The notes under the pieces were generated by a model. It saw only the letters and a program-made list of their open reading frames with translations. It was not told where the DNA came from and ran no database searches. This document shows positions 1-64,000 of a stretch of DNA of 64,000 bases, piece after piece; within the stretch, counting starts at the first letter, position 1; the number at the start of each line of letters is the position of its first letter. Both the position numbers and the translations under genes were made by a program. Location: contig OZ251226.1 in NCBI GenBank assembly GCA_965240325.2, positions 1,736,001 through 1,800,000 on the forward strand. Direction: 5' to 3'. The DNA is from Rebecca billardiae RCC1528. Lineage: Eukaryota; Protista; Haptophyta.

Positions 1-1030
1 GACGCGTTCACGCGGCACCTGGGCAGATGATCCGGGTGGGCGGTCGGCGCGAGAAAGCTGGCAGTGCCGAGTGCCCGCTGCCTCAGCCCGCTGAAAGCCA
101 TCATTTCGAGGTGGCGGAGGTGCTCGCCGAGGAGCTCTTCGAAGATGTACGGCTCCAATTCGCGCAGCGTCTCGTGCGGCTCGACCCAGCGTAGCCGGCG
201 CGCCTCGGCCGTCCCCTTGAAGCCCAGGCGCCACGCCCTCTCCTTCCACGTGCTCACGGCGCTTGCCTCCGCCCGCGCGGCGCGCAGGCTCCGAACGAGC
301 GCCTCGACTTGCGCGTAGTTGAGCTCGGGCCGGTGGTCGACACGCAGCTCCTGCAGGTCGTACGCAGCCTGCACGTTGAGGCTGGCGAGGACGGGCGCGT
401 GCAGCAGGTGCAGATGCGTCAGCCCCTCCGCGCGGTGCAGCACGAGGGAGCGCAGCCGCGGCGCGAGCACGTAGTTGTCCGCGCCCAGCCCGCGCAGCTT
501 GTACGAGCTCACCTCCTCCAGCTTGGGGCACGCGGAGATGCTGAGCCCAAAGTCGCCCGCGCACTCCGGGCTGAGGCGCAGGTCCTCCGCCTGCAGCCGG
601 CGCAGCTCAGGCAGCGCGAGCCGAAAGACATCGACGAAGCACGAGATGTCCTCCACGGCCAGAGAATGGAGCGCCGGGCACGTTGCCTCGGTCAGGTGCA
701 GCTTGGCGAGTGGCACGCGGCGGAAGCTGAGCTCGAGTAGCGCGCAGAAACTCACGCGGCCCATCGCGCCGAGGCGCGCGTAGCTCGTCGTCAGCACTTC
801 CCGGGTGGTCGGCAACACGACACCTTGCGGCGCGAATTCGAGCTCACGCTCCGGGATCTCTGCGGTCTCGCTGATGGTCAGGCGCCGGAGCCGCTTGAAC
901 GACGCGGAGATGCTCGCTAGCTCGAGGGGCGTGGGTGTCTCGCTGAGCGACAGAGACGAGATGCCGGCGTCGCTACTTTCCCACGTGCGCGACGATGCCG
1001 CGAACGCGATCTCGCGCCCGCCGGCCGGGG
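1..1030 (-). CDS. Partial leucine-rich-repeat-like protein; 3' end runs off the window, start uncertain
   Basis: My translation of the minus strand is open across the region, with LxxLxL-type segments (FKRLRRLTIS, LAKLHLTEATCPALHSLAV, LPELRRLQAE, CPKLEEVSS, PRLRSLVLH, PVLASLNV). It is absent from the ORF track because no stop lies in the window. Confidence 0.6.
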
Positions 1031-1104
1031 CCGCCGCGCGTCACACGCACCTGTTGCTGGCAGTACTGTGTTGCTGGTCAGCAGAGCGGACAAGCACAGT
1101 CACG

Positions 1105-2295
1105 ATGGCGGCGCCGTCTCGTACGGCGGCAGCTGCGGATGTGGCGGCGGTCGACGAGGTGTACCGCAAGCACTGGCGGCCGGGCCTTCACAATCTCGCC
1201 CCTGGCCTGCCATACTGGGGCCCGCCCGCCGCATCCATCGGTGCGCTCTCCCGCGCAGACCTGGCGGCCCGTGCTTTGCACGAGTACGGCGACGTCCACG
1301 GCGCTCCGGGCCTGGTGGGCGCGATCGAGCGCAAGCTGCGCGCGGAGAACGGCCTCGATCTCACGGGTAGGCGAGTGATGGTGACGGCCGGCGCCAACCA
1401 GGCGTACGTGAACGCGCTCATGGCGACGTGCTCCCCGGGCGATGCTGTGCTCATCTTTGCACCCTTCTACTTCACGCACCGGGTCGCTGCGCAGCTGCTC
1501 GACATCGAGCCGATCGTCGAGCTCACCGACCCCGCGACGCTTTTGCCCGCGCCTGGGGCGATCACGCGCGCAGCGCAGCAGAACGGTTCGAGGTTGAAGG
1601 CCGTCGTGCTCGCGAGCCCGGGCAATCCGAGCGGCGCGGTCATCCCGGAGTCGGCGATGCGGCTGCTGGTCGAGGAGGCCGAGAGCGCGGCGCTGTGGCT
1701 GATCTCAGACGAGGCGTATGAGCACTTCGTGTTCGACGGCGCGGCGCACTGGTCGCCGCGGGGCGATCACGTCATCAACATCTTCACCATGAGCAAGAGC
1801 TACGGGATGGCAGGCTGGCGCGTGGGGTACATGTGCTATCCTGACGCGCTCGATGCTGCACTGGTCAAGGTGCAGGACACGATCCCAACGCACGCCGCCG
1901 CCTGCAGCCAGCTGCTCGCGGAGGCCGCGCTCGACGGGGCGGGATCGGCATGGGTGCGCGCGCAGGTGGCTACGCTCGAGCCCGTGCGAGCGCACATGCG
2001 GGCGGCCGTGCGCGACGCGCTCGGTGGCAGCGATGGTGGGAGCGCCGCCGCCGCCGCCGACGCCGCCGGTGCGCTCTATCTCTTTGTGCCACTGCCGCCC
2101 GCTGTCGACGAAGACGAGGCGGTTGGGCGGCTCGCCGAGGAATTCGGGGTGCTGGTTCTGCCGGGAGCGTCGGCGGGAATGCGCGGGTACCTGCGCGTCA
2201 GCTTCGCCAGCATTGCGCCCGGCGAGCTCGCCGCAGATGCCTCCGATCGGCTGCGCCAAGGACTCGCCGCGATCGTTCGTGACTCAGTTTCGTGA
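1105..2295 (+). CDS. PLP-dependent class I/II aminotransferase (resembles ISS1/VAS1-type aromatic aminotransferases)
   Basis: Motifs YGDVHG, VMVTAGANQA, SPGNPSG, ISDEAYEHF and SKSYGMAGWRVG (PLP lysine). ATG at 1105 is in frame with ORF 805..2295. Confidence 0.93.
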   Translation: MAAPSRTAAAADVAAVDEVYRKHWRPGLHNLAPGLPYWGPPAASIGALSRADLAARALHEYGDVHGAPGLVGAIERKLRAENGLDLTGRRVMVTAGANQAYVNALMATCSPGDAVLIFAPFYFTHRVAAQLLDIEPIVELTDPATLLPAPGAITRAAQQNGSRLKAVVLASPGNPSGAVIPESAMRLLVEEAESAALWLISDEAYEHFVFDGAAHWSPRGDHVINIFTMSKSYGMAGWRVGYMCYPDALDAALVKVQDTIPTHAAACSQLLAEAALDGAGSAWVRAQVATLEPVRAHMRAAVRDALGGSDGGSAAAAADAAGALYLFVPLPPAVDEDEAVGRLAEEFGVLVLPGASAGMRGYLRVSFASIAPGELAADASDRLRQGLAAIVRDSVS

Positions 2296-4179
2296 CTTCG
2301 TGACGCCGGCGCCATCAGCGGGGCATCAGCCATCAGGCTTGAGTGATACTCAAGCTGATAGCAGTGCTGATTATTGTGATAGCTTATTAGCTAGCGCCTC
2401 CGCCCTGACTCCTGAGGCTGAGGCCGCTGAGGCCTGAGGGACCACGGGTGCTCCGTAGCTCATTATTACGAGCACACGGGCGCTGCGTCACCGGCGTGCA
2501 CAGCCGAGTCACGAGTGTCACGGCGACTCGGACCTCGGGTCTCGGGACCGTCCGCCCGCGTGACGCCGACGCGGTGATTCTGCTGCACGCATTATTTCTG
2601 CATGCAATTTCTGCAGCATGACGCGTCGCGATGACGATGTCGATGAATATGATGATGCTGACATGCGCAATGACTACGCGCGATGATTGGCTGCTTGTCA
2701 GCTTGACTGATGATAACTATTAACTGTCATTAATAACTGTGAGCTGAGAAGTGGCAGGCTTCGTGTTCGTCGTATAAAGGCAGTGGCTTCGCCGAGTCCC
2801 GACACGACAGCACAGGCCACGCGGCCTCGCGGGCCTGCCGTGGCCGTGTCTCAGACTGCTCGCCGGCGGCGCCCAGTGGCAGTGGCCCGTGAGTGGGCCG
2901 GTGCGGGCGGTGGCCGCGCCGTCGGCGTCGCCGCGTCGGAGTCCTGTGTGCGAATCAAGCCTCGACGGGCGTCGGCCAACCCGTCGGCCACAAGATGCCC
3001 ACTTTCGCCCGTTCATCGGCCAGTGGCCGACTTCGACGAATAAATGAATAAAGGATGTATGTTTTCTTTTCTGCGCAATAGTATTCACCACTCGGGCAGA
3101 ACGTATGGTCGACCCCAACGAGGTCGGCTCGTCGACTCTGTATGGGCATGATCTCGTCGCAGAAGCTGCTTGCAGCCGACTACTGTGCTGCTGCAGCCAC
3201 CGCTCGTCCGCTCGCCGCGAGGCAACCGCAGTCGCCGCCGGTCGGCAGACGACGGCGCTGCTGGCAGTGCAAGCGCGAGCCGTGGCAGAAGTAGGGGTCG
3301 TGGGCGCGGGCGTGGGCGCGGTCGCGGTCGCGGGTGCGGCCGCTGACTCGCCCTCGGAGTCTCACCGGGCTCGCCGCCTGCACCTCGCGTCCTTCAGGCT
3401 TCACTGGCGCCGGGCCCGGGGCCGGCGCGCATATAGCTACAATACAGTGACATGAGTAGTCTGTGCTGAATATCTCAGTCAGATTAACACACACACACAC
3501 GACCCACCTGCCACGCTCGGTCAGAGACCGCCACTGGGGCTCAACAAGTCCGCACCAGTTGGGTCGGCCGAGCCCCGGGGCCGCCCTCTCGGACTACGAC
3601 CGTGCAGCTAGTCGGACAGTGCTGCAGCCCGCGTGCGGCGTGCGCACGCGGCCACGCGCCGGCGCCGTGGCCGTGCCGTCCGGCGCGGCCTCCGGCGGTC
3701 CGGCCGCCGGCCGCCGGACGGCCGCCATCGGCCAATACCCATCGGCCAGAGATGGCTGGTTGACCGCTATCCATCGGCCATGGCCGCCTAGCGGCCAATA
3801 TCATCAGTCATGGCCGGCCATATACCGCCATATAGGCCAGTTGATTCCGTTGATTCGCACCGTGTAGGCGTGTAGCGGGCGGACCCCGCCGTGACTCGAC
3901 TGACTCGTGACCGGAGCGGCCAATGCGGCGTGCCAGTGGGCCGTAATCAGTCAGCTCCGGGCTGTTCGGCCGCCCCATGTTCGGATGTGACCGGACTGAC
4001 TCACCCCCGGGCCCAGACCGTGCTCAGTGATGCACTAAGTCAGAAATAAGTGCTCGCGACGACCCGGGACGTCTCCGCGGTCCGCCGCTCCGCGGCGCGG
4101 TGGACGCGGTGGTCCGTTGGAGCGTGACAACAAGTACAACTCATCGCAGGACCTCCCCAACTTGGTGCAGTCGCTCGTC

Positions 4180-4689
4180 TCAAAGGACGAGCGAGCCGGC
4201 GAACGCCTTGATGCGCCGATCCACGTCGTTCACGTCAGCCGGACGTGGGGCAGCTGCTGCGCGCAGGCGTGCGTCGCGCCCCTGCTGCTCAAAGACGGGC
4301 TTCACCATCTTCTTTGAGCTGAATTTGCGCATGCCGTTCTCGTGGTGGCGCGCCTCGTGCACGTCGTCCGAGTTGACGCCACCTCCCATCGCCGTCGTGA
4401 TGTACATGTCATTCTCCACCTGTCGAGGCTGCCAGTCACTCTCGCGAGCCGCGACGTGGTCCCCAAAATGCTTTCGAGAGGTGATAGCGGGGCCGCGGGC
4501 TGTCTCTGACAACACCGGGCCCGACGTGCGCTCAAAAGCGGTCATGGTACTGGCCTCCGACGGCTTCACAAGTCGCCTTGGTTGCTCGTCGTCAGCGAAG
4601 ACTGGCTTCGGCTTCTGGCGCCCAAAGACGGGCCCGTCATCGCCGCGCGCCTGCATGGTGCTGGTCCCGGTTAACCGCTCCACCGCCAC
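4180..4689 (-). CDS. Hypothetical protein, start uncertain
   Basis: Balanced, protein-like composition unlike the Arg/Ala-rich shadow ORFs. Divergent from the DUF2431 gene. No domain recognised. Confidence 0.45.
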   Translation of the reverse strand: MAVERLTGTSTMQARGDDGPVFGRQKPKPVFADDEQPRRLVKPSEASTMTAFERTSGPVLSETARGPAITSRKHFGDHVAARESDWQPRQVENDMYITTAMGGGVNSDDVHEARHHENGMRKFSSKKMVKPVFEQQGRDARLRAAAAPRPADVNDVDRRIKAFAGSLVL

Positions 4690-4801
4690 GGCTCGCTGCT
4701 CTGCCTCGGTGCAGACCTGCGTTTACAACCCGGAGCCAGAGCGAGTCGTGTAACGGTCGCATCATCAATTCGGCCGCGCATTCGTATCCGCCTCGAAATC
4801 G

Positions 4802-6175
4802 ATGGCGGCCACGTGGCTGGTCCTCATGCTACCGTCCACCCTGGGGGTGTGGACGTGGTCCTCCACGGTGCTCAACACCGCTGTCCGGCGCATGCTCATC
4901 GTTGGTGACGCCGACTTCTCCTTCGCGCGTGGCCTTGCCCGCTCGCTGGAACGACACCCCGCAACCGAGCTGATTGCAAGTGGGTACGAACCCGAGGCGT
5001 CCCTCTCGGAGCGATTTCCGCGCGCCCAAGGGCATGTCGACGAGCTCAACGCGCTCGGCGCGCGCGTCATGCACGGCGTCGACGCAACGAGGCTCCCTGA
5101 TCAGTTCCCCGCGGGCTCGTTCGACCGCATCATCTGGAACTTCCCGCACGTTCTCGGCAAGTCCAACCTGCGCGCGAATCGCGAGCTGCTCGCCAGCTTC
5201 CTCGCGGCGACCACTCCGGTCCTCACGACGCACGGGGACGTATGCGTCGCCCTGTGCGAGGGCCAGGGCGGCACTTGCTTTGAGCGCCGAAGCTGGGACT
5301 ACGCGCAGACCTGGAGAGCCACGGCGCAGGCAAACCACGCCGGGCACGTTCTCGCGGGCGTCGCGCCATGGGCCGAGTGTGTCCCAGACGGCTACGCTCC
5401 CTGTCGGGGGAAAGGGTGGGCAGACCACGCGTTCGGCTGCGGGTTCAAGCCCGGCGAGGGCGCGCTCGTGCATGCGTTCGTACCGCAGCCCTCGCTCCTC
5501 GCGGCGGGCGAGCACGCGCGCGCGCTCGACAACCCGTGCTACACACACGAGCTGCAGCTGGCTCGGCCGTCGGAGCAGCCGGACGACAGCGGCGAGCGAG
5601 GGGCGCCCTTGCTGCGCCCGCGGGCGCTGCTCGAGCTCGTGGTCGGGGAAGTGGGGCGTGACAAGGTGCTCGCCGTGCAGCACGAGGAGACGTACCACCA
5701 CCCCTCGCTCTTCGGCACCGGCAGCCAGTGCGACCGCTATACGGTCGTGTACCAAGCCGAGCGCGGGGCGCTGTCCAGGGCAGATGTGGGCCGCTACTGG
5801 CAGACCGCCGAGGCCGCGCTCGAGGCCGACGCGAGCTTTCGCGCGCTCGGCGGCTCGCTGGGGAAGCGCAAGCCGCCAGCCATGCTGCCGTCGCGGCCCA
5901 CCCCACGCACGGCACTCCGACTGAGGCTCGACCAGCCCGAGAAGTGCGCATGCTCGCGGGACCCACTCTGCGACGATGCAGCCGCGGCAGCCCTCTGGGC
6001 AGGCGTGGCGCCCCGTGAGAGCATCGGCGGTGGCAGCATGCCCGACGCCACGCATGGCGCTCGGAGCTCTGGGGCCACGATCGCGGCGCCACGCCCATCG
6101 CCGCCTCTGGCGACAGCCGGGCCAATCCGAGCCGCCGCCGCTGGTGACGATGGCGTGGCCTCGTCGTCAGCATAG
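4802..6175 (+). CDS. DUF2431 / BMT5-like rRNA (uracil-N3) methyltransferase domain protein, FDXACB1-like architecture
   Basis: LIVGDADFSFARGL, GVDATRL, FDRIIWNFPH and LCEGQGG are DUF2431 motifs. The C-terminal ETYHHP...YTVVYQ...ALSR segment resembles a ferredoxin-fold anticodon-binding domain. Confidence 0.85.
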   Translation: MAATWLVLMLPSTLGVWTWSSTVLNTAVRRMLIVGDADFSFARGLARSLERHPATELIASGYEPEASLSERFPRAQGHVDELNALGARVMHGVDATRLPDQFPAGSFDRIIWNFPHVLGKSNLRANRELLASFLAATTPVLTTHGDVCVALCEGQGGTCFERRSWDYAQTWRATAQANHAGHVLAGVAPWAECVPDGYAPCRGKGWADHAFGCGFKPGEGALVHAFVPQPSLLAAGEHARALDNPCYTHELQLARPSEQPDDSGERGAPLLRPRALLELVVGEVGRDKVLAVQHEETYHHPSLFGTGSQCDRYTVVYQAERGALSRADVGRYWQTAEAALEADASFRALGGSLGKRKPPAMLPSRPTPRTALRLRLDQPEKCACSRDPLCDDAAAAALWAGVAPRESIGGGSMPDATHGARSSGATIAAPRPSPPLATAGPIRAAAAGDDGVASSSA

Positions 6176-6433
6176 CCATGCCAGGCGCCCCTTGGCAACA
6201 CGGTCCCACGCCTCGCGCTCCGCATCATGATCAGGCAGTGCGCCACGGGGGCGGGGCCGGGATGGAGCACCGCCTCGGCCTGGGGCACGTGGCGTCGACG
6301 GCAGATGCCGCCGCAGCCGGCCGAGCGCCTTTCTGAGCATTTGGATGAGGATTGAGGGCGACTGCAATTTGTCTGAGCATCACTTATCTGAGACTGAGCA
6401 GGGCGACCGGCGAGCAGCTGATGAGCTGTGAAT

Positions 6434-8190
6434 ATGACCGCGTTCCGCGGTCCTTTTCCGTAGAACGAACGTAGTTCGGGGCCCGCGGTGGCGGTGCACC
6501 CTCCGTCGCAGTCGTCTATTGACAGACCAGCCAGTTGCATGCCCGTACAACTAGACTCCAGCGGCGCGCCGCTGCGCCCCGGCGCCGGCGCCGCGGGCGC
6601 GGGCCCATCGCAGCCGCCGGCGCGGCGCCCGGATTGTGTACAGGCGGATGCGACGAGGCGTGATCGACGAATGAGCGCGACTCCACGTGCACGCCAGGCC
6701 ACGTGGAGCTGACAGCCAGGGAACACTGTGCGGGGCCGCGGATTCGTTCGGGCCGCTGCTGCTGACCGCGCTGTCTGTCGTCACACCGCGCCGCGGCAGC
6801 GCCAGGAGTAGTCAGTAGATGATTTGCACTGGTCCGAGTAGGGTTCGACCAGCGCCTGCGCGACGGCCGACAGGCGGGCGCGAGGCGTGATCGACGCATG
6901 AGCGCAACTCTATCTACGCGGAGCTGACAGCCAGAGGGAGCACTGTGTGTGCCGAGGTGCGAGGGCACCGGTGATCGTTATTTCGCGCGCCGCGCGTGCA
7001 CTGCACGGGGTCACGGGGTGACACACCTCGGTCGGGCTCGGCACGCGTCGCAGAGGCACGGCCAGCTCTGGGGACGTCGCGCACCACCGTCGCCCGCGCC
7101 GCAGCTCGTCCTCCTAGGTCCGCCCGTCCAGCGCTGCAGACAGACTCGCCGGCGCGGGCCGAGAGTGAGTGCCGCAAAGCGGCTGCCAGCTGTTGGGCCG
7201 GGTGAGGAGGAGGGAGGGAGCTGGCCTGCGGGGCGCGTGGTGAAGTCGGTGATCAGTCGCGTCGCGCTCCCCCTGGCGATTGCGCCCTCGTCCTCCAGCA
7301 CGGTGCGGACCTTGCGAACGAAGTTGTAGATCGACCATTTGGGCACGTTGTACTTCACGGCCGCAGTGGGCACGTCCTGCTCGTGCCTCACGACTGAGAT
7401 GGCAGCAGCGATGCTCTGGAGCGTGCTCTTAGCCACCTTCTTCACTGCCCCGGATTCGAGCAGCACGTTCAATACGCGGCGAGCGCGGTCCTCGTCGGCG
7501 TCGCCAGCTGACGTGCTCGGCATCATGTCCACGTGAGCGCAAAAGTGGCCTCGAGCCTGCTCCTGGCTCGCCAGAGGGCAAAAGGCCAATAGCTACTCCC
7601 AATTCCCGAAGGCTGATGATGAATACGCACACGTGCGCCTGATGAATATCGATGATATTCTGCTCGACCCCGCCTAGCAGTCCATGAACCATATACATTA
7701 TAATGTATGAAAACGAAGCGGTGCAAATGATGTTCTCCAGTATAGTGGATACGACCCCGACGAAGCGATTTTATGCCTGCGTGAACCATACATATGAATA
7801 CGAAGCGCGGTGCAAATGTTCTCCAGTAGTGAATACGACCCCGACGAAGCCAATATATATCGGTTGGTTACTTCGCTGATCCCGTAAGGACGTGCAAAAA
7901 TAGCCTCAAAGAAGCTGACGCTTGTATTGGACTTGTAACCGTCCTACTTCACACAGAAGTGAACTCTCACGCCCGGCCGTCCACGATTGATTAGGGGAAT
8001 GTCGTGGACGCGGTTTTTTTCTCCGTGATGCATCTGTAGAGAGGGTCTCAAAATTCGAAACTCGGTCTCCGCCAGCCCTAAAAATCGGCCCCCGCGTCCC
8101 TTTTTCTTGATCAAAGATCTTTTTGAAACGTGGTTCCGGCCCGCTGGTGCGGGCTCCACGCTGCGCGCTCCGCCCTGCACCGCGGGCCAT
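6434..8190 (-). mobile_element. Family A element, copy A1 (1757 bp, Helentron/Helitron2-like non-autonomous)
   Basis: Ends ATGGCCCGCGGTGCAGGG (8190, minus strand) and GACCGCGGAACGCGGTCAT (6434). Nearly identical to 23227..25232. Confidence 0.9.
7011..7589 (-). pseudogene. Pipsqueak-type HTH coding fragment carried inside A1 (also 23804..24382 in A6)
   Basis: LQSIAAAISVVRHEQDVPTAAVKYNVPKWSIYNFVRK matches the HTH_psq pattern (AA..V.....AA.KY.VP..T/S). No catalytic domain follows. Confidence 0.55.
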
Positions 8191-8577
8191 CAGCTGTGAA
8201 GTGTGAGCAGACGCTGCGATCGGACCTGCGATCGATCGACTGGACGGACACCGTTGCGGGATCGGTCACTCGGTGGCACTGGTGACTGGACTGGTCAGCA
8301 TCACGGACAGTGGATGGATGTCGTCTGCTAAAGAATTTATTACCGCCATTGCATGATGAGCAGTCTCAGTAGAACCGTGTGACGATCTCGCCTGCCTGAG
8401 CTGTGTGCGTCTCTTATTCTTAGTAAACTGTAGAACTACGTTTACTACGCGGCGTCGGACTGCACCGTAGTCACACTCACAGTGCATCAGTGCAATGTGC
8501 TTACAGCTTAGTGTCTAGTGACGACTGTTGTGTCTGTTGAGTCAGTGCACTTCGTCAATCAATGACTTCAAATAGCT

Positions 8578-11500
8578 ATGACCGCGTGACTCCGCGGTCC
8601 TCTTCCGTCAGAACCAACGTAGTTGGGGGCCCGCGGTGCAGAGTCTGTCTGTGCCGGCCGTCTGACAGTCTGTGCGGTGTGCCACCCGCTCCGTCCGACC
8701 ACCACGGACACTCACACTGACACAGCCGCGGCGTCGCCCCGGAGTCGCATATCGGCCACTAACCTCGCCATCGTCGCGCGGACTCGCCGCTCGCAGATCA
8801 GCCTGTGGCTCTCGTGTCAGGCAGTCAGGCATCCGCCGTGCCCATCAGCGCCAGAGCTGGCTCTCAGTCACTGAGTGAGTGAGAGCCGCCGCTCACGGTC
8901 AGCGCGCAGTCCGAGCTCCGAGCTCGCGCGCGAAACGCCCGCCCATGCGCCAGTCAAGCCGTCGAGACTCGAGACAGCTCGGATGCGGCGGACGAGAGCA
9001 AAAAGGATGTGCGCGTGGTCCAGCTCGTGCTGCGACTCGGACTCGCCCAGTCTCGTCGCCCGCAGATCTGCGCGCGCTGCTTGCCGCGCCGCTGCATCAT
9101 GTGCAGCCAGAGGCTCCAGTCATTGTCAGCACGCCGCACGCGGATGAGCCATCACAGCTCGGCCATGGACGGCGCGAGCGAGGGCTTGGGCGAGCGAGAT
9201 GGCCGTGGTGGCTGCTCCACATCCCGACAAAACGTCCAAGACTACCCGCTCGCACCACGCCGACTGGATCAGGCGAAGGCTCCGCACTGCAGATCAGGCT
9301 CGGCGAGACGCGGCTGAACCGCGAGTTTACCGCGACGTCCTCGCGACCGCCCGCGCTTGAACATGCCGAGAGTTCAGCTGCGCGGCGTGCGGCGTGGCGC
9401 GCGCGGGCGCGCGCATGGATTCACGCGTTAGGATGCCCCGCGGTCTCCTCCTCGTACCGTCGCCGACTGCTCTCCGCGCGCGAGCGTCGACATCGATTCG
9501 TGTCCGCGGTCCGGTGCTCGGTTGGAAACCGCACTGACTGGGCCGAAGAGGGATCGGCAGGGCGGGGCGCGCGGGGTGAGCGGGCACGAAAGCGACGCTG
9601 ACGACCGTCGGGATACCCGCCGCAGCAGCGCGCACCTGCGCTGAGTCCGTCGGATTGAACGATCGTGCGCTGCCGCAGCGGGCCGCCGCTCGGCCTCCGT
9701 TCGCTTTCGTTCGGCTGTGCTGGCAGTGGCCGAGGCGGCGAGGCGACGACTCCAGAGCTCAGAAGGCCGTATCCAGTATTCATCAAGGGACGAGATAGTA
9801 TGAAGATTGCGTTGTGGTTGCGCGATCAACATTTGATCGATCATCAAACGTCGTCGCTCCTTGAATGCCGTTTTTATCGGTTGGCGGTTGGCGGCAATCT
9901 CATACTGCTTAAAATCGCGCTCGTAACGAAGACGAAAATAGCCTCGAAAGGGGCGGGCCGCACACGCCGCGCGCCGCGCCCCCTCCGGCTCCGACTATAC
10001 GGATAGCTGCGGCGGGTATTTTCAATCTCTCGCACTATTGGAGTTGGTTGGACGATTATGTCAACGGTCGTTCTTGGCATCTTGCAGCGGCGAGGCCATA
10101 TTATGGCCCGCGGTGCAGGGCGGAGCGCGCAGCGTGGAGCCCGCACCAGCGGGCCCGAACAACGTTTCAAAAAGATCTTTGATCAAGAAAAAAGGGACGG
10201 GGGACGATTTTCATGGCTGGAGGAGACCGAGTTTCGAATTTTGAGACCCTCTCTAACATGCATCACGGCCGAAAAAGGTCTGACGCGCCCACGGCAAGTT
10301 CATAGTAAAGCGTGGAGTGACGCCCGTCCAAAAAACTTCACGCCCTTTAGGATCCCTAACGTAACGAACCGTTACAAGCGATTTTTCCGGCCAATGAGAT
10401 TGCAGCAAGGTCCAAGGAGCGATGACGTATCTAGATAGAGATTGCCGCGAACCGATGTGACCATGTACGTCCCTTGAATCAGTTGAATCAACTATTCAAT
10501 CGCGCCGTGTCTGTATCAGGAGCCGACGAGGCAAGGGTCAGTAGCCGATGGGCCAACCTCGGCGAATCTCAATACTATCTGACGCGAACGGACTTGGTTG
10601 GGCGCGCGCGTGGCCCCGGGCGGCGGCCCACCAGAGGCGGCCCGCGTTTGGAGGCGAGCCACGGGCACGAGGCTCACTCTGAGCGACCGACGGGTGAGGA
10701 CGGCGATGGGCAGGTGCGCGCGGCGAATGGCGCCTGGAGCGCGCGGCTGCGGCGGGTCCCGACTGCCGTCGACATCGCGTTCGTCGTGCCCCCGCTCACT
10801 CCGCGCGCCCCCGCCGCCCCTGCCGCCCTGTCGATGCCTCGGCGCGGCCTTGCGCGGCCCCGGCGCGTCCGCGAGCCGGCGCCGCAGCCGCCGCCCTGTG
10901 TTCGGGCTCTCGCAAGCTCGGGGGCAGCGGCGCCTGATGCCGGACTGATCGATCTCTGAGCCTTCGACTTCACCACGCGCCGCCCTTGCCATGCCTTTCC
11001 GGGGTCTCCCAGAACTCTTCTTGATTGAGAGAGAGCAGGCGCGCCGACGATCCGAGTCCATCGTCGGTCGACTCTGAGCGAGGGCTACGCCTCGGAACTG
11101 AACGGTACTCTACGAGGAGGACGAGCTGCGCGGGCGACGGTGGTGCGTGACGTCCCCAGAGCTGGCCGTGCCTCTGCAACGCGTGCCGAGCCTGATCGAG
11201 GTGTGTCAGCTGCCCGTGCACGCGCGGCGAGTGCGCGAACCGGATCACCGGTGCCCTCGCACCTCGGCACCGTGCTCCCTCGGGCTGTCAGCTCCGCGTG
11301 GCCTGGCGTGCACGTAGAGTTGCGCTCATGCGTCGATCACGCCTCGCGCCCGCCTGTCGGCCGTCGCGCAGGCGCTGGTCGAACCCTACTCGGACCCTAC
11401 TCCTCCAGCCCTACTCCCGGGCGCTGCCGGCGCGGGGGGTGACCCCGGGGACAGCGGTCAGCAGCAGCGGCCCGAACGAATCCGCGGCCCCGCACCGTGC

Positions 11501-12068
11501 TCCCTGGCTGTCAGCTCCGCGTGGCCTGGTGTGCACGTGGAGTCGCGCTCATGCGTCGATCACGCCTCGTCGCATCCGCCTGTACACAATCGGCGCCGCG
11601 CCGGCGGCTGCAATGGGCCCGCCCGGCGCGGCGGGCGGCGGCGCGCCGCTGATGGAGTCTAGTTGTACGGGCATATGCAACTGGTCTGTCAATAGACGAC
11701 TGCGACGGAGGGTGCACCGCCACCGCGGGCCCTGAACTACGTTCGTTCTACGGAAAAAGGACCGCGGAACGCGGTCATTTTACTATGGTCACACTACATT
11801 AAGGAGAGTCTACCCACAATTACCCTGTCTGGCACACTTGGGCGTGGGTTTCGTTGATTCCTCTGTTCACTATTCAAGACGGCGGACGCGCCCTTTTTCG
11901 ACGAGGATGCACCTGTAAGGGAGTCTCAAAATTCGAAACTCGGTCTCCTCCAGCCCTGAAAATCGTCCCCCGTCCCTTTTTTCTTTGATCAAAGATCTTT
12001 TTGAAACGTGGTTCGGGCCCGCTGGTGCGGGCTCCACGCTGCGCGCTCCGCCCTGCACCGCGGGCCAT
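8578..12068 (-). mobile_element. Family A element, copy A2 (older; about 1.8 kb once nested A3 is removed)
   Basis: Degenerate hairpin end at 8578 (atgaccgcgtgactccgcggtcc) and a same-orientation 5' end finishing at 12068 (ctgcaccgcgggccat). Size without A3 matches the other copies. Pairing of these two ends is inferred. Confidence 0.7.
10103..11778 (+). mobile_element. Family A element, copy A3 (1676 bp), nested in A2
   Basis: Both conserved termini are intact. The last ~670 bp are homologous to A1 6434..7115, but the middle differs. Confidence 0.9.
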
Positions 12069-12365
12069 AATACTAGTTAACGGAGTCTTACGAGAGTAAC
12101 GATCAATAACGATGCCACTGACTACGTGTGACGAAGCCAGTGGCGACTACGACGACGGACTACGACAGAGAAACGTGGGCCGCCGATGTGCCTGACGGCA
12201 TACGTGGCCCGGGCCAGTGCTCACGGCACTGAGTCCCAGTCACGTGCCCTCAGTGACAGACACAGTGGGCGGCCTGGGCCGACTGCGAGACAAGTTGCAG
12301 CACGGGTCAGCAGACAGCAGCTTATAGAGCGGCTCCGGCCTCTGCAACAGAGGATCACAGAGGAC

Positions 12366-14147
12366 TCATTCGTCTTGGGGTGGCAAGTTGTCGAGGTCGA
12401 TGGGCTGCGCGACGAGCACGGACGCACAGGCGAGGGCGAGGTCGGTTCAGCGCGCACGCGCGGCGCGCCAGCCGCGCAGCGCGGCGCGCACCTTGCGCTC
12501 CTCCGGCGGGAGTGTCGACATGATCTGGTCGTAGATCTTGAGCACATCGGCGACGGAGGTCTCGAAGTGGGAGGTCGCGTCGAAGGAGGTGGAGATGAAG
12601 CAGCCGTCCTTGCTGAAGTCGTTCACCGGCTCGTACACGTTGTTCAGCAGCGCGAAGATCTTGTCCGGCTTGCCGAGCAGCTTGAGCGCGGGCGCGAGCT
12701 CCTTGACCGGCTCCTGCGTCTCGACGGTCGAGGAGACGATAACGATGTACTTGTCCTTGGGCGCGACGCAGTTGGTCTGCCCGAGGCAGGTGACGTAGAT
12801 GTCGTGTTTGCGGCCCACCTGGTTCTGCGGGATGATGATCTGGCACGAGTCCGAGTTGTTCGTGTTGGGCAGCGGGTGCGACATGATGCAGACCATCCTG
12901 ATCACCTGCCCTGTCTGCTTCACCTTGTTGTCGTTGAGGAAATACGAAGGGTCGCCGATCACCATCTTGCACTTGGCCGTCTCGCCCTGGCTCGTCACGC
13001 CGCACACGCGCCCACTCTCGTCGTACTCGATCTTATCCACCGGCTTGTTCAGCATGTACACGCCGCCGTGCACCGCGCTCAGCCTGCGAGTGCGCGCGCG
13101 CGAGAGAGAGCGCGCGCAGACCCATTGGGCTGCTGTGAGCCGGCCAGCTCCGTGCCGGCGCGCGCCGCTGCCCGGGTGGCGCCGCGCAGGCTCCGGCAGC
13201 CGCGCAGGCCGGGCCCGCCCCGCGCCCCCCCCGCTGCCACGCCATGCACGCACGCCGCGCGTGCCGCACCTCGAGAACGCCTGCGGGAGCTCGCCCAGCC
13301 CGTAGAGCGGGTAGATGTAAGGCGACTTGCCGTACTGTGCGAGTGAGGTCGAGTACAGCTGGCAGCGCTTCACGAGCTCGAGCGCGGGCTGCTGCAGGTA
13401 CGCGTCGTTGGCGAAGAGCGCGAGCGCGTGGCCCACGAAGTCGACCGTCTCCTCTGACAGCCCAAAGTCCTTGAACAGCTCGGCGGCCGTCATCTTGTGC
13501 AGATTCCGGTTCTTGTGCGACTCGGGCTTGTCGTCGTCATAGTCCTGGACGTACAAGAGGAACGAGCGGAACCGCCGCTTCTCGAAGAGGCCCATCAGCC
13601 CGGACTGCAGCGCCTCGGTCTCGGTGGCGGGCACCTTGTACACTTGCCCCTTCTTGTACACGAACGAGCCGTCGATCTGCTTGAACTCGAGGTAGTGCGT
13701 CGTCTTGGTGTACAGCAGCATGCGGACGAGCTTGCCTGCGCGCGCGCGCGGCCGCGGAGCACGAGCGCGCGCGCAGCACGTGAGGTGAGCGCGAGGGCAC
13801 GGCTGGCAGGAGCGATGCGTCCACGACCAGAGCTGCCTCCAGCGCGAGCCCCACCCGCCCCACTGCGCGCCCCGGCCGCACGGCGCCGGGCGCACACCTG
13901 ACGCCATGATAAACTTCGGGATCAGGTCGATGTTGTAGTCGCGCACCTTGCCGAACTCGGGCGGAGGCTCGGTGCCGTTCGCGTACTTCTCGAACATCTG
14001 GGTGAGGTTCAGAGACGCGCTCTCGCCGCCGTAGTAGCTGTTGCGGTCCATGTGCAGCACCTTCTTGCCCGCGACCGACATGAGCCCAGAGAGCAGCGTG
14101 TCCTTCAGGCCCGTGCCCAGCACAATCACGTCATATTCCTCGTCCAT
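12366..14147 (-). CDS. GDI1: Rab GDP-dissociation inhibitor, 4 exons (14147-13898, 13735-13270, 13083-12492, 12404-12366)
   Basis: [74 protein letters not shown]. GT-AG introns at 13736-13897, 13084-13269 and 12405-12491 restore the frame. Confidence 0.97.
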
Positions 14148-14330
14148 GCCCTGCGGGGGCGAGCGGCAGCGCGGCGCGCGTGTGAGCGGACGCTCGTGCG
14201 CACTGGTTGTGGGCAGGCCCGCGTGCTGCTGCGCCGCGAGGGCCGCGCTAGCGCGCGCCGCCGACCTCTGTTCTCCGCGGCGGCAGCCACCCTTGTCAAG
14301 CGCGATACCTTCCGGAGACCGGAGTCCAAA

Positions 14331-15504
14331 CAAGGGTAGTAGTAGTAAGGGTGCGCAACTCCGCTGGCGACAGCCGCGGAGGTCGGGAGGGCTCTGTTTG
14401 CCTCGGCGAGCGGTGCGAGCGGAGCGGAGCGAGTACTATCAGCGGCGGAGGGCGGCGAGGCCGCGCACGGCGTGAGGCGCGACGTCGGCCGAGTCGGTCC
14501 GCAGAGGATGCGCGGCGCTCGGCCCGCTGCGCAGCAGCAGTGCGCCTCACTTTGCCCCGAGCGCCGTCCTCCTCGTCGCCTCCTTCCCGCCTTGGAGCAG
14601 CACGCATGTGCGCGCCGCCACAATGAAGGCGGCACGGGCTCGCTCGGAAGACCGCGCGCGCGTGGCGCGCGACTTGGTCGGCTGCGCGCGCGCGCTGCCG
14701 CGGGGCAAGGTAGCGCCATCGAATGCGCGCGCCGTGCCCGCGCGAGAGCGTGTACGCGCACGTGGGTGCGAGCTCACACGCATGCCGAATGCTGCCTGCG
14801 CATCCGACTTGCCGACTGTCGTGAAGCTGGAAAAGACAGCGGCGTGAGTGTTGGTACCATCGATGCCGAGCCTTAGCTTCCACTTGCATTCGTGCTGAGA
14901 AGGAATACACAAGACTTGGCCTTCGTCCTGGCTTTCCAATGTCACTCAACGCCCTGCTAATCGACCCGAACAGTGCCGGCGTGAGGCACAGCGAACCATT
15001 TGTGAGAGCAAGCAGGCAAGCGAGCACTACGCTCATGAGATGTCCGTGAGCAAAGGCTCGCGCGGGCACGGCGCGCGCATTCGATGGCGCTACCTTGCCC
15101 CGCGGCAGCGCGCGCGCGCAGCCGACCAAGTCGCGCGCCACGCGCGCGCGGTCTTCCGAGCGAGCCCGTGCCGCCTTCATTGTGGCGGCGCGCACATGCG
15201 TGCTGCTCCAAGGCAGGAAGGAGGCGACGAGGAGGACGGCGCTCGGGGCAAAGTGAGGCGCACTGCTGCTGCGCAGCGGGCCGAGCGCCGCGCATCCTCT
15301 GCGGACCGACTCGGCCGACGTCGCGCCTCACGCCGTGCGCGGCCTCGCCGCCCTCCGCCGCTGATAGTACTCGCTCCGCTCCGCTCGCACCGCTCGCCGA
15401 GGCAAACAGAGCCCTCCCGACCTCCGCGGCTGTCGCCAGCGGAGTTGCGCACCCTTACTACCCTTGGCTGTCGCCAGCGGAGTTGCGCACCCTTACTACC
15501 CTTG
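14331..15504. mobile_element. Non-autonomous foldback DNA transposon with ~410-bp TIRs and a 7-bp TSD (P-superfamily-like)
   Basis: Inverted arms at 14331-14746 and 15057-15466, termini CAAGGG...CCCTTG. The right end carries a 38-bp tandem duplication. GTCCAAA is repeated at 14324-14330 and 15505-15511. Confidence 0.88.
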
Positions 15505-15636
15505 GTCCAAAGGCGTGCGTGCGTTGGGACCTTGAGGCGCGGCCGCGCGGTCGCAAAAAGAAAAATGAAAATCGCGCGGCTGCAGGCAGGAAAATCGCCG
15601 GCAGTCGCGCGCTCGTCGTCCGCGGCAGCCATCATC

Positions 15637-16347
15637 ATGATGATCACGCGACGCGTCGCCCCGTCGACGCCATGGGCGATCGTGGGCGCGCGCGCAATGT
15701 CGCGTGTGGGGCTGGTGCCTGTCAAAATCCCCACTGGAGCGGCTGTCAAAGTCGAGGCCGTCGCGCCACCCCTGGGTGACATCCTGGAGTATCCGGTGAA
15801 CAAGCGCCTGTGGCGCGCCAAGCCGCGCACCGGCAAGGAGCATGACTTTGGCGACTGCGACGTGGTGACGGTCACAGGGCCGAAGGGGGAGGTGTCGCGG
15901 AAACTGCACTCGGTCGTGCGGGCGCGCGTCGAGGGCGACAACGTCGTCGTCGAGCCGCGCTGCGGTGGGAACTCGCGATGCGGCCGGACGATGTGGGGCA
16001 CCTCTCGAGCGCACATCGCCAACATGGTCCACGGCGTGACACGCGGCTACAAGCGCGATCTCGAGCTCGTTGGCGTGGGCTTCCGCGCGGCGATGCAGGG
16101 CGATGGCATCATGTTCAAAATCGGCTTCTCGCACGACGTGACGTACCGCGTGCCCGACAGGATGCAGCACCTCGCGCAGCTGTCCGTGCCCAACCAAACG
16201 ACCATCTCCGTGACGGGCATCGACAAGCACGCTGTGAACGAGGTGGCCGCGCAGATTCGTGACCTGCGCAGGCCGGAGCCCTACAAGGGCAAGGGTATCC
16301 GCTACGCCGGCGAGGTCATCAAGCTGAAGCAGGGCAAGAAGAAGTGA
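15637..16347 (+). CDS. rpl6: Bacterial-type ribosomal protein uL6, nuclear-encoded, probably mitochondrial
   Basis: MSRVG..PV.IP, VTGPKGEV, WGTSRAHIANMVHGV, LELVGVGFRA, IGFSH and RRPEPYKGKGIRY. Short Arg-containing N-terminal extension. Confidence 0.95.
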   Translation: MMITRRVAPSTPWAIVGARAMSRVGLVPVKIPTGAAVKVEAVAPPLGDILEYPVNKRLWRAKPRTGKEHDFGDCDVVTVTGPKGEVSRKLHSVVRARVEGDNVVVEPRCGGNSRCGRTMWGTSRAHIANMVHGVTRGYKRDLELVGVGFRAAMQGDGIMFKIGFSHDVTYRVPDRMQHLAQLSVPNQTTISVTGIDKHAVNEVAAQIRDLRRPEPYKGKGIRYAGEVIKLKQGKKK

Positions 16348-16813
16348 TGACGTATGGCTCGCAGCACGACGTTTAGCTCGAGCAGATCGCGCGGCGCGCG
16401 TGGCCTTGTGATGAGACACGGACACGGGCCTCGGCTTACGTCAGAGTGGCTTCGGCCTGATCCCGTAGTCAGTGAAGACGATGCGACTGTTACAGTATCT
16501 CGTTACCAAGTAGTCTCAGCGTAGCGCCTATGGCTACGCAGCGGCAGCGCGGTCCCGGGTCGGACCGCGTCGCGGCCGGGTCGCGCCGGCGGCCCGCGCC
16601 CGCGGCCCCGCGCCCGCGGGCGGCGGCCGGCGGGGCTCGCCGGCCTCGCGCCGGGCCGGTCGCGCTTTGAAAACATTATAAGCAGGGCGCGTAGGGCCGC
16701 GCCGGGTGGACCGGACTACGGCCGGAGCCAGCACCATATTATCGGCTTATTGCAGGTAGCATTGCCGAGTAGACAGTAGTCGTATACGGATAGTATATAT
16801 ATAGAGAGAGCTC

Positions 16814-18717
16814 ATGGCCCGCGGTGCAGGGCGGAGCGCGTAGCGTGGAGCCCCGCCGGGGGCCCTCACTACGTTGTCAAAAAGATCTTTTGATCAAAGA
16901 AAAGGGGACGGGGGACGATTTTGAGGGCTTTGGAGGGTGAATTTTCGCTAATTTTCGAGGGGTACACCGTACATTGCTGTCTATCCGCAAGAAGCGATTG
17001 ACGAAATAGGCGCGCCCGGACGTGAGTCATAAGAAAGATCGAAGGCCGTCACATTGTCAGTAAACGAATCTGCGCCATTGTGGTAATGCCCGGGGCCGGA
17101 CTCCGCCCAGCACCAGCACCGGACAACAGTGATCCACTCCGGACTGGGCGGTCGGCGATCGTTCCCCGCGATGACCAGTGGGTCACCGCCTCGACCGCAG
17201 TCAAACGCGGGGGCGCGGGCGCGCGCGCACTTGTCGCGCAAGACAGATCAGAAATCCTGATTCCTGGACGCGCACGCGAACCGGCTCGGCATGCGGAACG
17301 CGTTGATGCGCTTGGGGACGCACGACATCGGGCCGTTCTGAAACGACACCGGGCGAAACTCTACCGCGACCGCGTGCACGCGCGGACCGCAGGCCGCGTG
17401 ACGACTGCGACACTGCGCGACGCGAAGGAGCAGGTGCTGGCGCCGCAGATGGCGGTGCGGGCGTTCTGCCCGAGCTGCAACAACCCGCTGCTCTCGGGCC
17501 AGGTGCATCAGCGCATCCAGGACCGCCGCTGCCACGTGCTAACCAAGGTGGTCAGGGCATGAGACACGCGACCGTGTGCGAGCAAGGCGTGCCAAGATGA
17601 TCGACACGGCGAAGCAGGTGGTGATCGAGGCGCTGAGCCTGATCATGGTGAGGCGCATCTTCTCGACCTGCCCGACGCGCAGACCACGCAGGCGTCGCTT
17701 CCGGGCGCGTGGGACTCGCGCACCAAGACGCTGTGGCGCGTGGACCCTGTCGGAGTCTGTGCGCGGCGCGCGCGCGCGCGTGCGCGCGCGACGGGCACGT
17801 GGCGCGCCGACCAGCCGTACGGCGCTGACTGTTGACGCACCTCGCGCATGCGCTACCCCGGTCGCGCCGCCGCCGCCGCCGCGCAGGCATGCTCTCGTAG
17901 GAGGAGACGGCGGAGCTGCGCGCACACATGGCCGCGCGCGGCTCTCGGTCGGACGCGGTCGGCGATCACGGGCGCGCTGCCGGCCCGGCGCGCCGCTGAA
18001 CGACGAGTAGGCCGCGCTGGAGGAGTACGTCCGCCGCCGCGCTCCGCCTGCGCGAGCAGCGCTCCGCCGCGCCCGACCCGCTGGCCGAGCAGCTGCGCAG
18101 CGACCGCGCCATCGCAGAGCAGCTGCAGCGCGAGGAGATGGCGGCACGCGCGGGCGGCGCGCCCGTGACGCTGCACTCGGCCGAGGTCGACGAGGACGCG
18201 CAGATGGCGCTGGCGCTGCTGCTCGTGTGCGAGGCGTGCGACCAGGACACACGCGCGCTGCGCAACGCTGAGCGCCGGATCCGTTTTCGGCGCCGTAAGG
18301 TACGCAAGGCGCTGGCAGCGGAGCGCACCGGGGCGGCGGCGCATGCGCGCACGCGGCGCGCTCGCGGTCGATGCGCGGCAACTCCAACCGCCTCGGCAAG
18401 CGCAAGCAGCGGGACGAGGGCGGCGCCGCGGCGGCGGGTGCGATGAACAAATCGGACGAGCGCGCCAAGTCCCGACGCATCGCCAACGCCGCCAAGCTGT
18501 TCGAGGACATGGACGGCGACGAGATCGCGGCCGCGGCGCACGCGGCGGGCAAGCTGGACTGCCAACTTGCGTGACGCGTCTCGCAGACTGCCACTGCCAC
18601 TGGGCCTGGCCCATTATAAATCTTCATACGACATTGAGCAGCCGAGCAGCCGACGGAGGGTGCACCGCGGGCCCCTAACTGCGTTGGTTCTACGGAAGGA
18701 CCGCGGAACGCGGTCAT
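16814..18717 (+). mobile_element. Family A element, copy A5 (1904 bp)
   Basis: Both conserved termini. The 5' ~250 bp are shared with A7. Internal sequence is unique, with fragmentary coding-like frames (e.g. FCPSCNNPL). Confidence 0.9.
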
Positions 18718-18931
18718 ATATATATGGCGGGCCGTATATATACCTGACTCACTGAGTCACTCCGAGTGACTCACCAATGATACTGACCGCCGTGGCGCGG
18801 GCCGAGCGGACGCACGCCGTGTGCGGCAGTGTGGCAAGCCCTCTGCAGCTCGTCACAACGCGCGCCCGTCCGGGTGACGCTGCCGGGCGACGCGCGCGCC
18901 AGCCGGTGCGCTGTGCACAAGCTGACCCGGC

Positions 18932-20500
18932 ATGGTCAACGTGGTGAGCCCCGCGTGTGATCACACCGGCTGCACCACGCAGCCTTACTTCGGCATGCCG
19001 GGCGAGCGGCGCGCTAGCCGGTGCGCTGCGCACAAGCTGGCCGGCATGGTCGACGTGAAGAGCCGCAAGTGTGATCACGCCGGCTGCACCAAGCAGCCTG
19101 CGTTCGGCATGCCGGGTGACGCACGCGCCAGCCGGAGTGCTACGCACAAGCTGGCCGGCATGGTCGACGTGAAGAGCCCCAAGTGTGATCACGCCGGCTG
19201 CACCACAAGGCCTTTGTTTGGCATGCCGGGCGACGCGCGCGCCAGCCTTTGCGCTACGCACAAGCTGGCCGGCATGGTCGACCTGAAGAACCGCAAGTGT
19301 GATCACGCCGGCTGCACCAAGCAGCCTGCGTTCGGCATGCCGGGTGACGCACGCGCCAGCCGGTGTGCTACGCACAAGCTGGCCGGCATGGTCGACGTGA
19401 AGAGCCCCAAGTGTGATCACGCCGGCTGCACCAAGCAGCCTGCGTTCGGCATGCCGGGCGACGCGCGCGCCAGCCTTTGCGCTACGCACAAGCTGGCCGG
19501 CATGGTCGACGTGAAGAACCGCAAGTGTGATCACGCGGGCTGCACCACGCGGGCTTACTTCGGCATGCCGGGCGACGCGCGCGCAAGCCGGTGCGCTACG
19601 CACAAGCTGGGCGGCATGGTCGACGTGAAGCACCCCAAGTGTGATCACACCGGCTGCACCAAGGTGCCTAACTTCGCCATGCCGGGCGAGCGGCGCGCTA
19701 GCCGGTGCGCTGCGCACAAGCTGGCCGGCATGGTCGACGTGAAGAACCGCAAGTGTGATCACGCCGGCTGCACCAAGGGGCCTTTGTTTGGCATGCCGGG
19801 CGACGCGCGCGCCAGCCTTTGCGCTACGCACAAGCTGGCCGGCATGGTCGACGTGAAGCACCCCACGTGTGATCACGCGGGCTGCACCACGCGGCCTTGC
19901 TTCGGCATGCCGGGCGACGCGCGCGCCAGCCGGTGCGCTACGCACAAGCTGGCCGGCATGGTCGACGTGAAGCACCCCAAGTGTGATCACGCGGGCTGCA
20001 CCACGCGGCCTTACTTCGGCATGCCGGGCGACGCGCGCGCCAGCCGGTGCGCTACGCACAAGCTGGCCGGCATGGTCGACGTGAAGCACCCCAAGTGTGA
20101 TCACGCGGGCTGCACCACGCGGCCTTACTTCGGCATGCCGGGCGACGCGCGCGCCAGCCGGTGCGCTACGCACAAGCTGGCCGGCATGGTTCACACTCGG
20201 CTCGCCGTCCCCAAGCGCAGGCTGGAGCATGGCACTGGCGACCAGGGCACACGCGCAGCTAAGCGACAGCACAAACGCACCGGCCGCATTGCAACTGTCT
20301 CGGACGCCGCCCCGCAGCTGCCCCAACCGCCGCCGCTGGTCGGAAGGCCAGAGACAGGCAACGGGGCGGATTGCCGAATGCCGCCACACTGGCCACGCGG
20401 TGACACAGGCATTGCTGATGATGAGTCGTCGTCTGACCGTTGGACGGTGATGGCATCCGATCTGTCATCCTCTGCTGACGATGACGATGAATTTCACTAG
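18932..20500 (+). CDS. EsV-1-7-type cysteine-rich repeat protein: 11 tandem 38-aa (114-bp) repeats, possibly 5'-truncated
   Basis: Unit MVDVKxxKCDHAGCTxxPxFGMPGDARASRCATHKLAG fits the C-x4-C...FG...C-x2-HK..GMV EsV-1-7 motif. A frameshifted partial repeat lies upstream at ~18880-18931. Confidence 0.88.
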   Translation: MVNVVSPACDHTGCTTQPYFGMPGERRASRCAAHKLAGMVDVKSRKCDHAGCTKQPAFGMPGDARASRSATHKLAGMVDVKSPKCDHAGCTTRPLFGMPGDARASLCATHKLAGMVDLKNRKCDHAGCTKQPAFGMPGDARASRCATHKLAGMVDVKSPKCDHAGCTKQPAFGMPGDARASLCATHKLAGMVDVKNRKCDHAGCTTRAYFGMPGDARASRCATHKLGGMVDVKHPKCDHTGCTKVPNFAMPGERRASRCAAHKLAGMVDVKNRKCDHAGCTKGPLFGMPGDARASLCATHKLAGMVDVKHPTCDHAGCTTRPCFGMPGDARASRCATHKLAGMVDVKHPKCDHAGCTTRPYFGMPGDARASRCATHKLAGMVDVKHPKCDHAGCTTRPYFGMPGDARASRCATHKLAGMVHTRLAVPKRRLEHGTGDQGTRAAKRQHKRTGRIATVSDAAPQLPQPPPLVGRPETGNGADCRMPPHWPRGDTGIADDESSSDRWTVMASDLSSSADDDDEFH

Positions 20501-20574
20501 GTCTAGTACTACTGCTGATGGCATCACCGCGATCTAAGTCGTTGTCGCGATATATATATATATATATATATACA

Positions 20575-23208
20575 CACAGTGCCGGAAAACTGCTCAGGGT
20601 GACGTTTTAAGTTGTCCGCACCACTAGTCGAATCATCGGACAATTCTGAAGCGGTGCGCCTAAATTCGGCGCACCATAGGCGCGTCGAATCGTGGCACAG
20701 ACCTTGGTAGCAGGCCACACCTGAGCGCGCTGCGCGCGCCGACGCGCGCTCGGCGCGGGCAAAAAATCATGCGCCGTTGGCATTACGCAGCCCCGCGCAG
20801 CGCTGTGCTCGAGCTCGGCGGCGGCGAAAGCGGGCGGGCGCACACGGCGGTGCGCGTGCGCGCTGCTCCGAGCGCAGCTGCGGCCACCCCGGCGGCATAC
20901 CGCCGGTCGAGGGCACGAAAACCGATTTTTCGGGAAAATGCAGAGCAGCGGCGCCCGAGCGCGCCCGAGCTCGTCGCAGCACAGTCTCCTGGTGGCTGCG
21001 CCCCGTGAAGCCACGCCACGCGGGGCGCTGGCGTGCGCGTGGCCTGCGCCCACCGTGCGCTGCCCGATCATGGCCGTCGACCGCTCCGAGCGCCTCACCA
21101 CGCGTGCTCGAGCCCACCGATACTGACGCCCGAGCACGGTGCCGGCAGCGCTCGCAGGTGGGCGTCGGAGAAAACACGCCGGCCGAACGAGCTTGAAGCG
21201 TCCGCCGCGATGCCAACGGCAGCGGACGACGTGCGCGCCACCTCGGCGCCAGTCGCCCAGCCCTTGCGCGGCGGTGCGGGCTCGCTCGTTCGCCGCCATC
21301 AGCTGCGCGCGCGCAGCCCGATCACTGCCCGCTGGTTCTGTTGTCGAGCAGCTGCGGCCTGCCACGCGCACTGCCGGACATTGAGCCACAGCGCGAGCAC
21401 GCGCCTCGTCTGGCACGCGCGAGCACTCAGCATCGTGCGTGGCCACCATGACGCGCCCATCTGCGCCAGCAGCGATGAGCACGCCGCCGTTCAGCTCGCA
21501 TCGGGCTCGCTCGCGACGCAGCAACGCGCGGCCGTAGCGGCAGCAGCGGCGCCGTCGAGCACGCGCAGCAAACAAATATGCAGCGCGGGCGAGTCGACGG
21601 TCTGGAAAATGCGCGATCACGCCACAGCAGGCTGGCAGAGCCCGCCCGAGCTGCAGCATGCCGTAGGTGCTGCCCCAAGCTCTCGACTGCCCGTAAGCGG
21701 CGGCATGTGCGGCGGCGCCGGCGGCGGCCATGCTGCCACGCCGTTGCGCGCTGCGGGGCGCCGTCGGCACCTCCGTGGTGAAGCGCACAGAGCTCGAGCC
21801 CACGGGGGCTGGCGACCGTCAAACCGACACCCCATGACGCGGGGCTGCGTGCGCCAGCTGCGCGCACTCCGTGGGCCCACCTAGCCCGCTCGAGCAGCTC
21901 GCCTTGGGTGCGCGCAGCGGCTCGAGCACACTGGTATGGGACGCCTGCCTGCGGTGCCGCCGAGCACATGCGGCCGACGGTCACTCAGCACGGGCGACTC
22001 GACGGCGGCGAGCAGGCGCGACGGCCTCGCCGCGCCGCGGAAAAGCCTGCCCGGGCTGCAGCACGCCGTAGGAGCAGCCCAGCGCCCTCCTCCGCCCTCC
22101 AGCTTCAGCGCGCGCAGCAGGCCCGGCGGCGGCCATGCTGGCGTGCCCAAGCATGAAGATGGGCGCGGCCGGCCGCGCCGTCGCAAAGCGCGCAGAACTC
22201 GAGCTCGGGGGGGCGGACGGCCGCCAAACTGGCGCGGCAGGACGTGGCACTGCGTGCGCCAGCTGCGCGCACCCGCTGCGCCCGCGTGGCCCGTGCGAGC
22301 GCCGCGCCTCGAGCACACGCAGCTGCTCGACACAGCCACGGCAGTGTGGCTTGTGCGCGTGCACGTGATCAGTCTCAGCTCTGAGGCGCGCGCTCAGGAG
22401 GGCTGCGGCCGGGCCGAGCGCGATCTGCGCGGACGGTACAGCCTGGCGGCTCATGCCAGCCAGCCCAAAGCCCGCTCCGCCATCCGCGTCATGGCGCTCC
22501 AGCCTCTCGCGTGCTGCGCTGCAGCCGCGCTCGGCAAAGACGTCGCCCAGCCCGCCTTGCACGCGGCTGAGCAGTGGCAGCCAGGCGAAGCGTCGTCGCG
22601 GGCGAGGCTGCGCTGGGTGATGCGGCTCGGGTCGGTGGGCAAGTCGCACCCCGCCGTCGGTCGCCTCCACGCCTCAGGCTCGCTCGAGGTCAAAGACAAC
22701 TGCGCGGCGCGGCGTTTGCGCGGGCGGGCCGCGGGCGTGGCGGGGTGTACGCGTGCAATGTCACAGCCTCCCATGCACAATTTCAGGAGGGTGAGACGCA
22801 CCGCCAGCGGCACCCGCACACAATCCCACCCTGCGCGAGCCACCTGCCGTGTCGACTGAAGCATCAGGCTCGGGCGCAACCGCGGGCGGCGCATGCAAGA
22901 AGCTCGCGAAACGCACCGCGCGCGCCGTGAGGGCGAAAGGAGAGCACCCGTCAGGGCGGCGAGGAACTTGCCCAGCGCCACGCGGAAGACGACCCCAGCC
23001 CGCGTCGACGCATAGTCGGGCCCGCGAGCAGCCTCGTCGGTCTTCGCCGAGTAGATCGCGCCGCGAGCCGAGGCACCGCTCGTTTGAGGCTCCGTCCGCC
23101 GCGAAGTCGCGGCTTCCACCCGAGTTCCACTGTCCGGCCGAGACCGGATTCGCTGACTCGAGCTGCGGACCGTCCGAAGCGTCACGGAAAATTCCAATCC
23201 TGCACTGT
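20575..23208 (+). mobile_element. Family B element, copy B1 (2.63 kb, CACAGTG terminus, non-autonomous)
   Basis: Near-identical inverted copy of 42679..45311. Starts CACAGTGC and ends GCACTGT (terminal G absent). Flanked by (TA)n. Confidence 0.9.
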
Positions 23209-23226
23209 ATATATATATATATATAT

Positions 23227-25347
<2,121 letters not shown>

Positions 25348-25619
25348 CGGCTACGCCGATCTTCGGGTAGTGAACAACGAAGTTGAGCGCGCACGGCCCT
25401 AGCAGCCGGCTTGTGACGACACGGTCGGACGGTCGGACGGTGCATGCGCCGTGCAGCCGAGTCACACTGGCGAGTCAGCCGACTGCCAAGTGCTCGGCTC
25501 AGTGTGAACGGCGACGCAGCTGAGGCAGAGCGGCGCGCAATAAGATCCGACAGCCGGGCGGCGGCGCCGGGGGTGCACGCGAGCTCGCACGCGCGTTGTG
25601 TGCGCAGCCGCGCTGCGCG

Positions 25620-26300
25620 CAGAGCAGCCACAGCGCCGCGCCCGACCACTTCGCGAGAAGGCAGAAGCCGCTCGGCGCCGCGCGCGGCGGCCGAGCAGCG
25701 GCGCCTCCGCGGCGCGCGCCGCGCCGCCGCCGCCCGCCTCAGCCAGGACCACGGCGCGCGAGCGGCTTGCGGCTTGCGGCGGCGGCGGGCAGCGGCGGCT
25801 CGGCGAGCGCGCACAGCGCTCCCTCGAGCGAGTCCATAGCCGCGCGAGCGCGCCCGCACGGCCGAGCGCCGCGGGTCGCGCTCCGCGCGCCATCGCCCAC
25901 ACGGCCGCGGCCGCGTGCGCCGCCGTCCGCCACGAGGGCGCGGTGCAGTGGTGCGAGCCACAGCGCCGCGCCCGACCACTGCGCGAGAAGCCGCTGCGCC
26001 GCGCGCGGCGGCAGCAGCGGCGCCTCCGCAGCGCGCCACGCCGCCGCCGCCGGCGCGCCTCGCCGCGGCCGCGGCGCGCGAGCGGCCTGCGGCTTGCGGC
26101 GGCGGCGGGCAGCGGCGGCTCGGCGAGCGCGCACAGCGCTCCCTCGAGCGAGTCCATAGCCGCGCGAGCGCGCCCGCACGGCCGAGCGCCGCCGCGTACG
26201 TCGGGTCACGCGCCGCGCGCCATCGCCCACGGCGGCCCGGCGGACGCCGTCACTCACGCCGGGCGCCGCCGTCCGCCACGAGGGCGCGGTGCGGTGGCGC
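25620..26300. repeat. Degenerate ~330-bp tandem duplication, probable gene remnant on the minus strand
   Basis: gccacagcgccgcgcccgaccact and gcacagcgctccctcgagcgagtccatagcc each occur twice (~25626/25957 and ~25811/26131). [17 protein letters not shown] appears twice on the minus strand. Confidence 0.75.
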
Positions 26301-26589
26301 ACGCGGCGGGCTCGGCGGGGTCGAGCGCGCAGTGCGCAATCACCTCGAGCAGCAGCTGCGCCACCTCGTACGCGCGCAGCGTCGGCGCGTCGGCGTGCGG
26401 CGCGTGGTGTGGCGCGGCACGTGACGCCTCGCACGGGGGTCCGATTTTAAAAGTGACGGTTCACGACTCGCAACTCGCGCTTATCATTATGGTTTCAGGC
26501 TGCTCACAATAATCACATCACGCGGGTGATCACTAATCACCTTTACAATTTACAGGTGATTAACAAGCCAGTTGGAGACCACGCTGATT

Positions 26590-27240
26590 GGCTTTGTGAA
26601 TCGGATCTCGATATCAAGAAGCCAGGCTTCTTGATTCTGTTCACCGATGAATTGTCCTATGACTACTCATGCTGAATATGGGCATGAGAATCTTGGGTTA
26701 AAACCGCAAAATTTGGATTTCCCCTTTCAAGCTGTCCAGGACACACTCGTTTTCAGAGAGCTGTTAATCCTCGCAGATAGAGGTACGTCGAATGCCACCC
26801 ACATTAGGCCAAGAAGAGTGAAGAAGGCCAGGGCGCGCGGGAACGTCGATTCAAGCTACCCGCGCAATACCATATCGCGTCGCTTTGATGAATCTGAGGA
26901 GTGAACAGCTATCCAGAGAATTAGTTCGATATCTCACCTTTTTAATGGTCAGTTCAACACACGAATCTTGACTATCAGAATGGTATCAGAGATGACTTCG
27001 TCCTATTTGATTCCGATTTCTTCTATTACTTACTATCCAAGGATTAAGGAGCGCAGTACAAACGCAATCATGAGCAGCGATATGGGGTCTCTATGCTGCG
27101 GTTTCACACCTAAATCCACCTACAAAAATCCCCCAAATCCTGCGCGCATCCTCTTTTTTGATTTTGCGGAGCACGTGCGCCGCCCCCCCCCGGCTTTCGC
27201 TCACGCTCAGACCTTTCGGGGGGGCCGTGCGCCATTATTT
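26590..27240 (+). repeat. Family C interspersed AT-rich repeat, copy 1 (boundaries approximate)
   Basis: 27050-27240 and 26600-26640 are homologous in reverse to 41622-41793, 46406-46430 and 46495-46540. Confidence 0.7.
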
Positions 27241-27278
27241 AACGACGTGACATGCAACGCCTGACGGGCAAGCGTCAG

Positions 27279-27378
<100 letters not shown>

Positions 27379-27994
27379 TAACGACGTGGTATGCAACGGG
27401 CAGGCGTCAGAGTCAGCAAGCTGTAGCAGCAGATCGAGCAGCAGAGAAACACCAGGATCAGCGCTCCTCGCCGTCGTCCCCCCCCCCTCATATATATATA
27501 GGCGGTACGTAAAAAATCCTGGAAACCAACGAGAACATCAAAGACCCTTTCAGTGCAAGGCACGACTTCATCACCGTAACCGTTCACGCTGGGGACCAGC
27601 CCGTCGCAGATGCACGGCATGCACGCGCCGCCGCGACTCCAGCAAACTGACAGTGACACTGCCTGAGCTGTGTGGTGTCCAGTTTAATATTGGAGACCCT
27701 GTCGTAGTACAGTACGAGTCGACGACGCTTGAAGACTATATATATATCGATGATCTGAGCTAGCTATACGACAGAGTAACAGGCTACGTGAATTAAATTA
27801 AAAGGCAGGCCGACATTCACATTACTTACACAGCACTCTTAGCAGTAGTATTACGGACACGGCTCACACGGCACCGTGCTGCTGGTCGACGACCCACGGC
27901 CAGTGCCCGACGACACTGAGCGGGGAGCATGCTCAGACGTCAGACACAACTTAGTCGTCAACTATATCCACTAGCTGCTCGCAAGTAGCTCTGA

Positions 27995-29735
27995 TCAGCC
28001 AGATTTCCTGCCTGCCAGGCACGAGTCGAACGAGCTGAGCGCGATGCCGATCGCCTGCAAGCACGAGAGCGGGTGGCACCAGTCGAGGCTGTACACGTCG
28101 CGCCGCGACTTGCCAAAGATCATCACGACCACATCGGGCCGGCGGCGGTCGATCAGCTGGAAGTTCTTCTTGGACGCGAGGTGCACGCGCCCGTAGAAGG
28201 GGAGCGTGAACGCCGACAGATCCGAGTTCCATGACGGCACGGCGTTGTGCAGCAGCTGCACGCCCGCGTCGGCGTCGAGCCGCCACTCTTTCCGGCGCGC
28301 GCGCTGCGCGAGCGTGCTGCCACGCGGCGAGGCAGGCGCCCCGGGCGTCGACGGCGGCGTCGCCGGGCTCACTGGCGCGAACACGAGCTCGGACGTGTCC
28401 GCGCTGTCCGCGCGCTCGCGGCCTGCGCCCTCGGCATCGTCCGCGGCGCCCGGCTCGGCCGGGATGGCGACGGAGATGCAGCGCGCAGCCCAGAGGGAGT
28501 GGCGCAGCGTGATGTGCGCGAGCTCGCGCCTTGCCATGTCCGCCGTACTGCACGGCGGCGGGCCCGCCGCCTCGGGCGAGTACCGCTGAGGCGCACTGCG
28601 CATGCCGCTCGGCGGCATCGGCGGCGGCAGGCCATGGTCGTACATGGTGAAGGTGGCGAAGGATGCGGTGCCGATGAGGTGGCCGACGTACTGCATGCGC
28701 GACGCGTCGTCGAGCACGGAGGCCCGCGTGGCGTTGAGCAGCGGCCCCAGCGGCTTCCCGTGCCGCCCGCCCTCGCGTTCAGCGCCGCCGGCCTCGCCGG
28801 GCGCGCGTGGCCTCGGGCAGGAGATGACAAAGCCGCGGCCGAGCAGATCGCGGTCGGCGCGCAGGATGAGCTCGTCGGTGTGCTCGACGTGCAGCGTGAA
28901 GAAGGGCGAGGCGCCGGCGGAGCGGTCGCGCGGCCGGTGCCGGCGCAGCGTCGCCAGGTGGTACCGCTCGTCCGTGCGCCACAAGTGCTCAATCTGGCTC
29001 GCGGCTCGCTGGTGCTGTCGCCGCAGCAGACTGACGCGCAAGTCGCGCCACTGCGCGGCGCCGCGCAGCCGAGCGAGCGGACAGGCGCGCGTTGGGGAAG
29101 GGGGATCGGGCGGGCGCAGGTGAGCGCGGGCGAGCGCATCGAGGGCGGGTGGACGCGCCGGGCCCACGCGAGTGCACTGGGACTCGCGCCGCAGCAGCGC
29201 TCGCGCACCCGACGGATGGGTGGCGCGGCGCCCGGCGCATTGCATCGGAGCGGGGCGAGGCGCGCACCTTCCGGCACGTCGTGCAGATCGCAGCGATGGC
29301 CGACGTGGGCAGCAGCTCAAATATCCGGCTGAGGATATCGTCGGGGAGCCGCGCCACCACAGACGCGTTCGTCCCGATGCCGCAGCGCAGCGCCTGCACG
29401 TGCTCAAACCAAGACAACAAGAGCGCGCGCGCGGCCGGCGACGGAGCGAGGTCGTCACCGTCGTCGGGGCTGCGCAGCATAAAAGCCCGGCGCGTCGTGC
29501 ACACAAACAGGGTGCCGCCGTCGGCGGAGAGCGAGACGCTCAGCGTCTCCTGCAGAGGGATCACCTCTGTCGCGTCGAGGTAGCAGCGCTCATCTCGGAA
29601 TGAGCGAATGTCCGCGTGCGTGAGCACGATCCAGCGTCGTCGGTAAACGCCGCGATGGCGCGAGCGCTTGCGAAGCCACCCCTCCACCACGATGCTGTCC
29701 GCGCAGAATGGGGATTCAGCGCGGTCGCCCAGCAT
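27995..29735 (-). CDS. PH + F-box + Tubby domain protein; intron 29051-29267; 5' end uncertain
   Basis: PH: VVEGWLRKRS...RRRWIVL. F-box: LPDDILSRIFELL...TCRK|W. Tubby C-terminus: LHNAVPSWN...FYGRVHLASKKNFQL...FGK...QAIGIALSSFD. Confidence 0.88.
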
Positions 29736-29996
29736 GCGCGCCGTGCCCACCCGCCAAGCGCGGTAGACGGCCGCCCGCTACTCACCAAGCACGGCGAATG
29801 AAGCCGGGTGGCGGGCGTATGTGGGAACATACCCGCCTGATATTCCTCAGTCGTCATCCATTTAGCTCCCAGTCTGTCGTTTGAGCCACTCGCGTCTCTC
29901 CGTCAGACAGCTCGCCTCATCACCTGTGACCGCCGTACGGCGCCACGGCTCATCGCTCAACAGGTGAACCCCTGGCGGTGTGGCCCGGCCGTGCCG

Positions 29997-30827
29997 TCAA
30001 GCAGCGGGCGATGTGCGTATTGTGCCCGGTTGCCGCTGGCCGTTGATGATTCTTCGCACTGCGTGCAGGTCGTCCGCTGTGTCTACGCCGTGTGGGACGC
30101 GATCGATCTCGCCCACGGAGATGTGCATGCCCGCGTCCAACGCCCGCAGCTGCTCCAGCGACTCCACCACCTCCAGCGGGCTCTGGGGCAGGCTCACCAT
30201 ACGCATCAGCGCAGCACGCTTGAAGCCGTAGATACCCAGGTGCAGCCGGCAGAGATGGCGCTCGCCACCCTCCACACGTGCGTGCTGCCTAGCCAGAAGG
30301 CCTCCGAGGTGCTCGCGCGAGACTCCGATGGGGGCCCGGCTGAAGTAGAGCGCACGCTGCTGCCCATCCACAACGACCTTCACCCGGCTCGGATCTGCGA
30401 GCTCGTCCGCGCCCATGGGCGAGCTCAGCGTGGAGATGTCCACACCGGCGCGGCAACGCAGCCGCTCGGCCACAGCCCGTATGGCTGCTGGAGGCAGCAA
30501 GGGCTCGTCGCCCTGGACGTTGATGATGAGCGGCGAGTCGTCAGCGAGGAGGCGGACAGCCGCGGCGACGCGGTCCGTACCCGATGGCAAGTCAGGCTCA
30601 GTCATGACGGCTGCTGCGCCGGCGGCGCTTGCGGCAGCGGCGATCCGCGCGTCATCCGTTGCCACGACGACTGCTCCCACGTCGGCCGCGAGCGCCGCGT
30701 GCACCACGCGCGCGATCATGGGCTGCCCGTGAATGTCGGCCAGCGCCTTGCCTGGCAGGCGCGTCGATCCGATCCTCGCTGGGATCACCACCAGCGCCTT
30801 GCTCGCGCGGGTGACGGCGGCCGCCAT
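29997..30827 (-). CDS. kdsB: 3-deoxy-manno-octulosonate cytidylyltransferase (CMP-KDO synthetase)
   Basis: VIPARIGSTRLPGKALADIHG.PMI, SGTDRV, INVQGDEP, ALYFSRAPI, HLGIYGF, ESLEQLRAL, GVDT. Intronless. Confidence 0.95.
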   Translation of the reverse strand: MAAAVTRASKALVVIPARIGSTRLPGKALADIHGQPMIARVVHAALAADVGAVVVATDDARIAAAASAAGAAAVMTEPDLPSGTDRVAAAVRLLADDSPLIINVQGDEPLLPPAAIRAVAERLRCRAGVDISTLSSPMGADELADPSRVKVVVDGQQRALYFSRAPIGVSREHLGGLLARQHARVEGGERHLCRLHLGIYGFKRAALMRMVSLPQSPLEVVESLEQLRALDAGMHISVGEIDRVPHGVDTADDLHAVRRIINGQRQPGTIRTSPAA

Positions 30828-30912
30828 CGATTTCGTCGTCGGCTCGTCGCCAGGAGGTCCTGGGCGCGAAGCTTCCAGAGCTTCTCGGCGGAAGCTTGAC
30901 ACCCTGCTCGCG

Positions 30913-32592
30913 ATGCGGTGCACGCCCTCGTCCGCCATCGTCACGCTGACGCTGGGCGCTCTGACCGCGTCCAGCGCGGCAGTTGCCACGTGCGCGTCGC
31001 CCACCGCTGGGCGCTCTCGCTTCGCCACCCCGCGAGCGGCCGTCTCGCTCTCCTCCACGGAGATCCCGCGCACGCCGGAGGACTTTGTGCGCGAGGCGAG
31101 CACCGTGCTCGAGGAGACGCTCGAGGTCGTGCGCGACGTGGGCCTGGAGTCGACGGTGAAGCGCACGCTGGTGGGCCAGCGTGCGTTCCTCGCGACCGCT
31201 CTCGAACTCTCGCGCGAGCTGCCGCTCCCCACGCCGCTGACTCCCGGCGCGCGAGCGGACGAGTGGCTCACGTCGTACTTCACGTCGCTGCCGTCTGAGC
31301 TCGCGCCGCGCACGCTGCGCAAGCTCTTCGAGCGGCTCGGCGCGACGTACGTGAAGCTCGGCCAGTTCATCGCGTCCTCGCCGACGCTCTTCCCCGCCGA
31401 CTACGTCCTCGAGTTCCAGAAGTGCCTCGACTCCTCGCCCACCGTGCCGTACGAGACGATCAAGCGCATCGTCGAGTCTGAGCTCAACATGCCGCTCGAG
31501 CGCGCGTTCGCGTCGTTCGAGCGGCAGCCGCTCGCCTCGGCGTCGGTGGCGCAGGTGCACGCGGCGCGGCTGCCCTCAGGCGAGGACGTCGTCGTCAAGG
31601 TGCAGAAGCCCGGCGTCGGCGACGTCCTCAAGGCCGACCTCGGCTTCATCGCGGTCGCGTCGCGCCTGCTGCAGTTTGTGGCGCCGTCGCTCGGACGGCT
31701 CTCGCTCGCAGGCATCGTGAGCGACCTGCGCACGACCATGCTGGGCGAGCTCGACTTCCGGCAGGAGGCGGAGAACCTCGAGGAGTTCTCGCGCTTCCTG
31801 CGCAGCGCGGGGCTCACCGACGTCGCCACGTGCCCGCTCCCGTACCGCGAGCTCTGCTCGCAGCGCGTACTCACCATGCAGCGACTGTACGGCGTGCCGC
31901 TCACCGATCCGGACGGGATCCGCGGGTACGCGGCCAACCCCGAGCAGACGCTGATCAACGCGCTGAACACGTGGTCGCTCTCGGTCGTCGCCGCGCCCTT
32001 CTTCCACGCCGACGTGCACGCGGGCAACCTGCTCGTCCTCACCGACGGCCGCATCGGCTTCATCGACTTTGGGATCGTCGGCCGCATCCCGCCCTCCATC
32101 TGGGATGCGGTGCAGCAGCTGGGCACCGGGCTGGTCACGGAGGACTGGGAGGCCGTGGCGGGCGCGATGGTGCAGATGGGCGCCACGAGCGGCACGGTGA
32201 ACCAGGCGCAGCTCGCGCGCGACATCGCCGAGCTCGCCTCCCGCGCACGCACGATCGACCCGCAGCTCGTCGCCACGGTCGACGCGGCGGGCGACGTGCG
32301 CGCGCAGGTGAGCGTGGACAACGAGGCCGTCACACGCCTCGCGATTGAGATCGCGGACGTGGCCGAGCGCGCCGGCGTGAAGCTGCCGCGCGAGTTCGGC
32401 CTGCTGGTGAAACAAGCGCTCTACTTCGATCGCTACACGAAGGCGCTGGCGCCCGAGCTCGATGTGCTCGCCGACGACCGCATCAGCCTCGGCGACATGG
32501 GCACTGGCAGGCGCGACGCCGACGGCCGCCCAGGCCGTGGTGGCTCCAGGAGCACACCCGCTGACGACGATGACAGCGCCATTGACATTTAG
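30913..32592 (+). CDS. ABC1/UbiB atypical kinase with a probable bipartite plastid-targeting presequence
   Basis: LGATYVKLGQF, PLASASVAQVH, VVVKVQKP, ELDFRQEA, FFHADVHAGNL, FIDFG. Hydrophobic signal peptide followed by an S/T/R-rich segment. Confidence 0.93.
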   Translation: MRCTPSSAIVTLTLGALTASSAAVATCASPTAGRSRFATPRAAVSLSSTEIPRTPEDFVREASTVLEETLEVVRDVGLESTVKRTLVGQRAFLATALELSRELPLPTPLTPGARADEWLTSYFTSLPSELAPRTLRKLFERLGATYVKLGQFIASSPTLFPADYVLEFQKCLDSSPTVPYETIKRIVESELNMPLERAFASFERQPLASASVAQVHAARLPSGEDVVVKVQKPGVGDVLKADLGFIAVASRLLQFVAPSLGRLSLAGIVSDLRTTMLGELDFRQEAENLEEFSRFLRSAGLTDVATCPLPYRELCSQRVLTMQRLYGVPLTDPDGIRGYAANPEQTLINALNTWSLSVVAAPFFHADVHAGNLLVLTDGRIGFIDFGIVGRIPPSIWDAVQQLGTGLVTEDWEAVAGAMVQMGATSGTVNQAQLARDIAELASRARTIDPQLVATVDAAGDVRAQVSVDNEAVTRLAIEIADVAERAGVKLPREFGLLVKQALYFDRYTKALAPELDVLADDRISLGDMGTGRRDADGRPGRGGSRSTPADDDDSAIDI

Positions 32593-33036
32593 TGATGATG
32601 ACTGTGGCGCAGCGCCGCCAGCCCGTCCGTGACCGCGTGGCATGCCGCGACGTGCACCCGGCGCGGTGACGAGTCACGCTCCGGACACTGGTTCGCGTCG
32701 CCCGCTACTGCCACGCACTGGCCCACTGCTCACGGTCACTCCGCGACGGGTCAGCCGTCAGCGGTCAGGCGAGTAACTACCAACTAGGTCCGAAAGCGGT
32801 CCCTCCCAGTCCCACTCCCTCCGCCCGTGCGCGGTACTGTATATGATAGCAGGCGCTACTAGCGCGCTGAGCAGTCCGACGACGACGACAAACCGGCCGT
32901 GCGCGTGTTTTGAATAGCAGTCGTCGTAGAGTTTATTATTACTTATTATGCACTGCACGACGACGAGATTGACATCATCATTCATCAAGGGTTGTCACGC
33001 TGCCGCTGCATGGCGCGCGGCCGCGCACAGCCCTCA

Positions 33037-36000
33037 TCACCGAGCAGGGTCGATTGCGTACACGACCAGCAAGACGACCACGACGACCGCGGCCACCGCG
33101 ACACTAGCGCGGAGCATGGTGTGCTGTGCGCTCGGCGAGCACGTGCACCTCATGCCCCGCACCTGGAACGAGACCTTGCGCTCTCCGCCCAGCATTGACT
33201 CCGTGTCGCCCTCTCGCTCCTTGCCCCAGCCGTCGTGCCAGCGATGGCTCTCCTCGCGTGCGCGCTGCTCGTCGCTGCTGTTCGGGAGCGGCCCGAACTC
33301 GAGGAGCAGCGGCACGAAGAGGCCGATGGCGTACACGTACGAGAAGGCGATGCTCAGGAAGATGGTCGCGCCAAATGCTTGGCTGCGGCCGCGCGGGCGG
33401 ATGGCGGGGCGCAAGCGACGACGGTCAGCGCCGCGCGTGCGCGCACGCGCGCCGGCGCTGCGGCGCGCGCGCGGCCGCACCTCATCTTGATGTACGCGGC
33501 GAAGAGCATGGAGGACGCGAGGAGCGTCGTGATTGCCCCGGACGAGATGGAGATGCCGATGATCCCGAGCGACTCCTGCGGCGGGTGCGGAGGCGGGTGC
33601 GCACGCAGGCAGGTACAGCGGGCGGCGGCGGCGAGCGGTCGGCATGTGCGGCGCGCGCGCGCGCGGCCGCTGCGGCGCGCGCGGCGCACCTGCACGCGCT
33701 CAAAGCGCGTGGTGTGGTCAGAGTGCTGGTACAGGTGTGCGATGTGCAGCGTGTAGTCCACCGCCAGCCCCGAGACGATCGCCAGGTTGACCGACTCCAT
33801 GAAGCCGAGCGAGCGGCCCATCAGCACATACGCGGCCACGAGCGTGATGACGATGCAGGTGATCGTGAGGGTGGCGAACGCAGTGAGCCGCCACTGCTGC
33901 GTAGCGACGAGCATGCACGCCGTGGCAAAGGCGAGCGAGCAGAGCATGCCGTACAGCGCCGTCTTCGCGAGCGACTGTAGCGTGACCATCTGCTTCCACG
34001 CGTCCGACGACTGCACGACAGCCGCGGTGAAGTTGCCCGCCGCGTTGATGCCGTCCGCGACCTCCTCCCAGAACTCAAAGTGCTGCTCGACGATGGCGCC
34101 GTGCTGCGTGGGGAGCAGCGAGGAGACGATGGGCACGTCGACCCACGACACGCTCAGCCCGTCGTCGTCGAACCCCACCCACCGCTTGAACGGGTACCCC
34201 TCGGGCGTCGCGAGGTACGCGGCGAAGCGGTCGTAGAAGAGCGAGCGCGAGCGGATTGGGAACGACTGGTTGCGGAAAAGGCGGTAGTCTCGGAAGAGCG
34301 TGACGGCGCACTCGGCGCCGCCGTTCTCGGTGTACTGCACGAGCGGCGGCTGCTTGAGCGCGTCGCAGAACGCCGCGAGCGCCGCCTGATCGCGCCACAG
34401 GTCGAAGCGGTGGTCGAGCAGCACCGCGCCGTGGTCCTCGGGGTCGCTGGCGTCCATGCGCATTCGGTCGATCCCGACGACGCCCCACAGAAAGTGCACG
34501 CGCGTCGCCGAGATGCCCGCCGTCATGGGGAAGTCGTTGTTCCAGGTCTTGAACTTGACCAGGTTCGAGTCGGCCGGCAGCATCTCCGACGCCGTGTCCT
34601 CCAGCTTGAACCGCGCGCCGATGAACGCGCACAGCACCACGATCAGCGTGAAGAGCAGCAGCAACAGCCGGCGGTGACGATCGGCGAACGGCACGTACAC
34701 GTCGTGGAAGAATGCCTCCATCGGCCTCCTGCGGGGGGCGGGGCTCTGCGCGGCGGCGGCGGCGTCGAGCGCGTCGCTGCCCGCCTCGTCCCCCGTCGTG
34801 CTCGACGGCGCCGAGTGGAACTCGTTGAACGACGGCGGCGCCGCCGTGCCCGCGATGATGGTCGGGCTGCCCGCGCTCGTCGGCCGCCGGCCCGGCCACC
34901 CAAACTTGCAGCCGGCGATCGCGCGCAGCGGCGAGGACTTAGCGTGGAGCACGAGCGGCGCGGGCTTGGGCGCGGGGTGCGAGGCGGGTCGGCCCGGGTG
35001 CACGTGCGCGTGCCCGTTGCCGCCGACCGCCCCCTCGCGTGCGCGCGCCGCGCCGCCGCCGCCGCCGCCGCCGAGCGGCCACACTCGCGCGCAGCACGGT
35101 CGCACGTGCCGGTCCCACGCGCACACGCACGCAAGGAAGAAGGTGCAGACCAGGACGAAGTTGGTGCCGACGACGAGCGCGGCGAAGAGGCCGAAGAGGC
35201 GGATCACCGGGATCAGCGAGAGCGCGCTCGTCATGAACGCCGAGATCGTCGTGATCGACGTGAGCGCCATCGCGGGCGCGGCGAACTGCAGCACAAACGC
35301 GGCGCGCTCGGCGAGGCCGGCGCCCGCGCCGAGCCCGCCGGCGGTCGGGCCGGACTGCGAGCGCTTCCACGCGTCGACGATGATGAAGACGTTGTCCGCG
35401 CCGATGCCGAGCACGACGAACATCGCCATCACCGTCAGCCCGTTCACGCGGAACCCGAAGCACGTGCGGTACACGAAGTACGAGAACGGAAATGCCAGGC
35501 CGAGGTTGGTGATGCCGGCGAGCGCGAGCGCGAGCGAGCCCGTGTGGAACCAAAAGTAGGCGAGGAGGAGGGTCATCGAGCCGGTGGTCATCATCGCGTC
35601 GCGCGTCATGTAGATGTTCAGCTCGTACCGCCACACCTCGTCCCCGGAGAACGCGATGCGCACCGGCTCGGACTCGTTGTGAAGGATCGGCCACAGCAGA
35701 TCCCCCGCCAGACGCGCGAGGAACTCGTACCGGATGTGCCGCTGCTCGGCCTTGCGGTCCTGCAGGTTGCGGTAGCCCTCGAGCGGGCCGCCGAGCGAGA
35801 AGACCGAGCGGACCATCGAGCACGTGTGCGGCGGCTCGACGCACGCCTGGCTCGTCGGCAGCAGCTGCAGCAGCCAGTCGGCCGCGGCCGTCGCGTTGAA
35901 AGTCGCCTCGGCCGGCCGCTCGACGAGCGCGCCCTGCCGGTCGGGCACGGTGATCACGGTGGAGCCGCCGAGCGAGCGCTTCGACGGATATAGGAAGTCG

Positions 36001-36434
36001 AGCACCGAGCCGGGCATCTCGCACGCGCCCGGGTTGTCCGCGCCGTGGTGGCAGAGCGACGTGAAGCCGTCGAGCGCGAGCACGGCGTCCTCGATCTGCT
36101 TCACGCGCGCGATCGTGTCGGGAGTGAGGAGCTGTCCGTCGTCGCGCGCGCGGAAGATGATCATGAAGCGGCCAAAGTTGTACGCCTGCTGGTCCTGCTC
36201 CTCGTCCGACAGCTGCGCCATCCCGTGGTACGCCTGGAGACGCGCGTCCTCGCGCGCCGCGAGCTCCGAGCTCGACGGAGAGAAGTCGGGCGTGAACATC
36301 TCGAAGGGCGCGAGTCTGAGCGAGAGTAGCATGAGACCGACGCTTAGACCCGCTGTGAGCACAATCCACAGCCCATAGAACCGGCCGATCGACTCGCCCA
36401 CCGCCCTGAGAGCCGGCGAGCGCGTCGCGCCCAT
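33037..36434 (-). CDS. Patched/Dispatched-family (sterol-sensing domain, RND) membrane protein; introns 33576-33689 and 33383-33480
   Basis: Two transmembrane clusters with VLGIGADNVF and TSITTISAF, then GLAVDYTLHI and SGAITT. Large luminal loops. Confidence 0.9.
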
Positions 36435-36866
36435 GATTGTGGTCCCGTCCCAACCCCCGGATGCGCTGAGCGGACGAAATCTGATGCGAGATTCATCCCG
36501 AGCGGCGCCATTTTCGCGGCAGCAGCCGATTTTTGAGACCAGCTTTCAATTTTCGTCGCTATTTTTCTGCGCAGCAGAAAATCGGTTCGATCTCTTGACT
36601 CTTTCAGCGCGCGATGGGCGATGGCGTGCTCATGTCCATGAACGCGACTGCGTGCCACACAAAGAGTGGCCGCGCAGAGCCGTTCAAGTGTCTACTCCTG
36701 AGTGCGTCGCACGGCGCCATGATTGTGGGCCCGCGCGGTCGCGCAGCTCGATCCCCGTCGTCTAAGCGGCAGCCATGAAGCAGTCTAATGTGACCGAAGC
36801 CATGTCACGCAGACCTAGCAGTGCAGAACGAACGGGCCCATGGCCTCAGCGTGGCTGGCATGGCCG

Positions 36867-39800
36867 CTAGAGGCCAACCGCAACGAACGCCGCCCACGGG
36901 ATGGTGCCGAGCACCTCGCCCTCTTCCTCCGACACCGCGCTCGGCCCGGGCCCGCGGCGCTCGCGCAGCATCTCGAGCATCGCCGCGCGCAGCGCCTCCG
37001 CCGGATCGCGCAGCGGGCCGTCCGCACTGGGCCCGACGTCTTCCGACGGCGGCGTATCCTCGCGCCGCACGGCCGCCGCGCCGCACGGCCCGCAGAGCCG
37101 CCCAGCCGGGGGCGCCGCGTCCGCCTCGGCCTCCTCGCCGCCGCGCGCGCGCCCATCCCCGCCGCCGCTGGCGCGCGCCGCGTGGCCGAGGGGGGTCGGG
37201 GAGAAGAGCCGCCTGTACACGCGCTCGAGCAGCTCGCGCCGCGCGTCCGCCGGGAGCGGCCAGAGCGGCGCGAGCACCGTGCGCGCGCCCGCGCCCAGGA
37301 AGGCGCGCGAGATGTCCACGTGCCCGTCGCCTCCCGCCTCGTCCCCGACGGCGTCGATGCTGCCGAGGACAACCAGCCGCGCGCGCACCGGCACCGCCGA
37401 TGCCAGCAGCTCCTCGAGCCAGAGCGCGCCGCGCTCGGCGCTCTCCGCGGCGAGGTAGAGCCCGTCGGGCGAGCACGACGCGGCGACGTGGAGGAGGTCG
37501 GCGCTGCCGACGAGCTGCGCCACGGCCTGCTTGCTCGCCGCCGCGCCCGCCAGCTCGCGCACGTCGTGTAGCTGCGCGGCGCGAAGCTCGCGCACGACGG
37601 CGCTCGCCTCGGCGCGCGCGCCGCTCGGCTGCGCGACGCGCACGCCCACGCGGTCGCCCACCTTGATCCCGCCGCACAGCTCGATGCGCTCGGCGAGCAC
37701 GAGCCTGTGCGGCTCGGTACCCGCCGTGCTTGGCGGCGGCATGCGCGGCACTTCTGAGCGCTCCGCACCCTTCTCCACCCACGCGGCACGATCGGACGTG
37801 CGCACGAGCTCGGACAGCTGTGCCGCGTGCGCGGGCGAGCGCACCGTGACGGCCAGCGCGTACGCGTGCGTGTCCGGCGAGGTGAGCACGCCGGCCTTGA
37901 GCTCCTCGCCGACCGGCGGCGGGGCGTCGAGGTCCTCGGTCGCGTGCGCCCTCTCCGCGTCAAGCACCGTTCCCATCGAGGGCGCGACGCGCACCGAGCA
38001 CCGCTCGATCAGGTGGCGGCCGCGGTCGTCCAGCAGCGCCGCAAAGGGCAGCGCGTGGAGCGCGCCGTCTGGGACGATCAGCAGCCGGCTGTGCGCGCGC
38101 AGCGCGGCTTCGAACGGCTCGAGCAGCAGGCGGTACCCCTTGCGCAGCAGCCGCGCGAGGGAGCCATCCTCGCCTACACCCGCGCCAGAGCCGGCGCGGC
38201 TGGGGGCGCCGACGCCGCCCGCACTCGCCGCCGCGCCGCCCGCCGCCGCCGCGCCGCCCGCCGAATCAGCCGGCGCGCCCGGCGCGTGCTCTGCCGAGTA
38301 CCGGCTTGGGTCGAGGCCGACGCGGCCGGCGCCGAGCTCGGAGGGCGGCCACGCGCTCGCGCGCGGGCGCGGCCACGCGCGCGCGCCGAGCGCCACGCGC
38401 GTGCGCTCGACCAGCCCGTGGAGCGTGCCCTCCACCTCCGGCAGCTCGATCTCGGCAAAGACGGTCGACGCGCCCTCGGCAGTGGGCAGGAGCGCCCAGC
38501 CCAGAAGGCGCGCGGACGAGAGCTGCGAGTAGTAGATGAGTACGAGGTCGTGCCGCGCGGCGTATGCGCGCATGCCACCCCACGGCAGCCACGACGCGCG
38601 CGAGCGGCGCTGCGGGGTGCCAAACGGCGACGCCGACGCGCTCAGGGTGCGCCCCTCCGCCGTGTCGCGCCTGGGCCGCGCGGGCGAGTCCGAGTCTGCG
38701 CCCGAGCCCGACACGCGGACCGCAGCGGCGGACTCCCTCGGCGCCGCGGCCTCGGCCTCGGCCTCGGCCTGCGCGCTGACCTGCCGCGCCGCCCTGCGGT
38801 GCATTGCCTGTCGCAGCAGCGCGCGCGCGCGCGCGCGCTCGGCCTCGTCCAGCGCGACGAGCGTCTCGCCGCTCGCAACGTGTGCGGCCTGCAGCCCTCG
38901 AAGCGCCGCGTCTGCCGCGCGCCCGTCCGCGCGCCACTGCAGCAGCGCGCCGGCCGTCGGCGCCGCGCGCGCCTGCAGCTCGTCGTAGATGCGGACGGCG
39001 CGCGCGTAGTGCCGCACCGCGGCGGCGTGCTCGCGCAGCCCGACCAGGGCGGCGCCGAGGCAGCACAGCGCGTGCGCCTCGCCCCGCCGCTCCTCGAGCG
39101 CGCCGAACAGCGCCAGCGCGCCCTCCGCGTGCTCGCGCGCGCGCGTGTACCGCCCGAGCTCCTCATAGTGCGTACCCAGATTACCCAACACCGCGGCCTC
39201 GAGCGCGCGCTCGCCGAGCTCGCGCGCGAGCGGCAGCGCGCGGAGGTAGTGCTCGATCGCCGCCTCGGGCTCGCCGAGCGCGGCCTTGAGCGCGCCCATC
39301 CGCGCGCGGCACGTCGCCTCGAGCTCCGGCGTGCCGAGCTCGTGCGCCGCGCGCAGCGCTCGCTCCTGCAGCTGCGCGGCGCGTCCGAACTCGCCGAGGC
39401 CGGCGTTGGCGGCGCCGAGGCTAACGAGACAGGTCGCCTCTGCGAGCGGGTCGTTGAGCTCGCGCGCGATCGCCAGGGCCTGCGCGAGCTGCTCGGTCGC
39501 GCGCTCGTGCTGCCCGAGCGCGCTGTACACCGCGCCGAGCGCGCCGAGCACCTCGCCGGCCTCGAGCGCGCTCGAGAGCAGCTCGGCCGTCGCGAGCGCC
39601 TGCCTGTACCGCACGAGCGCTAACTCGAGCTGGCCAAGCTGCACGTGGGCCTCGCCCAGCGCCTTGAGGTAGCGCAGCGCCTGCGCCGGGTCCTCCCGCT
39701 CGAGGCAGACGCGCAGCGCCGACTCGTACAGCTCGAGCGCGCGCGCGTGCTGCCCCACGCCCGCGTGCGCGTCGCCCAAGTCCCCGAGCAGACCCGCCGC

Positions 39801-40966
39801 GTGCGAGTGTGACTCCTCCGTGAGACCCTCGTCGCGCGCGGTGCGCCGCTCGCGGTAGATGTCGAGCGCGCGGACGTAGTGCGCCATGGCCTGCTCGTAC
39901 TCGTCGCGGTTGTAGTGCACGTTCCCGATGTTCCCCAGCGCCGCGCACACGGCGTCCTGGTCGCCCAGCTCGCGCGCGATCGCCATGGCCTGCTCGTGGT
40001 GCGAAATCGCGCCGTGTGATTGGCCGAGCGACTCGAGCGTGCCGCCGATGCTGGTGAGGAGCGAGCCCTCGAGGTCGCGCAGGCCGAGCTCGCGGCTGAG
40101 CGCGAGCGCCTGCTTGTAGTGCTCCATCGCCTGCTCGTGCTGCTCGAGCTCCCCGTACGCGTCGCCCAGGTGGCCGTGCGTCGTCGCCTGCAGCCGCCGG
40201 TTGTCTGCCTTCACGCTCAGCTCCAGCAGCGCGCTCAGGTGGCCGATCGCGCGCTGGTACTGGCCGAGGCCCATGTACGCCGCGGCGAGGCCCCCGAGCA
40301 CGCCGCTCTCGAACACGCGCGCCTGCTCGGGGTCTGCCACCTGCCGCCCGGCGAACTGCGCGCGCCGGCCGAGGCCCAGACGCGGACGGGTGCGCGCGCC
40401 GACGGCCCAGCCGCGCGGAGCGTGAGCGAATCGCGCCCGCACGGCACGGCGCGAGCGGCGCGGCGCTGGGCGCGGGCGCGCACCATCAGGGCCTTGAACG
40501 CGCCAATGGCATCGTCATACCGCCCCTGCTCGATCAAATAGTCGCCGGCCATCAGCGCCTGCTCCGCCTGCTCGAGCCGGCGCGCGCCGGTGAAGAGCTT
40601 CTCGAGAGCCATGCGCAGCCGCTCCGCGCTCTTGGCGTGCGTCGAGTCGAGCTCGAGGGCCGCCTTGGCCGCGGCCGCAGCGTCTTCCCAGCGCTGCAGC
40701 CGGAGCAGGCACTGCGCCTTGTTCGAGAGCACGCTGACGCGCAGCTCGACCTCGGGCGTCCCGGGAAGCACATACGGGACGGGAAGCAGCGCGAGCGCCT
40801 GGTCGTACGCGGCCAGCGCGTCCTCGAGCTCGCCGGCGGCGAATGCCTGATTCCCATGCTCCTTGTGCGCGAGCGCGCCGTCCAGGTCGACGGGCGACCG
40901 AGCGGACTCCACCACGTCCGATGCGCCGCCAGCGCCTGCGCCGGGCTGCGGCTGCGTGTTGCCCAT
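36867..40966 (-). CDS. TPR-array + CHAT domain protein (TTC28-like); intron 40341-40483
   Basis: N-terminal TPRs (HKEHGNQAF, LSNKAQCLL), many LG.IG..Y...G...A repeats, and CHAT motifs YRLLLEP, LLIVPDGALHALPFAAL, RAFLGAGA...LWP, WAAF. Confidence 0.9.
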
Positions 40967-41793
40967 CCTGCTGCCGCCGGCTCGGACGTCTGCTCAAGTT
41001 TCATTCGCGCGCGTGATTCACACATCATTGTCATCATACTGTACGTATTGTCATCATCATCAATCTGTTTCGCCGGGGGCAAGAACGTGGCCGCCTTGGT
41101 GGCAGTCGGCATTGATGGCCAAGTCGTGGGACTCGTTGATGAACGATGCCGGCCGTCGCCCGTCCAGCATGCAATCATGGCTCCACGCCGACACATGGCT
41201 AGCTACCTGTCCTCAGTGCATTGAGCTAGTAATTAACAGCTAACCAGCTGCGCACACGTGGTTGCGTGGGAGCCTGGACCTGTGCCGCGGTTCTTCCCGA
41301 CGGCTGCTGCATTCATCATCAGCAGAGCATTAATCATCAGTTCTGCTGACTAGCTTAGTGACTGTGTCTGTCGGCTGGAGCCTGGTACTCTCCGCCATCG
41401 CACTCGCTTCACGCGAGTGCGATGGTGGCTGTGCCCGCCGAGGTACGATGGCGGCGCAGTCCGGAGGAGAGTACCAGACATGAGACAGGTCTGTCGCAGT
41501 GATGACGACAGGTGATAATGCGATGTCTTTGACTTTGTGCAGTGGTTGGCGTCAATTGTTTCAGGTCGGAGTCGGTCTGCAGAGAGGGTTGGTTGTAGTG
41601 CCTGAGCCGCGAGTGTGCACGCAAATAATGGCGCACGGCCGCCCCGAAAGGTCTGAGCGTGAGCGAAAGCAGGGGGGGGGCACGTGCTCCGCAAATCAAA
41701 AAGATAATCGCGCGCAGGATTTAGGGTATTTAGGTGGATTTAGGTAATAAAACTGCTGATGCGATTGAGTCCATCTATGACAGTGCGCTGATT

Positions 41794-44700
41794 ATGGCCC
41801 GCGGTGCAGGGCGGAGCGCGTAGCGTGGAGCCCCGCCGGGGGCCCTCACTACGTTGTCAAAAAGATCTTTTGATCAAAGAAAAGGGGACGGGGGACGATT
41901 TTGAGGGCTGTTGGAGGGTGAGTTTTCGACTTTTTGAGGGGGGGTATGCTGTCTATCACAGCTTAAAAGGCCGCGCCCGCTGCAATTCTTGTATCTACTA
42001 TGGACGGACGTGGGATCAGATACCCCGGGGGTGAAGATCGAAGGCCGCTGGCCGTCACTTTGTCAGTAAAGTTTAGTCATCGTGTCATCGACGCTATTGA
42101 AAACTTGGTCGCCGGTCCAAGGGCCGTATTGTTTTGACAAAGTGCATGTGCATGGGTCATATACTACGACTGTTTCAAACTGCATGTCGGCGTACCGAGC
42201 GCGCTGTTTGCCGGTTTGCATTATTTTGCGCACGCGGGGGTCATATTGAAAAAAACCGTAGTAAACTGTAATCACGCCTTAACCAAGTGTGCACGTTAAA
42301 ACATGGTAAATGGTAGAATATCGGGTTGAAGAATACTAACGACGAAGCTTTGCGCTCGCGTGGCTCGAGCGCGAGATGGATGAACCTCCTTTGCCATAAT
42401 ATGAAAGAAAAACGGGTTACCCGCCCGCCAGCGTCTCGCGACGAGGACGGGTGCCCAAGCGGCAAGCGCGCACATCATGATCATCGCCGTCGGCGGGCCC
42501 ATCTTCGGCCGGCTCGAGCTGATGCACATCACGACGCTCAAGCAGGCGCTGTCCGTACCGACGTTGGCGCGCCTCCAGCGGATGGTCGACAAAGCACCCG
42601 TGGGCGAAGGAGGACCACAATCATGGCCGAGTCATCGGAGACGTCGCTGACCTCGCGGCTTCAAACAATCAAACATCACACAGTGCAGGATTGGAATTTT
42701 CCGTGACGCTTCGGACGGTCCGCAGCTCGAGTCAGCGAATCCGGTCTCGGCCGGACAGTGGAACTCGGGTGGAAGCCGCGACTTCGCGGCGGACGGAGCC
42801 TCAAACGAGCGGTGCCTCGGCTCGCGGCGCGATCTACTCGGCGAAGACCGACGAGGCTGCTCGCGGGCCCGACTATGCGTCGACGCGGGCTGGGGTCGTC
42901 TTCCGCGTGGCGCTGGGCAAGTTCCTCGCCGCCCTGACGGGTGCTCTCCTTTCGCCCTCACGGCGCGCGCGGTGCGTTTCGCGAGCTTCTTGCATGCACC
43001 GCCCGCGGTTGCGCCCGAGCCTGATGCTTCAGTCGACACGGCAGGTGGCTCGCGCAGGGTGGGATTGTGTGCGGGTGCCGCTGGCGGTGCGTCTCACCCT
43101 CCTGAAATTGTGTGGGAGGCTGTGACATTGCACGCGTACACCCCGCCACGCCCGCGGCCCGCCCGCGCAAACGCCGCGCCGCGCAGTTGTCTTTGACCTC
43201 GAGCGAGCCTGAGGCGTGGAGGCGACCGACGGCGGGGTGCGACTTGCCCACCGACCCGAGCCGCATCACCCAGCGCAGCCTCGCCCGCGACGACGCTTCG
43301 CCTGGCTGCCACTGCTCAGCCGCGTGCAAGGCGGGCTGGGCGACGTCTTTGCCGAGCGCGGCTGCAGCGCAGCACGCGAGAGGCTGGAGCGCCATGACGC
43401 GGATGGCGGAGCGGGCTTTGGGCTGGCTGGCATGAGCCGCCAGGCTGTACCGTCCGCGCAGATCGCGCTCGGCCCGGCCGCAGCCCTCCTGAGCGCGCGC
43501 CTCAGAGCTGAGACTGATCACGTGCACGCGCACAAGCCACACTGCCGTGGCTGTGTCGAGCAGCTGCGTGTGCTCGAGGCGCGGCGCTCGCACGGGCCAC
43601 GCGGGCGCAGCGGGTGCGCGTAGCTGGCGCACGCAGTGCCACGTCCTGCCGCGCCAGTTTGGCGGCCGTCCGCCCCCCCGAGCTCGAGTTCTGCGCGCTT
43701 TGCGACGGCGCGGCCGGCCGCGCCCATCTTCATGCTTGGGCACGCCAGCATGGCCGCCGCCGGGCCTGCTGCGCGCGCCGAAGCTGGAGGGCGGAGGAGG
43801 GCGCTGGGCTGCTCCTACGGCGTGCTGCAGCCCGGGCAGGCTTTTCCGCGGCGCGGCGAGGCCGTCGCGCCTGCTCGCCGCCGTCGAGTCGCCCGTGCTG
43901 AGTGACCGTCGGCCGCATGTGCTCGGCGGCACCGCAGGCAGGCGTCCCATACCAGTGTGCTCGAGCCGCTGCGCGCACCCAAGGCGAGCTGCTCGAGCGG
44001 GCTAGGTGGGCCCACGGAGTGCGCGCAGCTGGCGCACGCAGCCCCGCGTCATGGGGTGTCGGTTTGACGGTCGCCAGCCCCCGTGGGCTCGAGCTCTGTG
44101 CGCTTCACCACAGAGGTGCCGACGGCGCCCCGCGGCGCGCAACGGCGTGGCAGCATGGCCGCCGCCGGCGCCGCCGCACATGCCGCCGCTTACGGGCAGT
44201 CGAGAGCTTGGGGCAGCACCTACGGCATGCTGCAGCTCGGGCGGGCTCTGCCAGCCTGCTGTGGCGTGATCGCGCATTTTCCAGACCGTCGACTCGCCCG
44301 CGCTGCATATTTGTTTGCTGCGCGTGCTCGACGGCGCCGCTGCTGCCGCTACGGCCGCGCGTTGCTGCGTCGCGAGCGAGCCCGATGCGAGCTGAACGGC
44401 GGCGTGCTCATCGCTGCTGGCGCAGATGGGCGCGTCATGGTGGCCACGCACGATGCTGAGTGCTCGCGCGTGCCAGACGAGGCGCGTGCTCGCGCTGTGG
44501 CTCAATGTCCGGCAGTGCGCGTGGCAGGCCGCAGCTGCTCGACAACAGAACCAGCGGGCAGTGATCGGGCTGCGCGCGCGCAGCTGATGGCGGCGAACGA
44601 GCGAGCCCGCACCGCCGCGCAAGGGCTGGGCGACTGGCGCCGAGGTGGCGCGCACGTCGTCCGCTGCCGTTGGCATCGCGGCGGACGCTTCAAGCTCGTT

Positions 44701-46399
44701 CGGCCGGCGTGTTTTCTCCGACGCCCACCTGCGAGCGCTGCCGGCACCGTGCTCGGGCGTCAGTATCGGTGGGCTCGAGCACGCGTGGTGAGGCGCTCGG
44801 AGCGGTCGACGGCCATGATCGGGCAGCGCACGGTGGGCGCAGGCCACGCGCACGCCAGCGCCCCGCGTGGCGTGGCTTCACGGGGCGCAGCCACCAGGAG
44901 ACTGTGCTGCGACGAGCTCGGGCGCGCTCGGGCGCCGCTGCTCTGCATTTTCCCGAAAAATCGGTTTTCGTGCCCTCGACCGGCGGTATGCCGCCGGGGT
45001 GGCCGCAGCTGCGCTCGGAGCAGCGCGCACGGGCACCGCCGTGTGCGCCCGCCCGCTTTCGCCGCCGCCGAGCTCGAGCACAGCGCTGCGCGGGGCTGCG
45101 TAATGCCAACGGCGCATGATTTTTTGCCCGCGCCGAGCGCGCGTCGGCGCGCGCAGCGCGCTCAGGTGTGGCCTGCTACCAAGGTCTGTGCCACGATTCG
45201 ACGCGCCTATGGTGCGCCGAATTTAGGCGCACCGCTTCAGAATTGTCCGATGATTCGACTAGTGGTGCGGACAACTTAAAACGTCACCCTGAGCAGTTTT
45301 CCGGCACTGTGCAACCGCTCAGCCGGTTGCCACCGCGGCCGAGCGGTGCGCGCTCGCCACCGCGGCCGGCGCTGTGCACGGGCGTGCTGAGCCCGGGCCG
45401 CGTGAGCTCGCCCACCTCGCCCGGCGCGCACGCCGACGCCGCCACCGCGGCTCGGCGGCCGGACTCATCTCGGCCCGCAGCGCTTGCGTCCGGCCCCGCG
45501 GCGGCGCGCGCCGCCGTCGCCGCCGCGCAGGCCGTGCACTCGGTGGATGAGGAGACGGCCCTGCTGCGCGCGGAGCGCTGCGCGCCGCGCGCTGCTCCTG
45601 CTGCGGCGCGCAGTAGTCCGCTCGTCCGCCCCGCGGGCTCGCCACGGAGCCGACGAGCGCGATGACGACAATCGAATTGAGCACGAGTGCGCACGGAGGC
45701 GCTGGGCGCCGAGCTGGCGAAGCGCGGCGCCGAGCTCGACGCGCTGCGCGACGCGGCGACGGACGCGCTGGGCGCGCGCGGCGCCCTCGTCGCGACGCCC
45801 CGTGCAGCAGCTCGAGCAGCCAGCTGTGGAGTAGACGGCCGTCGACTCCCGGAGGGCGCCACCGCGCCGGGTGAGTGAGCACGCACGGGCTCCGCCTCGG
45901 TCGGAGGCTGGCTGGCCGCCGCCGTGGCTTCGAGGCCGACGCGGCGGAGGAGGCGGCGGGCGAGCACGGTGGCGCGGTGGAGCAGGCGCGCACGCGCGGC
46001 GGCAGGCGCGACCCGCCGCTCGCCTCGTTCCACCCCGAGCTCCGCTCGGTCTCGCCTCTCGGTGCGCGGCTGCGCAGCGCCGTGAGCGCAGGCTGGGGCC
46101 GCTGGGGGGTGGGGCCAGCAGAGTGGTGCGCGCTCTCGCTCTGCCGGCACGAGGCGCGCCGGCTGAGCGACCAGCGGCCCGTCGTCGAGCGCGTGGCGCA
46201 GCGCGAGCACCTCAAGGCAGGCTCGCCCTGCGCGCGCGCGCCGCTGCCCCGGCCGCCGTCCGTACTTCTTCGCGCGGGCTCGCGGCGACAGTCCTCATCG
46301 GCCCGCCATGTTGACCAGACTGAGACAGCAGCCGACGGAGGGTGCACCGCGGGCCCCTAACTACGTTGGTTCTACGGAAGGACCGCGGAACGCGGTCAT
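41794..46399 (+). mobile_element. Family A element, copy A7 (about 1.97 kb without nested B2)
   Basis: 5' ATGGCCCGCGGTGCAGGG at 41794 and 3' GACCGCGGAACGCGGTCAT ending at 46399. Confidence 0.9.
42679..45311 (-). mobile_element. Family B element, copy B2 (2633 bp), CACAGTGC...GCACTGTG with a 2-bp TSD (CA), nested in A7
   Basis: CA at 42677-78 and 45312-13. Near-identical reverse complement of B1. Confidence 0.92.
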
Positions 46400-47142
46400 A
46401 TATATTTGATGATTGCGGTTTGTACTATCCGATTCCCCACCCCGTACTAATTACTGTGTTTACCATGAGTGCTCATAGAGCAATTCCTCGCTGAATACAG
46501 ATAGAAACAAGAAGCCTGGACCTTCCTGATGTCAAGATCCACATGGCACATGCTGATATAGAAGCAGAGTATTGATTCAAAGCCAATGAGGATGGCATTC
46601 GGTGTCTTCTATACTGTAGTATAGTTTGCGATCATTGAGATCCGACATCATCTCAATGATTGCGCGTGACGCGCAGCTGAGCTGCATGAGTGCTGGCCGA
46701 GGCGCGCAGGCAGGCGCAGGAGAAGGGTCACTGGAGGCGGACGCCGCGCGTGCACAGCAAGCCATCATCTGCTGCAAGTGCGTGATCCTGCAGGTGGTGA
46801 CTGCTGGTACCTGTTCCAGATACTGGTGCCGGCAGCTCCGAGCTCGCGTTTCCGTACTTCCTGCTCCACCCATCTCGGCCGACCCTTCAACAGTCAACGC
46901 CCGGGAGTGTTTGACAAGATCTTCTCTCATCATCATTTATTACTGTCCATCATCATGACTCATATGGCCGCACCTCCTTTCATGGCCTCCGGCCAACTCT
47001 TTCGATACGGCTCGCTCATGTCTGTTTAATTGGCGGCGCTTGAGATCACATGTGCTGATATTGTTCGCATGTGACGAGCGCTTTTCTGCATCAGCATCCA
47101 GGCAGCTTCTCATGCGTCCAGCAAGCAGCCAGCCCCACGAGC

Positions 47143-47327
47143 TCATTCGAGTCATTCGTCGTGGCCTCTTCTAGTAACTACGACCTATACCGCGCCGAGC
47201 GGCGAGCCGCGCTCGGACATCCTCGGGTGCGGCCCCTTGCCTACTCATCAGCAGCAAAGTCTCAGCAGAAGGAGGATCCGAATCGCCTCCCGCCGTGCTT
47301 CTTTATTGCTTGTGACTCGCGGCATGC

Positions 47328-47392
<65 letters not shown>

Positions 47393-47449
47393 GAGAGAGA
47401 GAGAGAGAGTCAGAGAGAGAGAGAGAGACGACGGAGAGACAGAGCTGCG

Positions 47450-47522
<73 letters not shown>

Positions 47523-47722
47523 TATATATATATATATTCATTCGAGTCATTCGTCGTGGCCTCTTCTAGTAACTACGACCTATACCGCGCCGAGCGGCGA
47601 GCCGCGCTCGGACATCCTCGGGTGCGGCCCCTTGCCTACTCATCAGCAGCAAAGTCTCAGCAGAAGGAGGATCCGAATCGCCTCCCGCCGTGCTTCTTTA
47701 TTGCTTGTGACTCGCGGCATGC

Positions 47723-47783
<61 letters not shown>

Positions 47784-47840
47784 GAGAGAGAGAGAGAGAG
47801 TCAGAGAGAGAGAGAGAGACGACGGAGAGACAGAGCTGCG

Positions 47841-47883
<43 letters not shown>

Positions 47884-47891
47884 TATATATA

Positions 47892-47927
<36 letters not shown>

Positions 47928-47930
47928 TAT
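47143..47930. repeat. Tandem duplication of a ~395-bp unit containing (GA)n and (TA)n tracts
   Basis: tcattcgagtcattcgtcgtggcc starts at 47143 and 47538. The unique parts appear identical. Confidence 0.92.
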
Positions 47931-48172
47931 AGCTAGCTGCTGTAGCTTAGCAGAGACGACTTCAGCCTGAACTCAGATCGAGTCAGAGTCAGAGCCAACT
48001 GTGTTCACGGCTGCTGCTGATGACGTGATGTCATGAGCAGTCAGCCTAACTAACGGCGCGAGCGGCGGACTGAGGACTCGGCGTCTGACAGATGATCTGA
48101 CGAGGCGGATTCTAAATCTAACGCGCAGGGCCACTTCGCAGAGGACGACGCGGGGCCCGCAGCGCTGCCGTA

Positions 48173-51100
48173 TCACTTGAGCAGGAAGTCGCTGGGGCGC
48201 ACGTTGCAGATGGCCTTGACCACGTCGTCGCGCAGCGCGTGCACCGAGGGGTACGTCCGGTAGTCGCGCAGCCACAGCTCGTGCATGCACGTCTTGGCGA
48301 CGGGCAGGCTGCCGTCGGCGTCGAGCTTGCCGAACGAGATCACGATGCGCGGCCGCAGGCCGGCGAGCGGCAGGCAGCGCAGGCCGGTGACAAACTCGAG
48401 GAACTTGAGCCGGTGGTCGTCGCTCAGCTCGCTCGTGATCACCTGGCGCACCCACCGGCTGTGCACGGCGTCGCTCGGCAGCCCGCCCACGTCGCACTGC
48501 TCCACGAGCTGCTCGCCCGACACGAGCGTGCGGCCGCAGAGCAGGCCGGCCATCTCGCCGACTGCCATGTCAAGCAGAGGCTTGTGCAGCGGTTCGTACG
48601 AGCAGAGGCCGCGGGCGAACGCGGCGATCCCGCGCTTCCGCCGCTCGCGCTCGCTCGTGACGAGCTGGCGCGCGCCGAGCGTGATCGCCTCCTCCAGCTC
48701 CGCGAGGTCGCGCAGCCGCTCGTCCGCGCGCGCCGAGCCGCGCGCAAAGTCGTCCCACGTGAGGCCGTCGAGCGCGTCCTGCCCGCCCGCCCGAACCGTG
48801 TCGAGCAGCTGCTGCCAGCTGTCGGCGAGGCCGTGGCGCACCCAGCGCAGCGTGGCGATGCTCACCTCGGCGCTCTCGAAGCACGCGGGCGGCGGCAGCG
48901 CCGACTCCGCCGTGCCGTCCGCGCCCGCGTGCCTGCACGCGAGCAGCAGCAGCGGCGACAGCTGCAGCCCGAGCGGCACGCCTTCGATCAGTGCCTTGAG
49001 CGCGCCGTGACCAACCAGCTTGAGCAGCTCGTCGTCCGCGTCGACGCGGCCGGGCGCGTCGTCCGCGAGCGGCAGGTGCAGCGGGAGGTAGCCCGGCGAG
49101 TGCTCCAGCGCCTCGAATAGCGCCGGCCGGCTGCCGCCGTCGCGCCGCCTCGGCAGCTCGCCGAAGAAGGCGCAGAACATGTGATTGGTCAGACCGCCGG
49201 CGTCGACGCCCGCCTGCATCGCGTGCCGCGCCGGCCGCACCCCCGCCTCGTCGATGCAGCGCACGTGCAGCGGCGCGCCGAACTGCCGCGTCGAGGCGAT
49301 TTGGCGGAGCGCGTCGAACACCTGCGGCAGCACGTCGGCGCACGTGTGCAGCGTCTCCGGCGAGGCGTTCAGGTCGATGTAGATCGGAGCGTCGGACGAG
49401 TACTCGCGCCGCAGCTGCTGGCGCGTGCGCTCGAGCTGCTGCGCGGGCGTGGCCGAGGGCTGGCGCTGCGGCCGCGCGAGCTGCGGCACGGACGGCGGCA
49501 CGGACGGCGAGGCGGGGCGCGGCGGCGCGCGCGGCGGCGCGGGCGGCGGCGCCGCGGGCGCCGTCGGCGGCGCCGTCGGCGGCAGCTGCGGTGCCGAGAG
49601 CTGCCGCCGCTGCTTGCTGAGCGGGCAGCGGTGTGAGTCGAGAGGGTCGGAGCGAGCGCGCTTGAGCGCGCCGCCGCCGAGCTCGGCGGAGTAGCTGGCC
49701 ATCAGCGCCGCCGGCCGGCCGAGGCTCACGCTCGCGGAGATGGCGCGCCGGTTGCGCTCGGCGCGGGCCGAGGGCTGGCGCGTCAGCCCGTCCGGCGTCG
49801 CGCCGCCGCCGTCGTCCGCCGACGCGCCGTTGCGCCGGCGCGCACACACGATGCACACCTTCATCTGCGTGCCGCGGATCTTGAGCTCGCTGTGGTGCAT
49901 CTGGCGGCACAGGTCGCAGTGCTTCGTCGCGTCGAGCCCCGTCTTGCCAATCACCGGCAGCGCGCCCTCCTTGAACACCGCCTTGAAGTAGTGCGGCTCA
50001 ATCCTGGAGCGCCGGCTGCTGCCGTCCGCCTCCACCTCGACATGAAGGCGCATGATGATCACCGCCTGCTCGCCGAGCTCGGGTGCGGGCGCGGCGGCGG
50101 GCGGTGCGGACGACGCCGCGCCGCCGGGACAGCCGCGCGAGCCCGCGAGCCCGGCCACCTCCACGCCGTCTGACGAACCGTCGTTCACGCCCTCGCCGCC
50201 GCCGGCCTGCGCGGCGGCGGACGCGCCGCCGCCATGCTCGCGCGCGCCGGGCTGCTGCGTCGGCGCGCGCTCGAGGTCCAGTGGCTGCTCCGAGCCGCCG
50301 CCCGCCGCCCCGGCGGGCATCGCAGGCCGCGGCTCCAGCCGGGGCAGGAACGGCGCGCGCGCGGACGACGGCCTGCGCAGCTCCTCCCGCCGCTTCTGCG
50401 CCTGCTCGAGCTCCTGGCTCAGCCAGAACGCGAAGCTGGGGTGGTCGGTTTCCTTGGCGGCGGAGCCCCAGGGCGCGAGCCGCCGCTTGAAGCCGCGCTG
50501 GTACTCGGGTGGGAGCTGGCGCACCGCGCTCAGCACCATCTGCGAGAGCGCGCCCGCGTTGCGCATGTGCGCGTCGATGCGCAGCCTGCACGGGTCGTCC
50601 TCGTCCCGCGCGAGCGCCTCGGGCGAGGAGGACGAGCCGTCGTCGACCGGCCGAATTAGCATGGTGCCCTCCGGCGAGGGCGAGGGCGCCACTGGGCTCC
50701 CTTCAGGCGGCGCGTCCGCCGCCGCGCGCACGGGCGCGCTGGGGCGTGGCTGCGCCGCCTGCGCCGCGGCCGCGGGCCGCTCGGCCTCGCGCGCGAGCGA
50801 GGGTGCCGCTCGCCGTGCTGCCTCGGCCTCCGGTGGCCGCGTGGCGCTGTGGGCGGGGCGGCCACTGGCGTCCGCGCTGCCGCACGCGCCGGCGGGCGCC
50901 GCGGCAGATCGCGCGGTCGGCGCGGCAGCCGCCGCAGGCAGGCCTGCAGCGGAGGGAGCAGGAGGCGCCGAGCGGTCCAGCCGCTGCGCCTCGGCGCTCG
51001 GCTCGCGGCCGAGGCCCGCCGCCGCCGCCGGAGGCGTCGGCTCAGGCGGTGCTCCCAGCGCCGCCGAGCACGGTCCAATCGTGTCTGGCAGCCTGCCGGC

Positions 51101-53164
51101 TGGCGCGGCCTTGGCGCTGGCTGGGTGCGGCGCGGGCTGCCTCGGCTGCTGCGGCTGCGCCGGGCGCGGCTGCGGCTGCGCCGCCGGCGCCGGCCCCTGC
51201 GACGGCGCTGCCTGCGGCTGCGGCGAGGGCTGCGGCTGCGCCCCCGCCCGCCGCTGCGGCTGCGGCTGCGGCTGCGGCTGCGGCGGCTGCGGCTGCGGCT
51301 GCGGCGGCTGCGGCTGTGGCGGCTGCGGCTGCTGTGGCTGCTGCTGCGCCGACGGCTGCAGTGGGTTCTGAGGCGGCGGCGGCAGCGGCTTGGGCGGCGC
51401 CGGCTGCTGCGCCGGCTGCTGCGGCTGCGGCTGCTGCGGCTGCCACTGCACCGGCTGCGCCGCCCCGTGCCGCCACGCCTGCGCGCCCTGCTCGTACTGC
51501 GCGCAGCGCCCTCCTTGCGCTGCCAGCTCATCCGGTGCCGCGGACGCCAGCGGGTGCTGCCAGCGGTGCCACGCGTCGGGCGCATGCATCGGCTGCTGCT
51601 CCCAGCACGGCCGCGGCGCGTGCCGCTGCTGCTCGAGCGGAGGCGGCCCTCCGCGCGGGTGCCACGGCAGCGCAGCCTGTGCATACTTCAAATCCTGCGC
51701 GGCGTGCGCGTGCGGAAACGCGGCGGGCGCGCGCGCGAGGTCGTCCGCCGAGCCGCCGGGGCCGAGCGCGCCCTGCGCGAACGTGCCCTGCACGCGCGCC
51801 CACTGGTGCTGCGCCTCGCCCGACACGGGCGCGAAGCCCACCGCAGGCCCAAGGCCGTCGGGCCAGCGCGCGGCCGCGTGCGGCCCCGCATGGCCCGCCA
51901 CCTGCGACGGCGGCGGCCTATGCACGGGCGGCACGTCGTGCGCGCTCCCGGGCGCGCCGCGCGCATGCTGCGCGAACGCCTCCGGCTCGCCTGGCGGCGG
52001 CAATGGCTGGCCGTACTCCGCGGCCGCCGCCGCCGCCGGCTCCGCGAGCCGCCCGCGGATGATCTCCTCCATCGCCATCAGTGTCGCGACCGTGTCGCCC
52101 GGCAGGTGCGGGTGGCTGCGCACGTGCAGCACGTGGTCGCGCAGCTTCGCGCACGACTTCTCGTGCTCGCTCAGCCGAGCGCGCGCGCCTCTGTAGTGCG
52201 CGCTCAGCTCGGCTTGCAGCGCGCGCGAAGCGTCGGCCTCGTGAGCCTTCTCCTGCGCCTGCCTGCGCGCCTCGGCCAGCTGCGCGTCGCGCTCGCTCAG
52301 CTCGCGCTGCAGCCGTGCGAGCTGCTCCTCGAGTATCGGGGCGCGGTCCACCGCCCCCGGCACCGCCGCCTGCGCCGCCGGCACCGCGCCCACAGCCGCC
52401 GGCCGCGCCGCCGTGCCGCCGGCGAGCTGGTGTGAGGGCGTGGTCGGCGGTGCCGTCCCCACGACTGCCGCAGGGCTGGTCGCGTTCGCACCGGCCTGCA
52501 CGCCCGTGCAAGGGGCGGGCGAGGCGGTGCGTGTTCTCGCAGGAGCGGACGCCGGCGCCGACTCCGCGGGCGACGTGGAAGGAGTCGTCGTGAGTGCGGG
52601 CGTCGCCCCCAAGTCCACGGCGCCGTCGGCGTGCGCCGCATTGGCGGTGCCGGGCGGTGCCGGCGGCGGCAGCGACGGCGACGGGCTCGTCACGGCTTGG
52701 TGCAGCACGCAGGCGCCATCGGGCACAATAGCAGGTGCACCGACGCGCGAGGCCGGGGCCACCCTTGTCGCGTGCGCCGCCTCGCCCGCTGCCTGCTCAG
52801 GCAAGGCGTGCGAGCGCTCGTCGGCGCGCCGCAGCGGCACGCGCGCGATCAGGCTGTCGGCTCCGGGGAGAGGAGCGTCCGCCGACGGCGCCGGCCGGCC
52901 GCAGCTGGGTGCCCCCAAGCCCACGGAGACGCGCTGCAGACGCGGATCCGTCACATCTATCACCTCGAGCTCGTCCGTGCCCGCGCGTTGCAGGACTAGG
53001 TCGAGTCGGCCCGCGTCCACGTGTCGCCTCGAATCGACGACGACGGCCTCCTCGGCGTCGGCGGAGGCGCTCGACTTGAGGAGCACGCGGTCGCCTTTGA
53101 AGTAGTCGCTCTCCCCGCACCGCTCCCCCCCGTGCGGGCGATACTCAGGCGCGTCCGCAAGCAT
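48173..53164 (-). CDS. Large protein with a C-terminal divergent HECT E3 ubiquitin ligase domain
   Basis: GVDAGGLTNHMF, RLKFLEFVTG, LPVAKTCMHELWL (catalytic Cys in the usual xTC position), terminal F-containing tail. Upstream: coiled coil, P/Q-rich region and CxxC...CxxC motif. Start and hidden in-frame introns uncertain. Confidence 0.85.
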   Translation of the reverse strand: MLADAPEYRPHGGERCGESDYFKGDRVLLKSSASADAEEAVVVDSRRHVDAGRLDLVLQRAGTDELEVIDVTDPRLQRVSVGLGAPSCGRPAPSADAPLPGADSLIARVPLRRADERSHALPEQAAGEAAHATRVAPASRVGAPAIVPDGACVLHQAVTSPSPSLPPPAPPGTANAAHADGAVDLGATPALTTTPSTSPAESAPASAPARTRTASPAPCTGVQAGANATSPAAVVGTAPPTTPSHQLAGGTAARPAAVGAVPAAQAAVPGAVDRAPILEEQLARLQRELSERDAQLAEARRQAQEKAHEADASRALQAELSAHYRGARARLSEHEKSCAKLRDHVLHVRSHPHLPGDTVATLMAMEEIIRGRLAEPAAAAAAEYGQPLPPPGEPEAFAQHARGAPGSAHDVPPVHRPPPSQVAGHAGPHAAARWPDGLGPAVGFAPVSGEAQHQWARVQGTFAQGALGPGGSADDLARAPAAFPHAHAAQDLKYAQAALPWHPRGGPPPLEQQRHAPRPCWEQQPMHAPDAWHRWQHPLASAAPDELAAQGGRCAQYEQGAQAWRHGAAQPVQWQPQQPQPQQPAQQPAPPKPLPPPPQNPLQPSAQQQPQQPQPPQPQPPQPQPQPPQPQPQPQPQRRAGAQPQPSPQPQAAPSQGPAPAAQPQPRPAQPQQPRQPAPHPASAKAAPAGRLPDTIGPCSAALGAPPEPTPPAAAAGLGREPSAEAQRLDRSAPPAPSAAGLPAAAAAPTARSAAAPAGACGSADASGRPAHSATRPPEAEAARRAAPSLAREAERPAAAAQAAQPRPSAPVRAAADAPPEGSPVAPSPSPEGTMLIRPVDDGSSSSPEALARDEDDPCRLRIDAHMRNAGALSQMVLSAVRQLPPEYQRGFKRRLAPWGSAAKETDHPSFAFWLSQELEQAQKRREELRRPSSARAPFLPRLEPRPAMPAGAAGGGSEQPLDLERAPTQQPGAREHGGGASAAAQAGGGEGVNDGSSDGVEVAGLAGSRGCPGGAASSAPPAAAPAPELGEQAVIIMRLHVEVEADGSSRRSRIEPHYFKAVFKEGALPVIGKTGLDATKHCDLCRQMHHSELKIRGTQMKVCIVCARRRNGASADDGGGATPDGLTRQPSARAERNRRAISASVSLGRPAALMASYSAELGGGALKRARSDPLDSHRCPLSKQRRQLSAPQLPPTAPPTAPAAPPPAPPRAPPRPASPSVPPSVPQLARPQRQPSATPAQQLERTRQQLRREYSSDAPIYIDLNASPETLHTCADVLPQVFDALRQIASTRQFGAPLHVRCIDEAGVRPARHAMQAGVDAGGLTNHMFCAFFGELPRRRDGGSRPALFEALEHSPGYLPLHLPLADDAPGRVDADDELLKLVGHGALKALIEGVPLGLQLSPLLLLACRHAGADGTAESALPPPACFESAEVSIATLRWVRHGLADSWQQLLDTVRAGGQDALDGLTWDDFARGSARADERLRDLAELEEAITLGARQLVTSERERRKRGIAAFARGLCSYEPLHKPLLDMAVGEMAGLLCGRTLVSGEQLVEQCDVGGLPSDAVHSRWVRQVITSELSDDHRLKFLEFVTGLRCLPLAGLRPRIVISFGKLDADGSLPVAKTCMHELWLRDYRTYPSVHALRDDVVKAICNVRPSDFLLK

Positions 53165-53469
53165 GCCTGCGGTGACACGGCGGTCGGCGGTCGCGCACGC
53201 CGGTGGTATGACGACAGACGAGCCGCGCGCTTGCGTGGTGCCGCACGCACGGCCGCGGGCGAACCCAGCCCGTGCGAGCGCGAAAACCCACTCAGCCGCG
53301 GCCAACCGCCATCCTCGCGGTCGGGGTCGCCCGACGGGTCCGGGTCGCGCTCCAGTGGCTGCGAATTTTTTTGGGCCAGTGCGCGCGTTCCCGCCGCCGG
53401 AAAAAATGAAAGCTAAAGCTGCCACGATGGCGGACGCTGCTATGGCCGACTAACCCCGTCAGGCGTCAG

Positions 53470-55639
53470 TCACTTCCTGCCCGCATTCAAGAAGTTGTAC
53501 TTGACGAAGTTGGGCGTTCCGTACGCCGTCGGCCGGTTGTTCGGCGCGCCACGCGCGAGGATGAGGTCCTCGCGCAGCGCCTCGAGCGACTCGTACGCGA
53601 AGCCCTCAAACTGCGTCTGCTCGTCGGCGGTGATGGGCCGCTCCTCGCGCACGGCTTTGGCGATGCGCAGGTGCTTCACCTTGTCGCAGTAGTGCTCGAG
53701 CGAGTTGGTGCCGGCCGCGGGCGCCTCCTTCTGCAGCTGCTGGAAGTCCTTGTCCTTGCCCTCCGGCGTGTACTTCGGGTACTTGTGCGTGTTGTTGTCC
53801 ATGTCCATCAGCTCGTCCCAGTCGATGCCCTTGAAGAACGGATGCGCCATCACGTCGCGGAAGCCGTTGCCCCCGCACCCGAGCCGCTGGTTCGTGTCGC
53901 GCTTGAGCAGGCCCTTCAGCAGCTCGGCGGTCGGTTTGTCCGAGCCCTTGGGAATGGGGACGCTCCCATTCTTCGCGAGGAACTCGCTCTGGCCGCTGTC
54001 CTTGCCGCGAAGCGGGTTCTGCGCCCCGCACCGGCGGCGGCGGCGACGAGGGGTCGCAGCGGCACGTGGGCGGTGTGAGCGGCGCGGGCGGCCGCGCGTG
54101 GCGCCCTGCGCGTGCGGCGCGGGCGCGGCGCAAGCGCCGGGCATGGCAGCCGCACCTTCCCTGTGAGCATCTCGAGAACGAGCAGCCCGAGGTTCCACCA
54201 GTCTGCGCCCTCGCTATACTTTTCCGAGTACACCTCGGGCGCGAGATAGCCGTGCGTGCCGGACGTGCTTGTGAGCCGGTTGGCGCGCATGCGCGAGCTT
54301 CTGCTTGACGTCACCGAGCTCATCGACGAGCCCTCCTCCTCCGAGGCCGAGGCCGCGGCCGCGGCCGCGGCGTACGCGCTCTCCCTACGCCTCGAGTCCT
54401 TGATGTGCTCGCCGTCGAACGTCTTGAGTCGGTGCCACGAGCCGAGCCGCTCGTTGCCCAGGTCACCGCCCTCGAACACGCTGCGCACGGCGCCCATGTC
54501 TGCAAGCCGCGCATGGCCGTCCGAGGTGAGCAGCACGTTGTCTGGCTGCAGCGGCGGGTCGGACGCGGCGCGACGCGTGCCAGCGGCGGGTCAGGCGCGG
54601 GCGTGGCGTGGCGTGGCGCGCGCGGGCGGGAGGGGGTACGCGCGGCATGCAGCATGCGCCGCGCTTCCGGGCTGGGGTGCGGCCCACGCGTGCGCGCACC
54701 TTGATGTCACGGTGGAGCATGCCGCCCTCATGCAGGTGCGCGACGGCCAGCACGACCTGTGCCGTGTACAGGCGCGCGCGCTCGACCGGGTACGGCCCTC
54801 CCTTCTTGATGTCCGCAAACATGTTGCCCGAAAATTCGTAATCGGTGACAAAGAGGGCGTAGTGCTCCGTCTCGAGCGTGTACTTGAGCGAGAGGATGTA
54901 CGGGTGGTTGACGTGGGCGAGCGCGGCCTTCTCGCGGAAGCACGCGTGCACCTTGCCGCGGTCGATCAGCGCGCGCTTGTCCACCGCCTTGATCGCCACC
55001 AGGCGGCGGTTGCTCTTGCGTCGGCCGAGCACCGCGACGCCGTAGCCCCCTGCGCCGAGGTAGCGAAGAAAGTCAAAGTCGCCCACGCCGATGACCTTGC
55101 CAAGGTCGCTCCCCAGGCCACCGTTCGCGGCGAACGCGCGGTAGTACGACGACGTGAGGAAGCGCGGCAGCAGCTCCGTTTGCATGCGCGCCTCGATCGC
55201 ACCCTGCACGTCCTCAAAGCTCAAGCTCGTGAGCCCAGAGCTCGGCGCCGCGACCTTGGCGCGCGCGGCCGCTGCGAGCGGCGCCGAGATGCCGATGCGC
55301 TCCGCGCTCTGCTCGCCCATGTACGCGGCGGCCAGCCGCTTCGCTTGGTGCCGCCGGAGCAGCGTGCCCTCGCACACGCGGAACATCTCGAACTCGATCC
55401 ACGCGATGAGCTCGTCGCACCGGCGCGCCGACGCGCAGAACTTGACGAGAAAGTGCACGCCCACGCTGTCGTGCAGCAGCTCTTGCAGCGTTGGGACGGG
55501 ACCCGCCCCCTGGAGCGACAGGAGCCGACGTAGCGTCAGGCACATCATCGCAGGCGTGCACGTCATGGCGACGACGGCGATCGCGCACTCGAACTCGCGA
55601 GGCGTCGTTCTCAGGCCCGGTCTCATAGTTCAGAGGCAT
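53470..55639 (-). CDS. RGS-domain AGC Ser/Thr kinase (GRK-like); introns 55510-55588, 54546-54699, 54019-54155
   Basis: RGS: LQELLHD..GV.F...F...TELLPRFLTS..Y. Kinase: LGAGGYG, VAIK, HRDIK|PDN, DMG, GTHGYLAPE, DWW, RLGCG, HPFFKGIDW. Confidence 0.92.
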
Positions 55640-56030
55640 CTCCTCGTGAATACGGCATATTCCGTTTCAGACTGTTTCAGAGCCATCATGAGATGGATAT
55701 GTCCGATTTTCATCAGGCAATTTCTAGGAAGGGAGGGCGGCGGAAGGGGCCGTGGTGGCTACGATAGAGTTCCTGGTGGAAGGTGTGGCGAAGCGCGTCA
55801 AAAGCGGAGGGCCTTTTAACCTTTGCCCTTTTTGCTCCGGTCGCGGCGCGCTGCAATGACGAAAAGCCGCGGATCAGAAATCGATCGCGGCGCTCCGGCG
55901 CGCGCGCATCGCCGCCGACTCGCAAACTGGCTTTCCAGTGAGGGCAATTTCATCCAGTTTCCACCGATTTTAGGGCTTAAACACCGTACCGCACGGACGT
56001 AAACACCATCAGATCACGACCTCGATTGCA

Positions 56031-58163
56031 ATGTCGACCAACGGCAAGAAGATGCAGAAGAAGAACGGCAAGACAAGCCCGCCGCCGGAGATGCTCGTGC
56101 GCTGCGCGGGCGACTCCTTCGTCGATGCTGCGGGCCGCAAGCTCACCCTCCGCGGCGTCAACCTCGGCGGCTCGAGCAAGAACCCCACGCGCCCGGATGG
56201 CGCCACACATCTCCTCGAGGGCTTCTTCGAGGGCGCGCGCACCGCCTCGTTTGTGAATCGCCCCTTCGCGCTCGCCGACGCGGACGCGCACTTCACGCGC
56301 CTGCGCGCGTGGGGCTGCAACACGCTGCGCTTCATCATCACCTGGGAGGCGGTCGAGCACGCCGGCCCCGGCCAGTACGACGGCGAGTACCTCGAGTACT
56401 TGAAGGCGGTCGTCGAGAAGGCGGGCGAGTACGGCATGTACGTGTACATCGACCCGCACCAGGACGTGTTCTCGCGCTTCTGCGGCGGCGACGGCGCGCC
56501 CGCGTGGACCTTCGAGAAGGTCGGCCTCGACGTCCGCGCGTTCGAGGACACGGGCGCGGCGCTCGTGCACCAGACGTGGGGCGGCGGCGCGCGCGACAAG
56601 GCAGAGTTCCCGCGCATGTGCTGGCCGACGAACCTGCACAAGCTGGCGTGCGGCACGATGTTCACGCTGTTCTGGGCGGGCGACCGCTTCGCGCCCAAGC
56701 TGGCCATCGACGGCGTCCCCGTGCAGGAGTACCTGCAGGGCCACTACACGCGCGCGATGGCGGCGGTCGCGGCCAGGCTGCGCTCGCAGCCGCACGTCAT
56801 CGGGATCGGCACGATGAACGAGCCGCTGCCCGGGTACGTCGGGCTGAAGCGGCTGGACCGGCTGAGCGGGCCGCTCAAGAACGACCTGATGCCCACCCCC
56901 TTTGAGGGCATGGCCCTCGGCGCCGGCCACGCCATGCGCATCGGCCGGTACGCGATCGACGATCTCCGCTCGCTCGCCGCCGGGATGCCCGTCTCGACCG
57001 AGGTGGTGAACGAGGGGCGGCGCTCGGCGTGGCTGCCGGGGCACGAGTGCGTGTGGAAGGCGCACGGCGTGTGGGACGTGCGCGACGGCGCGCCCGTGCT
57101 CCTCCGCCCCGACTACTTCCGCGCATGCGATTTCGGCGTCGAGTGCTACCTGCCGTTCGCCGAGCGCTACGCGCGCGAGGTGCGCGCCGCCGGCCAGGAA
57201 GGGTGGATGCTCTTCGTCGAGATGCCGCCGGCGGACCTGGGGCTGTGCACGTTCCCGAAGATGGACGTGGCGAAGCTCGGCGGCGCCGTCGTCCACGCCC
57301 CCCACTGGTACGACCAGCTCACCCTCTTCCTCGGCCGCTTCGTCTCCTGGGCGGCGATCGACCTGGAGGTCGGTGTGCCGCGCATCGGCGAGGCGGCGGT
57401 GCGCAGGATGCGCGAGCGGCAGCTCGGCGAGTGCGCGCAGCAGGGGGTGACGATGGTGGGCGGCGCGCCGACGCTGATCGGCGAGGTGGGCATCCCGTTC
57501 GACATGCACAACCGCGAGGCGTACACCGCCGGCCAGCTCGCCAACTGCGAGGCGGCGCTCGGCGCGACCGTGGACGCGCTCGAGGCAAACAACCTGAGCT
57601 ACACGCTCTGGTGCTACACCGCCGACCACACGGCGCGGTTCGGGGACAACTGGAACCGCGAGGACCTGTCGCTCTTCTCGGCGGAGGCCGGGCGCGAGGT
57701 GCCCGCCGAGCTCGACCCGTCGGGCGTCCACCTCGGCGGCCGCGCGCTCCGCGCCTTCGTCCGGCCGTACGCGCAGGCGGTCGCTGGCGCGCCGGTCGGC
57801 ATCCCGCGCTTCGCGCCCGCCTCGCGCACGTTCTCGCTCACCTTCCGCCACGGCGCGGACGCGGCGGGGCCGACGGTGGTCTTCGTGCCCGTGCCGATCC
57901 AGTACCCGGACGGCTTCGAGGTGACGGTCTCGGACGGCCACTTCAAGATCGCCACGATGACGCCCGCGCAGGGCGGGTACGCTCTCGTCTCCTACATCCA
58001 CGACGAGAGCGTCGCCGAGCACACGGTCGTGATCGCGCCCAAGCGCTCGCGCTCGATCTCGGTCGACTCGCAGAACGTGACCGAAGGTGCGTCGCCGTCG
58101 GCCACCCGGATCAGGCGCCAGGGCTCGCGCCGCGTGCGGCCGTCCCGAGGACAAACGACCTGA
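56031..58163 (+). CDS. Glycoside hydrolase family 5, endoglycoceramidase-related (EGCrP / steryl-glucosidase type)
   Basis: LRGVNLGGSSK, TWEAVEHAGPG.YD, DPHQDVFSR, GGDGAP.W, MNEP (acid/base), HWYD, IGEVG (nucleophile), GDNWNREDLS, RPYA. Confidence 0.95.
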   Translation: MSTNGKKMQKKNGKTSPPPEMLVRCAGDSFVDAAGRKLTLRGVNLGGSSKNPTRPDGATHLLEGFFEGARTASFVNRPFALADADAHFTRLRAWGCNTLRFIITWEAVEHAGPGQYDGEYLEYLKAVVEKAGEYGMYVYIDPHQDVFSRFCGGDGAPAWTFEKVGLDVRAFEDTGAALVHQTWGGGARDKAEFPRMCWPTNLHKLACGTMFTLFWAGDRFAPKLAIDGVPVQEYLQGHYTRAMAAVAARLRSQPHVIGIGTMNEPLPGYVGLKRLDRLSGPLKNDLMPTPFEGMALGAGHAMRIGRYAIDDLRSLAAGMPVSTEVVNEGRRSAWLPGHECVWKAHGVWDVRDGAPVLLRPDYFRACDFGVECYLPFAERYAREVRAAGQEGWMLFVEMPPADLGLCTFPKMDVAKLGGAVVHAPHWYDQLTLFLGRFVSWAAIDLEVGVPRIGEAAVRRMRERQLGECAQQGVTMVGGAPTLIGEVGIPFDMHNREAYTAGQLANCEAALGATVDALEANNLSYTLWCYTADHTARFGDNWNREDLSLFSAEAGREVPAELDPSGVHLGGRALRAFVRPYAQAVAGAPVGIPRFAPASRTFSLTFRHGADAAGPTVVFVPVPIQYPDGFEVTVSDGHFKIATMTPAQGGYALVSYIHDESVAEHTVVIAPKRSRSISVDSQNVTEGASPSATRIRRQGSRRVRPSRGQTT

Positions 58164-58890
58164 CCAACCCCAACGTGCCACCGCCACTCCGCCATGCGCT
58201 GGGCGCAGGTATTCTCGGCCGCGTGTGCGGTCGTATCCACCGCTGCCTGGGCGGGCGTGGAGCCCGCGACTACGACGCGCAGCTGCCGTGAGGCCGGCAC
58301 GGCATGGGCTTGGCGCGGATGTCGCCAGGCGCTGGCCACCTGCGAGCAGCGATTTGCGCCGCCCGGCCGTGGTGCATGATGCTGGTGCATGTGCACGCCA
58401 AACGACGACCGCCCAACGGCGGCGGGACGGCTATGTAGTGACTGCTCTCAGCTAGGTGTCACACTCGTGAACAGCATTAGTTAAATAATGCGCGACGAAT
58501 TAATATATATGCTAGCAGAGTAAGTCATCACAGAGGGTTACAGCAGAGTGGCGAGTATATAGTATTAGCATGCGCAGCAGTCGTTGCCGGTGATGTCCAT
58601 CCGATGATCCGGGCTGCTACGCTGCAAATTGATCGTCGCGATCGTAGCAGCCTGCTATGATAGTAATAAGCAGGCTGCGGATCGATGGGCGACGCCGCGA
58701 CGCCGACGCGACGATGATGATCATCATCATCTCACATCTGCTGCGGCTATATATCATATCGATATCGTCATCGCGTCATCGATCAGCATCTAGTTATCGT
58801 CGTCATGCCGCCTCACCTCAAATGGCCCTCAGAGAATATGGTCTTCGTGCTACCACTTACCAGCAGGTTGTCGTCGGTGACCGCTCTCCG

Positions 58891-60759
58891 TCAACCGGCG
58901 GTCTCAGCCGATGATGATGACCGCCCAGTGTCACAGGTCGTGCTGCCGATCGTCATCAGCGCTCCGCGCACCTGTGCATCGCCCGCATCCTGCGGCACGT
59001 GCTCGCCGCGGTTCCTCGACGCGTCGAGCATGGACAGCGTCGCGTGGCACGAGAGCGCGGCGTTGAGCGCGGCCACGCCCGCGGGCGAGAGCCGGTTGCT
59101 CGAGAGATCGAGCGTGGTGAGGGCGGCGTTGCGCTGCACGCCTGCGCTGAGCGCCTCGGCACCGGCATCGGCGATGCGGTTTCCAGACAGGTCGAGCTTG
59201 ACCAGCACGGCGTTGTCGGCGAGAGCCTCGCCGACGGGCCGCGCACCGCCGTCGCCGATGGCGTTGGACGAGAGGTCGAGCACCTTGAGGCAGGTGCCGT
59301 CGCGCAGCGCGTCGGCGAGCGCGCGCGCGCCCGCGTCTCCGATCTGATTGGACGACAGATCGAGTGTGCGCAGCTGCCAGGCGGTGGCCGGGCCGTCGGC
59401 GTCGTCGGCGGGGCGCGCGGCCGCGTCGATCGGGGCGCGCACGCCGCTCGCGAGCCGCATGGCTTGCGCGAGCTGCGTGGCGTGCTCGTCGCCGATCGCG
59501 CAGTCGGCGAGTGTCAGGTGTCGCAGCGGCGCGGCGGCCGCGAGCACGCGCGCGACTCCGGCCACAACCCGTGGCCCGACGCGGCGCACACGGAGCTCGG
59601 CCAGCGTGGAGGGCAGCGCGTCGCCGACGGCCACGCCGTGGCTCTCGCTCGGCGCGGGGCGAGGCGGCTCGGCGAGCGCGGGGTGCAGCGCGCACACGCT
59701 CGGCTCGGCCAGCCGCACCGCCAGCCGCTGCAGCCGGGACGCGCGGAGGGCTCGGAGGCTGTCGCCGAGTGCGGCCGGCGCGGCCGCGGCGTGCGGCTCG
59801 GTGTCGAGAGCGCCGCTGAGCGCGAGCGCGGCGAAGACGGCGCGCACCGTCGCGTCGAACGAGGACGTCGCTCGCTGCCCGTCGCCCCGCTCCGCCGCGA
59901 GCGCGACCAGCCGCGCGCGCTCGTCGCCCGGCGGCGTGCGCGCCGTCGCCATCGCAAATCGGTGCGCACTCGACACGACGGCGCGCGGAAATGCGCGCTC
60001 GCGCTCGAGCTTGCTGCGGGTCGAGCCGGCGTCCGAGAGCGCGAAGCCGTCGACGAGGCCGACCGCCTCGGGCTCGCCCTCGCGCAGCGCGTAGCAATCG
60101 TGCAGGCGCGACGCCGGTGTGTGCACCGCGGATGCCCACAGCTGCAGCGCGCACGCGCCGTCCGCGAGCGTGTGACCGCCTCTGTCCGCAACGCACACCG
60201 TGCCCGCCGTGAGCAGCAGCGCGCGGAAGAAGGTGCACGCGCGGAGGTCGGAGCCGGAGGCGAGGGACTCCGTGGCGTGGTGCTCGCCGGCGTGGAGGCT
60301 GAGCGCGCACGTGCCGATCCAGTACGGGTGGTTCTCGCTCAGGCCGCGGTCGTCCGCGTGCTGCGCAAGGCACTCGACCAGCTCGGCCATGCGCACCTCC
60401 TCGTGCACCACGACGTACCAGGTCGGCGGCTGCGGGCGGGTGGTGACGAGCTCGGTGATCGAGCACTCCAGCGCCGCGGTCGCTGGGCGGCCGAGCATGC
60501 GCACCATGTCCGCCATCGTGACTGCGGTCGGCGTGACGGCCGCCGCGCGCGCGACGACGCTGCGCAGCTGCCGCAGGCTGATACCTCGGAGCTCGGGCCG
60601 ATCGATCGGGCAGGGCTCACGAGCGTTCGGGTTGGCCAGAAGCGGCCCCGCCGAGAGCGACATGGGATCGCGCGCGTCTCTCGGGCTCTGCCGCCCGGTC
60701 CTGCCGGACCGGCCGGGCGAGAAGCGGCCAGCCCGCCCAGCCGAGTGGCTGGCCCCCAT
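58891..60759 (-). CDS. RNI-type leucine-rich-repeat protein with an N-terminal degenerate HET/TIR-like region
   Basis: 28-aa LRRs (LRTLDLSSNQIGDAGARALADAL, four or more). Starts MGASHS, a possible myristoylation site. Confidence 0.85.
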   Translation of the reverse strand: MGASHSAGRAGRFSPGRSGRTGRQSPRDARDPMSLSAGPLLANPNAREPCPIDRPELRGISLRQLRSVVARAAAVTPTAVTMADMVRMLGRPATAALECSITELVTTRPQPPTWYVVVHEEVRMAELVECLAQHADDRGLSENHPYWIGTCALSLHAGEHHATESLASGSDLRACTFFRALLLTAGTVCVADRGGHTLADGACALQLWASAVHTPASRLHDCYALREGEPEAVGLVDGFALSDAGSTRSKLERERAFPRAVVSSAHRFAMATARTPPGDERARLVALAAERGDGQRATSSFDATVRAVFAALALSGALDTEPHAAAAPAALGDSLRALRASRLQRLAVRLAEPSVCALHPALAEPPRPAPSESHGVAVGDALPSTLAELRVRRVGPRVVAGVARVLAAAAPLRHLTLADCAIGDEHATQLAQAMRLASGVRAPIDAAARPADDADGPATAWQLRTLDLSSNQIGDAGARALADALRDGTCLKVLDLSSNAIGDGGARPVGEALADNAVLVKLDLSGNRIADAGAEALSAGVQRNAALTTLDLSSNRLSPAGVAALNAALSCHATLSMLDASRNRGEHVPQDAGDAQVRGALMTIGSTTCDTGRSSSSAETAG

Positions 60760-60867
60760 TGCTTGGCCGTCAAAGCGCGCCCGGCCGTCCGCTCGCAGTC
60801 CGGCCTTGTGCTTCGTCGCCAACCGGGGTTTTCGTGTCGGCGGCCGGGCGGCCTCCCGACCGACGGC

Positions 60868-62465
60868 ATGCCGAAGAAAAAGGCCGCCGCGAAGCCGAAG
60901 GGCGACACCGCCGGCGACGTCGACCCGGAGCGCGAGGCGAACGACGAGGTGATCGCGCTCGCGTCCATCTTCGACGCCGACTTTGAGACGCTCGAGGCCC
61001 GCGAGAACGAGCGGCACCGCTTTGCCATCTGGGTGAAGCCGCGGCCGGGCGAGCCGGACAGCCTCAACCACTGCCGCGTGCGGCTGGAGGTGGGGCTGCC
61101 GACGAGCTACCCGCTGCTCGCGCCGACGGCCAGCCTCGTCGACCAGCGCGGCCTGTCCGACGCCACGTTCCACGAGCTGCGCACCAAGCTGAGCATGCGC
61201 GTGCGCGACCATTGGGGCGAGGTCGTCGTGTTCGAGCTGACCGACCTGCTGCAGGTCTTCCTGGCGGAGCACAACGACAAGGCCGCCGGGGAGACGGACC
61301 TGCACGCCGAGATGCTCCGCCACCAGGCGGCGCGCGAGGCGGACGCCGTCGACGAGAGCGCCGACAGCCAGCAGCGCGCGCGCGTGCAGGCGGCGCTGAT
61401 GCGGATCGATGCGGAGCAGGAGGCCGCGCTGCGCGAACACGAGCTCCGGCTGAAGCAGCAGCGGCACCGGCCGCAGCGGCGGAAGCGGCGCGGGCAGCGG
61501 GGCGCGCGCGACGACGACGACGCCTCGCTCGGCGCCGAGAGCGACCTCGATGCCGACAGCAGCCACCACCACCACACGCCGCCGACGCGCGCGGCCGCGC
61601 GCGGCCGCGCCGAGCGCGCGGCCGCCGCCGACGGAGTGCCGCCCGCCGAGCAGCCGGCGGGGGAGCGCGACGGGGCGGCGGGGCACGGGCTGATCGGGCA
61701 GCTGATCAGCGCGTTCTCGCGCTCCTTCTCGCTCGGCGGCGGCTCGGGCCGCGCGTCGCCGCACAGCGAGCCGGGTGGCAGCGGCCGGCACTCGGGGCGC
61801 GCCGATGCGCGCGGCCGCACGGCCGGCCCGGCGCGCGCGGCGCGCGAGGAGGAGACGTCGGCGACGTCGGAGGAGGAGGAGGAGGGCGAGGGCGAGGGCG
61901 AGGAGGACGACGACGACGACGACGACTCGCGCGGCGCGCTCTCCCGCCCCTTCGCCCCAAACCGCTTCTCTTCGCTCGACCGCGAGATGAGCGGCGCGCG
62001 CGCGCAGCAGCGGCCGTCGTCGCGCTATCTCGATGATTTTGAGGTGAAGGAGCAGTTGGGCTCTGGCGGTTTTGGGCAGGTGTACAAGGTGCGGAACCGG
62101 CTGGACGGGCTGCTGTACGCGATCAAGGTGATCAAGCTGCGCGGCTCCTCCTCCTCCCCGCGCACGCGCAAGATCCTCCGCGAGGTCATGACCCTATCCC
62201 GGCTGCACCACGAGAACGTGGTCCGCTACTTCCAAGCGTGGCTGGAGGACTCGGTGGAGTCGGTGCACGAGCGGCTGCAGGGGCCGCGCGGGAGGGCGGG
62301 CGGAGAGGAGGGCGAGGAGGGGGAGAGCGAGGAGGAGGAGGAGGAGGAGGACGATGATGACGAGGAGGAGGAGGAGGAGGACGACGACGAGGACGACGAG
62401 GACGACGAGGAGGACGACGACGACGATGACGATGACGACGACGACGATGACGACGACGACGACGA

Positions 62466-62500
<35 letters not shown>

Positions 62501-64000
62501 ACGTCTCGGCGCGGCTCGTGCGCGCCAAGCCGCGCGCACCGCCCGCGCGCCGCCCGCCGCAGCCGCGGCGGCAGCGCAGCCGGCGGCGCGCGCTGTACAT
62601 CCAGATGGAGTACTGCCACCAGACCCTTGCCGACAAGATTGGCGCGGCGGGCGAGGGCGGGCTGGATGAGGACGAGGCGTGGCGGTTATTTCGTCAGATC
62701 CTCGTCGGCGTCCACTTCGTGCACGCGAAGGGGATCGCGCACCGCGACCTGAAGCCGGCGAACATCTTCATCGACGCGGCGGGGAACATCAAGCTCGGCG
62801 ACTTCGGGCTGGCTACCAACCTCGGCACCGCGCGCACCAGCCTCGGCGTCGGCGCGGCAGGCTGGGAGGAGGCGCGGGACGCTGCCGTCGCGTCTCTTGA
62901 GCACAGCGCGATCGCGGAGGGACTCACGGCGGAGGGGGACGGCGACCCGACGCAGACGTCGATCGTGGGGACGGCGCTGTACATCGACCCGCACGCGCGG
63001 CGCGGGGGCGACGGCGCCGCCGGCGCGGGCGCCAGCGCCGACGCCGAGCGCGACGGCGGCGCCGGCGGCGCGGCGGCGGGCAGCACGCGCGTCTTATTGA
63101 AAGCGCTTGATATGTACGCGCTCGGGATTGTTCTCTTCGAACTGAACTCGAAGTTCGGCACGATGATGGAGCGGCACGTGACGCTGGTCGCGCTGCGGCA
63201 GACGGGCGAGCCGCCCGCCGACTTCGCCGAGCGCAGGCCGCGCCAGGCCGCCCTCGTCAAGCAGCTGCTGCACCCGTCGGCGCGCGCGCGGCCGAGCGCG
63301 CGCGACGTTTTAGCGAGTGCGCTGCTGCCGCCTGTACCGGAGGACGAGCGCACTCGGGACACGGTCCGGCTGCTGCTCTCGTCGCCGCACTCGCCGTACT
63401 TCGCGCAGCTGCTCGACGGGCTCTTCCACCCGCAGCGCGCCCAGCTGCCCCACGCGGGGCGCGTGCTCGGCGCCTCCGATTCGCTCGTCGGCCTCGGCGG
63501 CGGCTTGGCCGGCGCGCGCACCTCGGCTGCGGGGGTGGCAGGCGTGAGCGCGGCGGGCGGCGCGGCCGCGCTGCGCGAGAGCACGGCGATGCGCTGGCTC
63601 GTCGCGCGGATCGAGCGGATCTTCCAGCTGCACGGCGCGCTGCCGCACGAGCCGCCGCCGCTCGTCGCGCAGCCGGAGGCCGGCGAGAGCGCCGGCTTCG
63701 AATCGGACGGCGGTGCGGACAGCGTGGACGTGGCGTCGCTGCCGCCGACCGCGGCCGAGGGCGGCGCGGCCGCGGCCGGCGGCGGTGGCCGCGGCGGCGC
63801 GCGCGCGCGCGACGGCGCGGCGCGGCGCGAGGACGCGGAGACGGCGGTGCTGATGGAGTCGTCCGGCGCGCTCGTGCAGCTGCTCCACGACTCGCGCCAG
63901 GACCTGCCACGCCTCCTGAGCAGTTGGCCAGACGGGGTCGCACTCCGACGCTACTCTGTCGCGCGCACGTGGCGCTCGCGCCGCCGCCGCCGCTCGGAAG
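60868..64000 (+). CDS. GCN2: eIF2-alpha kinase GCN2, partial (RWD, kinase with acidic insert, start of HisRS-like region)
   Basis: Translated by hand from ATG 60868: RWD (DEVIALASIF...SYP), SRYLDDFE...LGSGGFGQVYKVRNRLDGLLYAIK, LYIQMEYC, HRDLKPANIF, KLGDFGLA, VGTALY, DMYALGIVLFE. No stop seen before the window end. Confidence 0.93.
62290..62497 (+). repeat. (GAG/GAC/GAT)n trinucleotide tract encoding poly-Glu/Asp in the GCN2 kinase insert
   Basis: Directly visible and in frame with the kinase. Confidence 0.9.

Follow-up and report, generated by a model that had tools for sequence, protein, structure and literature searches.

Helitron2-type transposons of fungi are the closest described systems to the repeats considered here. 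In FoHeli1 and FoHeli2 of Fusarium oxysporum, and in their Chaetomium globosum relatives, the 5'-terminal sequence recurs in inverted form tens of bases before the 3' end, an interval of ~38–51 bp for FoHeli1/2 (PMC5148889). The same fungal elements have hairpins at both termini, insert without target duplication behind TNAT, with T (Fusarium) or A (Chaetomium) as the next base, and have non-autonomous derivatives; joined ends have also been detected (PMC5148889). They are 5–6 kb long with RepHel between the ends. The general rule for the HLE2 group is insertion between T and T (PMC11417382). In animals, HINE/DINE-1 elements are non-autonomous derivatives of Helentrons. They are short, protein-less and high-copy, with subterminal inverted repeats, a 3' stem-loop and variable interiors (PMC4067079). 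Helitron1 elements, exemplified by Helraiser (PDB 7LCC), encode an HUH domain, two tyrosines and a Pif1-type helicase. They capture gene fragments and insert, without target duplication, at AT-containing targets. Their hallmarks are a 5'-TC, a 3'-CTRR, a single hairpin 10–12 nt from the 3' end, no inverted repeat and insertion between A and T.

We analysed a window of 64,000 nucleotides, and its six repeats share the end design and insertion behaviour listed above for fungal Helitron2 elements, as well as the HINE/DINE-1 properties. The repeats are real copies of a recently active, protein-less rolling-circle family of the Helitron2 type, present at ~1,000 copies in a GC-rich alga. We consider it very probable that the family is best placed among non-autonomous Helitron2-type (HLE2-like) rolling-circle transposons. 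Several features set it apart from its fungal counterparts. Its end sequences are unrelated to theirs (TCAG...ATATTTT in fungi, GGCCC...GGTCAT here), it lives in an alga, it is present in far more copies, and the analysis turned up no complete autonomous one. The family is a well-formed newcomer of a known kind and not a new class of mobile element. It leaves the existing picture of how Helitron2-type elements work unchanged. The features are as follows, in window coordinates; here and below a slash marks an insertion point or joint.

6434–8188, minus strand: copy A1, 1,755 bp, GGCCC...GGTCAT.
~7011–7589, minus strand: decaying ORF with a possible HTH, in A1.
8578–12066, minus strand: copy A2, a host element, ~1.82 kb without its nested insert; 3' hairpin loop variant GAGTCA.
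10105–11778, plus strand: copy A3, nested in A2, 1,674 bp; empty site in paralogues CATATTAT/TTTAC.
16816–18717, plus strand: copy A4, 1,902 bp; second end-subfamily, with compensated changes in the 5' hairpin.
23227–25230, minus strand: copy A5, 2,004 bp, within an (AT)n tract.
23227–23292, minus strand: 3' end module of A5, comprising the inverted 5'-terminus copy CACCGCGGGCC, a small hairpin NAAC-TRC-GTTN, the terminal hairpin GACCGCG-GAA-CGCGGTC and AT.
25179–25230, minus strand: 5' terminal hairpin of A5, ~52 nt, with GGCCCGCGGTGC at the terminus paired to GCACCAGCGGGCC.
41796–46399, plus strand: copy A6, 4,604 bp, ~1.97 kb without a nested foreign element.
42680–45311, no strand assigned: unrelated 2.6-kb element nested in A6, outside the family, with short inverted ends ACAGTGC...GCACTGT.

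An earlier note on this DNA had proposed six copies, and all six pairs of ends were correctly placed. Its coordinates hold, except that the true 5' start is GGCCC, 2 bp inside the one that it gave; the AT at that position belongs to the target. The nested inserts that it mentioned are present: A3 lies inside the copy that it placed at 8578–12068, and a 2.6-kb foreign inverted-repeat element lies inside that at 41794–46399. The foreign element is 99.7% identical to window positions 20575–23208. Twelve uninterrupted paralogues of A2 (L029–L040) were found.

The ends of the element are highly structured. Each copy runs from GGCCCGCGGTGCA through GACCGCG-GAA-CGCGGTCAT. The 5' motif ATGGCCCGCGGTGCA has nine matches in the window where 0.54 are expected; six are exact, and the three with two mismatches are 3' subterminal inverted copies. 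Similarly, the hairpin GACCGCG-GAA-CGCGGTC has five exact matches (0.07 expected), and the sixth copy has the GAGTCA loop. Thus, 6/6 window copies have the 5' terminus, its inverted subterminal counterpart and the 3' hairpin. In all six, and in a set of 18 distinct 3' ends, the 13-nt terminus, GGCCCGCGGTGCA, has its complement, TGCACCGCGGGCC, ~50 nt inside the 3' end. No core motif varies across those 18 3' ends or across 18 distinct 5' ends. The 13-nt terminus has a second inverted recurrence ~40 nt downstream of itself, which lets the 5' end fold into a long hairpin. Folding z-scores for this hairpin (~52 nt) range from −2.9 to −4.4, and 0 of 200 shuffles were as good; that of A5 has a free energy of −24.8 kcal/mol (z −3.8, 0/200 shuffles). 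The inner stem is compensated between subfamilies (GCCCGC/GCGGGC, GCCCTC/GAGGGC and GCCCC/GGGGC). The 3' tail consists of a small hairpin, which covaries (GAAC/GTTC versus CAAC/GTTG), and a terminal 7-bp hairpin with an invariant stem and a variable loop, ending 2 nt from the element terminus. Two palindromes, AAAGATCTTT and TGATCA, are kept within the 5' 100 bp, as the earlier note had described. It had also read the ends as Helitron2/Helentron-type, and this is what we observe: complementarity between the 5' terminus and a site just inside the 3' end, with stem-loops beyond that site. The asymmetric terminal inverted repeat of Helitron2/HLE2 elements is present, and so are the stem-loop 3' of that repeat and a 5' hairpin.

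A genome-wide motif search yielded exact matches to the 5' end at 986 sites and to the 3' hairpin at 1,003. Pairing was assessed on contig C1, where the ends do pair: 58 of 66 5' ends have a same-strand 3' partner 1.2–5.4 kb away. If ~1,000 copies of ~1.8 kb are assumed, the family makes up an estimated 2–3% of the 72-Mb genome. Copy A5 equals A1 at 99.9% identity plus a 249-bp internal tandem duplication, which is a sign of recent activity. Precise head-to-tail joints, GGTCAT/GGCCC, occur 13 times in exact form in the genome.

Insertion occurs without target-site duplication, as shown by two independent empty-site families. At the A3 site, twelve empty paralogues read CATATTAT/TTTAC. At the second site, two paralogues read CTTGT/CCGATG where the filled locus, L032, reads CTTGT(GGCCC...GGTCAT)CCGATG; this one empty-site family is the direct demonstration of a non-AT target. 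Taken together, the two sites show that an AT on the 5' side of an insertion is target sequence and the AT on the 3' side is element sequence. The earlier note had taken AT at both ends as a hint of a different HUH or recombinase system. No alternative enzyme is needed because the empty sites lack a duplication and the fungal Helitron2 elements (FoHeli1/2, Chaetomium) also use TNAT (PMC5148889). Neither is there a fixed target-site duplication, which the same note had named as evidence against its reading.

The target is asymmetric since T occupies position −4 in 943 of 986 copies (96%) and, among 28 copies, 24 have A and 3 have T as the base that opens the 3' flank. In every flank examined, T was on the 5' side of the insertion point. 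The AT directly follows the hairpin in 963 of 1,003 cases. A further 58 5' ends have TT, GT or CT in front of them, and in five C1 copies with a GT or TT 5' flank the 3' end that position and strand suggest as the partner keeps GGTCAT. Insertion is orientation-specific, directly 3' of TNAT, and the element's own 3' end, TCAT, conforms to this motif. The next base is usually A, versus the T usual for HLE2. Published Helitron2 families with inverted-repeat ends and hairpins at both termini insert between TNAT and T or A, and the TNAT/A site is thus a known variant of the T–T rule (PMC5148889).

The earlier note had described the family as non-autonomous and recently active, and both descriptions stand: RepHel lies between both family ends in no copy, and A1 and A5 are near-identical. 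It had also proposed a search of long copies for transposase ORFs. We found no transposase in four such copies (4.1–5.4 kb), the interiors of which are mutually unrelated, and a candidate emerged outside paired ends. The genome contains only five Helitron_like_N loci. The best candidate partner, as yet unproven, is an intact 2,591-aa RepHel gene at C39:338580–346355. Its HUH motif (HVH), YxxxY and Walker A/B motifs align to those of Helraiser. On the same strand, 8.8 kb downstream of this gene, is a 120-bp 3' end of the family type, which is followed by ATA and has 92% identity to 1.2–1.3 kb copies in L005/L006. The chance of an unrelated same-strand 3' end within 10 kb is about 7%, a rough estimate from copy density. 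Within 31 kb upstream of the gene there is no family 5' end, whether sought as an exact match, with 1–3 mismatches, by BLAST with word size 7, or as a variant complementary to the locus's own 3' inverted repeat. Four near-identical RepHel copies (C7, C13, C23 and C33) were rejected as direct partners; their ends differ, and no motif of the family occurs within 15 kb of them.

The label 'Helentron' in the earlier note was apt for the Helitron2-type ends and otherwise too specific, as the candidate RepHel has no endonuclease domain. Helentrons insert into TT and have partners with an AP-endonuclease, whereas here A follows the insertion point and the candidate lacks that domain (PMC4067079). Specifically, there was no match to Exo_endo_phos (PF03372) in the C39 protein or in the scanned 2,829-aa part of the C33-type RepHel. 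Furthermore, the central microsatellite block typical of DINE-1 was not seen in the family (PMC4067079). With Helitron1 the candidate partner shares the HUH, two-tyrosine and Pif1-type helicase arrangement, and the family shares gene-fragment capture, an AT-containing target and the lack of target duplication. Conversely, none of the Helitron1 terminal hallmarks is found here; the family has GGCCC...GGTCAT ends, a hairpin that stops 2 nt short of the terminus and an inverted repeat of 13 nt. The C39 RepHel scores 81 bits against Helraiser (HLE1), which is no less than the ~72 bits against Helentron-like proteins. DUF6570, a proposed HLE2 marker, is absent from it and was found nowhere in the genome, a genome-wide result for which the control was uninformative. 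HELIANO ties DUF6570 and UCH to HLE2, with OTU in both groups (PMC11417382); among the 30 nearest full-length relatives of C39 RepHel, DUF6570 is present in 5, OTU in 5 and UCH in 2. The N-terminal 1,300 aa of the protein match no Pfam family. An exact-protein look-up of RepHel in public assemblies returned nothing on record. Its nearest relative, P0001, is on a 6-kb contig.

In the proposed mechanism, a RepHel, as an HUH-Y2 nuclease joined to a Pif1-type helicase, would act in trans. It would nick one strand after the T of TNAT, both at the left flank and at the element 3' end. The strand would be peeled off, with the hairpins as start and stop signals, and RepHel would join the ends before the strand enters after a TNAT target. 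Varied interiors could then arise from read-through, template switching and recombination between subfamilies, in addition to nested insertions.

A bolder proposal, which we think unlikely, is that the family and the candidate RepHel form a separate deep Helitron-like lineage of haptophyte-type algae. [quoted passage not shown] The features behind this proposal are a C39 RepHel that has neither DUF6570 nor an endonuclease, has the 1,300-aa N-terminus without a Pfam match and lies about as far from HLE1 as from HLE2. Bacterial IS200/IS605 elements (IS608) may be compared with the family in having asymmetric, hairpin-bearing subterminal ends, no duplication, and orientation-specific insertion on the 3' side of a tetranucleotide similar to the site cleaved at one element end. 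The likeness would be one of logic only; these elements are bacterial and use a single-tyrosine TnpA without a helicase.

The same rule underlies a rival in which an HUH enzyme other than Helitron RepHel moves the family by single-strand 'peel and paste', the target tetranucleotide being the cleavage site at one end. The match of TNAT to the terminal TCAT, the hairpins at both ends and the absence of RepHel between complete end pairs all suit this account. We nevertheless judge it improbable. We know of no Y1 transposase that mobilises eukaryotic nuclear elements, and an intact RepHel is found upstream of a family 3' end. In addition, the same end design is documented for Helitron2 elements that encode RepHel (PMC5148889).

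Movement as a circle, by a tyrosine recombinase (Crypton-like) or a serine recombinase, is very improbable. Crossover at an AT core shared by circle junction and target would turn the single AT of an empty site into AT at both junctions, and the 13 head-to-tail joints resemble a circle junction. However, a left GT, TT or CT with a right AT misfits a matched crossover core, a recombinase ORF was seen in no copy, and the inverted-repeat-plus-hairpin design and TNAT target match published Helitron2 families (PMC5148889). A cut-and-paste DDE family (e.g. PIF/Harbinger, ISL2EU or Spy-like, or a Pack-type derivative) with a 2-bp AT target duplication is scarcely credible and largely refuted: AT does flank most copies on both sides, and the A3 empty site does hold a single AT, but the identical duplicated dinucleotide that this demands is absent (left GT/TT versus right AT in five position-paired C1 copies that appear to retain GGTCAT, among the 58 5' ends with TT, GT or CT on the left), the empty CTTGT/CCGATG lacks AT where the filled site has GT left and AT right, the T at −4 in 96% of targets has no mirror-image A, the ends are strongly asymmetric with the 3'-side inverted repeat ~50 nt inside the end, and no DDE ORF is present in the long copies examined.

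The Helitron2-type copies in the window have in common ~120–185 bp at the 5' end and 60–75 bp at the 3' end, and their interiors are unrelated or mosaic. This bears out the earlier note's swapped interiors, which do not align end to end as one diverged sequence. Thus, similarity between A3 and A1 is confined to 175 bp at the 5' end and ~700 bp at the 3' end (85%); other than the A1/A5 and A1/A3 matches, only termini are common to window copies. Near-constant size, as had been proposed, applies within the window once inserts are removed (~1.82 and ~1.97 kb) and does not extend to contig C1, where copies cluster at ~1.2–1.3, 1.4, 1.6, 1.8–2.2 and 2.4–2.6 kb. Genome-wide subfamily lengths of 1.2–2.6 kb, in clusters, give no support to the suggested size constraint.

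A recurrent ORF with a possible HTH and a partial UCH domain is found in >140 matches. For the HTH part its dN/dS is 0.77, and for the part that follows 0.51, with few changes. There is no clear purifying selection, and the ORF is therefore read as a decaying fragment; Pfam did not confirm the HTH. An OTU-like motif spotted by eye in L046 was likewise without Pfam support. Origins of the cargo ORFs in RepHel loci (tblastn) or in the UCH domains of RepHel relatives (blastp) gained no support, as neither search gave matches. The interiors appear to be decaying gene fragments and not functional cargo. The family is relevant to annotation of the alga because gene-like ORFs in the interiors could be miscalled as genes. 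As a natural data set for Helitron2-type elements, it combines near-identical copies in the hundreds with clear-cut empty sites, a sharply defined TNAT target, compensatory changes in its structured ends and a single candidate RepHel gene. It could also supply insertion polymorphisms. One read-derived contig from run X1 skips 10103–11776 (A3); it may come from a paralogue and so is not evidence of polymorphism. Run X1 (share 0.09) otherwise gave short repeat contigs.

The window repeats are a real new family of an already known kind, with a Helitron2-type design. The window lies on contig C8 of a genome of 72 Mb and 41 contigs, and is GC-rich (54-80% per 2 kb). Within it we found six exact matches to the 5' motif ATGGCCCGCGGTGCA and another three with two mismatches (nine in total, with 0.54 expected). 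The three mismatched sites are inverted subterminal copies at family 3' ends. The hairpin GACCGCG-GAA-CGCGGTC was present five times, versus 0.07 expected; in the sixth copy the loop is GAGTCA. The six copies, for all of which the earlier note gave the right coordinates, are as follows.

6434-8190, copy A1
8578-12068, copy A2, which contains A3 as a nested insert
10103-11778, copy A3
16814-18717, copy A4
23227-25232, copy A5
41794-46399, copy A6, interrupted by a 2.6-kb foreign element bounded by short inverted ends of its own

Pairwise BLAST showed A1 and A5 to be 99.9% identical besides a 249-bp duplication. A3 aligns with A1 only over 175 bp at the 5' end and ~700 bp at the 3' end (85%); the remaining copies have in common only 5' 120-185 bp and 3' 60-75 bp. 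The 2.6-kb element (inverted ends ACAGTGC...GCACTGT) is found at 20575-23208, in an (AT)n tract adjoining A5, and at 42680-45311, nested in A6. These copies are 99.7% identical, and segments L041 and L044 of the genome hold pieces related to them. Positions 14342-15461 hold a foldback-type element of 1,120 bp (arms 405 bp, 100% complementary; centre 310 bp), with kin on contig C39 and in the interior of a long family copy, L043.

Exact family ends genome-wide number 986 5' motifs and 1,003 3' hairpins; reversed-pattern controls for both gave zero matches across the genome. The ends pair beyond the window: of the 66 5' ends on contig C1, 58 are followed on the same strand by a 3' end at a distance of 1.2-5.4 kb. 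The partner of several "orphan" 3' ends is a 5' end with a non-AT flank. The near-constant size suggested earlier does not extend beyond the window, and the size constraint is not supported; element lengths fall in several clusters (~1.2-1.3, 1.4, 1.6, 1.8-2.2 and 2.4-2.6 kb), with no one constrained size. Four long copies (4.1-5.4 kb) have interiors unrelated to one another. A very long compound microsatellite of the (AT)n/(GA)n/(TC)n type, at L053:~990-1770, touches a family 3' end and produces false open frames as long as 829 aa.

Two empty paralogous sites, the check proposed in the earlier note, were found; the second, a non-AT site, is decisive. At the first, the A2 host element has 12 paralogues free of the insertion, all with CATATT-AT-TTTAC, and the filled site in the window reads CATATT-AT[GGCCC...GGTC]AT-TTTAC. 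By itself, this site fits both a 2-bp AT duplication and a precise insertion, and cannot separate them. The second empty site, CTTGT^CCGATG (the caret marks the junction), is in a repeat found in L032, L025 and C39. The filled site, in L032, is CTTGT[GGCCC...GGTCAT]CCGATG. Hence, the element is GGCCC...GGTCAT, its insertion duplicates no target bases, and the AT usually found at the 5' end belongs to the target; the earlier note had read AT at both ends as a possible sign of a different HUH or recombinase system. The source of this empty and filled pair is a dispersed repeat ending ...CCACGTCGTTA, seen at AT-rich sites (L014:8050-8286, L025:~5119-5336, L032:1008-1238 and window 6245-6360).

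Genome-wide, AT directly follows the hairpin in 963 of 1,003 cases, and a further 58 5' ends have TT, GT or CT in front. The 3' end that position and strand suggest as partner still reads GGTCAT in five such cases on C1. Because left flanks can be non-AT, a recombinase acting at a matched core is disfavoured and DDE transposition with a 2-bp duplication, which the first empty site would fit, is largely refuted. Base -4 relative to the element is T in 943 of 986 copies, and in 24 of the 28 flanks sampled the first base 3' of it is A. Thus, the target is TNAT^A, which is asymmetric and orientation-specific. The element's final four bases, TCAT, conform to TNAT. Exact head-to-tail joints (GGTCAT^GGCCC) occur 13 times genome-wide, with ~2 expected, by rough estimate, under random TNAT use. 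Such joints could arise by insertion behind the end of an element already in place, or as rolling-circle multimers. At L052:2944-2946 two family copies lie head to head, with only ATTAT between the GGCCC starts; the target of each is the other's end plus TNAT.

Like published Helitron2 families, the window family has an inverted repeat linking a terminal with a subterminal site, hairpins at either end and no target duplication. The TNAT^ target, reported for the fungal families FoHeli1/2 and for Chaetomium elements, is common to them and the window family (PMC5148889). The family departs from Helitron1 at every end criterion, and its candidate RepHel, described below, lacks the Helentron endonuclease. 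Our literature search found no paper naming Helitrons together with Pavlovales or Diacronema, and one published genome paper on this group leaves transposable elements unmentioned.

Two sites are complementary to the 5'-terminal 13 nt, one lying ~50 nt inside the 3' end and the other ~40 nt downstream of the terminus itself. The 5' end is predicted to fold into a ~52-nt hairpin (-22 to -25 kcal/mol; z = -2.9 to -4.4), with 0 of 200 shuffles folding equally well. Its inner stem carries compensated changes across subfamilies (GCCCGC/GCGGGC, GCCCTC/GAGGGC and GCCCC/GGGGC). The small 3' hairpin covaries (GAAC-TAC-GTTC versus CAAC-TRC-GTTG), and the terminal one has an invariant 7-bp stem with loops GAA, GAGTCA and GAATTAA. 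Folded whole, the 3' 74 nt gave a modest z (-1.1 to -1.8). Support for the 3' structure therefore comes from conservation and covariation, not folding energy.

Related versions of one cargo ORF appear in more than 140 matches. The ORF comprises a helix-turn-helix-like region (HTH; recognised by eye, unsupported by Pfam), the RLITDFTT motif and a UCH (ubiquitin hydrolase) domain reduced to its N-terminal half (Pfam E 1e-5, just above the cut-off), without the C-terminal half. Its frame often continues through the element's 3' end. For one pair of copies, divergence is mosaic: the HTH part has dS 0.36 and dN/dS 0.77, the part after it dS 0.05 and dN/dS 0.51. We read the ORF as a decaying captured fragment or relic, with exchange between subfamilies by recombination. 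According to HELIANO, UCH domains are almost exclusive to elements of the Helitron2 group, HLE2 (PMC11417382). The UCH half is a lead toward HLE2. No sequence link between the cargo ORF and the RepHel loci was found.

Helitron_like_N matches occur at five loci in the whole genome, and no more. The candidate enzyme is an intact ORF of 2,591 aa with Rep and Pif1 domains (C39:338580-346355), whose HUH (HVH), YxxxY and Walker motifs can be aligned with Helraiser, a canonical Helitron1. Downstream by 8.8 kb, on the same strand, is a family 3' end followed by ATA; across 120 bp it matches the 1.2-1.3 kb copies in L005/L006 at 92% identity. The 31 kb upstream contain no family 5' end. The copy is therefore either 5'-truncated, acting only in trans, or a chance neighbour, the latter with a probability of about 7% by rough estimate. 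DUF6570, a proposed HLE2 marker, is absent from the C39 protein, and a genome-wide search for it, with an uninformative control, gave zero matches. The closest database relatives are unnamed metagenome proteins (33-48% identity); among 30 full-length relatives, DUF6570 is present in 5, OTU in 5 and UCH in 2. The stop codon of the C39 RepHel is followed, at a distance of 1-3 kb, by a tandem array of about six units (period 417 bp; L016:~340-2460; C39:~347340-349460).

The other four Helitron_like_N loci are a different RepHel family, not sharing the window family's ends.

C7:~281000, C13:~616000, C23:~65000 and C33:~783000 (segments L010-L013 and L017-L028), second RepHel family

Neither DUF6570 nor an endonuclease domain was found in this second family. 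Three copies are 99.8-99.95% identical, and the fourth ~93-95%. Their stop-free open frames span 2,865 to 3,640 aa, and the ends are 5' ACGCACAACACAC... and 3' ...CTGCCTCAAC.
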